Below, piece after piece: positions 1 through 64,000 of a stretch of 64,000 nucleotides of DNA (positions are counted from its first letter, which is position 1; each line of letters starts with the position of its first letter). This stretch comes from Bacteroidaceae bacterium. Lineage in GTDB: Bacteria; Bacteroidota; Bacteroidia; Bacteroidales; Bacteroidaceae. A model generated the notes under the pieces. It saw only the letters and a list, made by a program, of their open reading frames with translations, was not told the DNA's origin and did not search any database. The stretch spans positions 17,490-81,489 of the forward strand of contig JAFSPM010000049.1 of assembly GCA_017442855.1 (NCBI GenBank). Reading direction: 5' to 3'. The position numbers were made by a program, and so were the translations under genes.

Positions 1-577
1 GCACGCGTCCGATGCTCAACACCTGTCGGTTTTGACCATATTTAATAGTATAAAGACGGGTAGCATTCATTCCCAATAGCCAGTCGCCAATGGCACGACT
101 CAATCCGGCCTCATAGAGTGATTGGTAATCTGAAGCTTCATGAAGGTGGTTAAAACCTTCTCGTATAGACTCCTCCGTTAATGATGATATCCAAAGTCGT
201 TTGACGGGGCACTTGGCTCCAGCTTTTTGCATCACCCAGCGTTGAATCAGTTCACCTTCCTGGCCTGCATCACCACAGTTGATAATCATATCGGCCTTCT
301 GCATCAATCCTTCGATGATATGAAACTGCTTCTCGTAGGTGTCGTTGTCAATGAGTTTGATGCCAAAGCGAGGCGGTACCATCGGCAATGAGCCCAAGCT
401 CCATGACTTCCAAGAATCGGTATAGTCTTGTGGCTCCTTCAGGGTACAGAGATGTCCGAAGGTCCAGGTCACTTGATACCCGTTGCCTTCGATATATCCG
501 TCTTTCCTGCCAGTGGCTCCCAAGACTTGCGCAATATCCCTTGCCACCGATGGTTTCTCTGCAATGCAAACTATCAT
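1..577 (-). CDS. topB: DNA topoisomerase III, N-terminal part (runs off window start)
   Basis: Not in ORF track. Manual translation from ATG at 577 gives MIVCIAEKPSVARDIAQVLGA...YQVTWTFGHL (Toprim motif) and later ...AIGDWLLGMNATRLYT...SIGRV, typical of type IA Topo III. Confidence 0.93.
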   Translation of the reverse strand, partial: MIVCIAEKPSVARDIAQVLGATGRKDGYIEGNGYQVTWTFGHLCTLKEPQDYTDSWKSWSLGSLPMVPPRFGIKLIDNDTYEKQFHIIEGLMQKADMIINCGDAGQEGELIQRWVMQKAGAKCPVKRLWISSLTEESIREGFNHLHEASDYQSLYEAGLSRAIGDWLLGMNATRLYTIKYGQNRQVLSIGRV

Positions 578-672
578 AAAATCATCATTTGGTGTGCAAA
601 TATATAGAAAACGTACTTCCCTTGCAATGCCTTATTGTTTTTTTTATACCTTTGTACCTCAAAGAAAACAAA

Positions 673-2583
673 ATGAATAGTAATATGACTTTGACTTTAA
701 GAAGACTGGCATTATGCGTTGTATGCACACTCATAGGCGTATGCATGCAAGCGCAAGATGTAACACGTGAATGGGTAGAACAGCACTATACCAAACGTGA
801 GGTGATGATTCCCATGAGAGATGGTGTGAAACTGTTTACGGCCATCTATGAACCCATTGATGCCACCAAGCTGACACCCGTAATCATGCAACGTACGCCC
901 TATCAGGCATCTCCCTATGGCGAAGGGTACAGTTATAATCTCTGGGGCAAGTTGCGCAACTATGCACGAGAACGCTACGTAATCGTCTTGCAGGATGTAA
1001 GGGGAAGGTGGATGAGCGAAGGAGAGTTTGTAGATGTACGTCCTTTCATTGCCAATAAGCAGAGCAACAAGGACATTGACGAGGCAAGCGATACCTACGA
1101 CACTGCCGAATGGTTAATCAACAATGTGAAAAGCAATGGTAACATCGGTGTGTTAGGCACTTCCTATCCAGGTTTCTATGCTACTATGGCTGCTTTAAGC
1201 GGACATCCTGCCATCAAGGCTGTAGCACCTCAGGCACCAGTAACCGATTGGTGGATGGGCGATGACTACCATCATCACGGGGTGTTGATGATTACGGATA
1301 TGCTGGGCTTTGTGGCTCAATCGTTTGGTCGTCCTCGTCCTGTGCCCACGAAGACACAGACACGCATGAAGCCTTTCTTCCAAGATGACGAATACAGTTT
1401 CTTTCTTCGCCAGAAAACACTCAAGAACATCACAAAGATTGTGGGCGACAGTATTGCTTTCTGGAAAGACCTGATGGCACATCCTGACTACGATGAGTTC
1501 TGGCAGGCGCGTGATGCTCGTAGGAATATAAAGGATGTGAAGCCTGCAATATTGCTGACAGGCGGTCTGTTTGATGCTGAAGATTGTTATGGCACCTGGG
1601 GTGTGTATAAGGCACTGAAACAGCAAAGTCCGCAAACGCAAACGCAGTTTATCATGGGACCTTGGTTCCACGGAGCATGGGAACGAGACAGAGGCAACCA
1701 TCTGGGTGACATTTATTTTGGAGCGAACACTTCTGACTATTACCTACATGAGGTAGAGTATAACTTCTTCCAATACTACCTGAATGGTGAAGGTCCGGAA
1801 CCTGACTTAGACAATCACATCTATATGTTCATTACAGGTGCTAACGAATGGAAGAAGTTCAACCAATGGCCTCCTAAAAACAGTGAGCCAGTGAGTTTCT
1901 ACCTGCAAGCCGATGGTAAGCTAACGAACCAAATGCCACAAGCTGGCAAATCGTTCAGTACCTATACCTCCGACCCCAATCATCCTGTACCCTATACCGA
2001 TGAAATCAACAAGGGTAAGACCCGTGAATACATGACTCACGACCAACGTTTTGCCGAACGCCGACCAGACGTTTTAACCTTCCGAAGCGAGGTACTGACT
2101 GAGGATGTGACGCTTACTGGTGAGATTTTGGCCGACTTGCAAGTAGCCATCAGTACTACCGATGCCGACTTTGTAGTGAAGGTGATTGACGAGTTCCCCG
2201 AAGATTTCAAGTATAGTCAAGAGATCATCGACAAGTACAATGACGGCAAGCCCTTGACGACTATCATGGGCAGCTATCAGATGCTGGTTCGTGGCGAAGT
2301 GATGAGAGGCAGATATCGCAACAGTTTCGAACACCCCGAGGGGTTCAAGCCAGGAAAAGTGACACAGGTGAAGTTCGCATTGCCTGATATCGCACATTGT
2401 TTCCAAAAAGGGCATCGTATTGTCATACAGGTTCAAAGTACTTGGTTCCCATTGAACGACCTCAACCCTCAACAATTTATCGATATCACACAGGCTGATG
2501 AAAAAGATTTCATAAAGTCGGACATTAAAATATACCACGAAAAGGCGCATCCATCAAAGATTACTGTGAATAGGTTGAAATAA
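673..2583 (+). CDS. CocE/NonD family hydrolase (alpha-amino acid ester hydrolase-like), secreted
   Basis: Motifs IPMRDGVKL, RTPY, QDVRGR.SEG, GTSYPG nucleophile elbow, GPW.HG; signal peptide. ATG 673 follows a TACCTTTG box at 647-654. Confidence 0.88.
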   Translation: MNSNMTLTLRRLALCVVCTLIGVCMQAQDVTREWVEQHYTKREVMIPMRDGVKLFTAIYEPIDATKLTPVIMQRTPYQASPYGEGYSYNLWGKLRNYARERYVIVLQDVRGRWMSEGEFVDVRPFIANKQSNKDIDEASDTYDTAEWLINNVKSNGNIGVLGTSYPGFYATMAALSGHPAIKAVAPQAPVTDWWMGDDYHHHGVLMITDMLGFVAQSFGRPRPVPTKTQTRMKPFFQDDEYSFFLRQKTLKNITKIVGDSIAFWKDLMAHPDYDEFWQARDARRNIKDVKPAILLTGGLFDAEDCYGTWGVYKALKQQSPQTQTQFIMGPWFHGAWERDRGNHLGDIYFGANTSDYYLHEVEYNFFQYYLNGEGPEPDLDNHIYMFITGANEWKKFNQWPPKNSEPVSFYLQADGKLTNQMPQAGKSFSTYTSDPNHPVPYTDEINKGKTREYMTHDQRFAERRPDVLTFRSEVLTEDVTLTGEILADLQVAISTTDADFVVKVIDEFPEDFKYSQEIIDKYNDGKPLTTIMGSYQMLVRGEVMRGRYRNSFEHPEGFKPGKVTQVKFALPDIAHCFQKGHRIVIQVQSTWFPLNDLNPQQFIDITQADEKDFIKSDIKIYHEKAHPSKITVNRLK

Positions 2584-2649
2584 TTTTGATAATTCAAAAC
2601 CATTGTTTATTTTTGTTGGATGAAAAACGTTTGTAATAATAACTGACAT

Positions 2650-4116
2650 ATGCAAAATTACGAGTTTTCACTGGAGTTTAACCCTGATATCATTCAGCAT
2701 ATCTATTCCTTGATTAAGGAAGACCCTGCCTATACGCCTCGCTTCTTTAGAAGTGGCATGTTGCAAATGGAGCAGGCCTTGCAAGCCATCAATGACACCC
2801 GTGCCATGCGTATTGGTCCTGGAATCATTGACCAAGTAGGCGAACTGTTTCAGAAACAGTTCCCTCACAGTAAAGCAATGGTTGTGGCTGATACCAACAC
2901 TTTCCCCATAGCTGGCAAGCAGGTGGAGGAGTCGCTGATGAGAGCTGGTGTGGTAGTGGAAGAACATGTGATTTACGAAGGGAAGAACCTGCATGCCAAC
3001 TTCGATACTATGGGTGTGTTACTCGACCGTCTGCAACAGTTGCCAGTTGAAGTGATACCTATTGCAGTGGGCGCTGGAACTTTAAATGACCTTACAAAAT
3101 TAGCCGCACATCTGTCAGGACGTCATTATATGGTGGTACCAACAGCGGCATCAAATGGTGGATATACGGCTTATGGCGCTGCTATCCGCATGAATGGCAT
3201 CAAGCAGTCGTTCCCTTGCCCTGGTCCGCAAGCTGTTTTAGCCGATACAGATATTATTATTCATGCTCCCGCAGAACTGAATCAATCAGGCTATGCAGAC
3301 TTATTGGCAAAAATGACAGCTGGTGCCGATTGGATATTAGCTGACTGGATGGGCATTGACCATATCAATGAAAAGGCGTGGAAGATGAGCCAGAACGGAT
3401 ATCATGAAACCATGATGTCGGTGGAAAGAATCATGGCAGGTGAACCTATCGATGAGCGCAAGAACATTGAGAAGATGATGGAAGGCTTACTGTTGAGCGG
3501 TCTGGCCATGCAGGTTGTAAAGAGCGACCTGCCTTCATCAGGTGCCGAACATCAGCTTACAGGCATCTGGGAAATGGAACGTGCCGTGAGCGGCAAAGAC
3601 AAAATAGCTCATGGTAAATTACTGAGTATCGCATTGCTTTCTGTAACAGCTGTATATAACAAATTGCTGGCATTCCCGCTTGACGAGGAACTTGATGTGA
3701 AGAAGTGTGTCAAGGAATGGCCTACATTGGAAGCGTACGAGCGTAAAGCACACGAAGCGCTCAGCAAGGTGGGACTGCAAAAACTTGGTATGCAAGTAGC
3801 AATGTCTAACTATGTGACGCCAGAGAAGCTTAGTATCGAACTGCAGCAGTTGAAAGAATACTGGCCAGAAGTAAGGGATCGTTTAGCACAACAGATCATA
3901 CCCGTACGACAGTTGTATGATATCTTGAAATTGGGTCGAATGCCGACTCGCCCTATTGAAGCCGGAATCAGTTGGGAGCATGTGCGTCAGACATTGGAAT
4001 GTGTTCCTTATCTGAGCAAACGATTCAACGTCATGAGTCTGGCTGCTCGTACAGGCTACCTCACCGCATGGCTGGACGATCTGTTCACTAAGACTAAGAA
4101 GTTTGAGACACTCTAA
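2650..4116 (+). CDS. sn-glycerol-1-phosphate dehydrogenase family protein (AraM/EgsA-like), divergent active site
   Basis: Motifs VADTNT, GAGTLNDL, PTAAS, SGYADLLAK..AGADW, SGAEHQ, HG. Confidence 0.8.
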   Translation: MQNYEFSLEFNPDIIQHIYSLIKEDPAYTPRFFRSGMLQMEQALQAINDTRAMRIGPGIIDQVGELFQKQFPHSKAMVVADTNTFPIAGKQVEESLMRAGVVVEEHVIYEGKNLHANFDTMGVLLDRLQQLPVEVIPIAVGAGTLNDLTKLAAHLSGRHYMVVPTAASNGGYTAYGAAIRMNGIKQSFPCPGPQAVLADTDIIIHAPAELNQSGYADLLAKMTAGADWILADWMGIDHINEKAWKMSQNGYHETMMSVERIMAGEPIDERKNIEKMMEGLLLSGLAMQVVKSDLPSSGAEHQLTGIWEMERAVSGKDKIAHGKLLSIALLSVTAVYNKLLAFPLDEELDVKKCVKEWPTLEAYERKAHEALSKVGLQKLGMQVAMSNYVTPEKLSIELQQLKEYWPEVRDRLAQQIIPVRQLYDILKLGRMPTRPIEAGISWEHVRQTLECVPYLSKRFNVMSLAARTGYLTAWLDDLFTKTKKFETL

Positions 4117-4166
4117 AAGCGGATATTAGAATACTGAGAACTGTTACAATTTTAAGATAAATAACT

Positions 4167-4928
4167 ATGAAAAGAGTTTTGTTGATAATAGTGACTTTGT
4201 TAATGGCCAACATACAAGGCTTCGTCTATGGTCAGAAGGTAATCTGCCATCGTGGCTTCTGGGATACGCCCGGGTCGGCACAAAACTCCATCGCTTCTTT
4301 GGTGAAGGCTGATTCGATTGGAGCTTTTGGCTCTGAGTTCGATGTTTGGATGACAGCAGACGGAGAGTTGGTGGTGAACCACGATAAAGTATTTAAGGGT
4401 GTAAACATGGAGACTTCTACCTTTGAACAGGTAAGAGCCATCCGTCTGGACAATGGAGAGAAACTTCCCACATTGGATGAATACTTAGCCAAGGGCAAGG
4501 AACTGAAGGTAAGGTTGATATTGGAAATGAAGTCACTTTCCGACTTCAATCGCGAGGATGAATGTGCCGCTAAGATTGTACGCAAGTTGAAGCATTACGG
4601 AGTGTTGGATCGTACTGACATCATTGCTTTCAGCATCAATGCTTGCTTGGCATTCAAGAAATTGTTGCCCAACACCAATATCTATTACTTGGATGGTGAC
4701 TACACCCCAAAGAAAGTGAAGAATCTGGGATTGAAAGGCATCGACTATCACCAGAACGCACTAAGAAAAGAGCATCCGGAATGGGTGAAGGAGGCAAAAG
4801 ACCTTGGCGTAGAAATTAATGTTTGGACAGTGGATGATTCCGAGGCTTTGCAGTATTTCATCAATCAGGGCGTTGATTATATCACCACCAACAAACCAGT
4901 GGAATTACAAAAATTGTTGAAGAAATAA
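4167..4928 (+). CDS. Glycerophosphodiester phosphodiesterase family protein
   Basis: Motifs HRG, EFDVW.TADG.LVVNHD, LEMK, WTVD, GVDYITTN.P; signal peptide. Confidence 0.9.
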   Translation: MKRVLLIIVTLLMANIQGFVYGQKVICHRGFWDTPGSAQNSIASLVKADSIGAFGSEFDVWMTADGELVVNHDKVFKGVNMETSTFEQVRAIRLDNGEKLPTLDEYLAKGKELKVRLILEMKSLSDFNREDECAAKIVRKLKHYGVLDRTDIIAFSINACLAFKKLLPNTNIYYLDGDYTPKKVKNLGLKGIDYHQNALRKEHPEWVKEAKDLGVEINVWTVDDSEALQYFINQGVDYITTNKPVELQKLLKK

Positions 4929-4939
4929 ATACTGATAAT

Positions 4940-5650
4940 ATGGCAAGATTTAAAAGAATATTGTTGAAACTCAGTGGCGAAAGCCTGATGGGTGAGAAAG
5001 GTCACGGCATTGACGAAAAACGACTGGGCGAATATGCTGAACAGATTAAAGAAATCCACGAGATGGGTGTACAAATAGGTATCGTAATAGGTGGTGGTAA
5101 TATCTTCCGTGGACTGAGTGGCGCATCGAAGGGCTTCGACCGTGTGAAAGGCGACCAAATGGGTATGTTGGCAACAGCCATCAACTCGTTGGCACTGAGT
5201 AGCGCTTTAACTGCTATAGGCGTAAAGACCCGTGTACTGACTGCCATTCGCATGGAACCCATTGGCGAGTTCTATACTAAGTGGCGTGCCATAGAGTGTA
5301 TGGAGGCTGGCGAAGTATGCGTTTTCGCTTGTGGCACAGGCTCCCCATATTTCACCACAGACACAGGCTCCAGCTTGCGTGGCATAGAGATTGAGGCAGA
5401 CGTGATGTTCAAGGGTACCCGCGTGGATGGCGTTTATACTGCAGATCCTGAGAAAGACCCTACTGCTACAAAGTTTGATGAGATAAGCTACGATGAAGTG
5501 TTGGCTCGCGGTCTGAAGGTGATGGATCTTTCGGCCATTTGTATGTGCAAAGATAATGGCCTGCCTATCGTTGTATTCAACATGGATGTAGTAGGCAACC
5601 TCAAGAAAGTGATCAATGGCGAAGGAATTGGCACTTTAGTTCATCCCTAA
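4940..5650 (+). CDS. pyrH: UMP kinase
   Basis: Motifs RILLKLSGESL, GGGNIFRG, PYFTTD, VDGVYTADP. Confidence 0.98.
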   Translation: MARFKRILLKLSGESLMGEKGHGIDEKRLGEYAEQIKEIHEMGVQIGIVIGGGNIFRGLSGASKGFDRVKGDQMGMLATAINSLALSSALTAIGVKTRVLTAIRMEPIGEFYTKWRAIECMEAGEVCVFACGTGSPYFTTDTGSSLRGIEIEADVMFKGTRVDGVYTADPEKDPTATKFDEISYDEVLARGLKVMDLSAICMCKDNGLPIVVFNMDVVGNLKKVINGEGIGTLVHP

Positions 5651-5676
5651 GAATATAAAATTAAAAAAATAACAAT

Positions 5677-6237
5677 ATGAAAGACGTTAAGACAGTAGTG
5701 GCCGAAGCTCAGGAAGCCATGGGCATGGCCGTAGAGTATTTGGAAGACGCACTGGCTCATATCCGTGCCGGCAAAGCCGACGTACGTCTGTTGGATGGCA
5801 TCAAGGTAAACTCGTATGGTTCTATGCAACCCATACAGAATTGTGCCTCAGTGACTACCCCCGATGCACGAAGCATCGCTATCAAGCCTTGGGACAAAAA
5901 CATGTTCCGCGTGATTGAGAAAGCCATCATCGACTCTAGCTTAGGCATCATGCCTGAGAATAATGGTGAGGTTATTCGCTTAGGTATTCCTCCTTTGACA
6001 GAGGAACGTCGTGTACAGCTTACAAAGCAGTGCAAGGCTGAGGCTGAAAATGCCAAGATGAGCATTCGAAATGCTCGACGTGATGGCATTGATGACCTAA
6101 AGAAATCTGTAAAAGAAGGTTTGTCGGAAGATTTCCAGAAAGATGGCGAAGAAGAGCTGAAGAAATTGCACGACAAATTCGTTAAGCAAGTTGATGATTT
6201 GCTGGCCGTGAAGAACAAAGAAATCATGACAGTGTAA
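5677..6237 (+). CDS. frr: Ribosome recycling factor
   Basis: Motifs IRAGKA, IPPLTEERR, SIRNARRD; follows pyrH. Confidence 0.98.
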   Translation: MKDVKTVVAEAQEAMGMAVEYLEDALAHIRAGKADVRLLDGIKVNSYGSMQPIQNCASVTTPDARSIAIKPWDKNMFRVIEKAIIDSSLGIMPENNGEVIRLGIPPLTEERRVQLTKQCKAEAENAKMSIRNARRDGIDDLKKSVKEGLSEDFQKDGEEELKKLHDKFVKQVDDLLAVKNKEIMTV

Positions 6238-6249
6238 GGGGTGTAAACC

Positions 6250-7188
6250 TTGAGAGGACTTGTCATCAAAAATACAGGAAGCTGGTACCTCGTCAAAACT
6301 GATGAGGGACCAGTTGTTGAATGTAAGATAAAAGGAAACTTCCGTCTGAAAGGCATCCGCAGTACCAATCCTGTAGCTGTAGGTGATTGGGTACATATTA
6401 TCCGCAACCCAGAAGGTACTGCCATGATATCAGAGATAGAAGACCGCAAAAATTACATCATCCGCAAGGCATCGAACCTATCGAAGCAAAGCCATATCAT
6501 AGCAGCCAACCTTGACCAAGCTTTTCTGCTTGTAACGGTAAGTCATCCAGAGACGAACACCATCTTTATTGATCGCTTCTTAGCTACGGCAGAAGCTTAT
6601 AGAGTGCCTGTCTGTTTGCTCATCAACAAAACTGATCTCTACAATGAAGACGAGACCAGATATATGCATGCTCTCATCAACTTATACTCTACCATTGGCT
6701 ATCAATGCTTCCCCATGTCTATAAAATCTGGTAAAGGGGTGGATGTAGTAAAAGAGCAATTAAAAGGAAAAGTAACCTTGCTTTCTGGCAACTCAGGCGT
6801 TGGTAAATCGTCGCTTATCAATCTGCTACTACCCGATTTGGATATTAAAGCAAAAACTTCGGAAATATCATCAGCACATCTAAAAGGAATGCATACCACT
6901 ACATTCAGCGAGATGTATGCATTACCAGAAGGAGGCTATATTGTAGATACCCCTGGCATTAAGGGCTTCGGCACCTTCGATATGGAAGTCGAAGAGATTG
7001 GTCATTACTTTCCAGAGATATTCCACACCTCTGCCAATTGCAAATATGGCAATTGCACGCATACCCATGAGCCTGGCTGTGCAGTGTTAGAAGCTGTTGA
7101 GCAACACCACATTAGTCAAAGCCGCTACCTCTCCTACCTCAGTATGCTGGAGGACAAAGACGAAAAGAAGTACCGCGAAGCATACTAA
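6250..7188 (+). CDS. rsgA: Ribosome small subunit-dependent GTPase A
   Basis: Circularly permuted G motifs [21 protein letters not shown]; C-terminal [14 protein letters not shown] zinc site; TTG start. Confidence 0.97.
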
Positions 7189-7215
7189 TCAAAATAATCA
7201 ATAAATGCAGATTAT

Positions 7216-7249
7216 TTTTGGCTAAATGCAAAAAAGTAACTATTTTTGC
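7216..7249 (+). promoter_or_regulatory. Bacteroidetes sigma70-type promoter upstream of structured RNA copy 1
   Basis: TTTG (-33) followed by TATTTTTG (TAnnTTTG, -7) at roughly the usual spacing. Confidence 0.55.
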
Positions 7250-7333
7250 AGATGAACAATCGTCCTTTTAGAGAAAAGGACTTTGAGATGTGTTCAAAAA
7301 CAGAATAAATGTAGCGTTTTAACATATTATCCT

Positions 7334-7521
7334 TATTCAGGAACCTCGACAATTTTTGAATCGTATAGGATGATCGGCAAGACGCTCACACCCACTGATT
7401 TACCTTCCACATTCACAAAGTAAGGAATCATGGGCGTGGGCTGTTGCATGATATCATACGATGGGCAGTCGAGGGCCTCTGAATAGATATTGGCAACAAC
7501 ACCCACGCTTTCTTTTTTTTT
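7334..7521 (+). ncRNA. Structured RNA / attenuator-like leader, copy 1
   Basis: Nested inverted repeats TATTCAG/CTGAATA, CCTCGAC/GTCGAGG, ATCGTAT/ATACGAT, CTCACACCCA/TGGGCGTGGG. Alternative helix GCGTGGG-CTGTTGC with GCAACA..CCCACGC, followed by a T-tract. Homologous to 22382-22606. Confidence 0.7.
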
Positions 7522-7781
7522 ATCAGTCCAAGGGTCTTCTTGTCATATCTATTCTCTATCCTGAATCAAGGCAGACATAGCTTCAATATACAAAATGAGA
7601 AACACATTTTGGCACTGGCGCAGGGTAGATATGGCAAGACTCTATTCCTTATAAATTCTAGTTTTAAGGTTTTTAAAATTGAAGCTATACTGGAGCAAGG
7701 TTTTATGCCTTGCTCCTTTAAAAGGAAACCAAAAACAAAAATATCCATAAAAAACGCGCAAGACTACAATTCTTCATGGTT

Positions 7782-7814
7782 AAAAAAGGGCGGGATTCGC
7801 AATCCCGTCCTTTT
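7782..7814. terminator. Bidirectional intrinsic terminator
   Basis: AAAAAAGGGCGGGATT-CGC-AATCCCGTCCTTTT, downstream of the M15 gene. Confidence 0.8.
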
Positions 7815-7849
7815 CAATTAATCAGACCTCTATATAGTTGATGTGATGT

Positions 7850-8386
7850 TCAGCCTCGCAGGAACAATATCTTCCTTCTGTTATTCTGAGGTCTGGCGGC
7901 AAAGTGCAGCCAATAGACATAATTCGTCGGATCAGCTGATTCACTCCGCATGGTTCGTCGCTCCAGAATCAGTTCATCGTAATCCATGTTGCCAGCATTG
8001 GCAATCCAGATGATAACATTCATCAACTGTACGGCATGTTCGGGACCCATGCAACGTATGTCCACCGCGCAACCTGTCAAATGGTTGCTGGTAGGACTTG
8101 GGGACAGTCCGGTTTCTATCATCGCCTGCATCACCTGTTGCGAGCGATAGCCCTGATTGATGATGATTGGCTCAACGTTTACCGACTCATCGTAATCCTC
8201 ATCTGCTGCAATCACATGCCAACGATTGTAGTAATATCGTAAATCTTCCAGCCAGTACTTGCAGAGGTTTTCCAAATTCCTTATGGCTTCCTCGGTAGGC
8301 TCGTTGCCATCTGCTGTTTTATAGCTTGTTTTGGTTAACTCTCCTAACGTAAAGTGCGGGGAGAACTTCTTAGTTCTATCTAACAT
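7850..8386 (-). CDS. Peptidase M15A family (D-Ala-D-Ala carboxypeptidase / endolysin-like)
   Basis: Motifs SPHFTLGEL, GYRS, SNHLTGCAVDI, W.H zinc ligands. Confidence 0.85.
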   Translation of the reverse strand: MLDRTKKFSPHFTLGELTKTSYKTADGNEPTEEAIRNLENLCKYWLEDLRYYYNRWHVIAADEDYDESVNVEPIIINQGYRSQQVMQAMIETGLSPSPTSNHLTGCAVDIRCMGPEHAVQLMNVIIWIANAGNMDYDELILERRTMRSESADPTNYVYWLHFAARPQNNRRKILFLRG

Positions 8387-8409
8387 AATTCTTACTATTT
8401 ATTTTACAG

Positions 8410-8447
8410 AAACCTTCCTGTCATAAGTGGACAAGTGGGTAAGTGAA
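8410..8447 (+). repeat. Island motif copy A: AAACCTTCCTGTCATAAGTGG plus 8-bp-period AAGTGRR repeats
   Basis: Identical over 21 nt to the reverse complement of 22788-22808. Confidence 0.85.
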
Positions 8448-8466
8448 TATCTGTAGATTATTTTCC

Positions 8467-10956
8467 TCAAGGCAGTTCTTTCAGTAACTTGCGATAAGCA
8501 CCATAAGCAACACGCTCAATCACTTTGTCTTTCAGAAGTCTGTCAATGCAACGCGAGGCACTGGATTGTGAGATGTTAAACGCATCCATCAGCTGTTGCG
8601 TCTTAAACTCGTCTTGCAACTTCCGGTAGCATTCTTCATAGCGTGAAGTACGGCGACGCACAACAAACTCCTTGTTCTGGTCGGCATAATAGTTAAACGC
8701 CATCTCACCGAAAAAGAACTGTTGACTGCGGTACTGAATCTCCATCACAAGTCGGCACAGACGCTTGTCGGTATTATCCATCGTCAAGGACTTATTCTCC
8801 TGCCACTCATCCCAATGACGCATCAGGATAAAGGGTAAAGAGATACCAATGCCATAGTAAGGGATGCGTTTCAGCAAGGAACGGTCGGCCTTGTCGCCAT
8901 TAAACTGGGCTATCTCCATATGGTTCGACTGCCAGTCGAAGGTTTCATCATTCAACGGCTCAATAGGAATCTCACCCTCTACCTTGTCAAGGCGGAAAGC
9001 CCACTCCTTCAGTGTTTCGTTGGCTTTCAAATCCACCTGTTGGTAGCGTTCCGCCATGCCTGTGTCGGGCAATGGAATCACTGCCAGTCTGGTACTCATA
9101 CCCGTGCCGTAGTTACGCTGGTTCACCTTGCGGTGCAGGGCGTATGGCGTGCCTGTGTAGATGAAGTTCCAGAACACGTTGAACATGCCCGTCACGCTCT
9201 CCTGGTTGGCATACATCTGACCGTCCTGTTCGTTGTGAAACGCCTTCAGCTCCAACACCTCACGGTCTTTCCAATCGCCACCCTTGTTGTTCTTCGTCAC
9301 GTTGTCCAACTCAGAGTCGAACGAGAACATGTGCAGGTTGATTTCCTTGCCTTGCACCATCTCCTTGGCAGCCAACATGTGACGGATAAACTCGCCCGTT
9401 GCCGTGCGTGCCGGGTGTACGCGTATGCCCACTACAGGCTTCTTCAAGGCTTCGCCCTTCTGTGCCTTGGTCGAGGTACTGCGCTCGGTACGACCCTCTT
9501 TATAGCGGTTCACGGCATCGATGCCCAGCTGGTCAGCTTGAATAATCGGTTCTATAATCTTAAAATAAAACTTCTCAATCACATTCTTTCCAGAGCCAGG
9601 ATCACCGATAATGAAGATACTGTAGTTCAGCCTACGCATAATCTCGGGGTCATACCAGAAATGATACCACGCACGAGTCATCAGTGTGCCAAACATGGCA
9701 CCACTGGAGAACAATACGGCAGGTAATTTATGCGGATGCACATTGATGAACAGTTCCTTCATGCAGGGAAAGTGGTCGGCAAGTGCCTGTAAGTCATCTG
9801 CCCATTTATCCAATGGCAGCTGTGCATAGATGTCTTCTTCTTTTTTGGACGGAGAACTGGCAATTGATGATTGAGCATTATCCCCTGTGGAGTTAGGCGT
9901 TATATGATCATGATAGCTTTTACCGGTGACCGACAGGATAGCTGCCTGCATCTCTTTCGAAGGGTAGGGGTTCAGACTTTTCTTCTCACGGTCGGAGAGG
10001 TTGGAAGCTGCATCCTTAACGGTGGCTTCCACATTCTCATTACGTTCGTTGATGATTTCCTGCACCCACGACTGTGCCCGTAACACTGCCAATGCCTCGG
10101 TTTTGTCGCCATCGAGCATAATCAACAGGTCGGAAGCCAGTTTCAAGCTCTCCTTGTGGCGGTTGCTGTCTTCCTTGCAAGGTAGCTTTGCAGCAAAACG
10201 CTGGTTGATGATCTGTTGCAGGTCGTGACCACGCCATATCACTGGCAGCGCCACTTGCTCAGCAGCCACCTGCCCGCCCTTTGCAGCTGATGGTCTATCT
10301 GTCTGACGGGCCACGTCATCAGTGTTAGTAGCACCACTATTGCCAGCCCTGTATTGATCATTGTATTTCTTGCCAAATTCTTCGTTTTCATACGTAAACA
10401 ATTTTTCTTCGTTAATACTGATAATGTCATTTGCTGTCGTTATGAAGGCGCCACGACAACCATCCTTGCATGACTCATCGAGTTGTAAATCCAGTTTGTT
10501 GGAAAAGTCTTTTTGATTATCAATTAGATTACCTACTTCAACATCTGCCGTAAACACCACCTTCAAACCGTGTCCAGATGGTGTTACATACACCAGCAAT
10601 ATCCTGGCTTTGTCCTCTTCCGACAGACGGCTATAGGCTGTTTCCCATAGCTGACGCACATCCCCTTTCAGGTGGTCGTAGTCGGCTACCACCAGTCCAT
10701 TCAGGTTGACATGCTTCTGGAGGCGCCAGCATCCTTTCACGTTCTCTTTATTCTCCGACACGTCAAAGGTACAGATAAATACCATCAATGGCAGACTCCT
10801 CTTCTTCATTTCGTAGGCAGGCTTGTTGCCTTTCTCGTATTCCTCACGGGCTTCCCTTACCGTCCGAGCCACCTTTGACGACCTGACTATTGTCCAGAAC
10901 TGCTGGCGATTTACTGTTACTGTTGGCTTATCATACCACTGTTGAACGCAAAACAT
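8467..10956 (-). CDS. BT4734/VirE N-terminal (AEP primase-like) domain + DUF3987-like P-loop ATPase/helicase + C-terminal HTH
   Basis: Motifs KKRSLP, GLVVADYDH (DxD), TPSGHGLK, DESCKD..R; Walker A GDPGSGK; wHTH-like C-terminus (SQSSASRCIDRL..DKVIERVAYGAY). Confidence 0.8.
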   Translation of the reverse strand: MFCVQQWYDKPTVTVNRQQFWTIVRSSKVARTVREAREEYEKGNKPAYEMKKRSLPLMVFICTFDVSENKENVKGCWRLQKHVNLNGLVVADYDHLKGDVRQLWETAYSRLSEEDKARILLVYVTPSGHGLKVVFTADVEVGNLIDNQKDFSNKLDLQLDESCKDGCRGAFITTANDIISINEEKLFTYENEEFGKKYNDQYRAGNSGATNTDDVARQTDRPSAAKGGQVAAEQVALPVIWRGHDLQQIINQRFAAKLPCKEDSNRHKESLKLASDLLIMLDGDKTEALAVLRAQSWVQEIINERNENVEATVKDAASNLSDREKKSLNPYPSKEMQAAILSVTGKSYHDHITPNSTGDNAQSSIASSPSKKEEDIYAQLPLDKWADDLQALADHFPCMKELFINVHPHKLPAVLFSSGAMFGTLMTRAWYHFWYDPEIMRRLNYSIFIIGDPGSGKNVIEKFYFKIIEPIIQADQLGIDAVNRYKEGRTERSTSTKAQKGEALKKPVVGIRVHPARTATGEFIRHMLAAKEMVQGKEINLHMFSFDSELDNVTKNNKGGDWKDREVLELKAFHNEQDGQMYANQESVTGMFNVFWNFIYTGTPYALHRKVNQRNYGTGMSTRLAVIPLPDTGMAERYQQVDLKANETLKEWAFRLDKVEGEIPIEPLNDETFDWQSNHMEIAQFNGDKADRSLLKRIPYYGIGISLPFILMRHWDEWQENKSLTMDNTDKRLCRLVMEIQYRSQQFFFGEMAFNYYADQNKEFVVRRRTSRYEECYRKLQDEFKTQQLMDAFNISQSSASRCIDRLLKDKVIERVAYGAYRKLLKELP

Positions 10957-11373
10957 TTGTCAATCTCGCTGGTTAAAGTGTACAACTCCCTCCTTATCTC
11001 CATCAGTCCTTTACTCTTGATGCTGATCCATGCTGTGATGGCACCGTCTTTCTTGGTGAAACACACCTTCAGGTTGTCCTTGTTAATCAAGTACGTGCCC
11101 TTGGGCATGGTTGGCTTCTTCACCTGTATGTCCTTAGTCAGCTTTTCCAGTTCCTGCTGGAAGAAGGCCGCCTTGTCGGCCACATCATCCGGACATTTCA
11201 GTTCTACGCACATCAGCGGGTTCTTGCCTGTGGTGGCGTAGCGCTTTGAGCGTCCCACCTTCTTCACATCCTTCTGCGAGGGCGTACCCTCCGGCTTGTG
11301 GTGTCACTTCGATTGAGTTGTCGTCAAACACCCTGGTGTTCGACTTGAAACTTTTTACTACTTTCTTCATCAT
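10917..11373 (-). pseudogene. Small basic hypothetical protein, apparently split by a frameshift
   Basis: ORF 11185-11373 (ATG after a purine/A-rich leader) overlaps ORF 10917-11267, whose frame stays open up to 11303. Joined, they read MMKKVVKSFK..EVTP/KPEGTPSQKDVKKVGRSKRY. Confidence 0.5.
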
Positions 11374-11444
11374 GATTAATTGTTTGATTCTAACGCCCCT
11401 TCCTTTATTCTTTTCTCCTTATTTTCCCCTTTTCCTTTCTTTTT

Positions 11445-11512
11445 CACTGTATGGATGTGCCGCCTACTGACTGCAAGCAGATATGTAGGCTACACACATC
11501 CATACAGCAGTG
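11445..11512. other. Long intergenic stem-loop
   Basis: CTGTATGGATGTG/CACATCCATACAG, GCCTAC/GTAGGC and CTGC/GCAG nested arms. Confidence 0.7.
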
Positions 11513-11515
11513 TTT

Positions 11516-11809
11516 TTACTTGACATTGATTTTGTCGATATAGATGGTTGTCGCCTGCATCGCCTCGCCCGTCTGCTGCGAGTTCCATTCGCGTACCACC
11601 ATCGAGCATTGCACCCGATATTCGCGTGTGGGGTCGAACTTCGGACAACTCACAGCTTTCTCGCCCGTTATTTCCCCTAAGAATGTGTCGATGCCGTCGG
11701 TCATCTTCAGGGTCACGGCATTGATGACCTTCTGCTCACCTGTTTTCTTGTCCACATACTGGCGTGTGGACAGCGCACTCTGATTCAAAATTCTTACTGT
11801 ACTTTCCAT
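11516..11809 (-). CDS. Small beta-rich protein, possible OB-fold ssDNA-binding protein
   Basis: 97 aa with alternating beta-strand pattern (RQYVDKKTGEQK, DGIDTF.GE, VREW) and a position upstream of the primase-helicase. The fold is inferred. Confidence 0.55.
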   Translation of the reverse strand: MESTVRILNQSALSTRQYVDKKTGEQKVINAVTLKMTDGIDTFLGEITGEKAVSCPKFDPTREYRVQCSMVVREWNSQQTGEAMQATTIYIDKINVK

Positions 11810-12019
11810 TTTGATTTGTTTTTTAGAAAAGCCCATCCTTCTCCTTTTTGCTTTTTCCTTCGTCGTTTATCGCAGTCCTTTTGTTGCGACAGTGCAAATA
11901 TCGACAGAAAAGGGATGGCAACCATCTAATTACTTTGCATCGTAAATTACAAAGTATATTTCAGCTGGTTCATCGTAGATTTCACGACGAAAACAGGTGT
12001 TTTCTGTATGGAAAGAAAT

Positions 12020-12475
12020 TTATTTGATGCCGAGTGCCCCCATGAATTTCTCAGCTATCATTCTTTGGCGTTCAAATATCCTGTCGCCCTTCAAGGGTTC
12101 GAACGTTTGCCAGTGGTGATAGGGCTTTTGCAAGATACCGCTTGCTGCCAGTGGCTTTTGAATGGATTGGTAATCGGGTGCGAAAGTGGTGTGTGTGCCG
12201 CGCATGAGGTGGTTGATTCTTTTGAAGAAAGCGGCTATCTCTGAAGGGTAATCCAAATAATCTACCAGTATGCGATAGATGGCCACCCACTGTGATCTTA
12301 CCGAGAAGTAAGGCATGACCGATATTATGGCATCCCTTACAACTGTATCGCTGAGCAATCTCTGTGTTTGCTCCATCCTCTTGTCTTCTATCACGATATC
12401 CCTCAAGCATTGCTGCATGCTGTAGAACATCGCTACCAACTCAGGCTTATCACCCTTCTCAATTGTCACTCTCAT
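12020..12475 (-). CDS. Hypothetical protein (island-associated)
   Basis: 151 aa ORF with its own TAACTTTG promoter box (minus strand, 12590-12597). Confidence 0.65.
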   Translation of the reverse strand: MRVTIEKGDKPELVAMFYSMQQCLRDIVIEDKRMEQTQRLLSDTVVRDAIISVMPYFSVRSQWVAIYRILVDYLDYPSEIAAFFKRINHLMRGTHTTFAPDYQSIQKPLAASGILQKPYHHWQTFEPLKGDRIFERQRMIAEKFMGALGIK

Positions 12476-12610
12476 CTGTTTACATAATTAGAGAGTTGGG
12501 AGTAAAAGGGCTGCCCTGCGTTTTTTGAATGGGGTGTTCAATACGAAAGATTCACCACAACTAACCGACTCCTGCGGCAAATTGCGGCGCAAAGTTAAGA
12601 AAAAAAAAAC

Positions 12611-13786
12611 TCACATATCTTTTTTATAAATAGTAGCTGGCACGTCTATATAATCAGGATTTGACAAGCCCACCTCGGAATTAAGGTAACTGGGGTCACA
12701 CAATACATAGTTAAAACCATCCAAGGCGATGAAATCACCTGGCACCTCGTCGTTAAACCTTATACCTGTGCTGGCATGGCCTGGATATTCCAGAATGATG
12801 GTATCCAATCCCAGTATCTTTTCTACCAGATAGGTAAAGATAATCGACCTGTCCTCACAGTCATTTAATGAATAGTAGAACACTTCCTCCTTATAATAAG
12901 ACTTCTCAAACCCGAAGTTTTCATTATCTGTCATATAATTAAACGCCGTATGCATGAACTTCAGCAGCATGTTCACTGCCTCCACCTCGTTCTTGCCCTC
13001 CATCGCATTCCTCAGAGGCGGCACCAACTGCTGCTCTACATCGGGGTCAAGGGGCTGCCTGGCATAGAATGAAAGGTCTATTACCTGCGGAATCTCGGCA
13101 TAGAAGTCCATCAAGTTCTTGTTTACACTTACCTCCGTAATCATTGACAGATCTGTGGCGGAATTGAAGATTTGGGGTGGCAGGTAGTTTTTCTCAAACT
13201 TTATCAATGATGAGTTGGTAAAATCAAGCGCATTCAGTTCCACCTGGTTCTTAGCATTATTAGAAAGAGATGGAAGGATTCGTCCTTGCATGTCGTGCGG
13301 CACGTCAGTATCAAACAGATAGTAACGCTTGCCCTCGTATGACATGAACGGAATGGAAGCTAACCGTTCTTCCGACGTACAGGCAACAAACAAATGGCGA
13401 TTGTTCAGACAAGCCACCTTGGCTTCATACCCCAATTGGTTCAGCAGGTAGGCTTCTAACACAGCCGCCTCGTTCTTTCCCAACACATTAAGGACTACCA
13501 GCTGCTCGCTTATTTTCGTCACCAATTTGTATATGGCCCATCCGTTCAGGTTCATGCTTTCCCGTAGGTTACTGCATACCGCAACAATAGGCTGTATTTT
13601 GGCTTTTGTCAATTGTTTCCATGCCTTGCTAACCCTATAATCCGACACCTCGGTTATGGTAAACTGAAGTGACTTGTCCATGGGAAATTCCACTGGAGTC
13701 CCATAGAAAAAAACACTTATATTCTGACCCATTGTAAAAGTCCATAGGCCAAATATCATTAGCAATGACACAAGCAACTTCTTCAT
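12611..13786 (-). CDS. Secreted protein with transglutaminase-like Cys-His-Asp triad
   Basis: Signal peptide; NDCEDRS...YPGHASTGI...CDPSY. Confidence 0.7.
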   Translation of the reverse strand: MKKLLVSLLMIFGLWTFTMGQNISVFFYGTPVEFPMDKSLQFTITEVSDYRVSKAWKQLTKAKIQPIVAVCSNLRESMNLNGWAIYKLVTKISEQLVVLNVLGKNEAAVLEAYLLNQLGYEAKVACLNNRHLFVACTSEERLASIPFMSYEGKRYYLFDTDVPHDMQGRILPSLSNNAKNQVELNALDFTNSSLIKFEKNYLPPQIFNSATDLSMITEVSVNKNLMDFYAEIPQVIDLSFYARQPLDPDVEQQLVPPLRNAMEGKNEVEAVNMLLKFMHTAFNYMTDNENFGFEKSYYKEEVFYYSLNDCEDRSIIFTYLVEKILGLDTIILEYPGHASTGIRFNDEVPGDFIALDGFNYVLCDPSYLNSEVGLSNPDYIDVPATIYKKDM

Positions 13787-13787
13787 T

Positions 13788-16700
13788 CTATTTTAACACC
13801 TGATTCATTCTTTCATAAACAACCTGTCTAGCCTCTTCCATTTTCTGAGCGGTTATGCGTGACAGTTCCACACCACCATCCTTAAATAATTCTTTATACT
13901 TCCTTTTCAATGTGATTTTATAATGGAAGTCCTTGGGCTTGCCTGTCAGGTCAAGACCAAAATCAATGGGTATGGGAGATTCAAGCATGTCAATATGATA
14001 GTCATACATCATGTCAAGGTTATTCGTTCCTCCAGCCATCACCTCATAACGGTCCCATTTTATAATAAAAGGAATAACTTCTATCACGCTTTCATTCAGT
14101 ATAAAATTCACTTCTATTTTATCTATCAGGTTGCGTTTCTTGTTCTTAAATCTCAGCTTACTTGCAATCTCATCAAAAGTGGTGTTGTCAATAAGTGTCA
14201 AGTTTTGACCTTTTAAAGTACCAGCAACCTTGGCTGATGGCAATATTGATTTCATCTCAGAATTTAAGGAACTTTGACCTGTCAGGTGGACATCTGCTAT
14301 ACCATCCAGAGAATTAATCATTGGAAACATTGAACTCACAGACGGCACAACCCGATGAAGTTGGGCAAGAAGAACATCCCGGCAATTTAGGTCGAATATT
14401 GCATATAGCTGATTCCGTTTCCTACTATCATAAACAACATCAACTTCAGCTTTACCCAAATTCGTTTTCATATTTAATGTTGCGCGAGCCATTCTGTCAT
14501 CCACTTCAACATTACCGCTTACCTGGTGAAATTCTGCCTCCTCATATATAGCCCTCTCGATATCCAATTGTATATCTAAAGTTAGGTTAGCAGGTATATA
14601 TATGGGGTATTTCTTTTTTGCCTTACTATAATCATTTGCTGTCAGTGATTCTTCCATCTCTTTTATGGAATGTTGCATGGCTATAGAATCTGTTGATTCT
14701 TGCCGCATAGCCTCACCTGAAAGAAAAGTTGAAGAAAAATCGTCAAAATCAATATTGTCAGCCATTAGACGTAAACTCCCCTCAATCCGCTGCGTGTTCA
14801 TGACACTGTCATTTTCAGAAATAAGGGCACCTGACAACAACATCTTAGTATTGCCTGATTGAACATTCAGTCTGCTCAAAATTAACTGATTATTCCGTAT
14901 CCCAACACGTGATTCACTGATATCTATTCTTTGGGGGAAGTAAGAGTTCACAATGGATGCTTTATTGAAATCAACCTGTCCTTTCACCTGCCAGTTTTTT
15001 AAAACAAGCTCATTGCCAGCGGAAGCGGAGGAAGGTTGGAACTCTGAAATCAGATTTAGCGTTGACAGCTGTATGGCCAGTTTGTTTTTGCCATCTATTA
15101 ACCTCACGTCATCAGCTTTTAGGACTGCAGCACCCTCCATCTTTTTCCGGTTTAGAGAATAAGCCTTAGAGCCTGCATGAAACTCACCACTCGCTACTGC
15201 TATTGCAGTTTTAGAGCCTAATTGTCCTCTTAGTCTGTTCCAATTTAAATGTGCAGTTATGGGCGTTACCATGCTTGAATCATTGTTCAACACTGTATTG
15301 GCGCGTAAAGCAAGTTTTGATATCACGCAAGATATGGTATCCCCATAAAGTAAGCTTAAAGTATCTATGACAGCATCACACGACAAAACCTCATCTGCTT
15401 CGATAAAATCACTCCTATTTTTCTTATACCCGACTGACATGTCAATATCTTTGGCATAAAGATTGAGTTTGTACTTGTCGCTTTGTGCCATCAGATTGTC
15501 TGTTCTTAGTTTTCCTTCAGCCCACAAACGATGAAAATTCAACTCTTTTAAGTCATTCAGATTAAAGGCAAAAGAAAGGTCAGAATCAACCTTACCACTC
15601 ATGTTGATGTCCACCGAATCAAACAGTTCAGTTCCAACACGTTGGAAGTCGATATTACATGCTAAATCACCTGTTATGAATGGATTTCGTGTAAAATCGT
15701 TTATACGCCCATCTACATACACCCTACTATCCATACCACTGAGTCTCATATCCGATATTTCAACAAAACAGGAATCTGGCATATACCTATTATAATTCAT
15801 GTTAAACGCAAGGTTTATTGCGTCTATACCTTGCTTTATGCGTTTCCTGTATATGCTACCAGCATTGATATTACCCTTCAGCTTTACATTTGGCATCTCT
15901 CCTTTGCCAAATTTTCCAGACAGTTCTACATTACACGATGTATTGCCATCTATCACATACTGATCCTTTGGCATCTTTAAGGGCAAATAGTCAATTAAAT
16001 CACCCAGATCAGATGTCATTAGGATTGCTTTTAAATCAACAAATGGCGTTTCGTCTTTGGCAATATTCGACACTTTTCCTTCCAGCTGAAACGGAAACTG
16101 ATCTACAAGTAGGGTTAGTCCATCTGCAGTTATGTCATGGAAATTTTCGGTAGCCTGACAACGTCCGTTCATTGTCACCATTAATTGGCGATTAGCAAAT
16201 GGAATATCACCTTCAATGCTCAATAGCGCATTAAAATCTTCTATGTTAAATGAAGGGTGTTGCGCATTCAAGTCTCCCCTAAGACGAAGATTCATGTTAT
16301 CAAGATGATAAATAGCGGACTTGATGCTATCAACGACAGTAATATTCAAATTATCAAATCGGACTTCATTAATATTGAATCCCATTTGTTTGTTTCTATG
16401 GTCTCCTGTCTTGGTATGCAAATTGATCTTCCGGCTTAAATCAGCATGTGCGCTAACCTCCTCCAGAAACACATCCTCAATGATTAGTTGTTTTCCTGTT
16501 ATCAGCTTTATCAGGTTGATCTTGCCGCCAAAAGTCTTAAATCCTATATTTAACGCTTCATTTGCATAATCACTATCCATATCATCAGGGGGTACTGCCA
16601 CCATACCTTGTTTAACCACCACACTGACAGAAGGCCATTCCGTAAGATAATCAAGACCTATCCTCTCACAATCAAACCTAACGTTGGTTCGCTCGCTCAC

Positions 16701-16841
16701 TTCTTTTTTCACCAGACTCATTAACACATCAGGTGTCAATACATAGAAACGTAGTACCAAGTAGGTTATTGCCGACAGTAACATCACTACTGCCGACAAC
16801 AAACCCACAATGAACGAGACAACTCTAATGATCTTGATCAT
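13788..16841 (-). CDS. AsmA-like membrane-anchored beta-rich protein
   Basis: N-terminal TM helix, ~1000 aa of beta repeats, C-terminus IEVIPF....RY....GG.NNLDM.YDYHI. Confidence 0.7.
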   Translation of the reverse strand: MIKIIRVVSFIVGLLSAVVMLLSAITYLVLRFYVLTPDVLMSLVKKEVSERTNVRFDCERIGLDYLTEWPSVSVVVKQGMVAVPPDDMDSDYANEALNIGFKTFGGKINLIKLITGKQLIIEDVFLEEVSAHADLSRKINLHTKTGDHRNKQMGFNINEVRFDNLNITVVDSIKSAIYHLDNMNLRLRGDLNAQHPSFNIEDFNALLSIEGDIPFANRQLMVTMNGRCQATENFHDITADGLTLLVDQFPFQLEGKVSNIAKDETPFVDLKAILMTSDLGDLIDYLPLKMPKDQYVIDGNTSCNVELSGKFGKGEMPNVKLKGNINAGSIYRKRIKQGIDAINLAFNMNYNRYMPDSCFVEISDMRLSGMDSRVYVDGRINDFTRNPFITGDLACNIDFQRVGTELFDSVDINMSGKVDSDLSFAFNLNDLKELNFHRLWAEGKLRTDNLMAQSDKYKLNLYAKDIDMSVGYKKNRSDFIEADEVLSCDAVIDTLSLLYGDTISCVISKLALRANTVLNNDSSMVTPITAHLNWNRLRGQLGSKTAIAVASGEFHAGSKAYSLNRKKMEGAAVLKADDVRLIDGKNKLAIQLSTLNLISEFQPSSASAGNELVLKNWQVKGQVDFNKASIVNSYFPQRIDISESRVGIRNNQLILSRLNVQSGNTKMLLSGALISENDSVMNTQRIEGSLRLMADNIDFDDFSSTFLSGEAMRQESTDSIAMQHSIKEMEESLTANDYSKAKKKYPIYIPANLTLDIQLDIERAIYEEAEFHQVSGNVEVDDRMARATLNMKTNLGKAEVDVVYDSRKRNQLYAIFDLNCRDVLLAQLHRVVPSVSSMFPMINSLDGIADVHLTGQSSLNSEMKSILPSAKVAGTLKGQNLTLIDNTTFDEIASKLRFKNKKRNLIDKIEVNFILNESVIEVIPFIIKWDRYEVMAGGTNNLDMMYDYHIDMLESPIPIDFGLDLTGKPKDFHYKITLKRKYKELFKDGGVELSRITAQKMEEARQVVYERMNQVLK

Positions 16842-16860
16842 CTTTCTCTACAATATTTTA

Positions 16861-18225
16861 TCAGAAACAAATACCAGCACCAATAACATGGCGAGATTTC
16901 TTTATCAAGTCTGCATCATCCTTTGAAACAGCAAAGCGATACTGGAAAGTATATCTTAACACTACGGGACCAATCTTACCCAACAGACCTATTTCGGGAG
17001 AAATCGCACTATGCACTTTCAAGGTAGGCTTTTCATACACTTTCCCTTCCACCTTCTCATCAGTAGCATTCTCCACGTATGAGTTCTTGACGTATGCTGA
17101 CCCATCCTCGTTCTCATACGTTCCGATGCCTGTAAAGCCAGGACCAAAGAAAATCCACACAGGTGCCTGTTTGACAGGACATATTGTAAAGCCGGCTGAA
17201 ATATTAAGCTCTGCATCTGAAACCTTGTCAAAATTGCTTCTCATAACTTCGAATATGTCCGTATTAAAGCTTAGGCTGAAATAACTGCCGGTTTTACGCG
17301 TCTTGTATGAGCCAACGGTAATACCAATTGGAGCACTCCCGCTATACTCGTATGCAATGACAGCAGATTTTTGATTTCTGTTTTGCTGCAGCAGTTTTAT
17401 CCTCTTCACCTGTTCGCTGGCAAGCAGGGAGTTACTGCAATTCTGATCAATAACCCTTTGATAGAGTTCCAATGCTTTATCATATTCACCATTCTCCTTG
17501 TACACCTCAGCATTGTTGTAATATTGCGTGCAGTCATTACCAGACAATCTCCTGGCCTCATAGCGTTTGTTGGACGCATTGGAATCTTGTGGATTTAGCT
17601 GCATGATCTTACCGTATAAATCGTCCGCTTTCGAGTAATCCAACAAATCAAAAGCATCGGCAGCCAGCTTTTGCCATGTTTCAATGCTGTCAATGTTGGC
17701 AATCAGCTGCTCCAGGTTATTATCTGCAGGGCAGTCAGAACACTCCTTGGCTATGTTGTACTGCTCTCTTGCCTCGGTGTACATGGAATTCTGGAAGAAC
17801 TCAATACCACGTTTCCTATACTCATAATAACAGCCATAAACAAAATCCGCATCCGGATCCAATAATTGATACTGCTTTAGTTCCTTTGGTTCCAAGGTTG
17901 CATCCAGTGTTATGGGAGCGAAGTCATCAGTACGAATGGTAAGTTTTCTACCACGATACCTCCTGCCTGTATTAAATTTGAGGTAATAGAAGGTTTCCTC
18001 GCCTTTTTCTTCTTTATTGTAAACATCAACTGTTTTGTCATGAGTTGATTCAAAAGATAGTTGCATATTGGAAGGGCAAGAGATTACTATGCCTGCTTCA
18101 GTATCTTTTCCAGAGAACACATTAAGCGAAGTCGTCACATCTTTGACCTCCAATGTACGTTGAGCAAATGCAGTGCCAGCTACAGTTAACAACAAGGCCA
18201 GCAGAGTAAAAAAACGGTTTTTCAT
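16861..18225 (-). CDS. TPR-containing outer-membrane protein with C-terminal beta-barrel
   Basis: Signal peptide, TPR helices (YSKADDLYGKIMQLNP; GEYDKALELYQRVI), barrel-like C-terminus ending GAGICF. Confidence 0.7.
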   Translation of the reverse strand: MKNRFFTLLALLLTVAGTAFAQRTLEVKDVTTSLNVFSGKDTEAGIVISCPSNMQLSFESTHDKTVDVYNKEEKGEETFYYLKFNTGRRYRGRKLTIRTDDFAPITLDATLEPKELKQYQLLDPDADFVYGCYYEYRKRGIEFFQNSMYTEAREQYNIAKECSDCPADNNLEQLIANIDSIETWQKLAADAFDLLDYSKADDLYGKIMQLNPQDSNASNKRYEARRLSGNDCTQYYNNAEVYKENGEYDKALELYQRVIDQNCSNSLLASEQVKRIKLLQQNRNQKSAVIAYEYSGSAPIGITVGSYKTRKTGSYFSLSFNTDIFEVMRSNFDKVSDAELNISAGFTICPVKQAPVWIFFGPGFTGIGTYENEDGSAYVKNSYVENATDEKVEGKVYEKPTLKVHSAISPEIGLLGKIGPVVLRYTFQYRFAVSKDDADLIKKSRHVIGAGICF

Positions 18226-18245
18226 ATTCTTAATTTTTAACGTTA

Positions 18246-19241
18246 TTAGTCTTCTATCAATGATCTCACTATGTCAAAGTCGCCCAAACTGAAAATCTCA
18301 TCACGAGTAAGCACCCTTCCTTCCAGTTTCTCTGGTTGCCAAGTGCGTACTTGTATCAAAGGGTTTAACTCATCCTGAAAGTCAATCATCAGGAAAACAA
18401 AGCCCACATCTCTGTATCGGTCACTATTCCACTGCTGCTTTAGGGTCACGCCATAAATATCCGTGAGCTTAGGGTGCTGTATTACCTCCACCTCGTCAAA
18501 CAACACGTTGATGTATTTGTTACTGGCAAACACCTTTTTCAGGTTGGCAATATATTCCGCTTTGGTTCGTTTCTGATAAACAACACGTTCACGGCCCAGC
18601 GACTGGAGGGCACGATCGCTCTTGGGCTTCTCACGGATAACCTTTCCTGTAATGATCAATGCATTGTCGGAGAAAACAGACTCAATATACTTTAAGTCTT
18701 TGCGGTTATAAGATGTCCTGTAGTTCTCAACAAAGTCAACGATCACCTGTCTTCTATAAAGATCTTGTACTGATTCATGCTCATCCATTATCTCCTTATA
18801 TTTATTCTCGTCTATGGATATCGAAATGTCATCAATCTGTCCTACAGGCGTAAATGTGAATACCAGCTCTTGTTCCTGACTGTCATCATCAGCTTCAAGC
18901 ATCACTACAGGCACATTTCGCACTTGATATCCTGATGATGTCTGAATACAGATTTCCTCTATTTTTGAGACAGGACAAGACATCGGACTTGTTTTCCACA
19001 TCTCACTCAATATTTTTTGAGCCTCAGATGTCAGTTCTTTCTTCACATTCGGCTTGCCACCATTCATGACAGCACTATTACATGCTATCAGGAAATTTGA
19101 AAGGTTGCGTTCTATAGATGACTTAAGTTGTGCCTTTCCTTCCAAACCATCGGTTATTTCAACTTGCGTAGTCTCAAGCTGTGCATATAAGTATCCTGTA
19201 GAGACAACACATAATAAAAATAATATCGCCAGTTTTTTCAT
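18246..19241 (-). CDS. Secreted hypothetical protein, C-terminal NTF2-like domain
   Basis: Signal peptide; FVENYRTSYNRKDLKYIESVFSDNALIITG pattern. Confidence 0.65.
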   Translation of the reverse strand: MKKLAILFLLCVVSTGYLYAQLETTQVEITDGLEGKAQLKSSIERNLSNFLIACNSAVMNGGKPNVKKELTSEAQKILSEMWKTSPMSCPVSKIEEICIQTSSGYQVRNVPVVMLEADDDSQEQELVFTFTPVGQIDDISISIDENKYKEIMDEHESVQDLYRRQVIVDFVENYRTSYNRKDLKYIESVFSDNALIITGKVIREKPKSDRALQSLGRERVVYQKRTKAEYIANLKKVFASNKYINVLFDEVEVIQHPKLTDIYGVTLKQQWNSDRYRDVGFVFLMIDFQDELNPLIQVRTWQPEKLEGRVLTRDEIFSLGDFDIVRSLIED

Positions 19242-20365
19242 TTTAATAATGTTTTAAGATAATGTTGAGGTATATTAGTAATAAAATCAGCTTTCAACAC
19301 AGGCTTTGATATGAAGACATCTTTCGCTGTTGTCTTCACTCGCAGCATATGGATAAAATTGAGCGTCTTATGGTTAAAAACCACAATACTCTCCAGTGTT
19401 CCGTCTTCCAGCTCACCTGTATGGGCAAAACATGTAAAATCTTCAGAAAAAATATCCATGAACACATGCAAAGGAACAGTTATTTCAGGTGTGAAGTGTC
19501 CATATTGACGGTGGGTAATTTTCAGGTTCACTTTCTTTCCATTACTATGGATAAGAAAAAGATTGTTCAGACTCAATACAGGGTAGTCCGTTGCAAACAA
19601 AGGGATATAGTTGTCGCCTTGTTTCCTGTAATATACGTCCGATGATAAGGTCTGCAGTTGGTAGCGTACACCTGTTTTTACATATATATCTTTTACATAA
19701 TGCTTTAACCCGACACCACTTTTCAGCGTTTCATCATCATGCATCGAGGCAGTCTTACTTTCTGCAATTTTAATGTATAAAAGCTCGTCAGACTCCTGTT
19801 TGTCAGTCCCTTCTATCAACTCTCTATATAACGGGAATGACAACGTCAATACATGAGTTCCGTACTGCCATACCCCACGCCCTTGATTATCCTCTAAAAA
19901 CAAAGAGAAGCTTGCGGGCATATCCATCTCCTCCAACACCTTGCGAAGGGATCTGAACAAGCCATTGCCATAGTCTATACCGTCTAGTTTCAGTGTCACA
20001 GTATATTCCACCAATTTGGACATCACGCCTTCAGATTCCTGTTGTTCACAAAGTTCCAGAAAGAAACGCTCTATAAAGTCACAGAATTGTTGGCCAGCTA
20101 TTCTCTTCGTTTCCCGACTGAACAAGGAAATCCCTGCGTGACAGAGAAAACCTGATTCATTATACTGGATAGTTATAGACTTTCCCCTCAAAATCTGCGG
20201 AACCATAATCAGAGAATCCTTCTTAGGCAGGTTGTCCAAATGAAGCCCCTCTACCAGCTGTCTGACCTTCCGGCTGGAATACTCAATGTCTGTATAAGGT
20301 GTAGCCAAAACCTGTGAAAGGCACAGACACATGGTCAAAAATAATACCATTCTTCGTATTGTCAT
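19238..20365 (-). CDS. Secreted hypothetical protein
   Basis: 375 aa with signal peptide; ATGA overlaps with both neighbours. Confidence 0.75.
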   Translation of the reverse strand: MTIRRMVLFLTMCLCLSQVLATPYTDIEYSSRKVRQLVEGLHLDNLPKKDSLIMVPQILRGKSITIQYNESGFLCHAGISLFSRETKRIAGQQFCDFIERFFLELCEQQESEGVMSKLVEYTVTLKLDGIDYGNGLFRSLRKVLEEMDMPASFSLFLEDNQGRGVWQYGTHVLTLSFPLYRELIEGTDKQESDELLYIKIAESKTASMHDDETLKSGVGLKHYVKDIYVKTGVRYQLQTLSSDVYYRKQGDNYIPLFATDYPVLSLNNLFLIHSNGKKVNLKITHRQYGHFTPEITVPLHVFMDIFSEDFTCFAHTGELEDGTLESIVVFNHKTLNFIHMLRVKTTAKDVFISKPVLKADFITNIPQHYLKTLLK

Positions 20366-22272
20366 TTTTGCGTGGGTCTTAAAATGTTCTTAATTTCATT
20401 TTTAACAGCACAATAGCCATTTATGAGGTCTTCCTCTGCCAGTATATACTTGCTTAGCCATTCTTTGGATTTCTGGAAGTCAAACTCCACCGTATTACCA
20501 TCCAGATACATGTCTGCCAGTTCCTTCATAGCCTTGGTACTATTCTTTGCAGCAGCTTTTTGAAGCAAATCTTTAGCCTTGGCTACATCTTCACTAACGA
20601 GAATGCCTTCCCTGTACATGATTCCCATTTCTGCCATAGCATCAGGGTATTGCATATCCACCGCACGTTGATAGTAAGACAATGCACGGCTTTCATCAAC
20701 ATCAACGCCAATACCTTCCTTATAGGCCCATCCTAAACGATATGAGGCATACGGACTTCTTTTTAATACTGCTTTCTCATAGCACCTGATGGCTTCCTTA
20801 GGGTCAGTACTGTCATCATACTGTTCCAAAATAGCATCACCGCAAAGAACCATAGCATCTGTATATCCCGAATCATAAGCCCGTTGATAAAGTTCTTGCG
20901 CTTTTCTCATATCCTTTTCAACCCCATTACCTTCTTGATATAGCTTTGCCAAGTTAAGCATGGCAAACAGGTTATTCTTGCCAACTGCTTCCATGAAATG
21001 TGCTACAGCCATACGCATATTCTTTTTCGTTCCCAAACCAGAAGCAATCATACAAGCGAGGTCGTTTAGGGCAGATGCGCTGGAAGACGCTTCTGTGCTT
21101 TTCCTGTTAAGCAATCTCCTTAACTCAAGATTAGAAGTTTTGCTTTCATCTGGGATGGCCGTATAAGATAATCCATCATAATTCTCAGGAACCTTGAGAA
21201 GTATTATCTCGTCTTCGTTTTTTTCTCCTTTTTTCATACCATCCACAAAGGTTTGCTGAACAACGGTTCCAATTAGCCTTTCTCCAAGAGTATGCAGAAG
21301 GAATTCAAATTGTTCAGTTTCGTTTGAAGCTTCCTTGTTCTCTGTTTCATCAGGAGAGTAAAACGATGATTTAAAGCCATCAAAATCCACGTCAAACAGT
21401 TCTGCAACAACCGAACTCATGCCTGTTTTAGGTGTTCTCTCAACTCCAGCATCTTGATTTTTTGCAACAAATCGGAAAGACATGTCCTCGTCTGCCAATT
21501 TAGCCTCTGTCTCTAAGGAACCGTTACTGTTTATTCCCAAGTTTTTCAAAACGGCTGAGTGATCATTCAAACGCATCCACAGATTACCCTCTTGGGAATA
21601 TAAGTCCAATATCCACTGTTCATGCCCATTGGAATCAATATTTCTTGACACCCATCTTCCTAAAAGTTTTCCGTCTGCCTGCACGCTTCTTACCTCAGGC
21701 ACGACTCTCAAAGAGTCAACAGTTAGCGTGTCCTCCTCAGCTTCTGTAGTCAATGTTTCAGATAAAACAACAGAAAATTTAGGCTTATCAACTGTCTCTG
21801 CCAACTTTACAGCCCCTACTTCTTCTTCCTCTGTAATCGCATTATCCAAGCCTGTTTCCTCTGATTCTGCTTTTGGCACGATAGCCTCTGTAACCAGAAG
21901 ATTTTCCTTCGACTTGAAGTCTTTCTCTATCTCATCTATCCTCTGCTGTATAATGCTGGCATTGTCAGCATCAGGCTTAAGTTTAAGGTACTGGCTATAG
22001 CTTATCTGAGCCTTTCTTTGCAAGTTGGCATCATACTTCATGCTATAGAAAATGTCACCGAGCTGAAGATAAGGGTCAGGCAATCCTGGCGCCTTGGTCA
22101 ATAGCTCCTTGTAGATATCAATTGCTTTATCCGTATCTCCCTTCTTTTGGGCGACACTGGCCTGGTAGAAAAGTTTCAATAGCTGTTCTCTTGTTACTTG
22201 CTGGGCCGAAACAGAAATGTAGCACACACAGAGCAACAAAACAATAACAGATGACCTTCTAAATAATCTCAT
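20362..22272 (-). CDS. TPR + Sel1-like repeat protein, secreted
   Basis: Signal peptide from ATG 22272; N-terminal TPR; several Sel1 repeats (AMLNLAKLYQEGNGVEKD, LGWAYKEGIGVDVD). Confidence 0.85.
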   Translation of the reverse strand: MRLFRRSSVIVLLLCVCYISVSAQQVTREQLLKLFYQASVAQKKGDTDKAIDIYKELLTKAPGLPDPYLQLGDIFYSMKYDANLQRKAQISYSQYLKLKPDADNASIIQQRIDEIEKDFKSKENLLVTEAIVPKAESEETGLDNAITEEEEVGAVKLAETVDKPKFSVVLSETLTTEAEEDTLTVDSLRVVPEVRSVQADGKLLGRWVSRNIDSNGHEQWILDLYSQEGNLWMRLNDHSAVLKNLGINSNGSLETEAKLADEDMSFRFVAKNQDAGVERTPKTGMSSVVAELFDVDFDGFKSSFYSPDETENKEASNETEQFEFLLHTLGERLIGTVVQQTFVDGMKKGEKNEDEIILLKVPENYDGLSYTAIPDESKTSNLELRRLLNRKSTEASSSASALNDLACMIASGLGTKKNMRMAVAHFMEAVGKNNLFAMLNLAKLYQEGNGVEKDMRKAQELYQRAYDSGYTDAMVLCGDAILEQYDDSTDPKEAIRCYEKAVLKRSPYASYRLGWAYKEGIGVDVDESRALSYYQRAVDMQYPDAMAEMGIMYREGILVSEDVAKAKDLLQKAAAKNSTKAMKELADMYLDGNTVEFDFQKSKEWLSKYILAEEDLINGYCAVKNEIKNILRPTQK

Positions 22273-22381
22273 ATTCAGTAACACATTGTAAATAACACAC
22301 TTATCGCACCGACACATCACATAAAATATGCCTTGCGACTCTCCTGCAAAAAAAAAGTTTCTGGAAAGGGACTTGTGCCCT

Positions 22382-22606
22382 AAAAAAGAAAAAGCGTGAG
22401 AGTCTGTACCTGTTACTCGTCCCACCTTTAGAGGCTCTCGCATTGCCCATCTGATCAGAACGAGCAACGCAGAAGCCCACGCTGTGATATGATAATGCCT
22501 TGCCTTGTGATAAAGGCATAAGACTGACATTAAAAACATATCCCAATGAACATCTATCGTTGCCTTGTCTTTTGATCAGATTGAAACTTGCGAGATTTCT
22601 AAAGGT
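22382..22606 (-). ncRNA. Structured RNA / attenuator-like leader, copy 2 (5' of cargo operon)
   Basis: ACCTTTAGA/TCTAAAGGT, CTCGCA/TGCGAG, ATCTGATCA/TGATCAGAT, GCAACG/CGTTGC, GATATG/CATATC. Alternative helix GCGTGGG..GTTGCTCGTTC with GGACGAGTAAC..CTCACGC, then a T-tract. Confidence 0.72.
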
Positions 22607-22760
22607 CAAAGACAAAGCGCATAATAAACGCTTTTCCAACTATGTCTGCACCCACCCTTCACTTTAAAACTTTTACATATTAAGGTTACAGGGCAACTGC
22701 AACTGCAAAGGAAAAGATTTATTTTTGTTTTTGCAAGTATTTATAAGAAAAGTTTTTTTT

Positions 22761-22963
22761 TACCCACTTTCTCACTTTCTCACTTTCCCACTTATGACAG
22801 GAAGGTTTTTTGATGTAGAATTGGATAGTTATAATTTGTAAGGTAAAATATTTACAAGAATACTATAATAATATTAATAATATTATTATAGTATTCTTGT
22901 AGTATGCATACAAGTGTATTTGCAGAACATTCTTGTCATAAGTGGGTAAATGAGCAAGTGGGC
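22761..22963. repeat. Inverted motif copies B and C bracketing a perfect 49-bp palindrome (22853-22901)
   Basis: CCCACTTATGACAGGAAGGTT (22787-22807) and AACATTCTTGTCATAAGTGGG (22926-22946); central TACAAGAATACTATAATAATATTA-A-TAATATTATTATAGTATTCTTGTA. Confidence 0.9.
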
Positions 22964-22997
22964 AACCTCCCTTACTTTGACAAGATACTGCCCTAAA

Positions 22998-23058
22998 GTT
23001 GTATAGTATCAAACTGGAGGTTGTATAGTATCAAACAGTGAGTTTGCTAGTATCAAAC
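22998..23058 (+). repeat. Three iteron-like repeats, 22-bp period
   Basis: GTTGTATAGTATCAAAC at 22998 and 23020; GTTTGCTAGTATCAAAC at 23042. Confidence 0.85.
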
Positions 23059-23117
23059 TTGGTCGTGCCTGTTTATCAGTAAAGACAAATCTTTTTCTAC
23101 ATTATTTATTCGAAACA

Positions 23118-23149
23118 TTTGGTAGTTTCGTGAAAAATTACTAACTTTG
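23118..23149 (+). promoter_or_regulatory. Promoter of the HU-like/smalltalk operon
   Basis: TTTG at 23118-23121, 20-nt spacer, TAACTTTG at 23142-23149. Confidence 0.7.
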
Positions 23150-23266
23150 CAGCAAAGCTGCAAAACTCAATGAAAGTCGCGAATTTCGCATGGGTTAACA
23201 GCTCTCTCGCCTCAAGGAATTCGAATCAAGGAAGTAGCCCAATCCAACTTAAATCTTTTATTTATT

Positions 23267-23920
23267 ATGGCAACTAACAGAATTGCTTTGGGGATTAATC
23301 TCCGCAAAAACAAAATCAACGGTAACTCTGGCTACGGCAAGTATTACCCAGTGGTAGATCGTCAGCAAACCCTCAACTTGCGCGGTTTTGCAGAGCACAT
23401 GGTAGATCACGGATCGAAATGGAACCGTGGTGAGCTGGAAAGCGTGCTCTTCCAAATCACCGAGTGCCTGCCCGAGCTGGTGGCACAAGGCGTTCCCGTG
23501 CAGCTGGGCAGTCTGGGTACCTTCTACCCAACGGCACAGATTGTAAAGGGTGCCAGTGTGGCCAGCATCGAAGAGATGGACGGTCTGAACCCTAACACTT
23601 TGGTGAAGGCTATCCACATCCGCTTCAGACCCGACGCTACCAAGCTGGATAACCTCTGCGGTCCTGCCTTCAAGAACGCCTGCACCTTGGAATTGCGTAA
23701 CATCATCGAGACCGAGAAGGTAACCATTGATGGCAAGGTGAAGGTATTGCAGCAGCTTACCCCTATCTCTACAGCTGTGGCAATGACCCGTGCAGGCAAT
23801 GGTGGCTCAACCTCTGGCAGTGGCAGCAGCAACAGCGGCACTGGTTCCGGCACCAACAATGGTGGTAACACGGGTGGCAATACCGGAGGCAACGACGGTG
23901 GCGACGGAATGCAGGTATAA
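23267..23920 (+). CDS. HU-related (histone-like) DNA-binding protein with Gly-rich tail
   Basis: GKYYP, FAEHMVDHGS, ELVAQGVPVQLGSLGTFYPT, IHIRFRPD; G/S/N/T C-terminal tail typical of the Bacteroidetes HU_rel family. Confidence 0.85.
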   Translation: MATNRIALGINLRKNKINGNSGYGKYYPVVDRQQTLNLRGFAEHMVDHGSKWNRGELESVLFQITECLPELVAQGVPVQLGSLGTFYPTAQIVKGASVASIEEMDGLNPNTLVKAIHIRFRPDATKLDNLCGPAFKNACTLELRNIIETEKVTIDGKVKVLQQLTPISTAVAMTRAGNGGSTSGSGSSNSGTGSGTNNGGNTGGNTGGNDGGDGMQV

Positions 23921-23931
23921 GGAGGTGAATT

Positions 23932-24042
23932 ATGAAGAACAAAGACCTTTGGAAGACGGTGATTCAGTTCGCCATCTCGATACTGACAGCAGCACTGACT
24001 GCCATGAGCACCACAAGCTGTATGGGACACGGACCATTCTGA
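23932..24042 (+). CDS. Smalltalk-family small membrane protein (36 aa)
   Basis: Below ORF-track cutoff. MKNKDLWKTVIQFAISILTAALTAMSTTSCMGHGPF; GGAGG upstream; usual position after an HU-like gene. Confidence 0.85.
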   Translation: MKNKDLWKTVIQFAISILTAALTAMSTTSCMGHGPF

Positions 24043-24085
24043 GGAACCATACACTTTCATCCCAAACAGGATGCACACAAAAGAG

Positions 24086-24119
24086 AAAGTCCGATAAGTA
24101 AACGCTTATCGGACTTTTT
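24086..24119. terminator. Intrinsic terminator between convergent genes
   Basis: AAAGTCCGATAAG-TAAACG-CTTATCGGACTTTTT. Confidence 0.8.
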
Positions 24120-24135
24120 GTAAAAACGGCACAAC

Positions 24136-25281
24136 TCAAAAATGGATGGTAACCTGCGTAGCCCCGAAGCCATACTCCTGGAAACTGGCATCCTGCCATC
24201 TGCAACGTGGATATTTTCGTTTAAGCTCATCGAGCAATGCTTTCCGTAAGACGCCCTCTCCTTTACCATGAATAAAAACAATGCGTTTACCTTGCTGGTG
24301 TTTATACTGCTCCATTACCTCGACAAACTTCTTTAATTGATATTGCAGCATGTCAGCATTGCTAAGTCCGTGCGTATTGTCGAGCAAAGCATTGATATGC
24401 AAATCCACCTCCAAAATGGCATGGCGGTCTTCTTTCTTCTGGATGGGTTTACGAGCTGGCTGTACATCTTTCTTCTGTATCAAGGCGTTTTTCACCTCTT
24501 CGGCACTTACATACAACTGCTTGGCAGGTTGGTCGTTTCGCACGATGTCGTACAACAAAGCAGGCTCTTCAAAGAAATCATTCTCTTGGAAAGTGTGCAG
24601 CTTGTAGAATTTCACCACGTCAATACGCAACTCAACACTTACAGCAGGCTTCATGGCAAATGGCTTGCCTTCTTTGAAAGCAATCAGCTGTATGGCCACA
24701 CGCTCCAAGTCGTTGAGTTGTGACTTCTCGAACTCCTCCAAGAAGAGTTTGGTATTTGGTTCTATCAGTCCTTGCGAACGGATCAGGCAAGATTGGTTCT
24801 CTATATTAAAATAGGTGTAGTAGAGGTAGTAGTTGCTATCGTTCACAAGGTAAGTCTCAAAGGGAGTGGTGCTGACTTGCCTGATGTCAACGGGCACGTA
24901 GGCAAGATAAACATTCAACACATCGCCACCCTTTGTCTCTGGCTGGGCAATGAATCGACCGCTTACGCTCGACATGCCCTGTGCAAGAGCCTGTCCCGTT
25001 TCGTCGCCTTTCGATGGAGGCTGCATCTGCGATGTTGCTTTTCCACGATACGGAGCAGCTTCCTGAGCCGCAGGTTTGGCCTGGGTACCCTCTCGTTTCT
25101 CTTTGTGCTGTGGTGTGGGAATGTTATAGTCATCGGTCTCTATCACCACCAATTCTTTTACCTGCATGGGAATCTCAAAGCCGTCGGCATCTTCCACCAA
25201 GGCAATGTCCTTGCCCCGGAATCCCACTACCTTACCGCCTCCTACTTCGGAAAGGAATCTTACCTTATCACCTATCTTCAT
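24136..25281 (-). CDS. DUF2027 / Smr (small MutS-related) domain protein
   Basis: [11 protein letters not shown]-terminus; [22 protein letters not shown] Smr motifs. Confidence 0.9.
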
Positions 25282-25289
25282 TGTGTTAA

Positions 25290-27164
25290 TTATTCATACT
25301 TGAACGCCATATAAGAATGAGGCTTCACCGTCATGGCGAACTTGCTCATTGGCTGACGTCTATACTTGATTAAGATATCTTCTTGATTGGCATTCACAAC
25401 AGAACCGTCTTCGAGGTTGGTAAACTTCTTGAACTTGGTGTCGCCTACCAGCTTGATATCTACAGGCTCATCATTGAAGTTCTCAACAATCAGGGTCTTG
25501 TTATCATACATAAACAAGCTTACCTTAGCAGGACCTTCCATATAGAAATCCATATCCTGACTCATGATACGACGGATTTCATTCAAAGCTGGTTCAGGAT
25601 AATCATACAAGTTACCCTTGTCATCCGGAACAGTCAACACATAAAGGTATGCTCCTGTATATAATGCCTTTTGCAGGATAGGGAAGCCAGATACACCCCC
25701 TGTCAACGGGCGACCCGCGCTGATTACCTCCCAGCTGTCGTTGGTCTGATAGAGTACCTGGGGGATGATGAACTCACGTTTGCTCTTGCCAAAACGTCCG
25801 AAGTCGCTTACAATCGCCTTGAGGTCGGAACAACGTAGTTCGGCCACCTCGGCAATCTTTTCCGGAATAGCCTTCAACAAGCCAGTTGTAATAATCACAT
25901 CGTGGCCACCCTGGAGCTGTTTCTTGATCTTGGTCATGATATCAGGATCACCAGCTGCCTGCTCAGTCAGCAACACTATGTTCTGATCGGTTGCAAAAGT
26001 AGGATGCATATCCATAGGCAAACCCATCATACCCAAATAGTTCTGGAGGAAGTCCTCACCCAACGCATGGAAAGGCTTGTATGACTTGATACCGATTGGA
26101 TTACCCAATTTGCCACACAACTCGTCTGCCTTACGCAAAACCACGTCGGCAATGCGGGCCATGGTAGTAGGCGTCACAGTCTGCTTGCCATTCTGGAAAG
26201 GAGCACGCATCTGGTCGTAGTCCCAGCTGGTGCCAGTACCCTGCCACTTGCCACGGTACTCATCCCTTAGGTTCACGCCAATCAGCTGGTTGTAAGCAAA
26301 CAACATCACATCGCGACCCTTAGCGATGGCTGTCAGGTGCAACTGTTCCGCATAGCGGTCCATGCTCATGTTGATGCCACCAGCATCGACCCAACCACCG
26401 CCGTTGTAACCGGGGCGAAGGTTCTCGAAGTAGCGCATGATGTTATAGCTGAGGTAATTCTGCAAGTGCTGGTCGCCTGCAGGATCACGGGTTTCAGTAC
26501 CCGTCCATACACCATCAAAGATAGTGGGACCATCCTGAAGGTTGAAGCCCAATCCAGCGAAATGATCGTACCAGTTAGGATATTTGATAATCACCTTTAC
26601 TTTGGGATTTACAGCCTTGGCTGGTCCTACCACCAATTCCCTGCCAGCTTCATTCATCAGCTTCAGGCGATATTCGGTCCAGGTCATGTTTCCTTTGGCA
26701 GCCACCTCTACCGGACTCTTGCAGCTGGTGAAGAAGAAGTCGTCAAGCAGAAACTCATCAAAATGCTTTGCCGTGTGCTCAGCTATTTTCTGCACAATCT
26801 TCCTGTGTTCAGGGTCAGAGTAGCAGAAAGTCTCAAACTCATTGGCCTCATTCACGGTATATGTTATACCACCAGCCACCTCTATTCCTTGCTTGAGGAA
26901 GAAATTCTTTGCTTTCTCAAGGGTAGCATCATCTACAATCAGCAGGTCACGATGTGTCTCCAGATAAATCTTATCCACATCCAGCTGGTCAGAGATGGTC
27001 TTCCAGGTTGATTCCAGCCACTGGGTGTCTTTCATCTTGTCCACTTCGTAGGCTCTTACATACACTGACACTTTAAAATTCTTGTGTTTAGCCTCTGCCA
27101 TATTAATGGTGAGGAAACATGCCATCAAACAGAGGCATAATCTCAGAAACAAACTATTTTTCAT
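25290..27164 (-). CDS. Secreted hypothetical protein, possibly a TIM-barrel glycoside hydrolase-like enzyme
   Basis: Signal peptide; FCYSD, LDDFFFT, GTETRD segments. Function not established. Confidence 0.55.
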
Positions 27165-27198
27165 AACAAAAAACAATTATTTTTTGACTTCAGGTTGA

Positions 27199-27948
27199 TT
27201 AAAACGTCCATTTTGCCGCCAATGACGGAATAACAAAGAACTTGTTGTTATCACCGTTGTCATTGAAAATAAAATTATTGCTGACTTCAACTTCAGTACC
27301 CAGACTGAGGTTGACGCCATTCATACCTTTCAGGGTGTTCAAGTTTACCCAGAACTGAGGTTGACTTAACAGAATCAGTTTACCATTCACATCGGGATCA
27401 TACCACAGGTCAGCAAAGCCTGAGAATGTGAGTAACCCTTTCGCGAAGTTGAGTCCCCAAACGGCAGTAGCCTGAAAGCCTGCAAAACCTTTACGCCCCA
27501 TACCCTTGAAATATTGCTTATACAACGCCTGCAGAGAGAAGGTCTTGGAGTAATCCGCACTTGCCCAGTTCCAGGCACCGCCAAGCAGCAAAGCATGTTG
27601 GAAACGGGAGGCGATGGCGGTATGCTCAAGACTGGTGGCACCACCATTGTATTCGATATGAGCCGCCCAGCGCTTGTTCTTGGTGACATTGAACTCACGG
27701 GAGATTTCCCAATAGGCACCAGCAGCACCATCTGTAAAATAAGTGATATCGGTAAACAGGAAAGTAGAGCCCCATTTATCGGGCTTGTACATCTCCACCG
27801 TCGTGGTGACATTAGGACGACCCGACAAATCGCTATATAATGTATGCCCCAAGTCATACAACAACTGTACGTTCTGACCATTGGCGGTAACAAAAAATCC
27901 GTTGGCCAACGTTAACACTACTATCAAACAGAAGAAACATTTTTTCAT
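27199..27948 (-). CDS. DUF5020 / Tsx-like outer-membrane channel
   Basis: QNVQLLYDLG, TTTVEMYKPDKWGSTF, YWEISRE, terminal KWTF. Confidence 0.75.
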   Translation of the reverse strand: MKKCFFCLIVVLTLANGFFVTANGQNVQLLYDLGHTLYSDLSGRPNVTTTVEMYKPDKWGSTFLFTDITYFTDGAAGAYWEISREFNVTKNKRWAAHIEYNGGATSLEHTAIASRFQHALLLGGAWNWASADYSKTFSLQALYKQYFKGMGRKGFAGFQATAVWGLNFAKGLLTFSGFADLWYDPDVNGKLILLSQPQFWVNLNTLKGMNGVNLSLGTEVEVSNNFIFNDNGDNNKFFVIPSLAAKWTF

Positions 27949-27992
27949 AGCTATATTCTTTCTAAATAAATCTTGTTATTGTATCGTCAAAA

Positions 27993-29195
27993 TCATGCTT
28001 TTTTAGCTTTTGGCAGGATTAAGTTCAGCAACAAGCCTATCAGTGCCGCAAGACCAATACCTGACAATGAGAAGGTGCCAACAGTAAATACAGCACCACC
28101 GATGCCTGTTGTCAAAATGACACTGGCAATGATGATATTGCGTGTCACGCCAAAATCCACCTGATTACGCATCAGGTTCTGCACACCCACAGCTGCGATG
28201 GAGCCAAAGAGCAACAGCATGATGCCACCCAACACTGCTTGTGGGATGCTTTGCAACAGAGCGTTCAACTTGCCGATGATAGAGAACAGAATGGCCGTTA
28301 CAGCTGCGATTCTCAATACCTGAGGATGGGTAATACGGGTAATCTGTACAGCACCCGTAACCTCACTATAAGTGGTCACAGGAGGACCTCCCAACAGGGC
28401 GGCTGCCAAACAAGCCAAACCATCGCCCAACATGGTTCGATGCAGGCCAGGGTTCTTGACAAAGTCTTTGTCTGCCACAGCACTTATGGCATATACATCA
28501 CCCACATGCTCCACCACAGCAGCCAGAGCTACCGGCATCATAAACACAAACGGTTCCCATGCAAATGCAGGCAACTCAGGATGCTGGATATTCTTAGGCA
28601 AGGCAAACCAAGGAGCAGCTGCAACAGCAGAAAAATCAACCTTACCCAAACAGATGGCTACCACAAAACCAGCAATAATGCCACTGATTACGGGCAATAG
28701 TTTGAGCAGTCCTTTGGCAAACATCATCACGATGACGGAAACAGCCAGTGCCACCAATGCCAGCAGCCAGTCGGTCTTTGCCATATCCACTGCAGTACCT
28801 GATAGCGAGAGACCTATCAACATAATCACAGGGCCTATCACTACCGGAGGGAACAAGCGATCAAGCAACTGCATACCCTTCCATTTCACTAGGGCTGATG
28901 TCAAAAAATAAACCAACGACACACCGGCAAAACCAGCCAATGTGCCCGGCATGCCCCATTGTTCTGACGCTGCAATGATAGGTGCGATAAAGGCGAAACT
29001 GGAACCCAAGAAGATAGGTACCATGCCTTTGGTTACCAAATGAAAGATTAACGTACCGATACCTGCAGAAAACAGGGCTGTAGCTGGATCAAGCCCTACC
29101 AACAATGGCACTAAAACAGTAGATCCAAATGCCACAAACAAGAATTGTACTCCGACAATTGTTTTTCGTCCTGGTGTTAGATTCACTTCATTCAT
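27993..29195 (-). CDS. uraA: Uracil/xanthine permease (NCS2 family)
   Basis: QFLFVAFG, FLGSSFAFI, EHVGD, TTYSE, P.AVLGG motifs. Confidence 0.88.
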   Translation of the reverse strand: MNEVNLTPGRKTIVGVQFLFVAFGSTVLVPLLVGLDPATALFSAGIGTLIFHLVTKGMVPIFLGSSFAFIAPIIAASEQWGMPGTLAGFAGVSLVYFLTSALVKWKGMQLLDRLFPPVVIGPVIMLIGLSLSGTAVDMAKTDWLLALVALAVSVIVMMFAKGLLKLLPVISGIIAGFVVAICLGKVDFSAVAAAPWFALPKNIQHPELPAFAWEPFVFMMPVALAAVVEHVGDVYAISAVADKDFVKNPGLHRTMLGDGLACLAAALLGGPPVTTYSEVTGAVQITRITHPQVLRIAAVTAILFSIIGKLNALLQSIPQAVLGGIMLLLFGSIAAVGVQNLMRNQVDFGVTRNIIIASVILTTGIGGAVFTVGTFSLSGIGLAALIGLLLNLILPKAKKA

Positions 29196-29269
29196 GAAAG
29201 TTTCATATTGATTTGTTTGTACAAAGATAGGTAAAATTATTATCTTTGCACCAAAAAGAAAAAAGAAAA

Positions 29270-30496
29270 ATGCAAGACCCCAAACATATCAAAATACAGG
29301 ATTTCAACTACGACTTGCCAGATGAGCGCATTGCCAAGTTTCCCCTGCCCGTTAGGGATCAGTCTAAACTACTGCTGTACAAGCACGGAGAAGTGAGCGA
29401 AACTATTTTTACCAATTTGCCCTCTTACATAGACAAGGGTGAACTGATGGTATTCAACAATACCAAGGTGATCCAAGCTCGTCTGCACTTCCGCAAAGAA
29501 ACTGGTGCCTTAATAGAAGTTTTCTGTTTGGAGCCTATTGAGCCTGCTGACTACGCCTTGAATTTCCAGCAGACAGAACATGCTGCGTGGCTATGCCTCA
29601 TCGGTAATCTGAAAAAATGGAAAGGCGAAGTACTGAAGAGAGAAATGATTGTAAAAGGCAGGCTAATCACTCTCACGGCAGAACGCAAGGAAGAAGTTGG
29701 CACCAGTCATTGGGTAGATTTCCACTGGAACAACAAAAAAATAACTTTCGCCGATATCTTAGAGGTGTTTGGAGAGTTACCCATCCCACCTTATTTAAAT
29801 AGAGAGACACAGGAAAGCGACAAGGTGACTTATCAGACGGTCTATTCTAAAATCAAAGGATCGGTAGCAGCGCCTACAGCTGGACTACATTTCACACAAC
29901 GCGTTTTGGATGCTCTGCAAGAGAAGGGAGTGGATATGGAGGAACTGACCCTGCATGTAGGAGCTGGTACTTTCAAACCTGTTAAGAGTGAAGAAATCAA
30001 GGGGCATGAAATGCATACCGAATGGATCTCCGTCCGCAAATCCACTATCGAGAGTCTCATCCGTCATGGGGGTAAGGCCATAGCTGTTGGTACCACGTCA
30101 GTGCGCACCTTAGAGTCGCTCTACCACATGGGCGTAACGTTGATGCTGCATCCAGATGCTAACGACGAGCAACTGAAGGTGAAGCAATGGCAACCCTATG
30201 AGCTACCTTCCGAAGCTCAGGGCATTACCTCGGTAGATGCCTTGAAGGCGTTGCTTGATTATATGAATCGCCATGAGCTGGATACGCTGCATAGCAGTAC
30301 CCAAATCATCATCGTACCTGGTTACAGATACCAGATAGTGAAGGCAATGGTTACCAACTTCCACCAACCCCAGAGTACCTTACTTTTACTGGTGTCGGCA
30401 TTTGTTCAGGGCGATTGGCGCAAGATATACGACTATGCCATGTCGCACAAGTTCCGTTTTTTGAGCTATGGCGACTCTTCATTCATCATTCCCTAA
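29270..30496 (+). CDS. queA: S-adenosylmethionine:tRNA ribosyltransferase-isomerase
   Basis: YDLPDERIA, PIPPY, GSVAAPTAGLHF, LHVGAGTF, TNFH.P.STL, SYGD. Confidence 0.96.
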   Translation: MQDPKHIKIQDFNYDLPDERIAKFPLPVRDQSKLLLYKHGEVSETIFTNLPSYIDKGELMVFNNTKVIQARLHFRKETGALIEVFCLEPIEPADYALNFQQTEHAAWLCLIGNLKKWKGEVLKREMIVKGRLITLTAERKEEVGTSHWVDFHWNNKKITFADILEVFGELPIPPYLNRETQESDKVTYQTVYSKIKGSVAAPTAGLHFTQRVLDALQEKGVDMEELTLHVGAGTFKPVKSEEIKGHEMHTEWISVRKSTIESLIRHGGKAIAVGTTSVRTLESLYHMGVTLMLHPDANDEQLKVKQWQPYELPSEAQGITSVDALKALLDYMNRHELDTLHSSTQIIIVPGYRYQIVKAMVTNFHQPQSTLLLLVSAFVQGDWRKIYDYAMSHKFRFLSYGDSSFIIP

Positions 30497-30500
30497 GGAT

Positions 30501-31010
30501 ATGCCAAAAGATAACCTCCAAGAAATGCTGCCTCTCTGCGATGCAGAAGGCAATATCATAGGTGCAGCCACGAGAGGCGAGTGTCACAACGGCAGCCGGC
30601 TGATGCATCCAGTGGTACACTTGCATGTATTCAACTCCAGAGGTGAACTCTATCTGCAGAAACGTCCCGACTGGAAAGATATCCAGCCAGGCAAGTGGGA
30701 TACGGCCGTAGGTGGGCATGTGGATTTGGGAGAAAATGTTGAACAGGCTTTGCGCCGTGAAGTGGAAGAAGAGATAGGCATCACTGAATACACCCCCGAA
30801 CGTATCAAGGTGTATGTGTTTGACTCCGTGCGTGAGAAAGAGCTGGTATTTGTACACAAAACGGTATATGATGGCGAGATTCGTCCTACTACCGAATTGG
30901 ATGGCGGACGTTTCTGGCGCATCAGCGACATCAAGGCCAACATAGGCAAAGGTGTTTTCACGCCCAACTTCGAACAAGAATTCATGGCTACAATTAGCCC
31001 GCTTCTTTAA
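30501..31010 (+). CDS. NUDIX hydrolase (IDI-like subfamily)
   Basis: GGHVDLGENVEQALRREVEEEIGI Nudix box; QKR...K...PG.WD. Confidence 0.9.
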   Translation: MPKDNLQEMLPLCDAEGNIIGAATRGECHNGSRLMHPVVHLHVFNSRGELYLQKRPDWKDIQPGKWDTAVGGHVDLGENVEQALRREVEEEIGITEYTPERIKVYVFDSVREKELVFVHKTVYDGEIRPTTELDGGRFWRISDIKANIGKGVFTPNFEQEFMATISPLL

Positions 31011-31080
31011 AAAATGAAAAAAAACTTGCAAAATTAGGTGGGATACTGTATGTTTGCATATTCAAACAACTATAATCAAT

Positions 31081-31263
31081 ATGGATACTCAGGAAGAAAA
31101 AAGAATGGCAAAAATCGCAAACAAAGACCATCAAGTGGTAATGCGTGAAGAACTCTCTGAAGAGGATCTTGATGAAGTGGTAGGTGGAGTTAGATTTAAC
31201 TGTAAAGAGTTCGAGGCACCCAACATTTCAAACGAACCGTTGAAGGCATGGTGGTTTTTTTAA
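31081..31263 (+). CDS. Small peptide with double-glycine (bacteriocin-type) leader
   Basis: EELSEEDLDEVVGG leader; own TATGTTTG box at 31049-31056. Confidence 0.65.
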   Translation: MDTQEEKRMAKIANKDHQVVMREELSEEDLDEVVGGVRFNCKEFEAPNISNEPLKAWWFF

Positions 31264-31284
31264 TAAAAATGGTGTTTAATTAGT

Positions 31285-32154
31285 ATGAAAAGACTGAAAG
31301 CACTAATAGTACTGATGACGTTTGTCATCAGCCTTATGGCTCAGACCGACTTCCCTCTACCCCAGATACCTGAAACGATAGCACAGCCCGAAGCGAGATT
31401 GTCTTATTTGCTGAATCACTTCTGGGACAACTACCAATTCTCAGACACCACCCAGATAAACAAAGACTTGGGCGAGCAGGGGTTTGCCGACTTCCTCAAC
31501 CTGTTAGGGTATGGCAACGACGAGATTATCGATCAGGCCACCAAGGCTTTTTATAACCAAGCTTTCGGTACTCGCTGGGGAAAGACGCATTACAGTCAGT
31601 TGATAAACCATTACTTAGACAACCCCAACTCGCCTTTGCGCAACGATGGCATCTACGTGCATTTCCTACGTAACATACGTCCCTACTATGCCAACGATGC
31701 TGCAGCCAGAGAACGCTATGCCTTCAAGCTGAAGCAAGCCAAGAAGAATCTGCCTGGTCAGCCTGCCACCGACTTCTCCTATACTGAGCGTAGTGGCAAA
31801 CAGGGAAAGATGAGTGATATTCAGGCAAAGTTCACGCTGTTATTCTTCCATGACCCCGACTGTGAGAACTGCAAACGCATCATTCCTATAGCCATACAAG
31901 AGAGCTTGCTTCAACGTCAAGACTTAAAAGTGTTACTGATTTATGCCGACAAAGACTTCGATGCTTGGAGAAAAGATGTGCGTACCTACCCTGCCAATTG
32001 GATAGATGCCTATAGTCCTAATGGAGAAATCATACAGAAGTTGCTCTATTATATACCTGCAACTCCTTCATTTTATTTGTTAGATGCAGAGAAGAAAGTC
32101 ATTCTAAAAGATGCTCCTTTAGACACGATACTTGCATTTCTGCAACAAAACTAA
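31285..32154 (+). CDS. DUF5106 + thioredoxin-like domain protein
   Basis: YLLNHFWD N-domain; G.PATDF, DPDCENC CxxC, ATPSFYLLD. Confidence 0.8.
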   Translation: MKRLKALIVLMTFVISLMAQTDFPLPQIPETIAQPEARLSYLLNHFWDNYQFSDTTQINKDLGEQGFADFLNLLGYGNDEIIDQATKAFYNQAFGTRWGKTHYSQLINHYLDNPNSPLRNDGIYVHFLRNIRPYYANDAAARERYAFKLKQAKKNLPGQPATDFSYTERSGKQGKMSDIQAKFTLLFFHDPDCENCKRIIPIAIQESLLQRQDLKVLLIYADKDFDAWRKDVRTYPANWIDAYSPNGEIIQKLLYYIPATPSFYLLDAEKKVILKDAPLDTILAFLQQN

Positions 32155-32180
32155 AAAAGGCTGCATTTCGCAGCCTTTTT
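32154..32180. terminator. Bidirectional terminator
   Basis: AAAAAGGCTGC-ATTTC-GCAGCCTTTTT between convergent genes. Confidence 0.8.
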
Positions 32181-32199
32181 CTATACAATAATCAACCAA

Positions 32200-32958
32200 T
32201 TATTCTTTCTGGAAGTCCTTGCGCCGCAAAACAAAGCTACTGCTAAGGTAGCGTGCCCTAACCACATCGTCTTCCGCCAACTCTTCAGGAGTGCCATGGC
32301 GGAAAATCTTTCCTTCGAATAGCATGTAGGCACGATCGGTGATGCTGAGCGTTTCCTGCACATTATGGTCGGTTATAAGGATACCGATGTTACGGTACTT
32401 CAGTTTCCACACAATCTGCTGGATATCTTCCACAGCAATAGGATCGACTCCCGCAAACGGTTCATCCAGCATGATGAACTTTGGATCAATGGCTAAGCAA
32501 CGGGCTATTTCCGTACGTCGGCGTTCGCCACCCGATAGCTGGTTGCCCTTGTTTTTGCGTACCTTCTGTAAACGGAACTCATTAATCAGACTCTCTAACT
32601 TTTCTTTCTGGTAGTCCTTAGGTTTGTCGGTCATCTCCAGTACAGAGGCTATGTTGTCTTCCACACTCATCTGACGGAACACCGATGCTTCCTGTGGCAA
32701 ATAGCCGATGCCTTTTCGTGCACGCAAATACACAGGAAACTTGGTGATTTCCTCATCACCCAAGAAAATACGGCCTTCGTTCGCCACCACCAAGCCTACC
32801 GTCATATAGAAAGAGGTTGTCTTGCCAGCGCCGTTAGGTCCCAGCAAACCTACTATCTCACCTTGTTTCACGTCGTATGATACATGGTCAACTACAGTAC
32901 GTTTGCCATATTTCTTCACCAAATTCTCAGTGCGTAGCACCAATTTTTCGTCTTCCAT
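32200..32958 (-). CDS. lptB: LPS export ABC transporter ATP-binding protein
   Basis: [42 protein letters not shown]. Confidence 0.95.
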
Positions 32959-33057
32959 TTTCACAACATTTAATTCGCAAAAGTACAAAAATAAAATGTA
33001 TTTGCATTATCTTTCGGCAAAACTTCATATCTTTGCATCCTAAAAAGTTTAAAAGCA

Positions 33058-33798
33058 ATGATAAAAGCATTACGAACCGTAGGCAGATACCTAATTCTGA
33101 TGAGCAGGGTTTTTTCTGTTCCTGAACGTTGGCGTATGTTTTTCCGACAATATATCAGAGAGGTAGAACAACTTGGCGTTGATTCCATCGGCATCGTTTT
33201 GCTGATATCTTTCTTCATCGGTGCCGTTATCACCATTCAGTTCAAGCTCAACATCGAGAGTGTGTTTATGCCCCGTTGGACGGTGGGCTATGCTACTCGT
33301 GAAATCTTGCTGTTGGAGTTCTCGTCTGCCATAATGTGCTTAATTCTTTCAGGAAAGGTAGGATCCAACATTGCCTCCGAGTTAGGTACCATGCGCGTAA
33401 CCCAACAGATTGATGCCTTAGAGATAATGGGCGTCAATTCAGCCTGTTACTTGATATTGCCCAAGATAGCTGCGTTAGTCAGTTTCATCCCCATCATGGT
33501 GGTGTTCAGCATCTTTGCTGGTTTCTTGGGAGGTTTCTGTACCTGTTGGTTTGGTGGAATCATGACGGCAGAAGATTTGGAATATGGTCTGCAATATGCC
33601 TTCGTGGAATGGTTCGTATGGGGATGCTTCATCAAGTCATTCTGTTTCGCCTTCATCATTAGCAGTGTAGCCTCGTTTTTTGGCTATACCGTTGAAGGTG
33701 GCTCAATCAGCGTAGGTAAGGCTTCTACCAATGCAGTGGTGACAAGTAGCGTGCTGATTTTGTTTGCCGACCTGATACTGACCAATATTTTGGCCTGA
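33058..33798 (+). CDS. mlaE: MlaE family ABC transporter permease
   Basis: GKVGSNIASELGTMRVTQQIDALE.MG, VGKASTNAVV. Confidence 0.9.
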   Translation: MIKALRTVGRYLILMSRVFSVPERWRMFFRQYIREVEQLGVDSIGIVLLISFFIGAVITIQFKLNIESVFMPRWTVGYATREILLLEFSSAIMCLILSGKVGSNIASELGTMRVTQQIDALEIMGVNSACYLILPKIAALVSFIPIMVVFSIFAGFLGGFCTCWFGGIMTAEDLEYGLQYAFVEWFVWGCFIKSFCFAFIISSVASFFGYTVEGGSISVGKASTNAVVTSSVLILFADLILTNILA

Positions 33799-33878
33799 AT
33801 TCTTTGATATTTGAAAGATAAAAGCTAATTTTGCACCCTCAAATTGAAATTAATAACTAAAAAACAAATATTTGTAGA

Positions 33879-35246
33879 ATGAACGTATCACTGCAAAACG
33901 TTGACAAAGTAAGCGCCCTGCTTACAGTTGACATGGTAAAGGCTGACTATCAGGAAAATGTAGAAAAGCAGCTGAAGAAGATTCGAAAGGATGCCCAGAT
34001 GCCTGGTTTTCGCAAAGGCATGGTACCAATGGGATTGGTAAAGAAAATGTATGAGAAGTCTGTGATTGCTGACGAGGTGAACAAGATGCTCGGCGATGCA
34101 ATCAACAAGTATATTCAGGATAACAAAGTACAAATGTTGGGTGAGCCATTACCAAACGAGAACCAGCAACAACTGGATTTCGACACCCAGGATGAGTTTA
34201 AGTTCTTGTTTGACATCGCACTGGCTCCAGCCATCAATGTAGAGGTCTCTGCCAAAGATAAAGTGCCATATTACGACGTAATCGTTACCGACGAAATGGT
34301 GGACAACCAAGTGGCTTCCTACGCTCAGCGCGGTGGTTCTTACGAGAAGGCTGAGTCATTCGACGCTGCTCAGAACGACATGATTAAGGGTCAACTCTGC
34401 GAGTTGGACGAAGCTGGTAACGAGAAGGAAGGCGGCATCCGTATTGAGAGCGCTGTGATGATGCCATCTTATATGAAGGTGGACGACGAGAAAGCTAAGT
34501 TCGCTGGCGTGAAACCAGGCGAAACCGTTAAGTTCAACCCCTACAAAGCTTGGGAAGGCAATGCTCCTGAGTTGGCTTCATTGTTGAAGATCGACCGCGA
34601 GAAGGCTGTAGAGGTTACTTCCGATTTCAACTATACCATAGAGGAAATCACCCGCTACGTACCAGGTGAGATGAACCAGGATTTGTTCGACCAAGTATTT
34701 GGCAAGGACGTAGTAAAGAGCGAGGAGGAATTCAAACAGAAAGTGCGTGAAATAATCGCTAACCAATTCCAGGCCAACAGCGATTACAAGTTCTTGCTCG
34801 ATGCTAAGAAGGTTATCACCGACAAGGTAGGCAAACTGGATTTCTCAGAGCCTCTGATGAAGCGCATCATGAAGACCAACAACCCTGACAAGGATGACAA
34901 GTTCGTTGATGAGAACTATGCACAAACCATCGAGGTACTTAGCTGGCAGTTGATTCGCGACGTGCTGGTGGCTCAGGCTGGTGTGAAGGTGGAGCAGAAC
35001 GACATCCTTGAAGAGGCTAAGGTGGCCACTCGTGCTCAGTTTGCACAGTATGGTATGCTGAACGTGCCTGATGATATGATTGCCAACTACGCCAGCGAGA
35101 TGCTGAAGAAGCGCGAAACCGTAGAGAACCTGGCTGATCGTGTTATCGACAGCAAACTGGCCGATGTGCTGAAACAGAAGGTTACACTGGAGCATAAGGA
35201 CATCTCTGCTGAAGATTTTGGCAAGTTGATGCAGCCTGAAGCCTGA
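33879..35246 (+). CDS. tig: Trigger factor
   Basis: PGFRKGMVP signature; upstream of clpP; strongly biased codons. Confidence 0.96.
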   Translation: MNVSLQNVDKVSALLTVDMVKADYQENVEKQLKKIRKDAQMPGFRKGMVPMGLVKKMYEKSVIADEVNKMLGDAINKYIQDNKVQMLGEPLPNENQQQLDFDTQDEFKFLFDIALAPAINVEVSAKDKVPYYDVIVTDEMVDNQVASYAQRGGSYEKAESFDAAQNDMIKGQLCELDEAGNEKEGGIRIESAVMMPSYMKVDDEKAKFAGVKPGETVKFNPYKAWEGNAPELASLLKIDREKAVEVTSDFNYTIEEITRYVPGEMNQDLFDQVFGKDVVKSEEEFKQKVREIIANQFQANSDYKFLLDAKKVITDKVGKLDFSEPLMKRIMKTNNPDKDDKFVDENYAQTIEVLSWQLIRDVLVAQAGVKVEQNDILEEAKVATRAQFAQYGMLNVPDDMIANYASEMLKKRETVENLADRVIDSKLADVLKQKVTLEHKDISAEDFGKLMQPEA

Positions 35247-35275
35247 TTTAAGAGCATAAACTTAAAAATAAACAT

Positions 35276-35316
35276 AAAAACACATGGTGTTACATTTGGT
35301 AATGCCATGTGTTTTT
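35276..35316 (+). terminator. Intrinsic terminator / stem-loop after tig
   Basis: AAAAACACATGGTGTTAC..GTAATGCCATGTGTTTTT. Confidence 0.7.
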
Positions 35317-35354
35317 CTTTATTTTGCATGTAAATAAGAACTAAGGAGTAAAAA

Positions 35355-36026
35355 ATGATGAAAGACGATTTTAGAAAGTATGCTACCCAACATTTGGGAA
35401 TGAACAGTTTAGTGCTTGATGAGGTCATCAAATCACAAGCCAATTATTTGAATCCATACATCTTGGAGGAACGTCAGCTCAATGTCACACAGTTGGATGT
35501 ATTCTCACGCTTGATGATGGATCGCATCATCTTTTTGGGTACACAGATTGACGACTATACGGCAAACACACTGCAGGCACAGCTACTTTATCTCGATTCT
35601 GTAGATGCCGGCAAGGACATCTCCATATATATTAATTCTCCTGGTGGCTCAGTCTATGCCGGATTGGGCATCTACGACACCATGCAGTTCATCAGTAGTC
35701 CGGTGGCTACCATCTGTACAGGTATGGCGGCCAGCATGGCGGCTGTTTTATTGGTAGCTGGTGCCGAAGGCAAGCGTTCTGCCCTGACCCATTCGCGTGT
35801 GATGATTCATCAGCCGATGGGTGGTGCCCAAGGACAGGCTTCCGACATAGAGATTACAGCCCGCGAGATTCAAAAACTGAAGAAAGAGCTCTACACCATT
35901 ATCGCCGACCATTCTCACACCCCATTCGACAAGGTGTGGGCTGATTCCGACCGCGACTACTGGATGACAGCTGAGGAAGCCAAGGAATACGGTATGATTG
36001 ATGAAGTGCTCACCAAAAAGAAATAA
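35355..36026 (+). CDS. clpP: ATP-dependent Clp protease proteolytic subunit
   Basis: DVFSRL, YINSPGG, AASMA, MIHQP, DRDYWM. Confidence 0.98.
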   Translation: MMKDDFRKYATQHLGMNSLVLDEVIKSQANYLNPYILEERQLNVTQLDVFSRLMMDRIIFLGTQIDDYTANTLQAQLLYLDSVDAGKDISIYINSPGGSVYAGLGIYDTMQFISSPVATICTGMAASMAAVLLVAGAEGKRSALTHSRVMIHQPMGGAQGQASDIEITAREIQKLKKELYTIIADHSHTPFDKVWADSDRDYWMTAEEAKEYGMIDEVLTKKK

Positions 36027-36034
36027 CAAGAGAG

Positions 36035-37273
36035 ATGGTTAGTAAGAATACAGGCCACAGATGCAGTTTCTGTGGCCGTACTGATAAAGAAGTGAAGCTG
36101 CTGATCACAGGCATTGACGGCTATATCTGTAACGAGTGTGTAGAGCGTGCTGCCGAAATCTGTGAAGAGGCATTACGCAATGTCACCCAAAGCAGTTTGG
36201 GTCTTGACCTTAAGACATTGCCCAAGCCTCATGATATCAAAGAGTTCCTCGACCAATACGTTATTGGTCAGGACGATGCCAAACGCTATCTGTCGGTAGC
36301 AGTCTATAACCATTACAAGCGACTGCTTCAGCCAAAAGGAGACGACGAGGTAGAGATTGAGAAATCCAACATCATCATGGTGGGTGCAACAGGTACGGGA
36401 AAGACTTTATTGGCTCGTACCATTGCCAAGTTCTTGAGTGTGCCTTTTACCATCGTTGATGCCACTGTATTGACAGAGGCTGGCTATGTGGGTGAGGATA
36501 TTGAAAGCATCCTGACCCGACTCTTGCAAGTGGCTGACTATGACGTGAAAGCCGCTGAACGAGGCATCGTATTCATCGACGAGATTGACAAGATAGCCCG
36601 CAAGGGCGACAACCCTTCCATCACACGCGATGTGAGTGGCGAAGGTGTACAGCAAGGATTGCTCAAATTACTGGAGGGCTCCATCGTGAATGTTCCGCCA
36701 CAGGGAGGCCGCAAGCATCCCGAACAACACCTCATTGCTGTCGATACAAAGAACATCTTATTCATTTGCGGTGGTGCCTTCGATGGCATTGAACGTAAGA
36801 TTGCCCAACGCCTCAACACGCATGTGGTAGGTTACCACGCTGTTGAGAACACGGCCAAGGTGGACAGGGACAATATGATGCAGTACATCGCTCCACAAGA
36901 CCTTAAAGCCTTTGGACTGATTCCTGAGATCATAGGTCGTATGCCCATTCTCACCTACCTCAATCCTTTGGACCGAAAGGCCCTACGTTCTATCCTCACT
37001 GAGCCCAAGAACTCCATTACCAAGCAATATATCAAGTTGTTCGAGATGGACGGGGTGAAGTTGAGTTTCAACGAAGACGTGTTGGAGTATGTGGTGGATA
37101 AAGCCATCGAGTTCAAGCTCGGAGCCCGTGGTCTGCGTGCCATTGTCGAGGCCATCATGATGGATGTGATGTACGAGTTGCCATCCAGCAAGAAGAAAAA
37201 CTTCACTGTAACGCTGGATTACGCCAAGAATCAACTGGAAAAAGCCAATATTTCACGTCTGCAGAACAGCTAA
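36035..37273 (+). CDS. clpX: ATP-dependent Clp protease ATP-binding subunit
   Basis: CSFC zinc finger, [30 protein letters not shown]. Confidence 0.98.
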
Positions 37274-37418
37274 AAGGGCTTTTTTCCATTGTTCAGCCTG
37301 TTTTTTAGCATTTGCAATAAAAAAAATATTGCATTTGCATTGCTATTTTGTAAGTTGTTTATAACTTTGTTAAAGTGTCTCTTTGGCACACCTGTATCAT
37401 TAACCTAAAAACGACCTA

Positions 37419-39605
37419 ATGGCCATGGCTGAGAAATACATTTTAACCGATGAGCTGAAAAAATATTTTGGCTTCGATACCTTCAAAGGAAACCAAGAAG
37501 CTATCATACAAAATCTGCTGGATGGTAACGACACGTTTGTACTGATGCCCACCGGTGGAGGTAAATCGTTGTGTTATCAGTTGCCCTCATTATTAATGGA
37601 GGGCACGGCTATTGTGATCTCTCCTCTCATTGCGTTGATGAAAAACCAGGTGGATGCCATGCGCAACTACAGCGAAGAAGATGGCATCGCCCACTTCATC
37701 AACTCGTCGCTCAACCGTACGGCTATCGAACAGGTGAAGGATGACATCCTGTGTGGCAAGACTAAGTTGCTTTATGTGGCACCCGAATCGTTGACCAAGG
37801 AAGAGAACGTTGACTTCCTCAAGCAGGTGAAGATATCCTTTTATGCCATTGACGAGGCACATTGTATCTCTGAGTGGGGGCATGATTTCCGTCCTGAGTA
37901 CAGAAAAATACGCCCCATCGTCAACCAGGTTGGCAAGGCACCGCTTATCGCCTTGACGGCCACCGCCACGCCCAAGGTACAGCACGATATACAGAAGAAT
38001 TTAGGCATGATGCACGCCAAGGTGTTCAAGTCATCGTTTAACCGTCCTAACCTCTATTACGAGGTACGCACAAAGACAGACGATGTAGATAAAGACATTA
38101 TCAAATATATTAAAGCCAACCCAGAGAAGTCAGGCATTATCTATTGCCTCAGCCGCAAGAAGGTGGAGGAACTCTCTGAGATTCTCGTGGCCAATGGCAT
38201 CAAGGCAAAACCCTATCATGCCGGCATGGACAGCGTAACCCGTACCGAGACCCAAGACGATTTCCTCATGGAGAAGATTGACGTCATTGTGGTCACCATC
38301 GCCTTTGGCATGGGCATCGACAAGCCAGATGTGCGCTTCGTGATACACTACGACATTCCCAAAAGCCTCGAAGGCTACTACCAGGAGACTGGTCGCGCAG
38401 GACGTGATGGCGGTGAGGGACAGTGCATTGCCTTTTACAGCGATAAAGACCTTCAAAAACTTGAGAAATTCATGCAGGGCAAACCTGTGGCCGAGCAGGA
38501 GATTGGCAAACAGCTGTTGTTGGAAACAGCAGCCTATGCAGAGTCTTCCATGTGCCGCCGTAAGACCCTGTTGCACTACTTCGGCGAAGAGTACAAGGAG
38601 GCCAATTGTGGCAACTGCGACAATTGTTTAAATCCCAAGAAACAAGTGGAAGCTCAAGATTTACTATGCACCGTTATCGATGCGGTATACGCCGTGAAAG
38701 AAAATTTCAAGCAAGACTATATAGTAGACATTATCAAGGGTAATGAAACGAATGAGGTGATTGACCACCACCACGAAGACCTCGAAGTGTTCGGTTCAGG
38801 CATGGGGGAAGAAGAAAAGGTGTGGAACAATGTCATTCGTCAGGCCCTCATCGATGGCTATCTCAGCAAGGATGTCGAGAACTACGGCCTTATCAAGGTC
38901 ACCTCCGCTGGCAAAAAATTCCTCAAGCACCCCAAGTCGTTCAAAATAGTTGAAGAAGGTGATTTTGAAGAGGCCGAGGAAGAAGCTCCAATGCATGGCG
39001 GAGCCTCTTTGGCGCTCGATCCCACACTGTTCAGTATGTTGAAAGACCTGCGCAAGAAGATGTCGAAGCAGCTCAACCTGCCTCCATACGTCATCTTCCA
39101 AGACCCATCGCTTGAGGCTATGGCCACCACCTACCCCGTTACCGTAGAAGAGCTACAGAACATCCCCGGTGTGGGTGCCGGTAAGGCCAAGCGCTATGGC
39201 GAAGAGTTCTGCAAGCTTATCAAGCGCCATTGCGAGGAGAACGAGATTGAACGTCCTGAAGACCTGCGTGTGCGTACCGTAGCCAACAAATCGAAGCTGA
39301 AGGTCAGCATCATCCAGGCTATTGACCGCCAAGTGGCACTTGACGACATTGCCAACACCAAAGGCATGGAGTTTGACGAACTACTTGACGAAGTGGAAGC
39401 CATCGTTTATTCAGGCACCAAAATCAACATCGACTATTTCCTGCGTGAGGTGGTGGATGAAGACCACATGCTAGACATCTACGAGTATTTCCAAGAATCG
39501 ACAACCGATGACCTCGATACTGCCATTGAAGAGTTAGGTGAAGACTATACAGAAGAAGAAATCCGTTTAGTGCGTATCAAGTTCATCAGCGAGATGGGAA
39601 ATTGA
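37419..39605 (+). CDS. recQ: ATP-dependent DNA helicase RecQ
   Basis: MPTGGGKSLCYQ, DEAHCISEWGHDFRP, YYQETGRAGRDG, zinc site, RQC and HRDC domains. Confidence 0.97.
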   Translation: MAMAEKYILTDELKKYFGFDTFKGNQEAIIQNLLDGNDTFVLMPTGGGKSLCYQLPSLLMEGTAIVISPLIALMKNQVDAMRNYSEEDGIAHFINSSLNRTAIEQVKDDILCGKTKLLYVAPESLTKEENVDFLKQVKISFYAIDEAHCISEWGHDFRPEYRKIRPIVNQVGKAPLIALTATATPKVQHDIQKNLGMMHAKVFKSSFNRPNLYYEVRTKTDDVDKDIIKYIKANPEKSGIIYCLSRKKVEELSEILVANGIKAKPYHAGMDSVTRTETQDDFLMEKIDVIVVTIAFGMGIDKPDVRFVIHYDIPKSLEGYYQETGRAGRDGGEGQCIAFYSDKDLQKLEKFMQGKPVAEQEIGKQLLLETAAYAESSMCRRKTLLHYFGEEYKEANCGNCDNCLNPKKQVEAQDLLCTVIDAVYAVKENFKQDYIVDIIKGNETNEVIDHHHEDLEVFGSGMGEEEKVWNNVIRQALIDGYLSKDVENYGLIKVTSAGKKFLKHPKSFKIVEEGDFEEAEEEAPMHGGASLALDPTLFSMLKDLRKKMSKQLNLPPYVIFQDPSLEAMATTYPVTVEELQNIPGVGAGKAKRYGEEFCKLIKRHCEENEIERPEDLRVRTVANKSKLKVSIIQAIDRQVALDDIANTKGMEFDELLDEVEAIVYSGTKINIDYFLREVVDEDHMLDIYEYFQESTTDDLDTAIEELGEDYTEEEIRLVRIKFISEMGN

Positions 39606-39624
39606 AGTAACAACTATAAAAAAA

Positions 39625-41088
39625 ATGAAAATAGGTTTTGATAATGAAAAGTATCTGAAGATACAGTCAGAGCATATTCGCGAACGCATCGCTCAGTTCG
39701 ACGGCAAGCTATACATGGAATTGGGCGGTAAGTTATTCGATGATCACCACGCTTCTCGCATCCTACCAGGCTTCCAGCCCGACAGTAAGCTGCGCATGCT
39801 GGCACAACTGAGAGACAGCATCGAGATCGTGATAGTCATCAATGCGGCAGACATCGAGAAAAATAAGATACGTACCGATCTGGGCATCACCTATGACGAG
39901 GATGTGCTGCGTCTGCGCGACGAGTTCATGAAGCGCGACTTCATGGTAGGCTCGGTAGTCATCACCCACTACAACGGTCAGATGGCAGCCGACCAGTTCC
40001 GTCACCGCCTTGAGCGCATGGGCATCAAAACCTATATCCACTACCCCATTGAGGGCTATCCGCACAATGTACAACTCATCGCCAGCGACGAGGGCTATGG
40101 AAAGAACGACTTTGTCGAGACCTCACGTGAGCTGGTCATCGTTACCGCCCCAGGTCCTGGCAGCGGCAAAATGGCAGTATGTCTGAGTCAGCTCTACAAC
40201 GAAAACCGTCGTGGCAAACGTGCCGGCTATGCCAAGTTCGAGACATTCCCTGTGTGGAATCTGCCGTTGAAGCACCCCATTAACATCGCCTATGAGGCAG
40301 CTACGGCCGACCTCAACGATGTGAACATGATCGACCCGTTCCATCTGGAAGCCTACGGTAAGATTGCCATCAACTACAACCGTGACATCGAGATATATCC
40401 CGTGCTCAACGCCCTGTTTGAAGGCATCTATGGCGAGAATCCTTATAAGTCGCCTACCGATATGGGAGTCAACATGATTGGTTTCTGCATCAGCGACGAC
40501 GAAGTGTGTTGTCAGGCTTCTCGCGATGAGATTATCCGCCGCTACTATACAGCCACCAACAAGCTGGCCAACGGTGCTTGCAACGAGAACGAGATAAACA
40601 AAATCCTCATGCTGTTCAACCAAGCCAAGATTACCACTGCCGATCGTCGCTGCACAGTAGCTGCAAACGAGCGCAAACAGCAGACAGGGCAGCCTGCTTC
40701 GGCCATGGAGTTGGAAGATGGTACCATCATCACCGCCAAGACTACCCAGTTGCTGGGCTGCAGTGCAGCACTCATCCTCAACGTAATCAAATACCTGGCA
40801 GGAATCAAACATGACGTAAAGCTTATTCCGCAAACCCTCATCGAGCCTATCCAAAAGACCAAGATAGAATACCTGTGTGGTAACAACCCGCGTCTGCATA
40901 CCGACGAGGTGCTAGTGGCTCTCAGTGTGTTGTCTCAGCACGACGACCAATGCCGCCGTGCCCTGGAACAACTGCCCCGACTGCGTGGCTGTCAGGTGCA
41001 CACCACCATCATGCTGGGTGAAGTGGACCGTAAGATCTTCAAGAAACTCGGTTGCGACCTCACCTGCGATCCTGTGAAGAAAAAATAG
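39625..41088 (+). CDS. DUF1846 family protein
   Basis: MKIGFDNEKYL, GGKLFDDHHASR.LPGF, APGPGSGK, YAKFETFP.WN. Confidence 0.9.
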   Translation: MKIGFDNEKYLKIQSEHIRERIAQFDGKLYMELGGKLFDDHHASRILPGFQPDSKLRMLAQLRDSIEIVIVINAADIEKNKIRTDLGITYDEDVLRLRDEFMKRDFMVGSVVITHYNGQMAADQFRHRLERMGIKTYIHYPIEGYPHNVQLIASDEGYGKNDFVETSRELVIVTAPGPGSGKMAVCLSQLYNENRRGKRAGYAKFETFPVWNLPLKHPINIAYEAATADLNDVNMIDPFHLEAYGKIAINYNRDIEIYPVLNALFEGIYGENPYKSPTDMGVNMIGFCISDDEVCCQASRDEIIRRYYTATNKLANGACNENEINKILMLFNQAKITTADRRCTVAANERKQQTGQPASAMELEDGTIITAKTTQLLGCSAALILNVIKYLAGIKHDVKLIPQTLIEPIQKTKIEYLCGNNPRLHTDEVLVALSVLSQHDDQCRRALEQLPRLRGCQVHTTIMLGEVDRKIFKKLGCDLTCDPVKKK

Positions 41089-41094
41089 AATGCT

Positions 41095-42645
41095 ATGATA
41101 AGAACACTCTTTTGGTCGCTCGTCCTCTTGTGCTGTTGCTCCATCGCCACAGCACAGTCACGTGTGGATGACGAACAACAGCTCAGAAGCTGGATCAAAA
41201 CCATCGCCTCCGACGAGTTTGGTGGACGTAAACCTATGACAACTTATGAGGACAAAACCGTGCAATACCTCGCACAACAGTTGCAGGAGCTGGGGTTGGA
41301 GCCAGCCTTCAACGGCAGCTGGTACCAACCGTTTGAGATGATAGCTGTCACCGCCAAGCCCCAAGGCAACAGATTTGCTGTTCGTGGAAGGGAAAAAACC
41401 GAATTACTTTACCCTGACGATGTGGTGGCGTGGACGGCACGTGCTACCGACAAGATATCGCTTCGCAAAGCAGAATACGTGTTTGTAGGTTTTGGCATCC
41501 ATGCCCCCGAGTATGGGTGGGATGACTATGCCGACATCGACGTCAAAGACAAGATAGTCATTGCTATGGTCAACGATCCAGGCTATTACGACGCCTCCCT
41601 CTTCCGTGGTCGCAATATGACCTACTACGGCCGCTGGCTCTATAAGTTTGAGGAGGCCAAGCGCCAAGGCGCCGCAGGATGCTTGGTGCTGCACAATACC
41701 GAGGCTGCCAGCTATGGCTGGCACGTGTGTGTCAATGGTCACATGGAAGACAACCTCGCCCTATACGACCCACAGACGTGCAATACCGACGAATTAGCCA
41801 TCAAAGGTTGGCTACGTGAAGAAGGTGCCCAGAAACTGTTTGCCGCCGCAGGCATGGACATGCAAGCAGCACAGGCCGCTGCCAAGCGTCCCGGCTTCAA
41901 AAGTTTCTCGCTCGAGGTACGTGGCGACATCACCATGGCCGTCACCTACGACATACAGCAGACACGCAATGTGGCTGGCATCATCCGTGGCACCGAACAG
42001 CCCAACGAGGTAGTAGTTATGAATGCCCACTGGGATCATCTCGGCATCGGTACCCCCGACGAGCGTGGCGACTCTATCTATAACGGTGCAGCCGACAATG
42101 CCTCTGGCATAGCGAGTGCCCTCCTGGTAGCGAAAAAGTTCAAGGCCTTGCCGCAAGCACCCCATCGCAGTGTGCTCTTCCTCTTCCCCTCATCTGAGGA
42201 GAGTGGTCTCTTTGGTTCCGAGTACTACTGCCAGCACCCCGCCATCCCAATGAAGGACACCTCCGCTTGTCTCAACTTTGAGAGCATCGGTCCTGCCGAG
42301 TTAACCCACGATGTGGTCATCCTTGGTGGTGGTGCTTCCGACCTCGACCTCTACTACGAAGCAGCTGTAGCGGCTCAGGGCAGGCATATCTTCTATGACG
42401 ATGACAATTCCGATGGTTGGTTTTTCCGTTCCGACCACTACAATTTCGTCAAGCAAGGCGTGCGTGCCGTGGTGGTAGAAAACGGCCTCCATCCCGTTGA
42501 TGCGAGCCGACCCAACCAATATCCCATGGCATCGTGGTACCACAAGCCCTCCGACGAGTACCATGCCGACTGGGACCTAAGTGGCACCTTGGAGAATGTG
42601 TATATGATTTACAGTGTAGGCCTCTCGTTGGCCAACGAACGATAA
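41095..42645 (+). CDS. M28 family metallopeptidase with PA domain
   Basis: ASDEFGGR, AHWDHLG, NGAADNASG, EESGL.GS, RSDH, YHKPSD. Confidence 0.9.
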   Translation: MIRTLFWSLVLLCCCSIATAQSRVDDEQQLRSWIKTIASDEFGGRKPMTTYEDKTVQYLAQQLQELGLEPAFNGSWYQPFEMIAVTAKPQGNRFAVRGREKTELLYPDDVVAWTARATDKISLRKAEYVFVGFGIHAPEYGWDDYADIDVKDKIVIAMVNDPGYYDASLFRGRNMTYYGRWLYKFEEAKRQGAAGCLVLHNTEAASYGWHVCVNGHMEDNLALYDPQTCNTDELAIKGWLREEGAQKLFAAAGMDMQAAQAAAKRPGFKSFSLEVRGDITMAVTYDIQQTRNVAGIIRGTEQPNEVVVMNAHWDHLGIGTPDERGDSIYNGAADNASGIASALLVAKKFKALPQAPHRSVLFLFPSSEESGLFGSEYYCQHPAIPMKDTSACLNFESIGPAELTHDVVILGGGASDLDLYYEAAVAAQGRHIFYDDDNSDGWFFRSDHYNFVKQGVRAVVVENGLHPVDASRPNQYPMASWYHKPSDEYHADWDLSGTLENVYMIYSVGLSLANER

Positions 42646-42687
42646 AGCAACAACCTTATATTTATACTAATTAAAAATAACGAAGTT

Positions 42688-43824
42688 ATGAAGAAAATTT
42701 TTCTTTTGGCATTCGCTACCGTATTGGTAGTGAGTGCAAGTGCACAGGAGCTGGCTAATTTCAGCCGCAACGCACAGCAAATCGTATCACCCGAGGTAAA
42801 GGGTGACTCCGTTACCTTCCGTCTGAGTGCCAACTATGCTACCGTCGTTAACCTCTACGGCAACTGGATGGCTAATTACACCGATGTGGTACCTTTGAAG
42901 AAAGGTAATGACGGCGTTTGGGAAGTCACCATCGCCGCTCCAGAACCGGAGATTTACACCTACAACTTTATTGTTGACGGTGTCAGTGTGAACGACCCAC
43001 GTAACTATATGGTACAACGCGATGGTACCCGTTACCTCAACATGTTGTTTGTTCCTGGTGAACGTTCAGCCAACTACAACGAAACCCTGCAGCATCGCGG
43101 CACAGTGAGCTACCGTTGGTACGACAGCAGTATCCTTGGCATCAACCGCCGTCTAACCGTCTATACCCCTTACGGCTACGAGACCAGCAAGAAGAGCTAT
43201 CCCGTACTTTATCTGTTGCATGGTGCCGGTGGCGACGAAGAAGCATGGTCCAGCATGGGTCGAACCGCTCAGATTCTCGACAACCTTATCGAGCAGGGCA
43301 AGGCAGAGCCAATGATTGTTGTTATGCCTAACGGCAACCCAGGTCAGCAGGCAGCCTCTACCCTGGGCTTACCCGTAAAGAACTACGACTACCATGCGCC
43401 AGAAAACGCAAATATTTATGTCCGTAGCCTTGTAGAAGAAATCGTTCCTTTCATCGAAAAGAACTACCGTGCCATCCCAAAGAAAGCCTCACGTGCCATT
43501 GCAGGCCTGAGCATGGGTGGTGGTCACACCTTCGCCGCTACCACGCTCTATCCTGACAAGTTCGACTATATTTGCCCGCTGAGTGCAGGTACTCGTGAGA
43601 GCGACACCCTCGATGCCCAGCTACAAGGCATCAAGAAGGCAGGCTACAAGCTCTATTGGATTGGTTGCGGCACCGCTGACTTCGCATATCCTAATAATCA
43701 GGTGCTCGATAAGGCGTTGACACGTAACGGCATGGCCCACACTTTCTATGAGAGTACAGGCGGCCACGAGTGGAAGAACTGGCGTCTCTACCTCAATACC
43801 TTTGCTCAGTTATTATTCAAGTAA
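42688..43824 (+). CDS. Esterase (CBM48-like + CE1 feruloyl/acetyl-xylan esterase-like)
   Basis: VYTP.GY, YPVLYLLHG.GGDE, AGLSMGG, GGHEW..WR; signal peptide. Confidence 0.88.
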   Translation: MKKIFLLAFATVLVVSASAQELANFSRNAQQIVSPEVKGDSVTFRLSANYATVVNLYGNWMANYTDVVPLKKGNDGVWEVTIAAPEPEIYTYNFIVDGVSVNDPRNYMVQRDGTRYLNMLFVPGERSANYNETLQHRGTVSYRWYDSSILGINRRLTVYTPYGYETSKKSYPVLYLLHGAGGDEEAWSSMGRTAQILDNLIEQGKAEPMIVVMPNGNPGQQAASTLGLPVKNYDYHAPENANIYVRSLVEEIVPFIEKNYRAIPKKASRAIAGLSMGGGHTFAATTLYPDKFDYICPLSAGTRESDTLDAQLQGIKKAGYKLYWIGCGTADFAYPNNQVLDKALTRNGMAHTFYESTGGHEWKNWRLYLNTFAQLLFK

Positions 43825-43845
43825 ATGTTACCATAATTGAAGAAG

Positions 43846-43876
43846 AAGGCAGTTACCCAACGTAGCTGCCTTTTTT
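43846..43876 (+). terminator. Intrinsic terminator
   Basis: AAGGCAGTTAC-CCAAC-GTAGCTGCCTTTTTT. Confidence 0.8.
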
Positions 43877-44088
43877 ATTTCCTTATAGACGGTGCCACAC
43901 TTTCCCAGAAACAATTCATCAAAGTTTTGTTTTTTTCTGCAATATTCAATAGAATAGTCATATATACAAGGAAAGACAAAATCAATGCGAAGAGCAAAGT
44001 TTTAACATTTGAGGCATGGTTTTAGTCAAAAAACATTTTGCGTTTTCAGCATTAATCAGTACTTTCGCAAAAAGAAACAATAAAAACA

Positions 44089-44646
44089 ATGGATATGAAA
44101 AAGGTATATGTATTCTTTGCAGACGGCTTCGAGGAGATCGAAGCACTGACATCGGTGGACGTATTGAAACGTGCAGGAGCCGATGTGGTGATGGTTTCAG
44201 TAACACCTAACGAGATAGTGACAGGGGCACACGATGTGCCAGTGTTGTGCGACAAGAACATTGAAAGTTGCGACATGATGGACGCTGACCTGCTGCTACT
44301 GCCTGGGGGTATGCCTGGAGCACAAACGCTGGGCGAATGTGAATACTTGTGCAAGACACTGAAAAGACAGGCTGCCGAAGGCAAACCAGTGGCTGCCATC
44401 TGTGCAGCTCCTATGGTACTGGGCAAATTAGGCATACTGAACGGCAAGAAAGCAACGTGCTACCCTGGCTTCGAGGGTTTCTTCGATGGGGCGGACTATA
44501 CGGCAGCTCCGGTGGAGCGCGACGGAAACATCATCACAGGGAAGGGCCCTGGCGTATCTCTGGTATTTGCTTACGAGGTGGTAAATATGCTATTTGGTGC
44601 TGAAAAGGTGGCTGAACTAAAAGCAGCCATGATGGTGGAGGAATGA
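44089..44646 (+). CDS. DJ-1/ThiJ/YajL family protein
   Basis: [31 protein letters not shown]. Confidence 0.92.
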
Positions 44647-45326
44647 AACGCTATGCAATCATAGTGGCAGGAGGCAAGGGGCTACGTATGGGCTCAGAGG
44701 TGCCAAAGCAGTTCCTGACAGTAAGAGGGGTGCCAGTGCTGATGCTAACCCTGCAGAAGTTTCATGCCTTTGACCCTGAGATGGAGCTGATAGTGGTACT
44801 TCCTGAAGATCAGATGGGCTACTGGAGGGGGCTGTGCCAAGAGCACGGGTGTAGCATCCCACACCAGATAGTGGCGGGAGGCGAGACACGTTTCCATTCG
44901 GTGAAGAACGGACTGGATATTATAGAGACAGACAACGATGCTGTGGTGGGCGTGCACGATGGTGTACGACCATTTGTGTCGGATGAGGTGCTGCAACGCT
45001 GCTACACTTTGGCGGAGGAGAAAAAGGCGGTGATACCAGTTATTCCTGTGGTGGAAACCATGAGAAGAGTGTATGTGGGACAATGGTCGGTGCCGAGAGG
45101 CGGCTCGGTAATGGTACCTCGTAGGGAATACCGATTGGTGCAGACACCGCAGGTGTTTAACGTGGCGCTGCTGAAGCGGGCGTATAAACAGACGTATATG
45201 GTGGAGTTTACAGATGATGCAACGGTGGTGGAGGCAATTGGCACGCAAGTGACGTTGACGGAGGGCAATCAGGAAAATATTAAGATTACGACACCATATG
45301 ATTTGAAAATTGCAGAGATTATGTAA
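44643..45326 (+). CDS. ispD: 2-C-methyl-D-erythritol 4-phosphate cytidylyltransferase
   Basis: AGGKGLRMG...PKQF, HDGVRP, QTPQ.F, TDDA, NIKITT..DL. Confidence 0.96.
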
Positions 45327-47416
45327 TGTTCGAGAATCTGGATGTGAAATATATCAGTGGCGTAGGGCCGCAACGCGCTACCCTACTCGCCAAGGAGCTG
45401 AATATACATTCAGTGCACGATCTGCTGTATTATTTCCCCTACAAATATGTGGATAGGAGCAAGATTTACACCATCAACGAGGTGACGGGCGACCTACCCT
45501 ACATCCAAGTACGAGGACAGATTACGGCTTTCGAGACGGTGGGGGAAGGTAGGGGCAAACGACTGATTGCGCACTTTACTGACGGTACGGGCTTCATCGA
45601 CCTGATATGGTTTCAAGGCATCAAGTATGTGGTGAACAGATATAAGGTGCGCCAGGAATACATCGTGTTTGGCAAACCCACTGTGTTTAACGGCCGACTG
45701 AACATAGCCCATCCTGACCTGGACCCAGCATCGGAGGTGCAGCTGTCGAACTTAGGCATGCAGCCCTACTACAACACCACAGAGAAAATGAAGCGTAGCT
45801 TCCTGAACTCACACGCCATAGAGAAGATAATGCAAAATGCGATGCCGTTGCTGAAAGAACCATTGCCTGAGACCTTAACCCCTGAGATTATTGCCAAACA
45901 ACATTTGATGCCTCTCAATGATGCCCTGCGCAACATTCATTTCCCACAGAACAACGACGCCTTGCGACAAGCACAACTACGCTTGAAATTCGAAGAGCTA
46001 TTCTATGTGCAGCTGAACATTCTGCGCTATGCAAGTGACCGACGGAGAAAATTCCGTGGGTATGTGTTCCGTCATGTGGGAGCTTTCTTCAATACATTCT
46101 ACAACAAATACTTGCCTTTTGAGTTGACCAACGCCCAGAAAAGGGTATTGCGCGAGATACGTGCCGATATGGGTAGTGGCAAGCAGATGAACCGACTGCT
46201 GCAAGGAGATGTGGGCAGCGGCAAGACAATGGTGGCACTAATGAGTATGTTGCTGGCACTGGACAACGGTTACCAGGCGTGTTTGATGGCACCCACTGAA
46301 ATTCTGGCCAGCCAGCACTACGAGACACTTTGCCGACAACTGGATGGACTTGGGGTACGAGTGGAGCTACTAACAGGCTCTATCAAGGGGAAAAAGCGCG
46401 GGCAGATTCTAAGCGGACTACAAAACGGTGATGTGCGCATCTTAATAGGCACGCATGCCCTGATAGAGGATGGGGTGAACTTTGCCCATTTAGGTTTGGC
46501 GGTGATTGACGAGCAACACCGCTTTGGAGTGGCACAACGTGCCAGATTGTGGGGCAAGAGCATGCAGCCACCGCATGTATTAGTGATGACGGCCACACCT
46601 ATTCCTCGTACGCTGGCGATGACACTTTATGGCGACTTGGATGTGTCGGTGATTGATGAACTGCCCCCTGGGCGCAAACCGATAGCTACCCTGCATCAGT
46701 TTGACAATCGCCGGGAACAACTTAATGCTTTCATTCGCAAGCAGGTGAACGAGGGCAGACAGATATACATCGTTTACCCACTCATCAAGGAGAGTGAAAA
46801 GATAGACTTGAAAAACTTGGTAGAGGGCTACTCACAGGTGTGCGACGACTTTCCCGACCTGACAGTGTGCCAAGTACACGGACAAATGAAACCTGCCCTA
46901 AAGGAGGAACAAATGCAGCGCTTCGTAAAGGGTGAGGCACAGATAATGGTGGCGACCACGGTAATTGAGGTAGGAGTGAACGTACCCAACGCCTCAGTGA
47001 TGGTAATTCAGAATGCCGAACGCTTCGGACTGTCGCAGTTGCACCAATTAAGAGGGCGTGTAGGTCGTGGTGCCGACCAATCGTACTGCATCCTGGTGAC
47101 GGGCTACAAACTGGCGGAAGACACAAGAAAGCGCATAGAGATTATGGTGCGCACTAACGATGGCTTTGAGATTGCCGAGGCAGACCTGAAACTGCGTGGC
47201 CCTGGCGACCTGGAGGGCACACAACAGAGTGGCATGGCCTTCGAACTGCTGATTGCTAACTTGGCGCGAGACGGGCAGATTCTGCAATTGGCACGCGACG
47301 TGGCGGAGCGCATTGTGGAGGAAGATCCCACCTGCGAAATGCCAAAATATGCGTTGCTATGGCGACAACTGAAGAACCTGAGAAAGACCAATATCAATTG
47401 GTCAGCCATTAGTTAA
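45326..47416 (+). CDS. recG: ATP-dependent DNA helicase RecG
   Basis: QGDVGSGKT, DEQHRFGV, MTATPIPRTL, QLRGRVGRG, LRGPGD. Confidence 0.98.
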   Translation: MFENLDVKYISGVGPQRATLLAKELNIHSVHDLLYYFPYKYVDRSKIYTINEVTGDLPYIQVRGQITAFETVGEGRGKRLIAHFTDGTGFIDLIWFQGIKYVVNRYKVRQEYIVFGKPTVFNGRLNIAHPDLDPASEVQLSNLGMQPYYNTTEKMKRSFLNSHAIEKIMQNAMPLLKEPLPETLTPEIIAKQHLMPLNDALRNIHFPQNNDALRQAQLRLKFEELFYVQLNILRYASDRRRKFRGYVFRHVGAFFNTFYNKYLPFELTNAQKRVLREIRADMGSGKQMNRLLQGDVGSGKTMVALMSMLLALDNGYQACLMAPTEILASQHYETLCRQLDGLGVRVELLTGSIKGKKRGQILSGLQNGDVRILIGTHALIEDGVNFAHLGLAVIDEQHRFGVAQRARLWGKSMQPPHVLVMTATPIPRTLAMTLYGDLDVSVIDELPPGRKPIATLHQFDNRREQLNAFIRKQVNEGRQIYIVYPLIKESEKIDLKNLVEGYSQVCDDFPDLTVCQVHGQMKPALKEEQMQRFVKGEAQIMVATTVIEVGVNVPNASVMVIQNAERFGLSQLHQLRGRVGRGADQSYCILVTGYKLAEDTRKRIEIMVRTNDGFEIAEADLKLRGPGDLEGTQQSGMAFELLIANLARDGQILQLARDVAERIVEEDPTCEMPKYALLWRQLKNLRKTNINWSAIS

Positions 47417-47511
47417 ATATGTTTTTCAGCATATTTTATGGTTTTTTATAGTGATTTATTTTGTTAAAAAGGAGAAAATGCCTTACCTTTGTGCGAATAG
47501 TGGTAATTTGT

Positions 47512-48399
47512 ATGCATTTTAAATTCGTAAAGACAATCATATTTACAGCTACCTGCCTATGCAGCATGGGGATATCGGCACAAGATTTGATAGCCAGACA
47601 AGCTCCTGTGGATGTCAAACTGAGAAGTGTGGATTCACTGGCTCTGCAGAAGATTATCAAAGCCGAACAATCAGAAAACCCCAGCATAGACATCTATCAG
47701 TCATGGGACAATGAGTTTGTGAATGCGTACGCCAACGCAGTGATTCCAGACACCTACACATTTGATCTGACTGGTTTCTGCATGCCTACCCCTAACACGA
47801 AAATCAATGACATATTTGGCTATCGCCCTCGCAGACGTCGTGCCCATTACGGACTGGACGTGAAGGTGAACGTAGGTGACACTATTCGCTCGGCTTTCGA
47901 CGGTAAAGTTCGTATCGTGAAGAACCAGGGGCGCAGGGGATATGGCAAATATATCGTCATCCGTCATGACAACGGTCTGGAAACCGTTTATGGACACCTC
48001 TCAAAGCAATTAGTAGAAGAAAATCAGCTGGTACGTGCCGGCGATGTTATAGGTTTAGGTGGCAACACAGGACGCTCTACAGGTTCACACCTGCATTTCG
48101 AGACGCGTTTCCTGGGTGTGGCCATCAACCCAGCATTGATGTTTGATTTCGAAAAACAGGACGTAGTAGCCGACAGCTACACACATGTTTTCAAGAAACA
48201 GACAACCAAGCGGGCATCAGCAACAGCTTCTAATGAGGTAATATCCGATGGCGAGGGCGTTTACTACAAGGTGAAGAGTGGCGACACGTTGTCGAAAATT
48301 GCCAACAAACAAGGTGTGAGTGTCAATCAGCTGTGTAAACTGAACGGCATTACCACCAAAACTGTTTTGCGCATCGGGCAAGTGCTCAGGTGTTCATAA
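47512..48399 (+). CDS. M23 family peptidase with C-terminal LysM
   Basis: HYGLD, YGHL, GRSTGSHLHFE; YKVKSGDTLSKIA LysM. Confidence 0.92.
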   Translation: MHFKFVKTIIFTATCLCSMGISAQDLIARQAPVDVKLRSVDSLALQKIIKAEQSENPSIDIYQSWDNEFVNAYANAVIPDTYTFDLTGFCMPTPNTKINDIFGYRPRRRRAHYGLDVKVNVGDTIRSAFDGKVRIVKNQGRRGYGKYIVIRHDNGLETVYGHLSKQLVEENQLVRAGDVIGLGGNTGRSTGSHLHFETRFLGVAINPALMFDFEKQDVVADSYTHVFKKQTTKRASATASNEVISDGEGVYYKVKSGDTLSKIANKQGVSVNQLCKLNGITTKTVLRIGQVLRCS

Positions 48400-48424
48400 A
48401 AGTATTGGGTATAAAACACAAAAA

Positions 48425-48460
48425 AGGATGCTTTAATATGATTTAAGGCATCCTATTTTT
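48425..48460 (+). terminator. Probable intrinsic terminator
   Basis: AGGATGCTTTAA..TTAAGGCATCCT followed by ATTTTT. Confidence 0.65.
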
Positions 48461-48506
48461 ATTTATGGTGTAGAATGCTTATCTTTGCAAAGCAAAATAA
48501 AGAGAT

Positions 48507-49049
48507 ATGAAAAATACAAAGGCACAGTTTGAGCAAGTGATAGCCGAATGCAGGGACTTGTTTGTGAAGAAACTGCACGACTATGGGGCAGCATGGCGCA
48601 TTATGCGTCCCGCATCGGTGACCGACCAGATATTCATTAAAGCTAACCGCATCAGAACCCTTGAGGTAAAGGGCGTGTCCATGGTAGGCGAAGGCATCAA
48701 ACCTGAGTTCATGGGCATTGTGAACTATGGCATCATCGCACTGATACAGTTGGAGTTGGGCTATGCTGAGCATGAGGACATTAGCGTCGAGCAGGCCATT
48801 GAACTGTATGACAAATATGCCAAGAGCACCCTGGAACTGATGCTAGCCAAAAACCACGACTATGACGAGGCATGGCGCAACATGCGGATTACATCGTACA
48901 CCGACCTGATACTGATGAAGATTAACCGCACCAAGCAAATTGAGGATTTGGCAGGCAACACCTTGGTATCAGAGGGCGTGGACGCCAACTACATGGATAT
49001 GATCAACTATTCAGTGTTTGGACTGATTAAACTGAACTTTGGCGACTAA
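48507..49049 (+). CDS. DUF1599 domain protein
   Basis: Duplicated KLHDYG.AWR / [10 protein letters not shown] domains. Confidence 0.88.
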
Positions 49050-50328
49050 GTGGAAAAATAGCACGGCATGGAAGTGGGTGGTAAACAGCTGCCGCTTCAT
49101 CTTGGGAGTCACCTTTGTGTTCTCAGGCTTTGTGAAGGCTGTTGACCCACTGGGTACTTGCTATAAAATACAGGACTATTTCACGGCATTTGGCATACTG
49201 CAACTGATGCCCGACATTGTACCACTGGCTTTGTCGGTATTCTTGGCAGTGATGGAGTTTGGCGTGGGTATGCACCTGATACTAGGCATCAGACGACGTG
49301 TCACCACTGTATTGGCGCTACTGATTATGCTGGTGATGACACCTCTGACGCTCTACCTGGCGCTGACCAATCCCATCAGCGATTGTGGATGCTTTGGTGA
49401 CGCATTGGTGCTGACCAATTGGCAAACATTTGGCAAGAACGTGGTGCTACTGATATGTGCCGTGACAGTGTTTATCACCCCATGGAACATGGTAAGGTTT
49501 CTTACAAAAAAGATGGAATGGACCTTATCGACATACAGTGTAGTGTTCGTCTTTGTGCTTGCATGTTACTGTTTGGCTACGTTGCCTATCATCGACTTCC
49601 GTCCGTATAAGATAGGCAATAACATACGCGAGGGCATGGAGATTCCTGAAGGGGCTAAGCCTACGGTCTTTGACACACGCTTCATCATGGAGAAAGATGG
49701 GGAGCAACAGACATTTACGGTGGACAACTACCCTGACAGTACGTGGACTTTCGTGAGTGCCGAGACGATAGTGGTGGAGAAAGGCTACGAGCCACCGATA
49801 CACGACTTCGTGATGGAGAGCATGGAGACGGGTGAGGACATAACCGATGAAGTGCTAGATGACCCCGGCTTCACCTTCCTGCTGGTAATGCACCGTACGG
49901 AGGAAGCGGAAGAAGGGTTTATTGACCTGATTAATGAGCTGTATGACTACAGCGTGGAGCATGGGTACGGGTTCTATGCATTATCTTCATCATCGGCCGA
50001 GGCCATCGAGCAATGGCGTGACCGCACTGGGGCGGAATATCCGTTCTGCATTATGGACGACATCACCCTGAAGACGATGGTGCGCAGTAACCCAGGACTG
50101 ATGCTCATCAAGGATGGTGTGGTATTGAACAAATGGGCCGACTCGCAGATGCCCAATGAGTTTGACCTGACCGACAGACTGGAAGAGTTGCCGCTGGGCG
50201 CGATGAAAGATGTGAGCGACCTGCGTACTTTGGGATGGGTAGGTGTGTGGTTTGTGGCACCATTATTATTAATCATATTGATAGACAGAATATTTAATAG
50301 ACATAACAACAAAAAAATTAAGAAAAGT
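49039..50328 (+). CDS. DoxX/MauE-like membrane protein (BT_3928 family); no stop codon, in frame with tpiA
   Basis: [31 protein letters not shown]; TM helices. Confidence 0.8.
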
Positions 50329-51087
50329 ATGAGAAAGAAAATTGTAGCAGGTAACTGGAAGATGAACATGAACCTGCAAGAAGGTGTAGCTTTGGCTAAA
50401 GAGTTGAACGAAGTACTGACTGCTGACAAGCCTAACTGCGACGTGGTAATCTGCACTCCGTTTATTCACTTGGCAACAGTAGCTGGTTTCCTGAACCAAG
50501 ACGTGATTGGTCTGGGTGCCGAGAACTGCGCTGATAAGGTGAAGGGCGCTTATACCGGTGAGGTATCAGCTGAGATGGTAAAGAGCACTGGTGCACAGTA
50601 TGTAATCCTGGGCCACTCAGAGCGTCGTGAGTACTACAAGGAGACTCCAGAGATTCTGAAGGAGAAAGTACAGCTGGCATTGGCTAACGGTCTGAAGGTA
50701 ATCTTCTGCATCGGCGAGAGCTTGGAAGAACGTGAGGCTAACAAGCAGAACGAGGTAGTGAAGGCTGAATTGGAAGGTTCAGTATTTAACCTGAGCGCTG
50801 AGGACTTCGCTAAGATCATCATCGCATACGAGCCTATCTGGGCTATCGGTACAGGCAAGACCGCTACTGCTGAGCAGGCTGAGGAGATTCATGCTTACAT
50901 CCGTAGCTGTGTAGCCAACAAGTATGGTGCTAAGGTAGCTGACGACACTTCTATCCTTTATGGCGGTAGCTGCAAGGCAAGCAACGCTCCTGAGCTGTTT
51001 GCTAAGCCTGACATCGATGGTGGCCTGATTGGTGGTGCTTCTCTGAAGTGCGCTGATTTCAAGGGTATCATTGACGCTTGGAAATAA
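50329..51087 (+). CDS. tpiA: Triosephosphate isomerase
   Basis: [45 protein letters not shown]. Confidence 0.98.
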
Positions 51088-51097
51088 GTAAACTATC

Positions 51098-51127
51098 TAT
51101 GGTTTCCTGCTTCGGCAGGAAACCATA
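51098..51127. other. UUCG-tetraloop hairpin after tpiA (mRNA stabiliser or terminator)
   Basis: TATGGTTTCCTGC-TTCG-GCAGGAAACCATA; no U-tract on the + strand. Confidence 0.65.
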
Positions 51128-51141
51128 AAATAAAAAAGACG

Positions 51142-51606
51142 ATGAAACGAATTACTATTTTTGTGTTATTGGCAATGGCAGCTGTAATATCGACATACGC
51201 ACAGCGTGACATTGTGAAGAGTCTGCAAACAGATGCCGCAGGACAGGGAAAGGTGACCATCCATCAGGATGCACAGATTACCGCCTTGGTCAACGGCTCA
51301 GCTGTGGGCAACACAAGTACTGGCGAAAAGAAAGAACTGAAACGCCAGGGCTATCGTGTGCAGGTATATGCCGGTAATAATACCAGCCGCTCGCGCAACG
51401 AGGCACAGGATGTGGCCAACAAGGTGAAGCAGCATTTCCAGGATGCGCAAGTATATGCTTACTTCGTGTCACCTCGCTGGTTATGCCGTGTGGGCAATTT
51501 CCCTACCATTGAGGAGGCCGATGCCATGATGCGCCAACTGAAAGCCACAGGGGCATTTAAGGAAATATCCATCGTGAGGGACCAGATTACAATTGAAATA
51601 AATTGA
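51142..51606 (+). CDS. SPOR domain protein
   Basis: Signal peptide; GYRVQVY.G...SR.EA, P.W.CRVGNF....EA. Confidence 0.88.
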
Positions 51607-51616
51607 TAAAAATAAG

Positions 51617-52207
51617 ATGTTAGGGAAGGAAATTATAGCGGAAACGCCTGAATTGGAAGAGTTGAAAGGGCACATCAAACGTATTCTTACCTTGATGGGC
51701 GAAGATACCAATCGTGAAGGACTGCTCAAGACACCTGAGCGTGTGGCTAAGGCCATGATGACGCTAACTGGCGGCTATGACATTGACCCTCGTGAGGTAC
51801 TGAACTCAGCCAAGTTCAAAGAGGACTACAGTCAGATGGTGATTGTGAAAGACATTGATTTCTATTCACTTTGCGAGCACCACCTCCTACCCTTCTTTGG
51901 CAAGGCGCACGTAGCTTACATCCCTAATGGCCATATTACCGGATTGAGCAAGATTGCCCGTGTGGTGGACATCTACTCACATCGCCTGCAAGTGCAGGAA
52001 CGCATGACCTCGCAAATAAAAGAGTGCATACAGGAAACGCTGAATCCACTGGGTGTGATGGTGGTGGTAGAGGCTAAGCACATGTGCATGCAAATGCGAG
52101 GTGTGGAGAAACAGAACTCCATTACCACAACCTCTGACTTTACAGGGGCATTCAATCAGGCAAAGACACGCGAAGAGTTCATGAACCTGATTCGGAACAA
52201 AGACTAA
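51617..52207 (+). CDS. folE: GTP cyclohydrolase I
   Basis: [44 protein letters not shown]. Confidence 0.98.
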
Positions 52208-52215
52208 AACACAGA

Positions 52216-54345
52216 TTAAAACTCGAGGATGACACGCTCACCCAAGCGTTTGGCAAAGTCGGCTTGCACCTCACGCAACTCGGTATAACGCTGGATGATT
52301 TGCGCACATTTTACTTCGTTATTGACAATCACAGGGTCTTGCAGTTGTCGCATCACCTCTTTCAACGATTCATTGACAATGGCATATTTGTAGTTGATGG
52401 TTATCTCTGTAGCCAACTCCTGCAAGCGATTATCATCCGTCACAATAGTTTGATTTTTAAAGTGATACTTGCTCAGCTGATAGCGATCGCTCACCAACTC
52501 AAGTGCCATCTGACTGATGGTTGTATCGGGATGGTTGATAAAGTAGCGCTCAGCAGTATAGTCGGCATCATGCTGATGCTCTACTGCCAACCTGAGCATC
52601 TCACGAAACAGCGGATGGGTCAATGTCACATCGTCTTGATGCAAGGTAGCATCCACAAAATCTATCACACTTACAGGGGTGGTATTACCCTCATCATCCG
52701 TCAACTCACACATCGTTTTCTCGCCATAGCGCACCACCAACTGTATGATGGAACGTTCGTACTTGTAGAGGGCTTCGGAGAATGGACTGTTAGCCGTTGA
52801 CTGCTTAGAGACATGACCACTTCCCCCCTGAGGCAAATCCTCCATAGTTGGCAATGGGGGTGCATCAGGCATCTCAGGTTGCGTCATGGGAGCCAGCGGT
52901 ATCTCAGGTTGTGGTGTTGCAGGATCTTGAGGTGAATTAGGCGCTTGCGCCGCTAAAGCCCTACGTTTCTCTTCTGCCTCACGGTTAGTCTTGCGTTGGG
53001 TCGCCACATACCCCACCATACGCTTCTCCTCAACGCCCAACATATCAGCAGCTTCTTTGATGAAGACATCACGCATGATGGCCTCAGGGATGATGGCAAT
53101 GGCCTTAGTAATCTCACGGATGGCCTCGCCCCGCTTCAATGGGTCGTTACCCGCTTGACGAAGCAATAAATCATTCTTAAAGCGGATATAGTCGGTAGCA
53201 TGATCGTCGATGAATTGACGATACTCTTGTGCCGTATGCTTGCGGGCAAACGAATCAGGGTCATCGCCATCAGGAAGCAGACACACCTTCACCGTCATGC
53301 CATCTTGCAATAGCATCTCAGCACTACGCGTAGCGGCATGAATGCCAGCCTCATCACCATCATAGAGCAACACGATATTGTTGGTAAAACGGTGTAGGAT
53401 ATTTATTTGGTACTTACTGAGCGCCGTGCCCGAGTTGGCCACCACATTCTCCACCCCACACTGATGCATGGAAATCACATCCGTATAGCCCTCCACCATA
53501 TACACACAATCCTCCTTCACAATGGCCTTCTTCGCCTGGAAGATGCCGTAGAGCTCACGTTCCTTGTGGAAAATCTCAGTGTCGGGTGAGTTGACATACT
53601 TCTGCGCCACCCCCTTTGTACGAGAGTCAAGCAAGCGACCGCCGAAGGCGATGACCTTACCACTCAGACTGACCCAGGGGAAGATGACACGCCCTGCATA
53701 ACGATCCACCAGTTGTCCGTCTTCACGCTTATAGCAAATGCCCGTGCCTTTCGTCACCGTTTGTTCCTTGCCATCCACCATCACCTTGGTCTCGTAAGAG
53801 GTAAGGAATTTCTCGTTGAAACCCTTAGACAGAGCCGCTTTAGGCAAAGCATCACGCTGAGGCAAGGCATAACCCAACTGGAACTTCTCAATGATGTCGT
53901 CGCGGAACCCACGGTTGCGGAAATAAGCCAAACCAATGCTTCGTCCATCCACATTGTTGAGCAAGATATCGTGGTAATAATCACGTGCGAACTGATTGAC
54001 AATGAAGGCACTCTCGCGGTCGCTCTGTGCCTGACGCTCGTCGTTGGTCAGCTCACGCTCCTTCACCTCAATGCCATATTTCTTGGCCAAGTATTTCAAC
54101 GCCTCGACATAGGTAATCTGCTCGTGCTCCATGATAAAGTGCACAGGATTGCCCCCCTTGCCACAGGCAAAGCATTTACAGATATTACGAGCCGGAGATA
54201 CTGAGAATGAAGGCGTTCTGTCATCGTGAAAAGGACACAAACCCACATAGTTCACACCTCTTTTGCGAAGCGTGACAAAATCAGATACCACATCCACTAT
54301 CTGGGCGGCATCGAGAATCCTATCTACGGTAGCCTGGTCAATCAT
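52216..54345 (-). CDS. dnaG: DNA primase
   Basis: CPFHDDRTPSF/CFAC zinc finger, FGGR, KYVNSP, EGYTD, YDGD.AG, DPD. Confidence 0.98.
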   Translation of the reverse strand: MIDQATVDRILDAAQIVDVVSDFVTLRKRGVNYVGLCPFHDDRTPSFSVSPARNICKCFACGKGGNPVHFIMEHEQITYVEALKYLAKKYGIEVKERELTNDERQAQSDRESAFIVNQFARDYYHDILLNNVDGRSIGLAYFRNRGFRDDIIEKFQLGYALPQRDALPKAALSKGFNEKFLTSYETKVMVDGKEQTVTKGTGICYKREDGQLVDRYAGRVIFPWVSLSGKVIAFGGRLLDSRTKGVAQKYVNSPDTEIFHKERELYGIFQAKKAIVKEDCVYMVEGYTDVISMHQCGVENVVANSGTALSKYQINILHRFTNNIVLLYDGDEAGIHAATRSAEMLLQDGMTVKVCLLPDGDDPDSFARKHTAQEYRQFIDDHATDYIRFKNDLLLRQAGNDPLKRGEAIREITKAIAIIPEAIMRDVFIKEAADMLGVEEKRMVGYVATQRKTNREAEEKRRALAAQAPNSPQDPATPQPEIPLAPMTQPEMPDAPPLPTMEDLPQGGSGHVSKQSTANSPFSEALYKYERSIIQLVVRYGEKTMCELTDDEGNTTPVSVIDFVDATLHQDDVTLTHPLFREMLRLAVEHQHDADYTAERYFINHPDTTISQMALELVSDRYQLSKYHFKNQTIVTDDNRLQELATEITINYKYAIVNESLKEVMRQLQDPVIVNNEVKCAQIIQRYTELREVQADFAKRLGERVILEF

Positions 54346-54422
54346 ATCAGATGCGAAAATACAAATAAACCTGCAAATACCCAAGTGAAATCTCAAATAA
54401 AAACACTACCTTTACCAACGAT

Positions 54423-55859
54423 ATGAATAGCTCGTGGATCGACATATTTGCTGCTGACGGGGCCTTGAACCAAAACATCTTGGCAGTGAGTGACGTAATC
54501 TGGACCTACCTCTTGGTCGCGTTGCTCATTGGTTGTGGCGTGTTTTTCACTTGGAAGACGCGCTTTGTGCAGTTCCGCATGATACGAGAGATGATTCGTC
54601 TGCTCACCGACTATGCCGGCACCCAAAAGGGCGAGAAACACATCTCATCTTTTCAGGCATTTGCTGTGTCTGTGGCTACCCGAGTGGGTACAGGCAACCT
54701 GGCTGGCGTGGCTACGGCCATCGCCATTGGTGGTCCTGGCTCTGTATTCTGGATGTGGATCATCGCCCTGATAGGCTCGGCATCGGCATTTGTGGAATCC
54801 ACCTTGGCACAGTTATTCAAGCAAAAGCACAAAGACTCGTTCATCGGCGGTCCAGCCTACTATATAGTAAAAGGATTACGACTCAAGTGGATGGCAGCTC
54901 TGTTTGCCGTGCTCATCTCCATTACTTTCGGTCTCTCCTACAACTCCATCCAAAGCAACACCATTTGCAGTGCCATGCAACAAGCCTTTGGCGTAAATCC
55001 GTTGTGGATGGGCATCATTACCGCCGCTATGGCTTTAGCAGTAGTGTTTGGCGGCATCCATCGCATCGCCAAGGTCAGCAGCATCCTGGTGCCACTGATG
55101 GCAGTGGGCTATTTCTTGTTGGCTTTCATAGTGGTCATCATGAACATTGCCATCTTGCCCGATATCCTACTGCAGATTATCAAGGGCGCATTTGGCGTGG
55201 AGCAGTTTGCTGGAGGAACTCTGGGTGCCACCATGATGACGGGCATCAAGCGCGGACTGTTCAGCAATGAGGCCGGCGAGGGTTCGGCCCCCAATGTGGC
55301 GGCTACGGCTCATGTGTCGCATCCAGTGAAACAAGGACTCATCCAGGCTTTGGGTGTGTTTACCGACACCCTCTTGGTGTGCAGCTGTACCGCTTTCATT
55401 ATCCTACTCCGTGGCGACTACCAAACCAACGGTCTGAACGGCATCGCCTTGACACAGGCCTCGTTGCAGAACGAGATAGGTTCAGCAGGTCCTATATTCG
55501 TTGCCATTGCCGTATTCCTCTTCGCCTTTAGTAGCATCATCGGCAACTACTACTATGGCGAGGCCAACATCCGCTTTCTCACCCCCAAGAAAAGTACCTT
55601 AAACATCTATCGCGTCTTTTCTGCTGGCATTGTGGTACTCTTTGGTGTCGTTGCTAGTCTCGACATTGTGTGGAACATCGGCGATGTCTGCATGGCGTGT
55701 CTTGCCGCCTGCAACCTCATCGCCATCATCTGTTTAGGCAAATATGCTTTCCGCCTCTTGGACGACTATCGTGCCCAAAAGAAGAAAGGCATCAAAGACC
55801 CTATATTCACTAAAGACAAACTGCCAGAAATAGCAGACAGGATTGAGTGCTGGGAGTGA
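54423..55859 (+). CDS. Alanine/glycine:cation symporter (AGCS family)
   Basis: ISSFQA, RVGTGN.AGVA.AI..GGPG, GGPAYY, RGLFSNEAG.GS. Confidence 0.93.
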   Translation: MNSSWIDIFAADGALNQNILAVSDVIWTYLLVALLIGCGVFFTWKTRFVQFRMIREMIRLLTDYAGTQKGEKHISSFQAFAVSVATRVGTGNLAGVATAIAIGGPGSVFWMWIIALIGSASAFVESTLAQLFKQKHKDSFIGGPAYYIVKGLRLKWMAALFAVLISITFGLSYNSIQSNTICSAMQQAFGVNPLWMGIITAAMALAVVFGGIHRIAKVSSILVPLMAVGYFLLAFIVVIMNIAILPDILLQIIKGAFGVEQFAGGTLGATMMTGIKRGLFSNEAGEGSAPNVAATAHVSHPVKQGLIQALGVFTDTLLVCSCTAFIILLRGDYQTNGLNGIALTQASLQNEIGSAGPIFVAIAVFLFAFSSIIGNYYYGEANIRFLTPKKSTLNIYRVFSAGIVVLFGVVASLDIVWNIGDVCMACLAACNLIAIICLGKYAFRLLDDYRAQKKKGIKDPIFTKDKLPEIADRIECWE

Positions 55860-56020
55860 ACACTACAAATCCCAAACGTGGAAGAAATAGATTAAGGCCA
55901 AGATAGTACGGTCTATGCCCTCGGCTCGCCCTTATAGATAATAACAATAGGCTTTTCATATCTATAAATCATAATCGGGATTGTCCACTATAACTATACA
56001 AATATAAATAAAAAAAAAGA

Positions 56021-56544
56021 AAAAACAACCTTCACCCTTCACCTTTTTCCTAGAAGTACATGAATCTGAATGCTTTTTAAGGTGAATGTTAGGATGAAGG
56101 GTGAAGGTACAACAAAACCACCATAAGTAGCAACTTATGTCATTGGATAAAGCCGCCAAACGTATTACTTTAAGTAAATGGGTCGTTTACTTTAACTAAA
56201 CGGGTGCTTTAGTTAAAGTAAGCCTGTGACCTTCCCGAAGTAAGCCAGAGGGAAGCAAACCCTTGGTTTAATAGTAGTAAATCCATCGCTTACTAGTAGC
56301 AAGCCCAAGAATTCTATAGAGAATACTTAAGACGAAAACGGCTCTCGCAAGCAACGAGAACGGTTCTCAAAGGACACGAGAACGGTTCTCGCTTTTTTGC
56401 GCCCTAACTAGAAAAATAATTTTTCCTAACTAGGCAACAAAATCCCCAAACAAATTCCACCTTCACCCTTCACCCTAACCTACACCTTAATAGTACATCA
56501 CTATCAATTTGTTTTAAGAAAAGGTGAAGGGTGTAGGTTATTTT
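56021..56544. repeat. Non-coding element: ~87-bp imperfect terminal inverted repeats enclosing 22-bp-period repeat sets
   Basis: 56021-56108 matches the reverse complement of 56459-56544 (CCTTCACCCTTCACC...GAAGGGTGAAGG). Inner repeats are listed in findings. Confidence 0.8.
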
Positions 56545-56727
56545 GCAATTCTTTTTGTTTTTTTCAACATTAGCTTAAAATAATGCCTAACGAGTGAGGG
56601 GAAAAAAAGAGAACCGTTCTCGTTTGTTGAAAGAAATCGGACAAACTAATATAGCTCTGTTCCCTAATTGTTACGATAAAGAATGTCACTATGCAAAATA
56701 ATGGCATAGTAACTCTGCGTGTAACTG

Positions 56728-57366
56728 CTAATAAGGAAGATACACCAGGTAGTCGCCAACAGCGTCAATGGTTACTTGGGAGAGCGTAGCTTCGTTAAGG
56801 GTACCCTGCCACCAGTTGGTAAAATCATAGATGGGATATTTCAAGCCTTGGCTCTTGAAACCTGTGGCTCCAAAGTTGAATAAGGAGATTTGTTGACCTA
56901 CAGACACATCAAAAGAACTTTTTCCACTGCAAGGAATAAACACTCCAAAATCGGTGAACATCTGTACATCAGCTCCTTGGCGCATATACTCGATAAGTAA
57001 AGAGATGTTGCCCAAAGTATGATCCTCACGCTTGCCTGTAGCCCCCACAATGGCGATACGTTTTTTCCCTTGTCGCATCAGATAATGCACCGCCTTACTC
57101 AGGTCGTTGGTTTCTTGTTCGCTCTCTTGATGCAAGAGATGGGCATATCGCTCTTTCAATGCCTCGGACAAGGAGTCACCATCGCCCACAATAGCGATAG
57201 GAGTTCCGCCCTTAGCCAGGAACGCTTCAGCTGCCCCATCACAACACACCACTGTCTCGGCATTGGCCAAGATTTGCAAGGGAAGGCTGTGTGTTGGATA
57301 GCTACCAGCAGCTAAAACTACGGCATGAAACTGAGATTTGTAAAGTGAAAAGTGAGAATTATTCAT
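56728..57366 (-). CDS. thiN: Thiamine pyrophosphokinase
   Basis: CCDGA, VGDGDS, QETNDL.KA, GATGKREDH.LGN, GL.YP, GTLN. Confidence 0.9.
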   Translation of the reverse strand: MNNSHFSLYKSQFHAVVLAAGSYPTHSLPLQILANAETVVCCDGAAEAFLAKGGTPIAIVGDGDSLSEALKERYAHLLHQESEQETNDLSKAVHYLMRQGKKRIAIVGATGKREDHTLGNISLLIEYMRQGADVQMFTDFGVFIPCSGKSSFDVSVGQQISLFNFGATGFKSQGLKYPIYDFTNWWQGTLNEATLSQVTIDAVGDYLVYLPY

Positions 57367-57940
57367 AGCTATTCAATAATTTTCTCCATTTGAAATAGCC
57401 GAAGACGGCAATAACCACGTAGAGGCCATAGAGTCCTGCCTTGAAGGGGATGCCTTTCTGCACATAGAGGATAGTACATACAACATCGACCACCATCCAG
57501 AAGAACCACTGCTCGATGTACTTGCGGGACAAAGCCCAGAGACCCACAAAAGAGAGGGCGTTGGTGAAGGCATCGAGCACGGGCACAGTAGAGTTGGTCC
57601 AGGTAATGAGCACATAGTAGGTGAGTCCCCACGCCACCAAGAAAAACACCACGATGGGCAGGTACATTCGCAGAGGGGTATGGGTGATACGGAGGGGAGT
57701 CCCCTCTTTCGTGGTGCCAAACTTCCAGGCTATATAGCCATAGACAGCTGCCAAGGTATAATAGACCGCCATACCCGCATCGCCATAGAGGCCGTGGTTG
57801 TAGTAGAGATACACATCAAGGGCAGGCATGATGATGCCTACTATCCAAAGACCGATATGGGCCTTGTACTCCAGCCAGATATAAATCAAGCCCAGGACGG
57901 TGGTGAGTATGTCAAGCCAATCGAGTTCCATATAGTTCAA
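57359..57940 (-). CDS. pnuC: PnuC-family vitamin transporter (likely thiamine, PnuT)
   Basis: P.LDAFT.ALS....W...RK.IEQW..W..VD; lies between the TonB receptor and thiN under a TPP riboswitch. Confidence 0.88.
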   Translation of the reverse strand: MNYMELDWLDILTTVLGLIYIWLEYKAHIGLWIVGIIMPALDVYLYYNHGLYGDAGMAVYYTLAAVYGYIAWKFGTTKEGTPLRITHTPLRMYLPIVVFFLVAWGLTYYVLITWTNSTVPVLDAFTNALSFVGLWALSRKYIEQWFFWMVVDVVCTILYVQKGIPFKAGLYGLYVVIAVFGYFKWRKLLNSYE

Positions 57941-60159
57941 AATCTTAATATTACATTCGCCAAGGCATTGATGCCTGCTTGTGCCGCATAGCCTGCATAA
58001 TTATAACGAATCTTCTGTCCGTCAATAGTATAATAGCCACTGCCGGCATAACCGTTGTTTTCGTATTCTTCGTTGAAGATATTATAGATGGCACCACCCA
58101 CGGTGATGCTCTTCAAGGGACGCATCTTAAAGGTATAGGACAAGCTGAGGTTGCTTACACAATAGGCTTCCAGAATCGTTTCGGTAACATCGGCATTGGT
58201 CATGAACTGACGACTCACATATTGTGTCTGCAAAGCGGCATCGAAGCCTTTATAGCTATAGCTCAATCGGTTGTTGAGTATCACGCTGGGAGAGAAGGCG
58301 ATGTGCGAATCACCATGCTCAATGCGCCAAGGCTCGTAGGTTTCATCCTCGTATAACGTCTCAACAAAGTCAATGATACGGTTGCGGCTTAAGGTGGCGT
58401 TGGCCTCCCATGAAAAACCCATAGGCAAGTGGATACCTGCCATCAGTTCAATACCCATGCGGTAGCTCTTGGGCATGTTCACAGCCATTGGCTCGCCAAT
58501 CTCATTCAGTTCGCCCGTCAGCACCAGCTGGTCTTTGTAGTCCATGTAGTAGAGGTTCATGCCCCCAGAGAACCAAGACCCAGTATATTGATAGCCTAAC
58601 TCATAGTCAATAAGTTGCTCTGCCTTTGGTAGGTCATTGCTATTACCATCAGTATAGTTGTTGCGGGTAGGCTCTTTATGCGCCACACTTACAGAGCCAT
58701 AGACACGATGCTGCTTATTAATCTCCCATGACAGACCGCCCTTGGGATTGAAGAAGTCAAAGTGCTCATTTACATCGAAAAACTGATGCACATCACCCTG
58801 CATCTTGTCGTTTGTTCCCTTAATCTTATAGTCGATATGGCGATATTGCAAATCGGCATAGGCCGTCAGGCCGTTTAGGAAAGTATAGCTTGCCTTGCCG
58901 TAGATATTGCCGTCGTTCTTGGTGGCATTATTGAAATAATAATTACGGTCGGGGTTAGCATCACCCCCACTCTGCTTTACCCACAACACCCGTCCGAAAT
59001 GGTCGCCGTCATAGCGGTTGAAGCCGCCACCCAAAGAGGCATTCCAACCACCCTTCAAGTAATTGAGCGAAAATACACCACCAGCAAACCAGTTATCCAT
59101 TGCCTTTTTTCGCACCAGATCGCTTTTCTTAATCATCTCGCCCCCTTGCTCAAAAGGCTGCATGCCATACTCCAACAGTTTGCGGTTCATCTTATACTCC
59201 TGGTAATAGCCATCACCCTTGGTATAGTGGAGACCCACATTGAGTTTCAAAGCATCTGAGAAGCTATGATTGAGCAGCAATTGCCAATGTTTCTGGGTAT
59301 AGTTGTCGGTCTGGTCATCGTAGTATTTCCTCTGTCCGTTATCGTCATAATACTCACCGCAAGAGTTATATGTACGTCCATACAATGCCATCTCCTCTTT
59401 CGATGCGTAGTTCCACGCATGGTAGGTGCGCTCCTTGCCGGCAAAGGTAATCAGTTTGATATTCGTACTGTTGCCATACCAAGCTCCTTGCAGATAGTAA
59501 GATTGCAACGACACACTGGCACGGTCGATATAGCCATCGGACGAGATGTTGCTCAGTCGCGCATCGAAAGCCCAATGGTTATTGAGAAGGCCAGTACCTA
59601 CGTTCAACGTCTCTTTATGGGTGCCAAACGAGCCAGCAGAGGCACTCACCTCTGCATAAGGGATGGTGGACAAACCGCCCGTCTGCATATTGATGGTGGC
59701 ACCAAAAGCACCTGCACCATTGGTGCTGGTACCCACACCGCGCTGAATCTGAATATCCTTGACACTGGATGCAAAATCGGGCATATTGACCCAGAACACC
59801 CCATGACTCTCGGCATCGTTGATGGGGATTCCATTGGCTGTGACATTGATGCGGGTGGCATCAGTGCCTCGCACCCTGATGGTGGTATAGCCAATGCCAG
59901 CACCGGCATCGCTGGTAGTGATGGCACCTGGTGTCATGGATATAAGATAAGGTAGGTCTTGTCCTAAGTTACGTTGCTTTATCTCAGCTCGAGAGATGTT
60001 GGTAAATGCTACTGGCGTAGCTTTGGTAGCACGTGTGGCCATTACTTCCACGCCGTCCAGCATGACTTCACGCAATGAGTCATTGAGCTGGTCTTGTGCA
60101 TGTGCCGTCAACAAGCATGTTGCCAGTATGAGGCATGCCACTAATTTGTTCTTTTTCAT
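57937..60159 (-). CDS. TonB-dependent receptor (likely thiamine)
   Basis: Plug motifs SDAG.G.GYT..RVRG, NGIP.ND.ES, IQRGVGTS.NG; terminal Phe. Confidence 0.92.
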   Translation of the reverse strand: MKKNKLVACLILATCLLTAHAQDQLNDSLREVMLDGVEVMATRATKATPVAFTNISRAEIKQRNLGQDLPYLISMTPGAITTSDAGAGIGYTTIRVRGTDATRINVTANGIPINDAESHGVFWVNMPDFASSVKDIQIQRGVGTSTNGAGAFGATINMQTGGLSTIPYAEVSASAGSFGTHKETLNVGTGLLNNHWAFDARLSNISSDGYIDRASVSLQSYYLQGAWYGNSTNIKLITFAGKERTYHAWNYASKEEMALYGRTYNSCGEYYDDNGQRKYYDDQTDNYTQKHWQLLLNHSFSDALKLNVGLHYTKGDGYYQEYKMNRKLLEYGMQPFEQGGEMIKKSDLVRKKAMDNWFAGGVFSLNYLKGGWNASLGGGFNRYDGDHFGRVLWVKQSGGDANPDRNYYFNNATKNDGNIYGKASYTFLNGLTAYADLQYRHIDYKIKGTNDKMQGDVHQFFDVNEHFDFFNPKGGLSWEINKQHRVYGSVSVAHKEPTRNNYTDGNSNDLPKAEQLIDYELGYQYTGSWFSGGMNLYYMDYKDQLVLTGELNEIGEPMAVNMPKSYRMGIELMAGIHLPMGFSWEANATLSRNRIIDFVETLYEDETYEPWRIEHGDSHIAFSPSVILNNRLSYSYKGFDAALQTQYVSRQFMTNADVTETILEAYCVSNLSLSYTFKMRPLKSITVGGAIYNIFNEEYENNGYAGSGYYTIDGQKIRYNYAGYAAQAGINALANVILRF

Positions 60160-60202
60160 GAATCTTTTCCTTTTTAAGTTTAACACTAAAAAGGGGATAA
60201 TA

Positions 60203-60290
60203 CATCCTTTGTTCCCTACGTCGGCATTACCCGCATCAGGTTTAATGGGTATGATCTCAGCCCGTCATTTTAAGGCACCCCTTACGAAAT
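60203..60290 (-). promoter_or_regulatory. TPP riboswitch
   Basis: Minus strand GGGGTGC...GGCTGAGA.CATACCC..AACCTGATGCGGGTAATGCCGACGTAGGGA matches the THI-box consensus. Confidence 0.95.
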
Positions 60291-60351
60291 CGGGGGCAAA
60301 GATAGGTATTTTTTTTATTTTTTCACTATCTTTGCAAACAAATAATAAGAA

Positions 60352-61170
60352 ATGATAGAAATGGATGAGCTACATACGATAGTGAACGATGTTATCACAT
60401 GGTGTGTGAATGCAGGATGGAACATTCTGGGAGCCATTGTGATATATGTGGTGGGACGCTATCTGATAGGGTTTGTGAAGAAGCTGACACGCAACCTGTT
60501 GGAGAAACGCAAGGTGGAAGCCAGCGTGAAGACTTTCTTGCTGAGCTTCGTAAATATCACCCTGACAATTTTATTGGTGATTGCCATAGCAGCACGGTTG
60601 GGTGTAGAGACCACCTCGTTTGCTGCCTTACTGGCATCGGCTGGTGTAGCCATCGGTATGGCACTTAGCGGCAACCTGAACAACTTGACGGGTGGCCTCA
60701 TCATCCTGTTGCTTAAACCTTTCAAGGTGGGCGACTTTATCGAAGCACAGGGACAGATAGGTACTGTAAAGGCCATTCAGATATTCCATACCATTATCAC
60801 TACCGTTGATAATAAAGAGGTGTTTATCCCCAACGGAGCCTTGAGCAGTGGTAGTGTGGTGAACTACAACATCAATCCTACCAGGCGACTGGAATGGGTG
60901 ATTGGTGTGGAATACAACACGGACTATGAAAAGGTGGAGGAGGTAGTGAGGCGCATCATCAGTGAAGACACACGCATTCTGCAAGATCCTGCTCCTTTCG
61001 TGGCACTTAAAGAGTTGGCCGACAGCAGTGTGAACATCATCATCCGTTGTTGGGTGAATGGTGCCGACTATTGGGATGTGAATTTTGACATGTACCGTCG
61101 CATTTATACCACCTTCAACAAAGAAGGCATTAGCTTCCCATTCCCACAACTGACGGTACATCAAGGATAA
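60352..61170 (+). CDS. mscS: Small-conductance mechanosensitive channel
   Basis: AGVAIG.ALSG.L.N..GG, KPFKVGD.I, IPNG, ISFPFPQ. Confidence 0.92.
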   Translation: MIEMDELHTIVNDVITWCVNAGWNILGAIVIYVVGRYLIGFVKKLTRNLLEKRKVEASVKTFLLSFVNITLTILLVIAIAARLGVETTSFAALLASAGVAIGMALSGNLNNLTGGLIILLLKPFKVGDFIEAQGQIGTVKAIQIFHTIITTVDNKEVFIPNGALSSGSVVNYNINPTRRLEWVIGVEYNTDYEKVEEVVRRIISEDTRILQDPAPFVALKELADSSVNIIIRCWVNGADYWDVNFDMYRRIYTTFNKEGISFPFPQLTVHQG

Positions 61171-62235
61171 ATGAAAATGAGTTATATTAATATGAGAAAA
61201 ATGAAACACAACTGGTCTGTTTGGGCAATCGGGTTATTGGTTGCCCTCCAACTGACAGCCTGCCAGGGCAACAAAGAACCCAGCCAAGAGGTTATCTTGC
61301 GGAATATTGCTGCCGCCAAAGACTCTGTAGCCAGGATCATACCTGAAGGGAAGGAATTGACATCTTTCACATTCACTCCCCAATGGACTCCTCAGGCTCA
61401 GTTTGCCGGCTACTATGTGGCACAAGAATTAGGATTCTATCGTGAAGTAGGGTTAGATGTAACGATAATACATCCTACCCTAACTTATTCTGCTATGAAT
61501 CGCATTCGTAACTCTGAGAGTGACGCCACCACCTTGCAACTGTCGCAAGCATTGGAAATCATAGACAACGGAATTCCGATGGTTAACATACTCCAAACTT
61601 CCATGAACAATGCGCTTGCCATTGTATCCAGAACAGGGGACAACCCGCTGACAATGCATGGAGCGCGAGTGGGTTCATGGGTTTCTGGCTACGATCAGAT
61701 ACCTATTTGCATGAGTATCAAAGAAGGTCTGGACTATAACTGGATGCCTATGACCAACAGCATTACTCCTTTTTTAGCTAATGCCGTGGATGCCATTACC
61801 GTGATGGTTTACAATGAGTATTATCAGCTGATGCAAGCAGGTGTAGAGCTGAATGAGGAAAATACCTTTAGGTTCAGGGACAGCAAATATAACATCCAGG
61901 AAGACGGTTTGTATATGAAACGCGACCACTACCTGGAACACCAGCAGGAAGCTGAAGCGTTAGCCAAAGCCTCGAGAAAAGGTTGGGAATGGACCAAAGC
62001 TCATCCAAATGAGGCATTGGAAATTGTGATGCAATATGTAAAAAAGGAAAATATTGCCACTAACAGGATTTTACAGAAGAAGATGCTGAACGAAATCATC
62101 GACCTACAGTTAGACAAAGAATCAGGCGAACAAGCTTTTACGCTCCGACGCGACATGGTTGCATCTGCTGTTGAACTGATGCGTGAATATGGTTTGATCC
62201 AGCATGAGTTAGATTATGAAGAACTGATACCATAA
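61171..62235 (+). CDS. NMT1/THI5-like substrate-binding lipoprotein
   Basis: Lipobox LTAC; W.PQAQFAGYYVA..LGFY...GLDV.I; AS.KGW.W. Start may be 61201. Confidence 0.8.
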   Translation: MKMSYINMRKMKHNWSVWAIGLLVALQLTACQGNKEPSQEVILRNIAAAKDSVARIIPEGKELTSFTFTPQWTPQAQFAGYYVAQELGFYREVGLDVTIIHPTLTYSAMNRIRNSESDATTLQLSQALEIIDNGIPMVNILQTSMNNALAIVSRTGDNPLTMHGARVGSWVSGYDQIPICMSIKEGLDYNWMPMTNSITPFLANAVDAITVMVYNEYYQLMQAGVELNEENTFRFRDSKYNIQEDGLYMKRDHYLEHQQEAEALAKASRKGWEWTKAHPNEALEIVMQYVKKENIATNRILQKKMLNEIIDLQLDKESGEQAFTLRRDMVASAVELMREYGLIQHELDYEELIP

Positions 62236-62240
62236 CAGCT

Positions 62241-64000
62241 ATGATAAGAAAATATTTACTATACATTAGAAGTTCTTTGTCACGCAGACTGAGCCTTTGG
62301 ATTGTGATGTTTGCCACAGTTATCTTCGTCATCACTATTGGCTATATGTTCAGCGAATCACGAAAAACAGTGAGAAAAGAAGCCATCAGTCATGCTACCG
62401 AAATTCTCAACAATACAGCTTTACGCGTGTCCAATATCCTTGAAAATGTAGAGACCGCCACCAGAAACATTGACTGGCTGGTTGGACGTCACTTGGATGC
62501 ACCAGACTCCATGTTCGTATATTCGCGCCGTATCTTGGTGAACAATCCATACCTGAACGGCTGTTCCATTTCTTTTGAACCCTATTATTTCAGAGACAGG
62601 GGACAATATTTCTCAGCTTTCTCACTCAACGAGAACGACACCATTTTAACTACCCAGGAAGGCAGCAGCATGTACCAGTATTTCTACATGGACTGGTATT
62701 TGCTAGCTAGGCTGATGGATAAACCTATATGGACAGAGCCATACAACGATTATAACCCAGATAATATCGCAGCTACCCAAACAATTACATCTTACTGCAA
62801 ACCGCTGAAAGACAAGCATGGTGAGATTGTAGGTGTTATATCCGTGGACTTGGCTCTTGACTGGCTTTCTAGGACGATTTCTGCCGTAAAGCCTTATCCT
62901 AATTCCTACAGCATCATGCTGGGACAAAGCGGAACCTATTTCGTGCATCCTGACAGTACTAAGCTCTCTCTTCAAACCATTTTTACGGAAACGTTGGAAA
63001 AGCCGAATCCCAAGTTAACCGCTCTGGGCAAGGCAATGCTGGCTGGCGAAGAAGGTATGATGGAACTGAAGATGGACGGAAAGGATTCCTATGTGTTCTA
63101 TAAACCGATTGCCAATACGGGCTGGAGTACAGCTATCGTTTGTCCGGAAAAAGATATTTTCGGTGGCTATAACCGTTTGCGTAATGTTGTCGTATTGTTG
63201 ACCATTTTAGGCTTGTTGATTATGTTGCTGACACTCAGCCGCATATTGACCCGTGTATTACTACCGCTTAGCCACCTTGCCAAGCAGGCAGAAACTATCG
63301 CCAGTGGAAAGTTTGACGAGAACTTACCTGTAACCGACCGTATTGACGAGATTGGTAAGCTAAGCAGCTCTTTCAGTAACATGCAAACCTCACTGGTGAA
63401 GTATATCGACGAACTGACCGTTACTACTGCCAATAAGGAACGTATTGAAGGCGAACTACGCATTGCGCGTGACATACAAATGGGCATGGTGCCCAGAATT
63501 TTCCCCGCATTCCCTGAGCGTGACGACATCGACCTGTATGCTTCGATGACACCGGCTAAGGAGGTGGGTGGTGACCTCTATGACTTCTTTATCCAACATG
63601 AGAAGATGTTCTTCTGTGTGGGTGACGTAAGTGGCAAGGGCGTTCCTGCCAGTTTGTTCATGGCAGTGACTCGTAACCTGTTCCGTGTGATGGCACAACA
63701 GGAATTGCCACCTGCTGAAATTGCACGACAGATTAACGACACCCTCTCGGAAGACAACGAACAAGGCATGTTTGTAACTATGTTTATCGGCACTTTGGAT
63801 CTCAAGACGGGTCACTTAGACTACTGCAACTGTGGACATAACCCTCCTATTTTCAAGGGAGAATTCTTGCAGATGGAGCCCAACTCACCTCTAGGACTGT
63901 TTGGGGGCCTCGACTTTACTGGAGAATCGATAGAGGACATAGAGAACAATATGATGTTACTATATACCGATGGTGTGAACGAGGCAGAGAACTTGCAGCA
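62241..64000 (+). CDS. SpoIIE/PP2C phosphatase with Cache and HAMP domains (runs off window end)
   Basis: Not in ORF track. Manual translation gives TM, Cache (DWY...WTEPY), TM, HAMP (DEIGKL..SF..M), PAKEVGGDLYDF, GDVSGKGVPA, GMFVT, YTDGVNEA. Confidence 0.9.
   Translation, partial: MIRKYLLYIRSSLSRRLSLWIVMFATVIFVITIGYMFSESRKTVRKEAISHATEILNNTALRVSNILENVETATRNIDWLVGRHLDAPDSMFVYSRRILVNNPYLNGCSISFEPYYFRDRGQYFSAFSLNENDTILTTQEGSSMYQYFYMDWYLLARLMDKPIWTEPYNDYNPDNIAATQTITSYCKPLKDKHGEIVGVISVDLALDWLSRTISAVKPYPNSYSIMLGQSGTYFVHPDSTKLSLQTIFTETLEKPNPKLTALGKAMLAGEEGMMELKMDGKDSYVFYKPIANTGWSTAIVCPEKDIFGGYNRLRNVVVLLTILGLLIMLLTLSRILTRVLLPLSHLAKQAETIASGKFDENLPVTDRIDEIGKLSSSFSNMQTSLVKYIDELTVTTANKERIEGELRIARDIQMGMVPRIFPAFPERDDIDLYASMTPAKEVGGDLYDFFIQHEKMFFCVGDVSGKGVPASLFMAVTRNLFRVMAQQELPPAEIARQINDTLSEDNEQGMFVTMFIGTLDLKTGHLDYCNCGHNPPIFKGEFLQMEPNSPLGLFGGLDFTGESIEDIENNMMLLYTDGVNEAENLQ

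Follow-up and report, generated by a model that had tools for sequence, protein, structure and literature searches.

Bacteroidales islands without an integrase that carry a predicted primase-helicase and element-specific iteron arrays

In phage P4, the alpha protein combines primase, helicase and winged helix, and 8-bp iterons lie at a distant ori1, with crr just behind the gene. According to the accessible text of PMC9371898, the SaPI Rep protein binds iterons through its C-terminal winged helix, with opposite sets of repeats around an AT core. That of PMC11724360 presents the AgaPP-AgaPH system of Flavobacteriia, in which a BT4734-like AEP acts as primase-polymerase alongside a DUF3987 helicase that inhibits end-joining, and that of PMC2697382 describes run-off replication from a phage-derived origin in Bartonella. 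Finally, smalltalk family 350024 (bioRxiv 10.1101/494179) and HU-HIG (PMC5499826) bring together, in Bacteroidota and as in our island, a DNA-binding protein, a small membrane protein, an amidase and a VirE-like gene; the roles proposed are cell crosstalk or the blocking of mobile DNA. HU-HIG is said in PMC5499826 to be without operon links, and neither source, in its accessible text, speaks of an origin, an iteron code, cargo or insertion. Gut Bacteroidota carry expanded sets of HU-HIG, smalltalk, amidase and BT4734/VirE genes, on whose role there is no agreement. Searches of open-access papers yielded no description of the element type reported here.

The island lies between the rsgA and DUF2027 genes in the window, i.e. 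the whole 64,000-nucleotide stretch of DNA analysed (Table 1). This 16-kb block is an insertion. The empty site that a first-pass annotation had proposed to look for was found in island-free genomes, where the two genes are 34-37 bp apart in G123, G110 and G174 and 253 bp apart in G019, and two relatives of about 91% identity lack the island. At base level, alignment with the empty alleles L091 and L092 runs to 7822 and 7825, respectively, and picks up again at 24119 and 24130. The segment 7189-7814 is present in the empty alleles and was rejected as host DNA, so that the span of 7189..24135 given by the first-pass annotation has to be shortened. The insertion point is the T-tract of a host terminator; the two ends of the island share at most 4-5 T, and no att repeat was found there. 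Inserts of 5.5 kb in G010 and G173 and of 1.9 kb in G094 occupy the same site with unrelated genes, and were set aside. For a related locus, L128, none of the 10 relatives examined had both flanks of the empty site. An Rfam search gave no match.

Table 1 Features of the island, in window coordinates.
Feature	Position	Strand	Evidence or remark
Whole island	7815..24118	.	Ends uncertain by ~10 bp
Endolysin-like M15 peptidase without signal; closes the replication operon	7850..8386	-	PF08291, E 1.6e-5; phrog_894 endolysin, E 1.9e-17
Third iteron array (box and three 8-bp repeats), directly behind the primase-helicase stop	8410..8450	+	Same place in relatives
BT4734-like AEP-ATPase, 829 aa	8467..10956	-	PF08800, E 9.7e-7
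Conserved ~175-aa gene	10917..11415	-	Frameshifted in this strain; family in 29 loci
Host REP-like hairpin inside the island	11451..11503	.	~17 further genome copies
Putative SSB-like protein, related to DUF3127; opens the core operon	11516..11836	-	Family in 36 loci
Swappable cargo	11953..22764	-	Both-arm strains without cargo; domains; GC
Cargo-side iteron array of the predicted origin, inward-facing box	22768..22808	-	Layout conserved
Perfect 49-bp AT-rich palindrome, predicted origin centre	22853..22901	.	AT palindrome recurs near HU in relatives
HU-side iteron array of the predicted origin, opposite to the cargo-side array	22925..22965	+	Box has 3 mismatches
22-bp direct repeat in three copies, ahead of the HU promoter	22998..23063	+	Not typical of the family
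HU-HIG (HU-like) protein, glycine-rich tail	23267..23920	+	PF18291, E 5.7e-11
Smalltalk membrane micro-protein, 36 aa	23932..24042	+	NF033879, 34.6 bits, cut-off 24.7
Terminator-like hairpin, right end	24086..24117	.	Missing from empty alleles

Pfam and NF033879 matches bear out the M15, AEP primase-ATPase, HU-like and smalltalk genes named in the first-pass annotation. Its SSB-like gene is a lead, with an Atlas feature score of 0.94 to clusters containing DUF3127 (30% of members) and SSB (13%) but no Pfam match. The absence of recombinase, transposase and capsid genes likewise held for all 17 island ORFs scanned, 7 of them also against PHROG; the island has no terminase or tail genes and no match to a protelomerase, and its ORFs and those of the family gave no Pfam match to relaxase or conjugation genes. 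Two modules are present, as first described, but the cargo is co-oriented with the left one, and they diverge not around it but at the origin-like site 22768-22965, upstream of the HU-like gene. The cargo comprises a 151-aa ORF (12020-12475) and a six-gene operon coding for exported TPR, Sel1 and NTF2-like proteins (12611-22269), has no defence domain recognised by Pfam, and has a GC content of 40.9%, compared to 45-48% around it. In two sequencing runs, X5 and X7, both arms are kept without the cargo; the break is at 11952, and X5 continues at 22765. Divergence between strains is unequal across arms and cargo: X5 differs from the window at 142 positions in the left arm (2515 bp compared) but at a single position in the HU arm (952 bp). 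The small ORFs upstream of the primase-helicase form one gene of about 175 aa, two frames of which match a single protein of a relative; runs X5, X7 and X8 differ by one base, the window copy having one base fewer. This gene has no Pfam, PHROG or Atlas match.

The 829-aa protein is predicted to be an initiator-helicase-primase in which a BT4734-like AEP primase, a P-loop ATPase and a C-terminal winged helix are fused. It has the PF08800 domain and motifs I, II (with Lys for His) and III of the BT4734-like AEP family, and residues D92/D94, G-x-K132, D160/D165, Walker A (451-458), Walker B (544-549) and R623 are invariant in 24 homologues. In a structural model of middling quality (pLDDT 51, middling Z), the AEP domain matches the folds of NrS-1, RepB' and S-2L (Z 5.4-6.2, rmsd 4.9-18.5) and residues 773-829 match winged helices (Z up to 5.4, rmsd 2.0, 53 aligned). 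Foldseek gave no match with E<0.001, the ATPase domain being poorly modelled, and the best match in a PDB sequence search was no lower than E 0.32. As for a DUF3987-type helicase, Walker A and B are invariant, there is no Pfam match to DUF3987 (PF13148), and the model is unreliable in that region.

The 21-bp motif that the first-pass annotation had seen in both modules occurs without mismatch at 8410-8430 (+) and 22788-22808 (-) and, with 3 mismatches, at 22925-22945; the chance mean is 0.02, and three copies were reached in 0 of 100 shuffles. It is not itself palindromic and proved to be the fixed box of an 8-bp tandem-repeat (iteron) array that occurs three times. Of 21 perfect palindromes in the 2.76-Mb genome whose arms reach at least 12 bp, the 49-bp one is the longest; the hairpin at 11451-11503 was rejected as an element site, since it is a host repeat, and in run X10 it sits between HU and smalltalk. 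Inverted arrays around an AT palindrome resemble a SaPI-type iteron origin rather than a hairpin-primed origin. The first-pass interpretation is partly supported, in that the data favour a single cargo-bearing element that has its own replication sites and no classical integrase.

Compared with the SaPI/PICI pri-rep-ori module in the accessible text of PMC9371898, the island shares a winged-helix primase-helicase, opposed iterons around an AT-rich core, element-specific repeats and accessory cargo. Judged by sequence, it appears to have a primase-helicase with a cognate iteron origin, as PICIs and SaPIs do. It differs in lacking packaging genes, an integrase and an att site; no integrase lies in the island or inside the related elements scanned, and an att core repeated at both ends of a fixed site was, as a rule, not found. 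In addition, the island origin is 4-17 kb upstream of the rep gene, whereas that of SaPIs is directly behind it, and the islands have a third array behind the gene, a BT4734-family AEP and their own lysin. The AgaPP-AgaPH system, as far as described in the accessible text of PMC11724360, shares a BT4734-like AEP with a motif II lysine, a PriCT-DUF3987-type helicase and nearby defence genes, but it consists of two genes adjoined by an integrase and a tRNA, whereas the island has one fused protein and no integrase, and has matched iterons, HU-smalltalk genes and a lysin. Transposase, terminal inverted repeats and fixed-length target duplication, as in transposons, IS and casposons, were not found. 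P4 resembles the island in layout but, unlike it, encodes an integrase and capsid-hijack genes and uses a tRNA as att site.

The island belongs to a widespread family of integrase-free islands of gut and rumen bacteria. Thirty complete elements, 4.9-19.8 kb long, share the layout; in the ATPase region, their identity to the window's protein is 35-82%. The two-arm layout is fixed, whereas the cargo between the arms is swappable and often includes restriction-modification, toxin-antitoxin or Abi genes (in one case a PD-(D/E)XK Rpn-type gene). In 88 of 107 loci, the gene next after the primase-helicase codes for a lysin; three unrelated types of cell-wall hydrolase fill this slot. No recombinase was found inside the elements among 271 + 179 cluster representatives; a tyrosine-recombinase fragment lies about 0.9 kb beyond one element (L123), and one IS transposase was found outside an element. 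Right flanks are unique in 87 of 106 cases, and 50 genomes have 1-13 matches each. Element ends are ragged and without a shared end motif, lie mostly within ~70 bp of the last genes in the pairs compared, and show junction duplications varying from none to 31 bp. Among 20 loci of gut Bacteroides modules, about half have the divergent HU/primase-helicase layout, and the perfect palindrome is missing from these modules; their repeats were read by eye only.

Each of the 30 complete elements has an AT palindrome with arms of at least 11 bp near the HU gene and its own 8-9-bp repeat at all three fixed places; a second element in the source genome uses another repeat in all three positions. (A palindrome pattern search in 50 genomes was not used as a count, control matches being as many as real ones.) The sequence behind the stop codon best matches the origin of its own element in 22 of 30 cases, ranks it in the top three in 27, and exceeds the 95th percentile of non-cognate pairs in 26 (shuffles, 0/100000); repeats are mismatched in three elements, L048, L070 and L137. 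Among 54 loci, Q in the winged helix is paired with A at the third repeat position in 37 of 38 (non-Q residues, 0/16) and P with TT in 16 of 16, and helix types are scattered across the ATPase tree. Independent pairs agree with this code in 4/4, ~4/5 and 7/7 cases, with p<0.05 only for the last. Nevertheless, the post-stop array is only about 100 bp from the helix codons, so that linkage alone could explain the 54-locus code. The one test free of this explanation concerns the distant origin: in one subfamily, the repeat of the origin, at a distance of 4-16 kb, is predicted by winged-helix residues for 27 of 34 arrays, a set that includes near-identical pairs, and for 27 of 38 if L048 and L070, missed by the pattern, are counted. 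The shuffled mean is 10.7, and 27 was reached in 0 of 20000 shuffles; L044, L068 and the window's own copy are among those missed. The motifs co-vary with the primase-helicase, as the first-pass annotation had suggested should be surveyed.

The reading we prefer, with a probability of about 0.5, is that of an integrase-free island that is a satellite-type replication unit, likely copying itself in place, lysing the cell by its own lysin and spreading by recombination; we infer both its replication and its transfer. The winged helix would bind the inverted arrays and the AT palindrome would melt, whereupon the AEP and ATPase domains, together with the SSB-like protein, could start two-way replication without excision, as at SaPI origins and in phage escape or run-off replication. 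At the third array, between the primase-helicase and lysin genes, the same protein may control the operon or aid the origin. Amplified DNA would be released by smalltalk and the lysin, RecA-type exchange via arms or host flanks would swap cargo, arms or whole elements at occupied sites, and new sites would be reached by rare end-joining at breaks, which may explain the ragged ends and the range of junctions, with a few shared T at one extreme and a 31-bp duplication at the other. Several points count against this reading: the AgaPP helicase inhibits end-joining (PMC11724360, accessible text) and here it forms one protein with the AEP; fragments from random replication would be expected to take host genes along to new sites frequently, whereas the ends in most pairs lie near the last genes; none of 87 loci is circularly permuted; a tyrosine-recombinase fragment lies close to L123; and no packaging or uptake gene is known for the element. 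Flat read depth also counts against it. In the source run X1, contig depth is 37 over the island and 34-39 over its flanks, contrary to the raised depth that the first-pass annotation led one to look for, and in runs X5 and X10 depth does not rise at the origin; neither an end-to-end (circle) junction nor the proposed fold-back joints are among the joints listed, all of this in contigs of uninduced metagenomes. The window's copy may be inactive, and its frameshifted partner gene and worn repeats indicate that it is probably past its prime. More tentatively, and at somewhat less than even odds, the islands may represent a new class of mobile element, abundant in Bacteroidales, self-amplifying and self-lysing without recombinase or capsid, whose helix-iteron code lets a dozen coexist in one genome, which inserts at new sites by end-joining, and which is the main shuttle of restriction, toxin-antitoxin and other cargo.

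Alternatively, the island could be a true phage satellite or mobilisable element, excised as a circle by a recombinase acting in trans, replicated from its origin and packaged by a helper phage. The gene order fits this, since it is never permuted (0/87 loci) and always breaks between smalltalk and the lysin gene, as do the SaPI-like origin, the Bro-N/KilA-C antirepressors that occur in elements, the defence cargo, end repeats with a score of at least 16 in 5 of 29 elements, and the 10 tyrosine-recombinase matches of the host genome, the nearest on the contig being ~23 kb off the island. We consider it rather improbable, because the ragged ends lack a shared motif, a tRNA adjoins an end in only 1 of 29 elements, and the islands occupy at least 87 different sites; att-like ends or tRNA targeting were rejected as a rule. 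Moreover, viral contigs yielded one locus, phage and plasmid collections and phage records searched with the primase-helicase yielded no match, and no circle junction was listed.

It is less probable still that the islands serve the host, stress leading to amplification of defence cargo (and flanks) while the lysin kills the cell or frees DNA, new sites being ordinary rearrangements. The cargo rich in defence genes would suit such a module, as would four groups in which a site is reused by primase-helicases only 38-43% identical, and a precedent exists in the Bartonella locus, a phage-type chromosomal origin with a helicase, no excision and proposed amplification of adaptive genes (PMC2697382, accessible text). 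However, that locus is single, conserved at one place and coupled to a gene-transfer agent, whereas the islands, without capsid, are found at scores of sites with up to 13 matches per genome, diversify their origin code like competing replicons and, in the window, carry cargo without a defence domain. Least likely of all is that the islands are prophages or integrative elements in decay, their integrase lost, whose repeats are operators of a self-regulating gene without replication: an integrase does accompany AgaPP elements, whose AEP is of the same family (PMC11724360, accessible text), remnants (solo arms, solo arrays) are common in the source genome, and this copy has flat depth and a frameshift, but independent loss would not produce identical ends, free of any integrase remnant, in 30 elements; matched origin and helix are retained across 35-82% protein identity, and two copies at different sites of one genome are 99.2% identical over 6.1 kb.

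If the preferred reading of an integrase-free replication unit is correct, one replicon with a candidate origin would tie together HU-HIG, smalltalk, amidase and BT4734/VirE genes and explain their repeated copies, and, should such islands move without an integrase, tools that detect mobile DNA by integrases or att sites would miss a large route by which gut and rumen bacteria turn over defence genes. The code linking helix and repeat might also provide a set of orthogonal origins for Bacteroidales genetics.

Upstream of the HU gene, the 22-bp triple repeat was rejected as a family-wide second site, its score being equalled in 1 of 38 HU upstream regions and 13 of 38 exceeding shuffles. A sigma-70 promoter scan gave matches near chance level. 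A match to the Bacteroidota-type promoter consensus, one of two in 7000-24300, lies at 23118..23149 (+) and is a candidate promoter of the HU-smalltalk operon.

The first-pass annotation had taken the island for a mobile element, and a comparison of rsgA-DUF2027 loci indeed found relatives without it. Seven close relatives show both flanks: the two genes lie 34-37 bp apart in three and 253 bp apart in one, and unrelated inserts separate them in three. Two metagenome contigs (L091 and L092), with flanks ~91% identical, match host DNA up to ~7815-7825 and again from 24119-24130. The island is thus an insertion. The empty allele instead contains a MITE- or REP-like repeat of ~155 bp that includes two CAAAACAAnTTGTTTTG palindromes and is present in at least nine copies in the window's genome; the ends of the filled allele have only a T run in common. 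Another genome (L013, G094) has a 1.4-kb insert at this site, bracketed by a duplicated 65-bp segment from the 3' end of DUF2027. The stretch behind rsgA, >90% identical in sister genomes and giving no match in an Rfam search, could possibly encode a small RNA or a small gene.

Positions of features in the window, in its genome (G000, contigs C) and in empty-allele contigs
Feature	Location	Description
Stretch behind rsgA	window 7190-7814	conserved, non-coding
Promoter match	window 7217-7248	Bacteroidota type
Terminator	window ~7785-7815	
Third array	window 8410-8450	
Primase-helicase gene	window 8467-10956, minus strand	
Cargo	window 11953-22764	operon of exported TPR/Sel1 proteins
Cargo protein	window 12611-13786	exported, 391 aa
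Predicted origin	window 22768-22965	two inverted 8-bp iteron arrays around 49-bp AT palindrome
Empty allele	L091:9213-9366 (~155-bp repeat)	
Empty allele	L092:9202-9363 (~155-bp repeat)	
Second element	C37:219200-232900	complete; split primase-helicase, type III restriction cargo
Remnant	C37:30200-31300	smalltalk-M15 back to back
Remnant	C37:305500-306500	solo HU-smalltalk arm
Remnant	C6:288-794	solo M15
Remnant	C31:41500-43300	HU-smalltalk-amidase module
Solo boxes	C14:73045, 83132, ~84430, 86269	window type, with 8-bp repeats, intergenic

The M15 peptidase, the 829-aa BT4734-like protein, the HU-HIG protein and smalltalk are present as annotated; the SSB-like gene is a lead from an Atlas match. 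The reported lack of recombinase, transposase and capsid genes holds for the 17 island ORFs scanned, and the nearest tyrosine recombinase lies ~23 kb away. The host's relatives suggest a Bacteroidaceae bacterium of gut or rumen. The 391-aa cargo protein has a Cys-His-Asp pattern that, judged by eye, resembles transglutaminase/papain folds, and two paralogues elsewhere in the genome adjoin other exported-protein operons.

Sequence comparison indicates that the island is a real element with a family of relatives. A search of 185,579 genomes yielded 65 loci, with 1-13 matches per genome in 50 of the genomes behind them, and after further sequence was fetched 30 elements of 4.9-19.8 kb had both arms on one stretch. 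Their order is fixed: smalltalk and HU face outward at one end, followed by the AT palindrome and then the cargo, and the other end comprises the SSB-like gene, a ~175-aa gene, the primase-helicase and an outward-facing lysin. A lysin sits behind the primase-helicase in 88 of 107 loci. It belongs to the M15 peptidases or to an unrelated lysozyme-like type, and in one element it is a phage lysozyme. Frequent cargo includes type I, II or III restriction-modification, toxin-antitoxin, Abi or Fic genes. For the domain scan each cluster was represented by a single member, 271 taken from the initial 65 loci and 179 from complete elements with their edges, and most ORFs <100-110 aa were passed over. 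Among these representatives, none inside an element is a tyrosine or serine recombinase; two elements have, just beyond their ends, a recombinase fragment in one case and an IS transposase in the other. L107 and L108 form a single element with two tandem HU-smalltalk-palindrome arms.

The 21-bp motif claimed for both modules occurs in two exact copies and one degenerate copy (0.02 expected), and corresponds to a box adjoining three 8-bp repeats. Box and repeats form one array directly behind the primase-helicase stop and an inward-facing pair around the palindrome, a layout that we take to resemble P4 ori1 and crr. Each element carries its own repeat sequence; the second element in the window's genome differs, with GGTCAAAA-type repeats at all three positions, at the origin and behind the gene. 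Of 37 stretches with primase-helicase and palindrome, those lacking an HU gene within 1.5 kb were set aside, leaving 30. In these the proposed co-variation of motif and primase-helicase was borne out: the cognate origin was the best match of the post-stop sequence in 22/30, among the top three in 27/30 and better than the 95th percentile for foreign pairs in 26/30, and none of 100000 shuffles reached the mean cognate match. Post-stop sequence and own origin mismatch in L048, L070 and L137.

In 24 homologues of the primase-helicase, the AEP motifs, Walker A, Walker B and one arginine are invariant. A structure model (pLDDT 51), unreliable in its ATPase part, resembles AEP primases in its N-terminal region and winged helices over residues 773-829, with middling Z scores. 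SaPI Rep proteins use a C-terminal winged helix to bind iterons, which sit in two opposing sets on either side of an AT core (PMC9371898, excerpts). A BT4734-like AEP described in PMC11724360 (excerpts) has primase, polymerase and end-joining activities. In the window's subfamily 54 loci were used, and the remaining eight of 62 were set aside for want of a clear array. Where the helix has Q, position 3 of the repeat is A in 37/38 cases, against 0/16 with other residues, and P pairs with TT in 16/16. These types are dispersed across the ATPase tree, and independent pairs agree in 4/4, ~4/5 and 7/7 cases, with significance for 7/7 only. Linkage could explain the pairing, since the helix codons and the post-stop array are ~100 bp apart. 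In distant origins, which are free of linkage, prediction of the repeat from the helix succeeds for 27 of 34 arrays, compared with a mean of 10.7 after shuffling (0/20000 shuffles as high), or 27/38 once two known mismatches are counted; for the window's own arrays, which are mixed, the prediction fails. There is strong comparative evidence for a putative coded origin in this family.

The window's copy gave no sign of the suspected amplification in contigs from uninduced samples: depth stays level across the locus in the source run (37 within the island vs 34-39 beside it), and no end-to-end or fold-back joint is among those listed for eight runs. Its ~175-aa gene is frameshifted; three other runs are without that frameshift. 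Strains in runs X5 and X7, with 99% identical flanks, hold the left arm up to 11952, and X5 continues from 22765. The window's cargo is in neither set of contigs at the junction; a missing stretch by itself proves nothing, and we conclude absence because the contigs continue into other sequence at 11952. X5 differs from the window at 142 of 2515 bases in the left arm and 1 of 952 in the HU arm. From these junctions and the unequal divergence, cargo and arms have therefore been exchanged at the window's site.

Phage, conjugation and transposon genes are absent from the island, as are the integrase and att sites by which satellites are recognized. The predicted replicon may be like a SaPI or P4 replicon retained in the chromosome, as with run-off replication, for which excerpts of PMC2697382 give a precedent. 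Right flanks are unique in 87 of 106 cases, the other 19 forming eight groups; in four of these the same flank accompanies primase-helicases only 38-43% identical, although one such flank may be cargo. In 25 pairs of related elements, identity breaks off at points ranging from 22 bp short of the last stop codons to 71 bp beyond them, and no common end motif was found across elements. A clear repeat occurs at both ends in 5/29 elements and an adjoining tRNA in 1/29. In L098 a 31-bp host-gene piece, single in a relative, is duplicated exactly; for L032, one of 14 relatives has joined flanks, there without the peroxiredoxin gene that adjoins the element. Junctions this varied are easier to reconcile with end-joining than with a recombinase. 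Against end-joining, the ends are tighter than expected of random fragments, circular permutation was seen in 0/87 loci, and the fused helicase may block it, by analogy with the partner of the BT4734-like AEP in PMC11724360, a 5'-3' helicase that inhibits end-joining.

Searches of the open-access literature turned up no description of such an element; the HU/smalltalk neighbourhood has been noted, in excerpts of 10.1101/494179 and PMC5499826 without origin, code or insertion. Two of the solo boxes on C14 flank AAA ATPase and lipoprotein genes, and these boxes are possibly scars or sites used in trans. BT4734 modules of gut Bacteroides (L154, L160, L164, L168, L158, L162, L167) show dispersed TATGAGAAAT before the gene or triple TGTCCTTT behind the stop, perhaps those modules' own iterons.

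Follow-up and report, generated by a model that had tools for sequence, protein, structure and literature searches.

The 64,000-nucleotide stretch of Bacteroidaceae DNA analysed here (the window) carries two copies of one leader RNA; the source genome has at least 10, with at least eight located elsewhere, away from these two. Each copy is predicted to attenuate transcription of the genes that follow it, with a loop-loop kiss as the trigger, a reading to which we assign a probability of about 0.68. The family has a common layout, comprising a Bacteroidota −7 promoter box, a first hairpin (A), a variable tip and a second hairpin (B) with a U-tract, usually followed by a gene on the same strand. 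The two hairpins carry matching, copy-specific loop barcodes; the loop of hairpin A is complementary to the loop of hairpin B, and their pairing yields a long rod and removes the terminator. An earlier note on this DNA had described the rod, which would be one of two mutually exclusive folds; it missed the other predicted fold, hairpin A plus terminator with kissing loops, and also missed that the element is a promoter-proximal leader.

Copy 1 lies on the forward strand. Its −7 promoter box, of the TAnnTTTG type (7241..7248), is followed by a 5′ hairpin, H1 (7262..7281, predicted fold), and by hairpin A (7310..7390; z −3.3), which is predicted to fold first and to serve as the anti-antiterminator, and is supported by covariation across the family. 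Hairpin A contains barcode a (7334–7340), an apical stem-loop (7340–7356) that presents the kissing heptamer b (7344–7350), and barcode c (7360–7366). The terminator-shaped stem of hairpin B (7434..7508; z −3.6) contains c′ (7456–7462), an apical stem-loop (7463–7478) with heptamer b′ (7468–7474), and a′ (7479–7485), and is followed by the U-tract (7509..7521). Behind it on the same strand are a 19-codon open reading frame (ORF; 7595..7654) and a terminator-like hairpin (7692–7716). This ORF has no DNA match in 200 genomes of the genus and is possibly a remnant of lost cargo; copy 1 itself was probably orphaned when a cassette was lost. A conserved RNA linked to rsgA was considered and rejected, as copy 1 used as a query matches 13 of 150 genus genomes and rsgA occurs in none of 14 fetched loci.

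Copy 2 is encoded on the reverse strand, with its −7 promoter box at 22706..22713, the predicted H1 hairpin at 22648..22700 and hairpin A at 22549..22635 (z −1.9; 9 of 200 shuffles were equally good). Hairpin A again contains barcode a (22605–22599), an apical stem-loop (22599–22583) with heptamer b (22595–22589), and barcode c (22581–22573). A variable tip hairpin (22483..22548) separates it from the terminator-shaped stem of hairpin B (22394..22482; z −3.2), which holds c′ (22457–22449), an apical stem-loop (22448–22432) with heptamer b′ (22442–22436), and a′ (22431–22425), and the U-tract occupies 22382..22393. Copy 2 leads a six-gene operon on the same strand (12611..22272) for Sel1/TPR, Cds6_C-like, TPR and unassigned proteins, and the Sel1/TPR protein has a signal-peptide-like start at 22272; copy 2 is predicted to control this operon. 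A separate module of the insert between rsgA and the DUF2027 gene (7850..12475, reverse strand) comprises small genes, a protein with a BT4734-like N-terminus and a peptidase M15, with a promoter-like box just upstream, near 12590. An HU-HIG gene (23267..23920, forward strand) is divergent from copy 2.

Both copies, and every motif and stem pair quoted for them previously, were found at the positions given; each element, however, begins ~90 nt further upstream, at the −7 promoter box. The copies do face inward as had been claimed, and the stretch between rsgA and DUF2027 is a variable insert (~17 kb here versus ~5.5 kb of different genes in relative G010), but copy 2 lies ~1.5 kb inside its right end, with the HU-HIG gene beyond it. 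The proposal that the inward pair forms a unit did not survive comparison with G010, where the pair is not conserved: the copy 2 orthologue heads the orthologous TPR/Sel1 operon at another locus, a second leader copy is absent from the 14 kb fetched around that operon, and the rsgA site has no leader copy. Nor do the barcodes of copies 1 and 2 cross-pair (−12 kcal/mol, versus −28 and −37 for self-pairing).

Copies 1 and 2 retrieve one another when the whole genome is searched with nhmmer (E 4e-4 and 6e-4), and a covariance model that excluded all copies from the source genome scores them at 58 and 94 bits. Beyond the source genome, members of the family occur in 33 of 140 Bacteroidales genomes and in none of 293 genomes from outside the order; an estimated ~3000 GTDB stretches hold the family, with up to 13 matches per genome. 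The motif had been left without a family assignment, and a scan of Rfam 15 agrees, with no family at gathering score for the window or for 10 homologous loci; E-value scans of both copies gave sub-threshold matches to unrelated families only. On sequence comparison, the leader belongs to an uncatalogued Bacteroidales family. No published description was found in literature searches, and the motif is absent from the readable supplements of PMC8040213, PMC10994844 and PMC10690425, a search that left out several files including the largest. An entry among the unnamed candidate RNAs in unsearched supplement parts (including those of PMC11109978) is possible; Bacteroides and Prevotella go unmentioned in the main texts of PMC11109978 and PMC8632094.

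The earlier conclusion that a structured RNA is selected for pairing is borne out by covariation and by folds more stable than those of shuffled sequences: the long rod has z −4.1 (copy 1) and −5.1 (copy 2), and 0 of 200 shuffles equal it. Sequence comparison and covariation establish hairpin A, its small apical loop, the apical loop of B, the helices a:a′ and c:c′, and the terminator shape of hairpin B with its U-tract. In helix a:a′, 51 disjoint sister pairs show 135 double changes that keep pairing and 17 that break it (13 and 74 in a slid control), and in this helix G-U (49) is commoner than A-C (14) on this strand. The apical stem of A has 18 double changes kept and 6 broken, against 3/18 and 1/17 in slid controls; its 3′ strand is unpaired in the plain rod. 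Covariation supports both folds, the rod and hairpin A plus terminator. When transcripts are ended before d′, hairpin A folds in 100 of 103 members and its apical stem in 88. If the terminator stem is forced, its median length is 24 bp, and a median of 7 of the next 8 nt are U. The base stem of the terminator shows one double change in 51 sister pairs, its 5′ strand being preset by the search pattern, and the rod-only helices x:d″ and y:d′ have little cognate advantage (54/103 and 60/103). Loop pairing in all 103 members of the alignment is by construction of the search. Out of sample, a model of the 3′ half only found 29 new loci, carrying new loop codes, and in 28 of these the upstream partner loop is present as predicted (loop B is complemented exactly upstream in 26 and, judged by eye, through G-U pairs in two); the apical stem of B is compensated among them (GGC:GCC to GGT:ACC). 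One family member, L504, has no loop A.

The position of the element relative to promoters and genes is that of a leader. In 72 of 83 members a TAnnTTTG-type box, which we take to be the Bacteroidota −7 promoter consensus, precedes loop A by 60–160 nt; on the opposite strand the count is 15 of 83. Among 89 members with room, 83 have a same-strand ORF within 400 nt behind the leader, and five, including copy 1, have no same-strand gene there. Tabulating the downstream genes, another check proposed at the outset, revealed no common pathway: 25 of 56 first genes have a Pfam match, spread across ~20 unrelated families. The leader precedes diverse envelope, polysaccharide and regulator genes, and its cargo comprises accessory surface, polysaccharide, peptide, defence and bacteriocin genes. 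An ATG ORF of at least eight codons is present in 55 of 103 leaders, a count made without a control, and the alignment shows no common start. A sigma-70/terminator scan, whose model lacks the Bacteroidota promoter type, missed both long-loop terminators. Transcript data comprise eight runs, all as contigs of homologue L056, from which ends, strand and level are not readable; in three runs of one study, a free-standing contig of 254–257 nt, which begins close to the predicted start and ends at the base of the terminator stem, gives a weak hint of a leader-sized RNA.

The barcodes change fast. In 24 close sister pairs, divergence reaches 0.44 in a′ and 0.38 in c′, while it is 0.21 next to the tip and 0.04 in d′, and identical tips are found with different combinations of barcodes a, b and c. 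Nine copies in the source genome are mutually insulated, with a mean of −34 kcal/mol for self-pairing and −14.5 kcal/mol for cross-pairing (best cross-pairing −24.3 kcal/mol). These features favour an input in trans, but relaxed constraint together with gene conversion could also produce such rapid divergence.

In the proposed mechanism, hairpin A would fold first and sequester the antiterminator strand. Loop B, on emergence, would kiss loop A through 7 bp; the barcodes would then zip up, and strand exchange would lead to the rod, which might be a four-way junction retaining both apical stems; the terminator would be unable to form in the rod, leaving the leader ON. If the kiss were late or blocked, RNA polymerase would halt once hairpin B had closed, ~35–45 nt further on (OFF). 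Equilibrium folding gives the rod in 101 of 103 members and the terminator in none; the terminator fold carries a median penalty of 12.3 kcal/mol when computed without kissing energy, so the OFF state would need kinetics or assistance. By analogy, we infer that the input may be a terminated or processed leader RNA whose barcode matches and which occupies loop A in trans; this takes somewhat under half of the weight within the attenuator reading, and elongation speed or a protein as input takes the remainder. Occupancy in trans would give self-limiting, immunity-like control, as with the phage P4 CI RNA, and would be weakened if released terminated RNA self-kissed and relaxed to the rod. A broader and doubtful extension is RNA-only, barcoded silencing of accessory genes across Bacteroidales, in which a terminated leader or cut-out hairpin B would kiss nascent leaders of the same barcode and force termination. 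Each barcode would then define an immunity group and serve as an ON/OFF switch that sustains itself: a cassette with a resident barcode would be silenced on entry and one with a new barcode expressed, which would drive the observed barcode shuffling. A search for stand-alone trans-acting halves found the loop-B motif in the source genome confined to full copies.

Other readings account for part of these data. A riboswitch or ion sensor, in which the ON state is stabilised once the junction and kissing-loop fold has bound a second messenger or metal, would suit a multi-copy leader ahead of surface genes as a second-messenger regulon, and the covariation allows for a compact junction with kissing loops; this reading is nonetheless unlikely, given that nearly all conserved bases pair in one of the two folds, that the loop code is free to vary and that the downstream genes share no pathway. 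The put and EAR RNAs are known processive antitermination RNAs, and a site of this kind, or a UpxY-loading leader, modifying RNA polymerase for long foreign operons, alone or with a NusG paralogue, and using the terminator as a checkpoint, would fit leaders that head operons of 6–10 kb in the source genome and a NusG-family (UpxY-like) first gene in 2 of 56 cases. The cargo also resembles NusG-paralogue regulons, as far as these are covered in the part of PMC11685472 consulted. Against this improbable reading, 54 of 56 first genes lack similarity to NusG, no NusG paralogue was found among the first genes scanned behind source-genome copies, and polymerase modification is not needed, because the rod removes the terminator via direct pairing. 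A NusG search of the source genome was also empty, yet it missed core nusG too (the genome is 80% complete).

A free-standing small RNA, such as a 6S-like rod or sponge, inserted ahead of genes by chance would explain the element's own promoter and U-tract, the rod as equilibrium fold, the orphan copies and the leader-sized RNA contigs; the orientation bias toward a same-strand gene (83 of 89) and selection on the mutually exclusive hairpin A, which it leaves unexplained, make it quite improbable, and the genome has a separate Bacteroidales-1 RNA (RF01693). RF01693, which we take to be 6S RNA, matches contig C28 at 155.7 bits rather than copies 1 and 2, so that 6S identity was rejected. Identity with the FopS small RNA was likewise set aside, since the architecture differs, there is no Rfam match and the 5′ half is strongly paired here. 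Most improbable is an element acting at the DNA level, as a palindromic repeat or as the recombination end of a mobile cassette, whose apparent covariation would stem from hairpin-templated repair. Integrase or resolvase genes among 7 of 53 upstream neighbours, module shuffling and truncated copies in G010 would fit such a repeat, but not the excess of G-U over A-C on one strand, the fixed polarity of promoter and U-tract, the unconserved inward pair or the apical-stem covariation outside the palindrome arms.

The anti-antiterminator/antiterminator/terminator logic predicted for this 5′ leader is also that of classical three-helix attenuators and riboswitch expression platforms; here, in contrast, no conserved leader peptide is apparent in the alignment, there is no evident aptamer, and the switch is predicted to fire by an intramolecular kiss with hypervariable barcodes. 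In pT181-type antisense attenuators, specificity comes from loop sequence. From the part of PMC2879508 consulted, the pT181, pIP501 and pAM-beta-1 attenuators and Shigella RnaG share alternative terminator/antiterminator folds and a loop-loop kiss as initial contact with the present family, in which mutually exclusive folds are suggested by prediction and covariation. Their antisense RNA is counter-transcribed, whereas both partners here lie in one transcript; TAnnTTTG-type boxes on the antisense strand are scattered (8 of 101 members, at four different offsets), and a conserved antisense promoter of this type was rejected. Phage P4 CI RNA (seqA/seqC) and IsrK, as described in the part of PMC4825925 consulted, are likewise untranslated leaders with a segment complementary to an upstream segment, linked to premature termination on a mobile element. 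Comparably, c′-b′-a′ is predicted to pair with the upstream a-b-c of the same transcript, but there is no sequence or Rfam match, and the present leaders have two apical loops and two barcode helices, one inside the terminator's loop. P4 CI RNA is processed into a small RNA that causes termination in trans, for which a counterpart here is suggested by analogy, and the P4 leader has a second target, seqC, downstream of the antisense segment.

Gut Bacteroidales control surface diversity via promoter inversion and UpxY/UpxZ antitermination, and the present family adds to these routes a widespread RNA leader ahead of accessory genes. UpxY opsX leaders also precede surface-related operons in Bacteroidales, and opsX is a pause site with a pause hairpin, described without a kissing pair or comparable internal terminator in the part of PMC11685472 consulted; a NusG paralogue in first position is rare here (the 2 of 56 above). 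FopS and GibS are paralogous small RNAs of the same order, FopS being multi-copy as here, and FopS, in the part of PMC11697453 consulted, has a single-stranded 5′ stretch and a terminator and is in Rfam. The Bacteroidales-1 RNA is rod-like and of the same order, but lies at another locus and gives no match. The architecture is similar to that of engineered transcription switches based on strand displacement, here with barcodes that are orthogonal by nature, and regulatory parts insulated from one another could be drawn from it for the engineering of Bacteroides. Were silencing in trans true, expression states could become heritable, and incoming mobile DNA could be gated, by a new route; surface, defence and bacteriocin operons would come under a control akin to phase variation that needs neither DNA inversion nor a protein regulator. 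Among mobile elements, BLAST gave two partial matches to plasmids and two to phages, and many IMG/VR pattern matches arose by chance and were removed by an anchor filter. Five loci in G010 give partial 5′ matches: four are copies that have been truncated or interrupted, and the fifth is complete but diverged.

Both copies of the structured RNA are present in the window with the motif order and the three compensated stem pairs that the earlier note quoted, copy 1 on the forward strand (leader approximately 7241–7521) and copy 2 on the reverse strand (approximately 22713–22382). The rod, in which loops A and B pair and the terminator is removed, folds with z-scores of −4.1 (copy 1) and −5.1 (copy 2). 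The note could assign the motif to no RNA family, and the Rfam scan agrees: neither copy has a gathering-score match, ranking by E-value returns only unrelated, sub-threshold families for copies 1 and 2, and 10 homologous loci give nothing; RF01693 was rejected as an identity. The sole gathering-score match in the window is an ordinary TPP riboswitch (60194–60292, reverse strand, 57.9 bits), unrelated to the leaders. No description was found in the literature or in readable supplements, and large supplements may hold an unnamed candidate. The leader family is real, uncatalogued and structurally well supported.

Bacteroidales is indicated as the host order by gene context (pyrH-frr-rsgA, BT4734-like, M15 and HU-HIG) and by the named pattern-scan matches. 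Iterated nhmmer searches find eight copies in the 2.76 Mb genome of the window, and a loop-motif search adds two diverged copies, on contigs C49 and C15. A BLAST query with copy 2 matches 15 of the 24 genomes searched within the genus and none of the 16 taken from other families, while pattern matches occur in 2/7 other genomes of the order and 0/293 outside it. Pattern scanning of GTDB gives an estimate of approximately 3000 matching stretches; titles among the matches listed are mostly Bacteroidales, the few other labels being on short MAG contigs. The search across Bacteroidales that the note proposed used a covariance model of the leader 3′ half only, built from 47 sequences, none from the window genome. 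This model matches both window copies and finds seven copies at home (missing those on C49 and C15 and a decayed one). Among 140 other genomes in the order it matches 33, none of them more than 13 times. For comparative analysis, 278 pattern matches in 295 sources yielded 129 fully parsed, 117 distinct and 107 non-redundant leaders, of which four with shifted anchors were removed to leave 103. Truncated leaders, cut within or after the 5′ hairpins, occur at homologous loci L008, L036, L517 and L518 (G010), and at L008 the tandem order is truncated copy, nucleotidyltransferase gene, full copy. In L040, L048 and L307, loop B contains an additional small hairpin immediately 3′ of the kissing heptamer.

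Of the 83 members with room for one, 72 have a −7 box, whose consensus we take to mark the leader promoter, 60–160 nt ahead of loop A; on the other strand the figure is 15/83. An ORF lies within 400 nt downstream on the same strand in 83 of 89 members (opposite strand in 5, none in 1; 28 others were too short for the call); a cruder first count gave 65 same-strand, 4 opposite, 21 none and 27 too short. With a promoter box upstream and a same-strand ORF downstream, the element is, judged by its sequence context, a leader RNA. The tabulation of downstream genes called for by the note reveals varied families: of the 65 first genes, 56 were scanned, leaving out near-duplicates and those of the window genome, and 25 gave Pfam matches. 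These comprise LRR, Ig-like, collagen, TonB plug, carboxypeptidase-like and lipocalin domains, glycosyl- and acyltransferase, NusG (2), LytTR, AbiH, PAPS reductase, IS110, EF-Tu and Hsp70; many of the remaining first genes have signal-peptide-like starts, judged by eye. Upstream neighbours (53 scanned of 80) include integrases or resolvases (7), HU-HIG (2) and VapE (1).

Leaders of the window genome head secreted-protein operons, a radical-SAM cluster and, by eye, tandem double-glycine-type peptides. The last are short peptides behind a diverged leader on C15 near 54.2 kb (reverse strand), with double-glycine-type leader motifs by eye, and the array looks bacteriocin- or RiPP-like. A leader-headed operon at L003:918–10344 (reverse strand) ends in a radical SAM gene accompanied by a gene for a small peptide; comparable peptide genes come right after leaders at L245 and L289. 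At L076 and L185 the gene right behind the leader is of the NusG family (UpxY-like), which puts one antitermination layer on top of another. Many members have a short conserved second hairpin between U-tract and start codon (window 22330–22347, reverse strand; L002, L003, L030).

In transcripts ending before strand d′, hairpin A folds in 100/103 leaders and its apical stem in 88/103; once a′ is transcribed, 102/103 favour the rod. For the full leader the rod is optimal in 101/103 and the terminator never is. A forced terminator (median stem 24 bp, median 7 U in the following 8 nt; n = 103) costs a median of 12.3 kcal/mol (copy 1, 2.1; copy 2, 15.1), energies calculated without the kiss, whose contribution would stabilise the two-hairpin state. 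At L519 a terminator-like fold is the best predicted. Cognate pairing exceeds non-cognate pairing for a:a′ in 103/103, c:c′ in 101, d′:d″ in 99 and x:y in 90, and helices confined to the rod barely show this advantage (x:d″ 54/103, y:d′ 60/103). Attenuation by the leader is predicted from these folds, and we infer the input that would drive it.

Columns of a:a′ pair in 81–100 of 103 leaders versus 42–70 in shuffles, and apical A pairs in 100 versus 72 and 87 versus 51. Across 51 disjoint sister pairs, double changes in a:a′ are kept 135 times and broken 17 times (slid control, 13 and 74), and in apical A there are 18 kept and 6 broken (slid controls, 3/18 and 1/17); at the terminator base all 37 one-sided changes are kept and double changes number 1. 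Since the 3′ strand of apical A is unpaired in the plain rod, the substitution pattern argues for separate selection on a fold that closes a small hairpin loop around b. At the level of individual bases neither apical stem conflicts with a:a′, b:b′ or c:c′; the ON state may therefore be a four-way junction whose loops kiss. An out-of-sample set was drawn with a covariance model that carries no 5′ information (best match per genome, 30 loci; 29 after removal of the window genome's). Upstream sequence exactly complementary to loop B is present in 13/29 loci when a distant range is searched, and a nearer range adds 13 of the remaining 16; two further loci pair with G-U (by eye), and L504 lacks loop A. 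The same 6-mers occur in 0–4 of 16 other loci, mostly code-sharing ones. Among these members are new loop codes, a minimal form whose tip is tiny and an apical B stem with a compensated change, which L045 and L046 also carry.

In barcodes a′ and c′, sister pairs that share at least 78% identity (n = 24) differ at 0.44 and 0.38 of sites, compared with 0.21 in the strand beside the tip, 0.07 in b and 0.04 in d′. The d′ motif and apical B stem were set by the search pattern and loop b was placed as the complement of b′, so that their invariance is no evidence. In the short form (178 matches, 78 parsed, 42 distinct leaders), identical tips are found with reassorted a, b and c; four of the 42 have mismatched arms and may be assembly chimeras. 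Leaders whose 5′ and 3′ barcodes fail to match lie at L307, L394, L413, L426 and L519 and may be recombinants or assembly chimeras. Nine copies in the window genome self-pair at −27.8 to −43.1 kcal/mol, with cross-pairing reaching −24.3 at best. This pattern fits selection against cross-talk, which would imply action in trans; alternatively, the barcodes may have diverged through relaxed constraint and gene conversion.

The leader is predicted to work like a three-helix attenuator and like kiss-initiated antisense attenuation (PMC2879508), from which it differs in that no counter-transcript promoter was found for the family. The closest design is P4 CI (PMC4825925), the antisense segment sitting within the leader itself; the leader was not filed as P4 CI-type, processing and trans action being only proposed for it. 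Identity with FopS (PMC11697453) and with opsX as described (PMC11685472) was rejected on the accessible parts of those reports. In three runs of one isolate study a separate 254–257 nt contig covers a leader homologue, a metatranscriptome contig over that homologue ends near the terminator, and in a run of unrecorded kind the contig reads on through. Contigs cannot show RNA ends, so these give a weak hint of leader expression and ends.

In the relative genome G010 the rsgA–DUF2027 interval carries no leader, its approximately 5.5 kb being taken up by other genes, and the TPR/Sel1 operon orthologue lies on another contig behind the copy 2 orthologue, with no second leader copy nearby in the 14 kb fetched. 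Copy 1 is a short form whose relatives lead genes without rsgA linkage, and only a 19-codon ORF, without a match in 200 genus genomes, lies behind it. The G010 context, the copy 1 relatives and the near-empty region behind copy 1 suggest that the inward pair is likely the outcome of stacked cassettes. The ORF (7595–7654) sits inside an inverted repeat (7577–7595/7670–7688) that would cover its start region, and a terminator-like hairpin follows the repeat, the whole arrangement spanning 7577–7716. A second inward-facing pair flanks a 6 kb operon on contig C31 (105880–106230, forward, and 112660–113000, reverse; L005). In its head copy, near 105.9 kb, the 3′ half is decayed and the B arm lost; pairing of the orphan B arm with the head A arm reaches −34.8 kcal/mol, and none of 103 others does better than −31.3 (mean −19.4). 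Either an inverted duplication or genuine control in trans may account for this match.

A 37-nt inverted repeat (89%; 8410–8446 and 22772–22808, third copy 22926–22965) flanks a 14.3 kb segment that starts in the M15/BT4734 gap and ends a short way upstream of the copy 2 promoter. A perfect 24-bp AT-rich palindrome (22853–22901) lies between repeat copies, and contig C14 carries similar repeats; repeats and palindrome are possible recombination or protein-binding sites. Three tandem 22-nt repeats (22998–23063) lie upstream of the HU-HIG gene.
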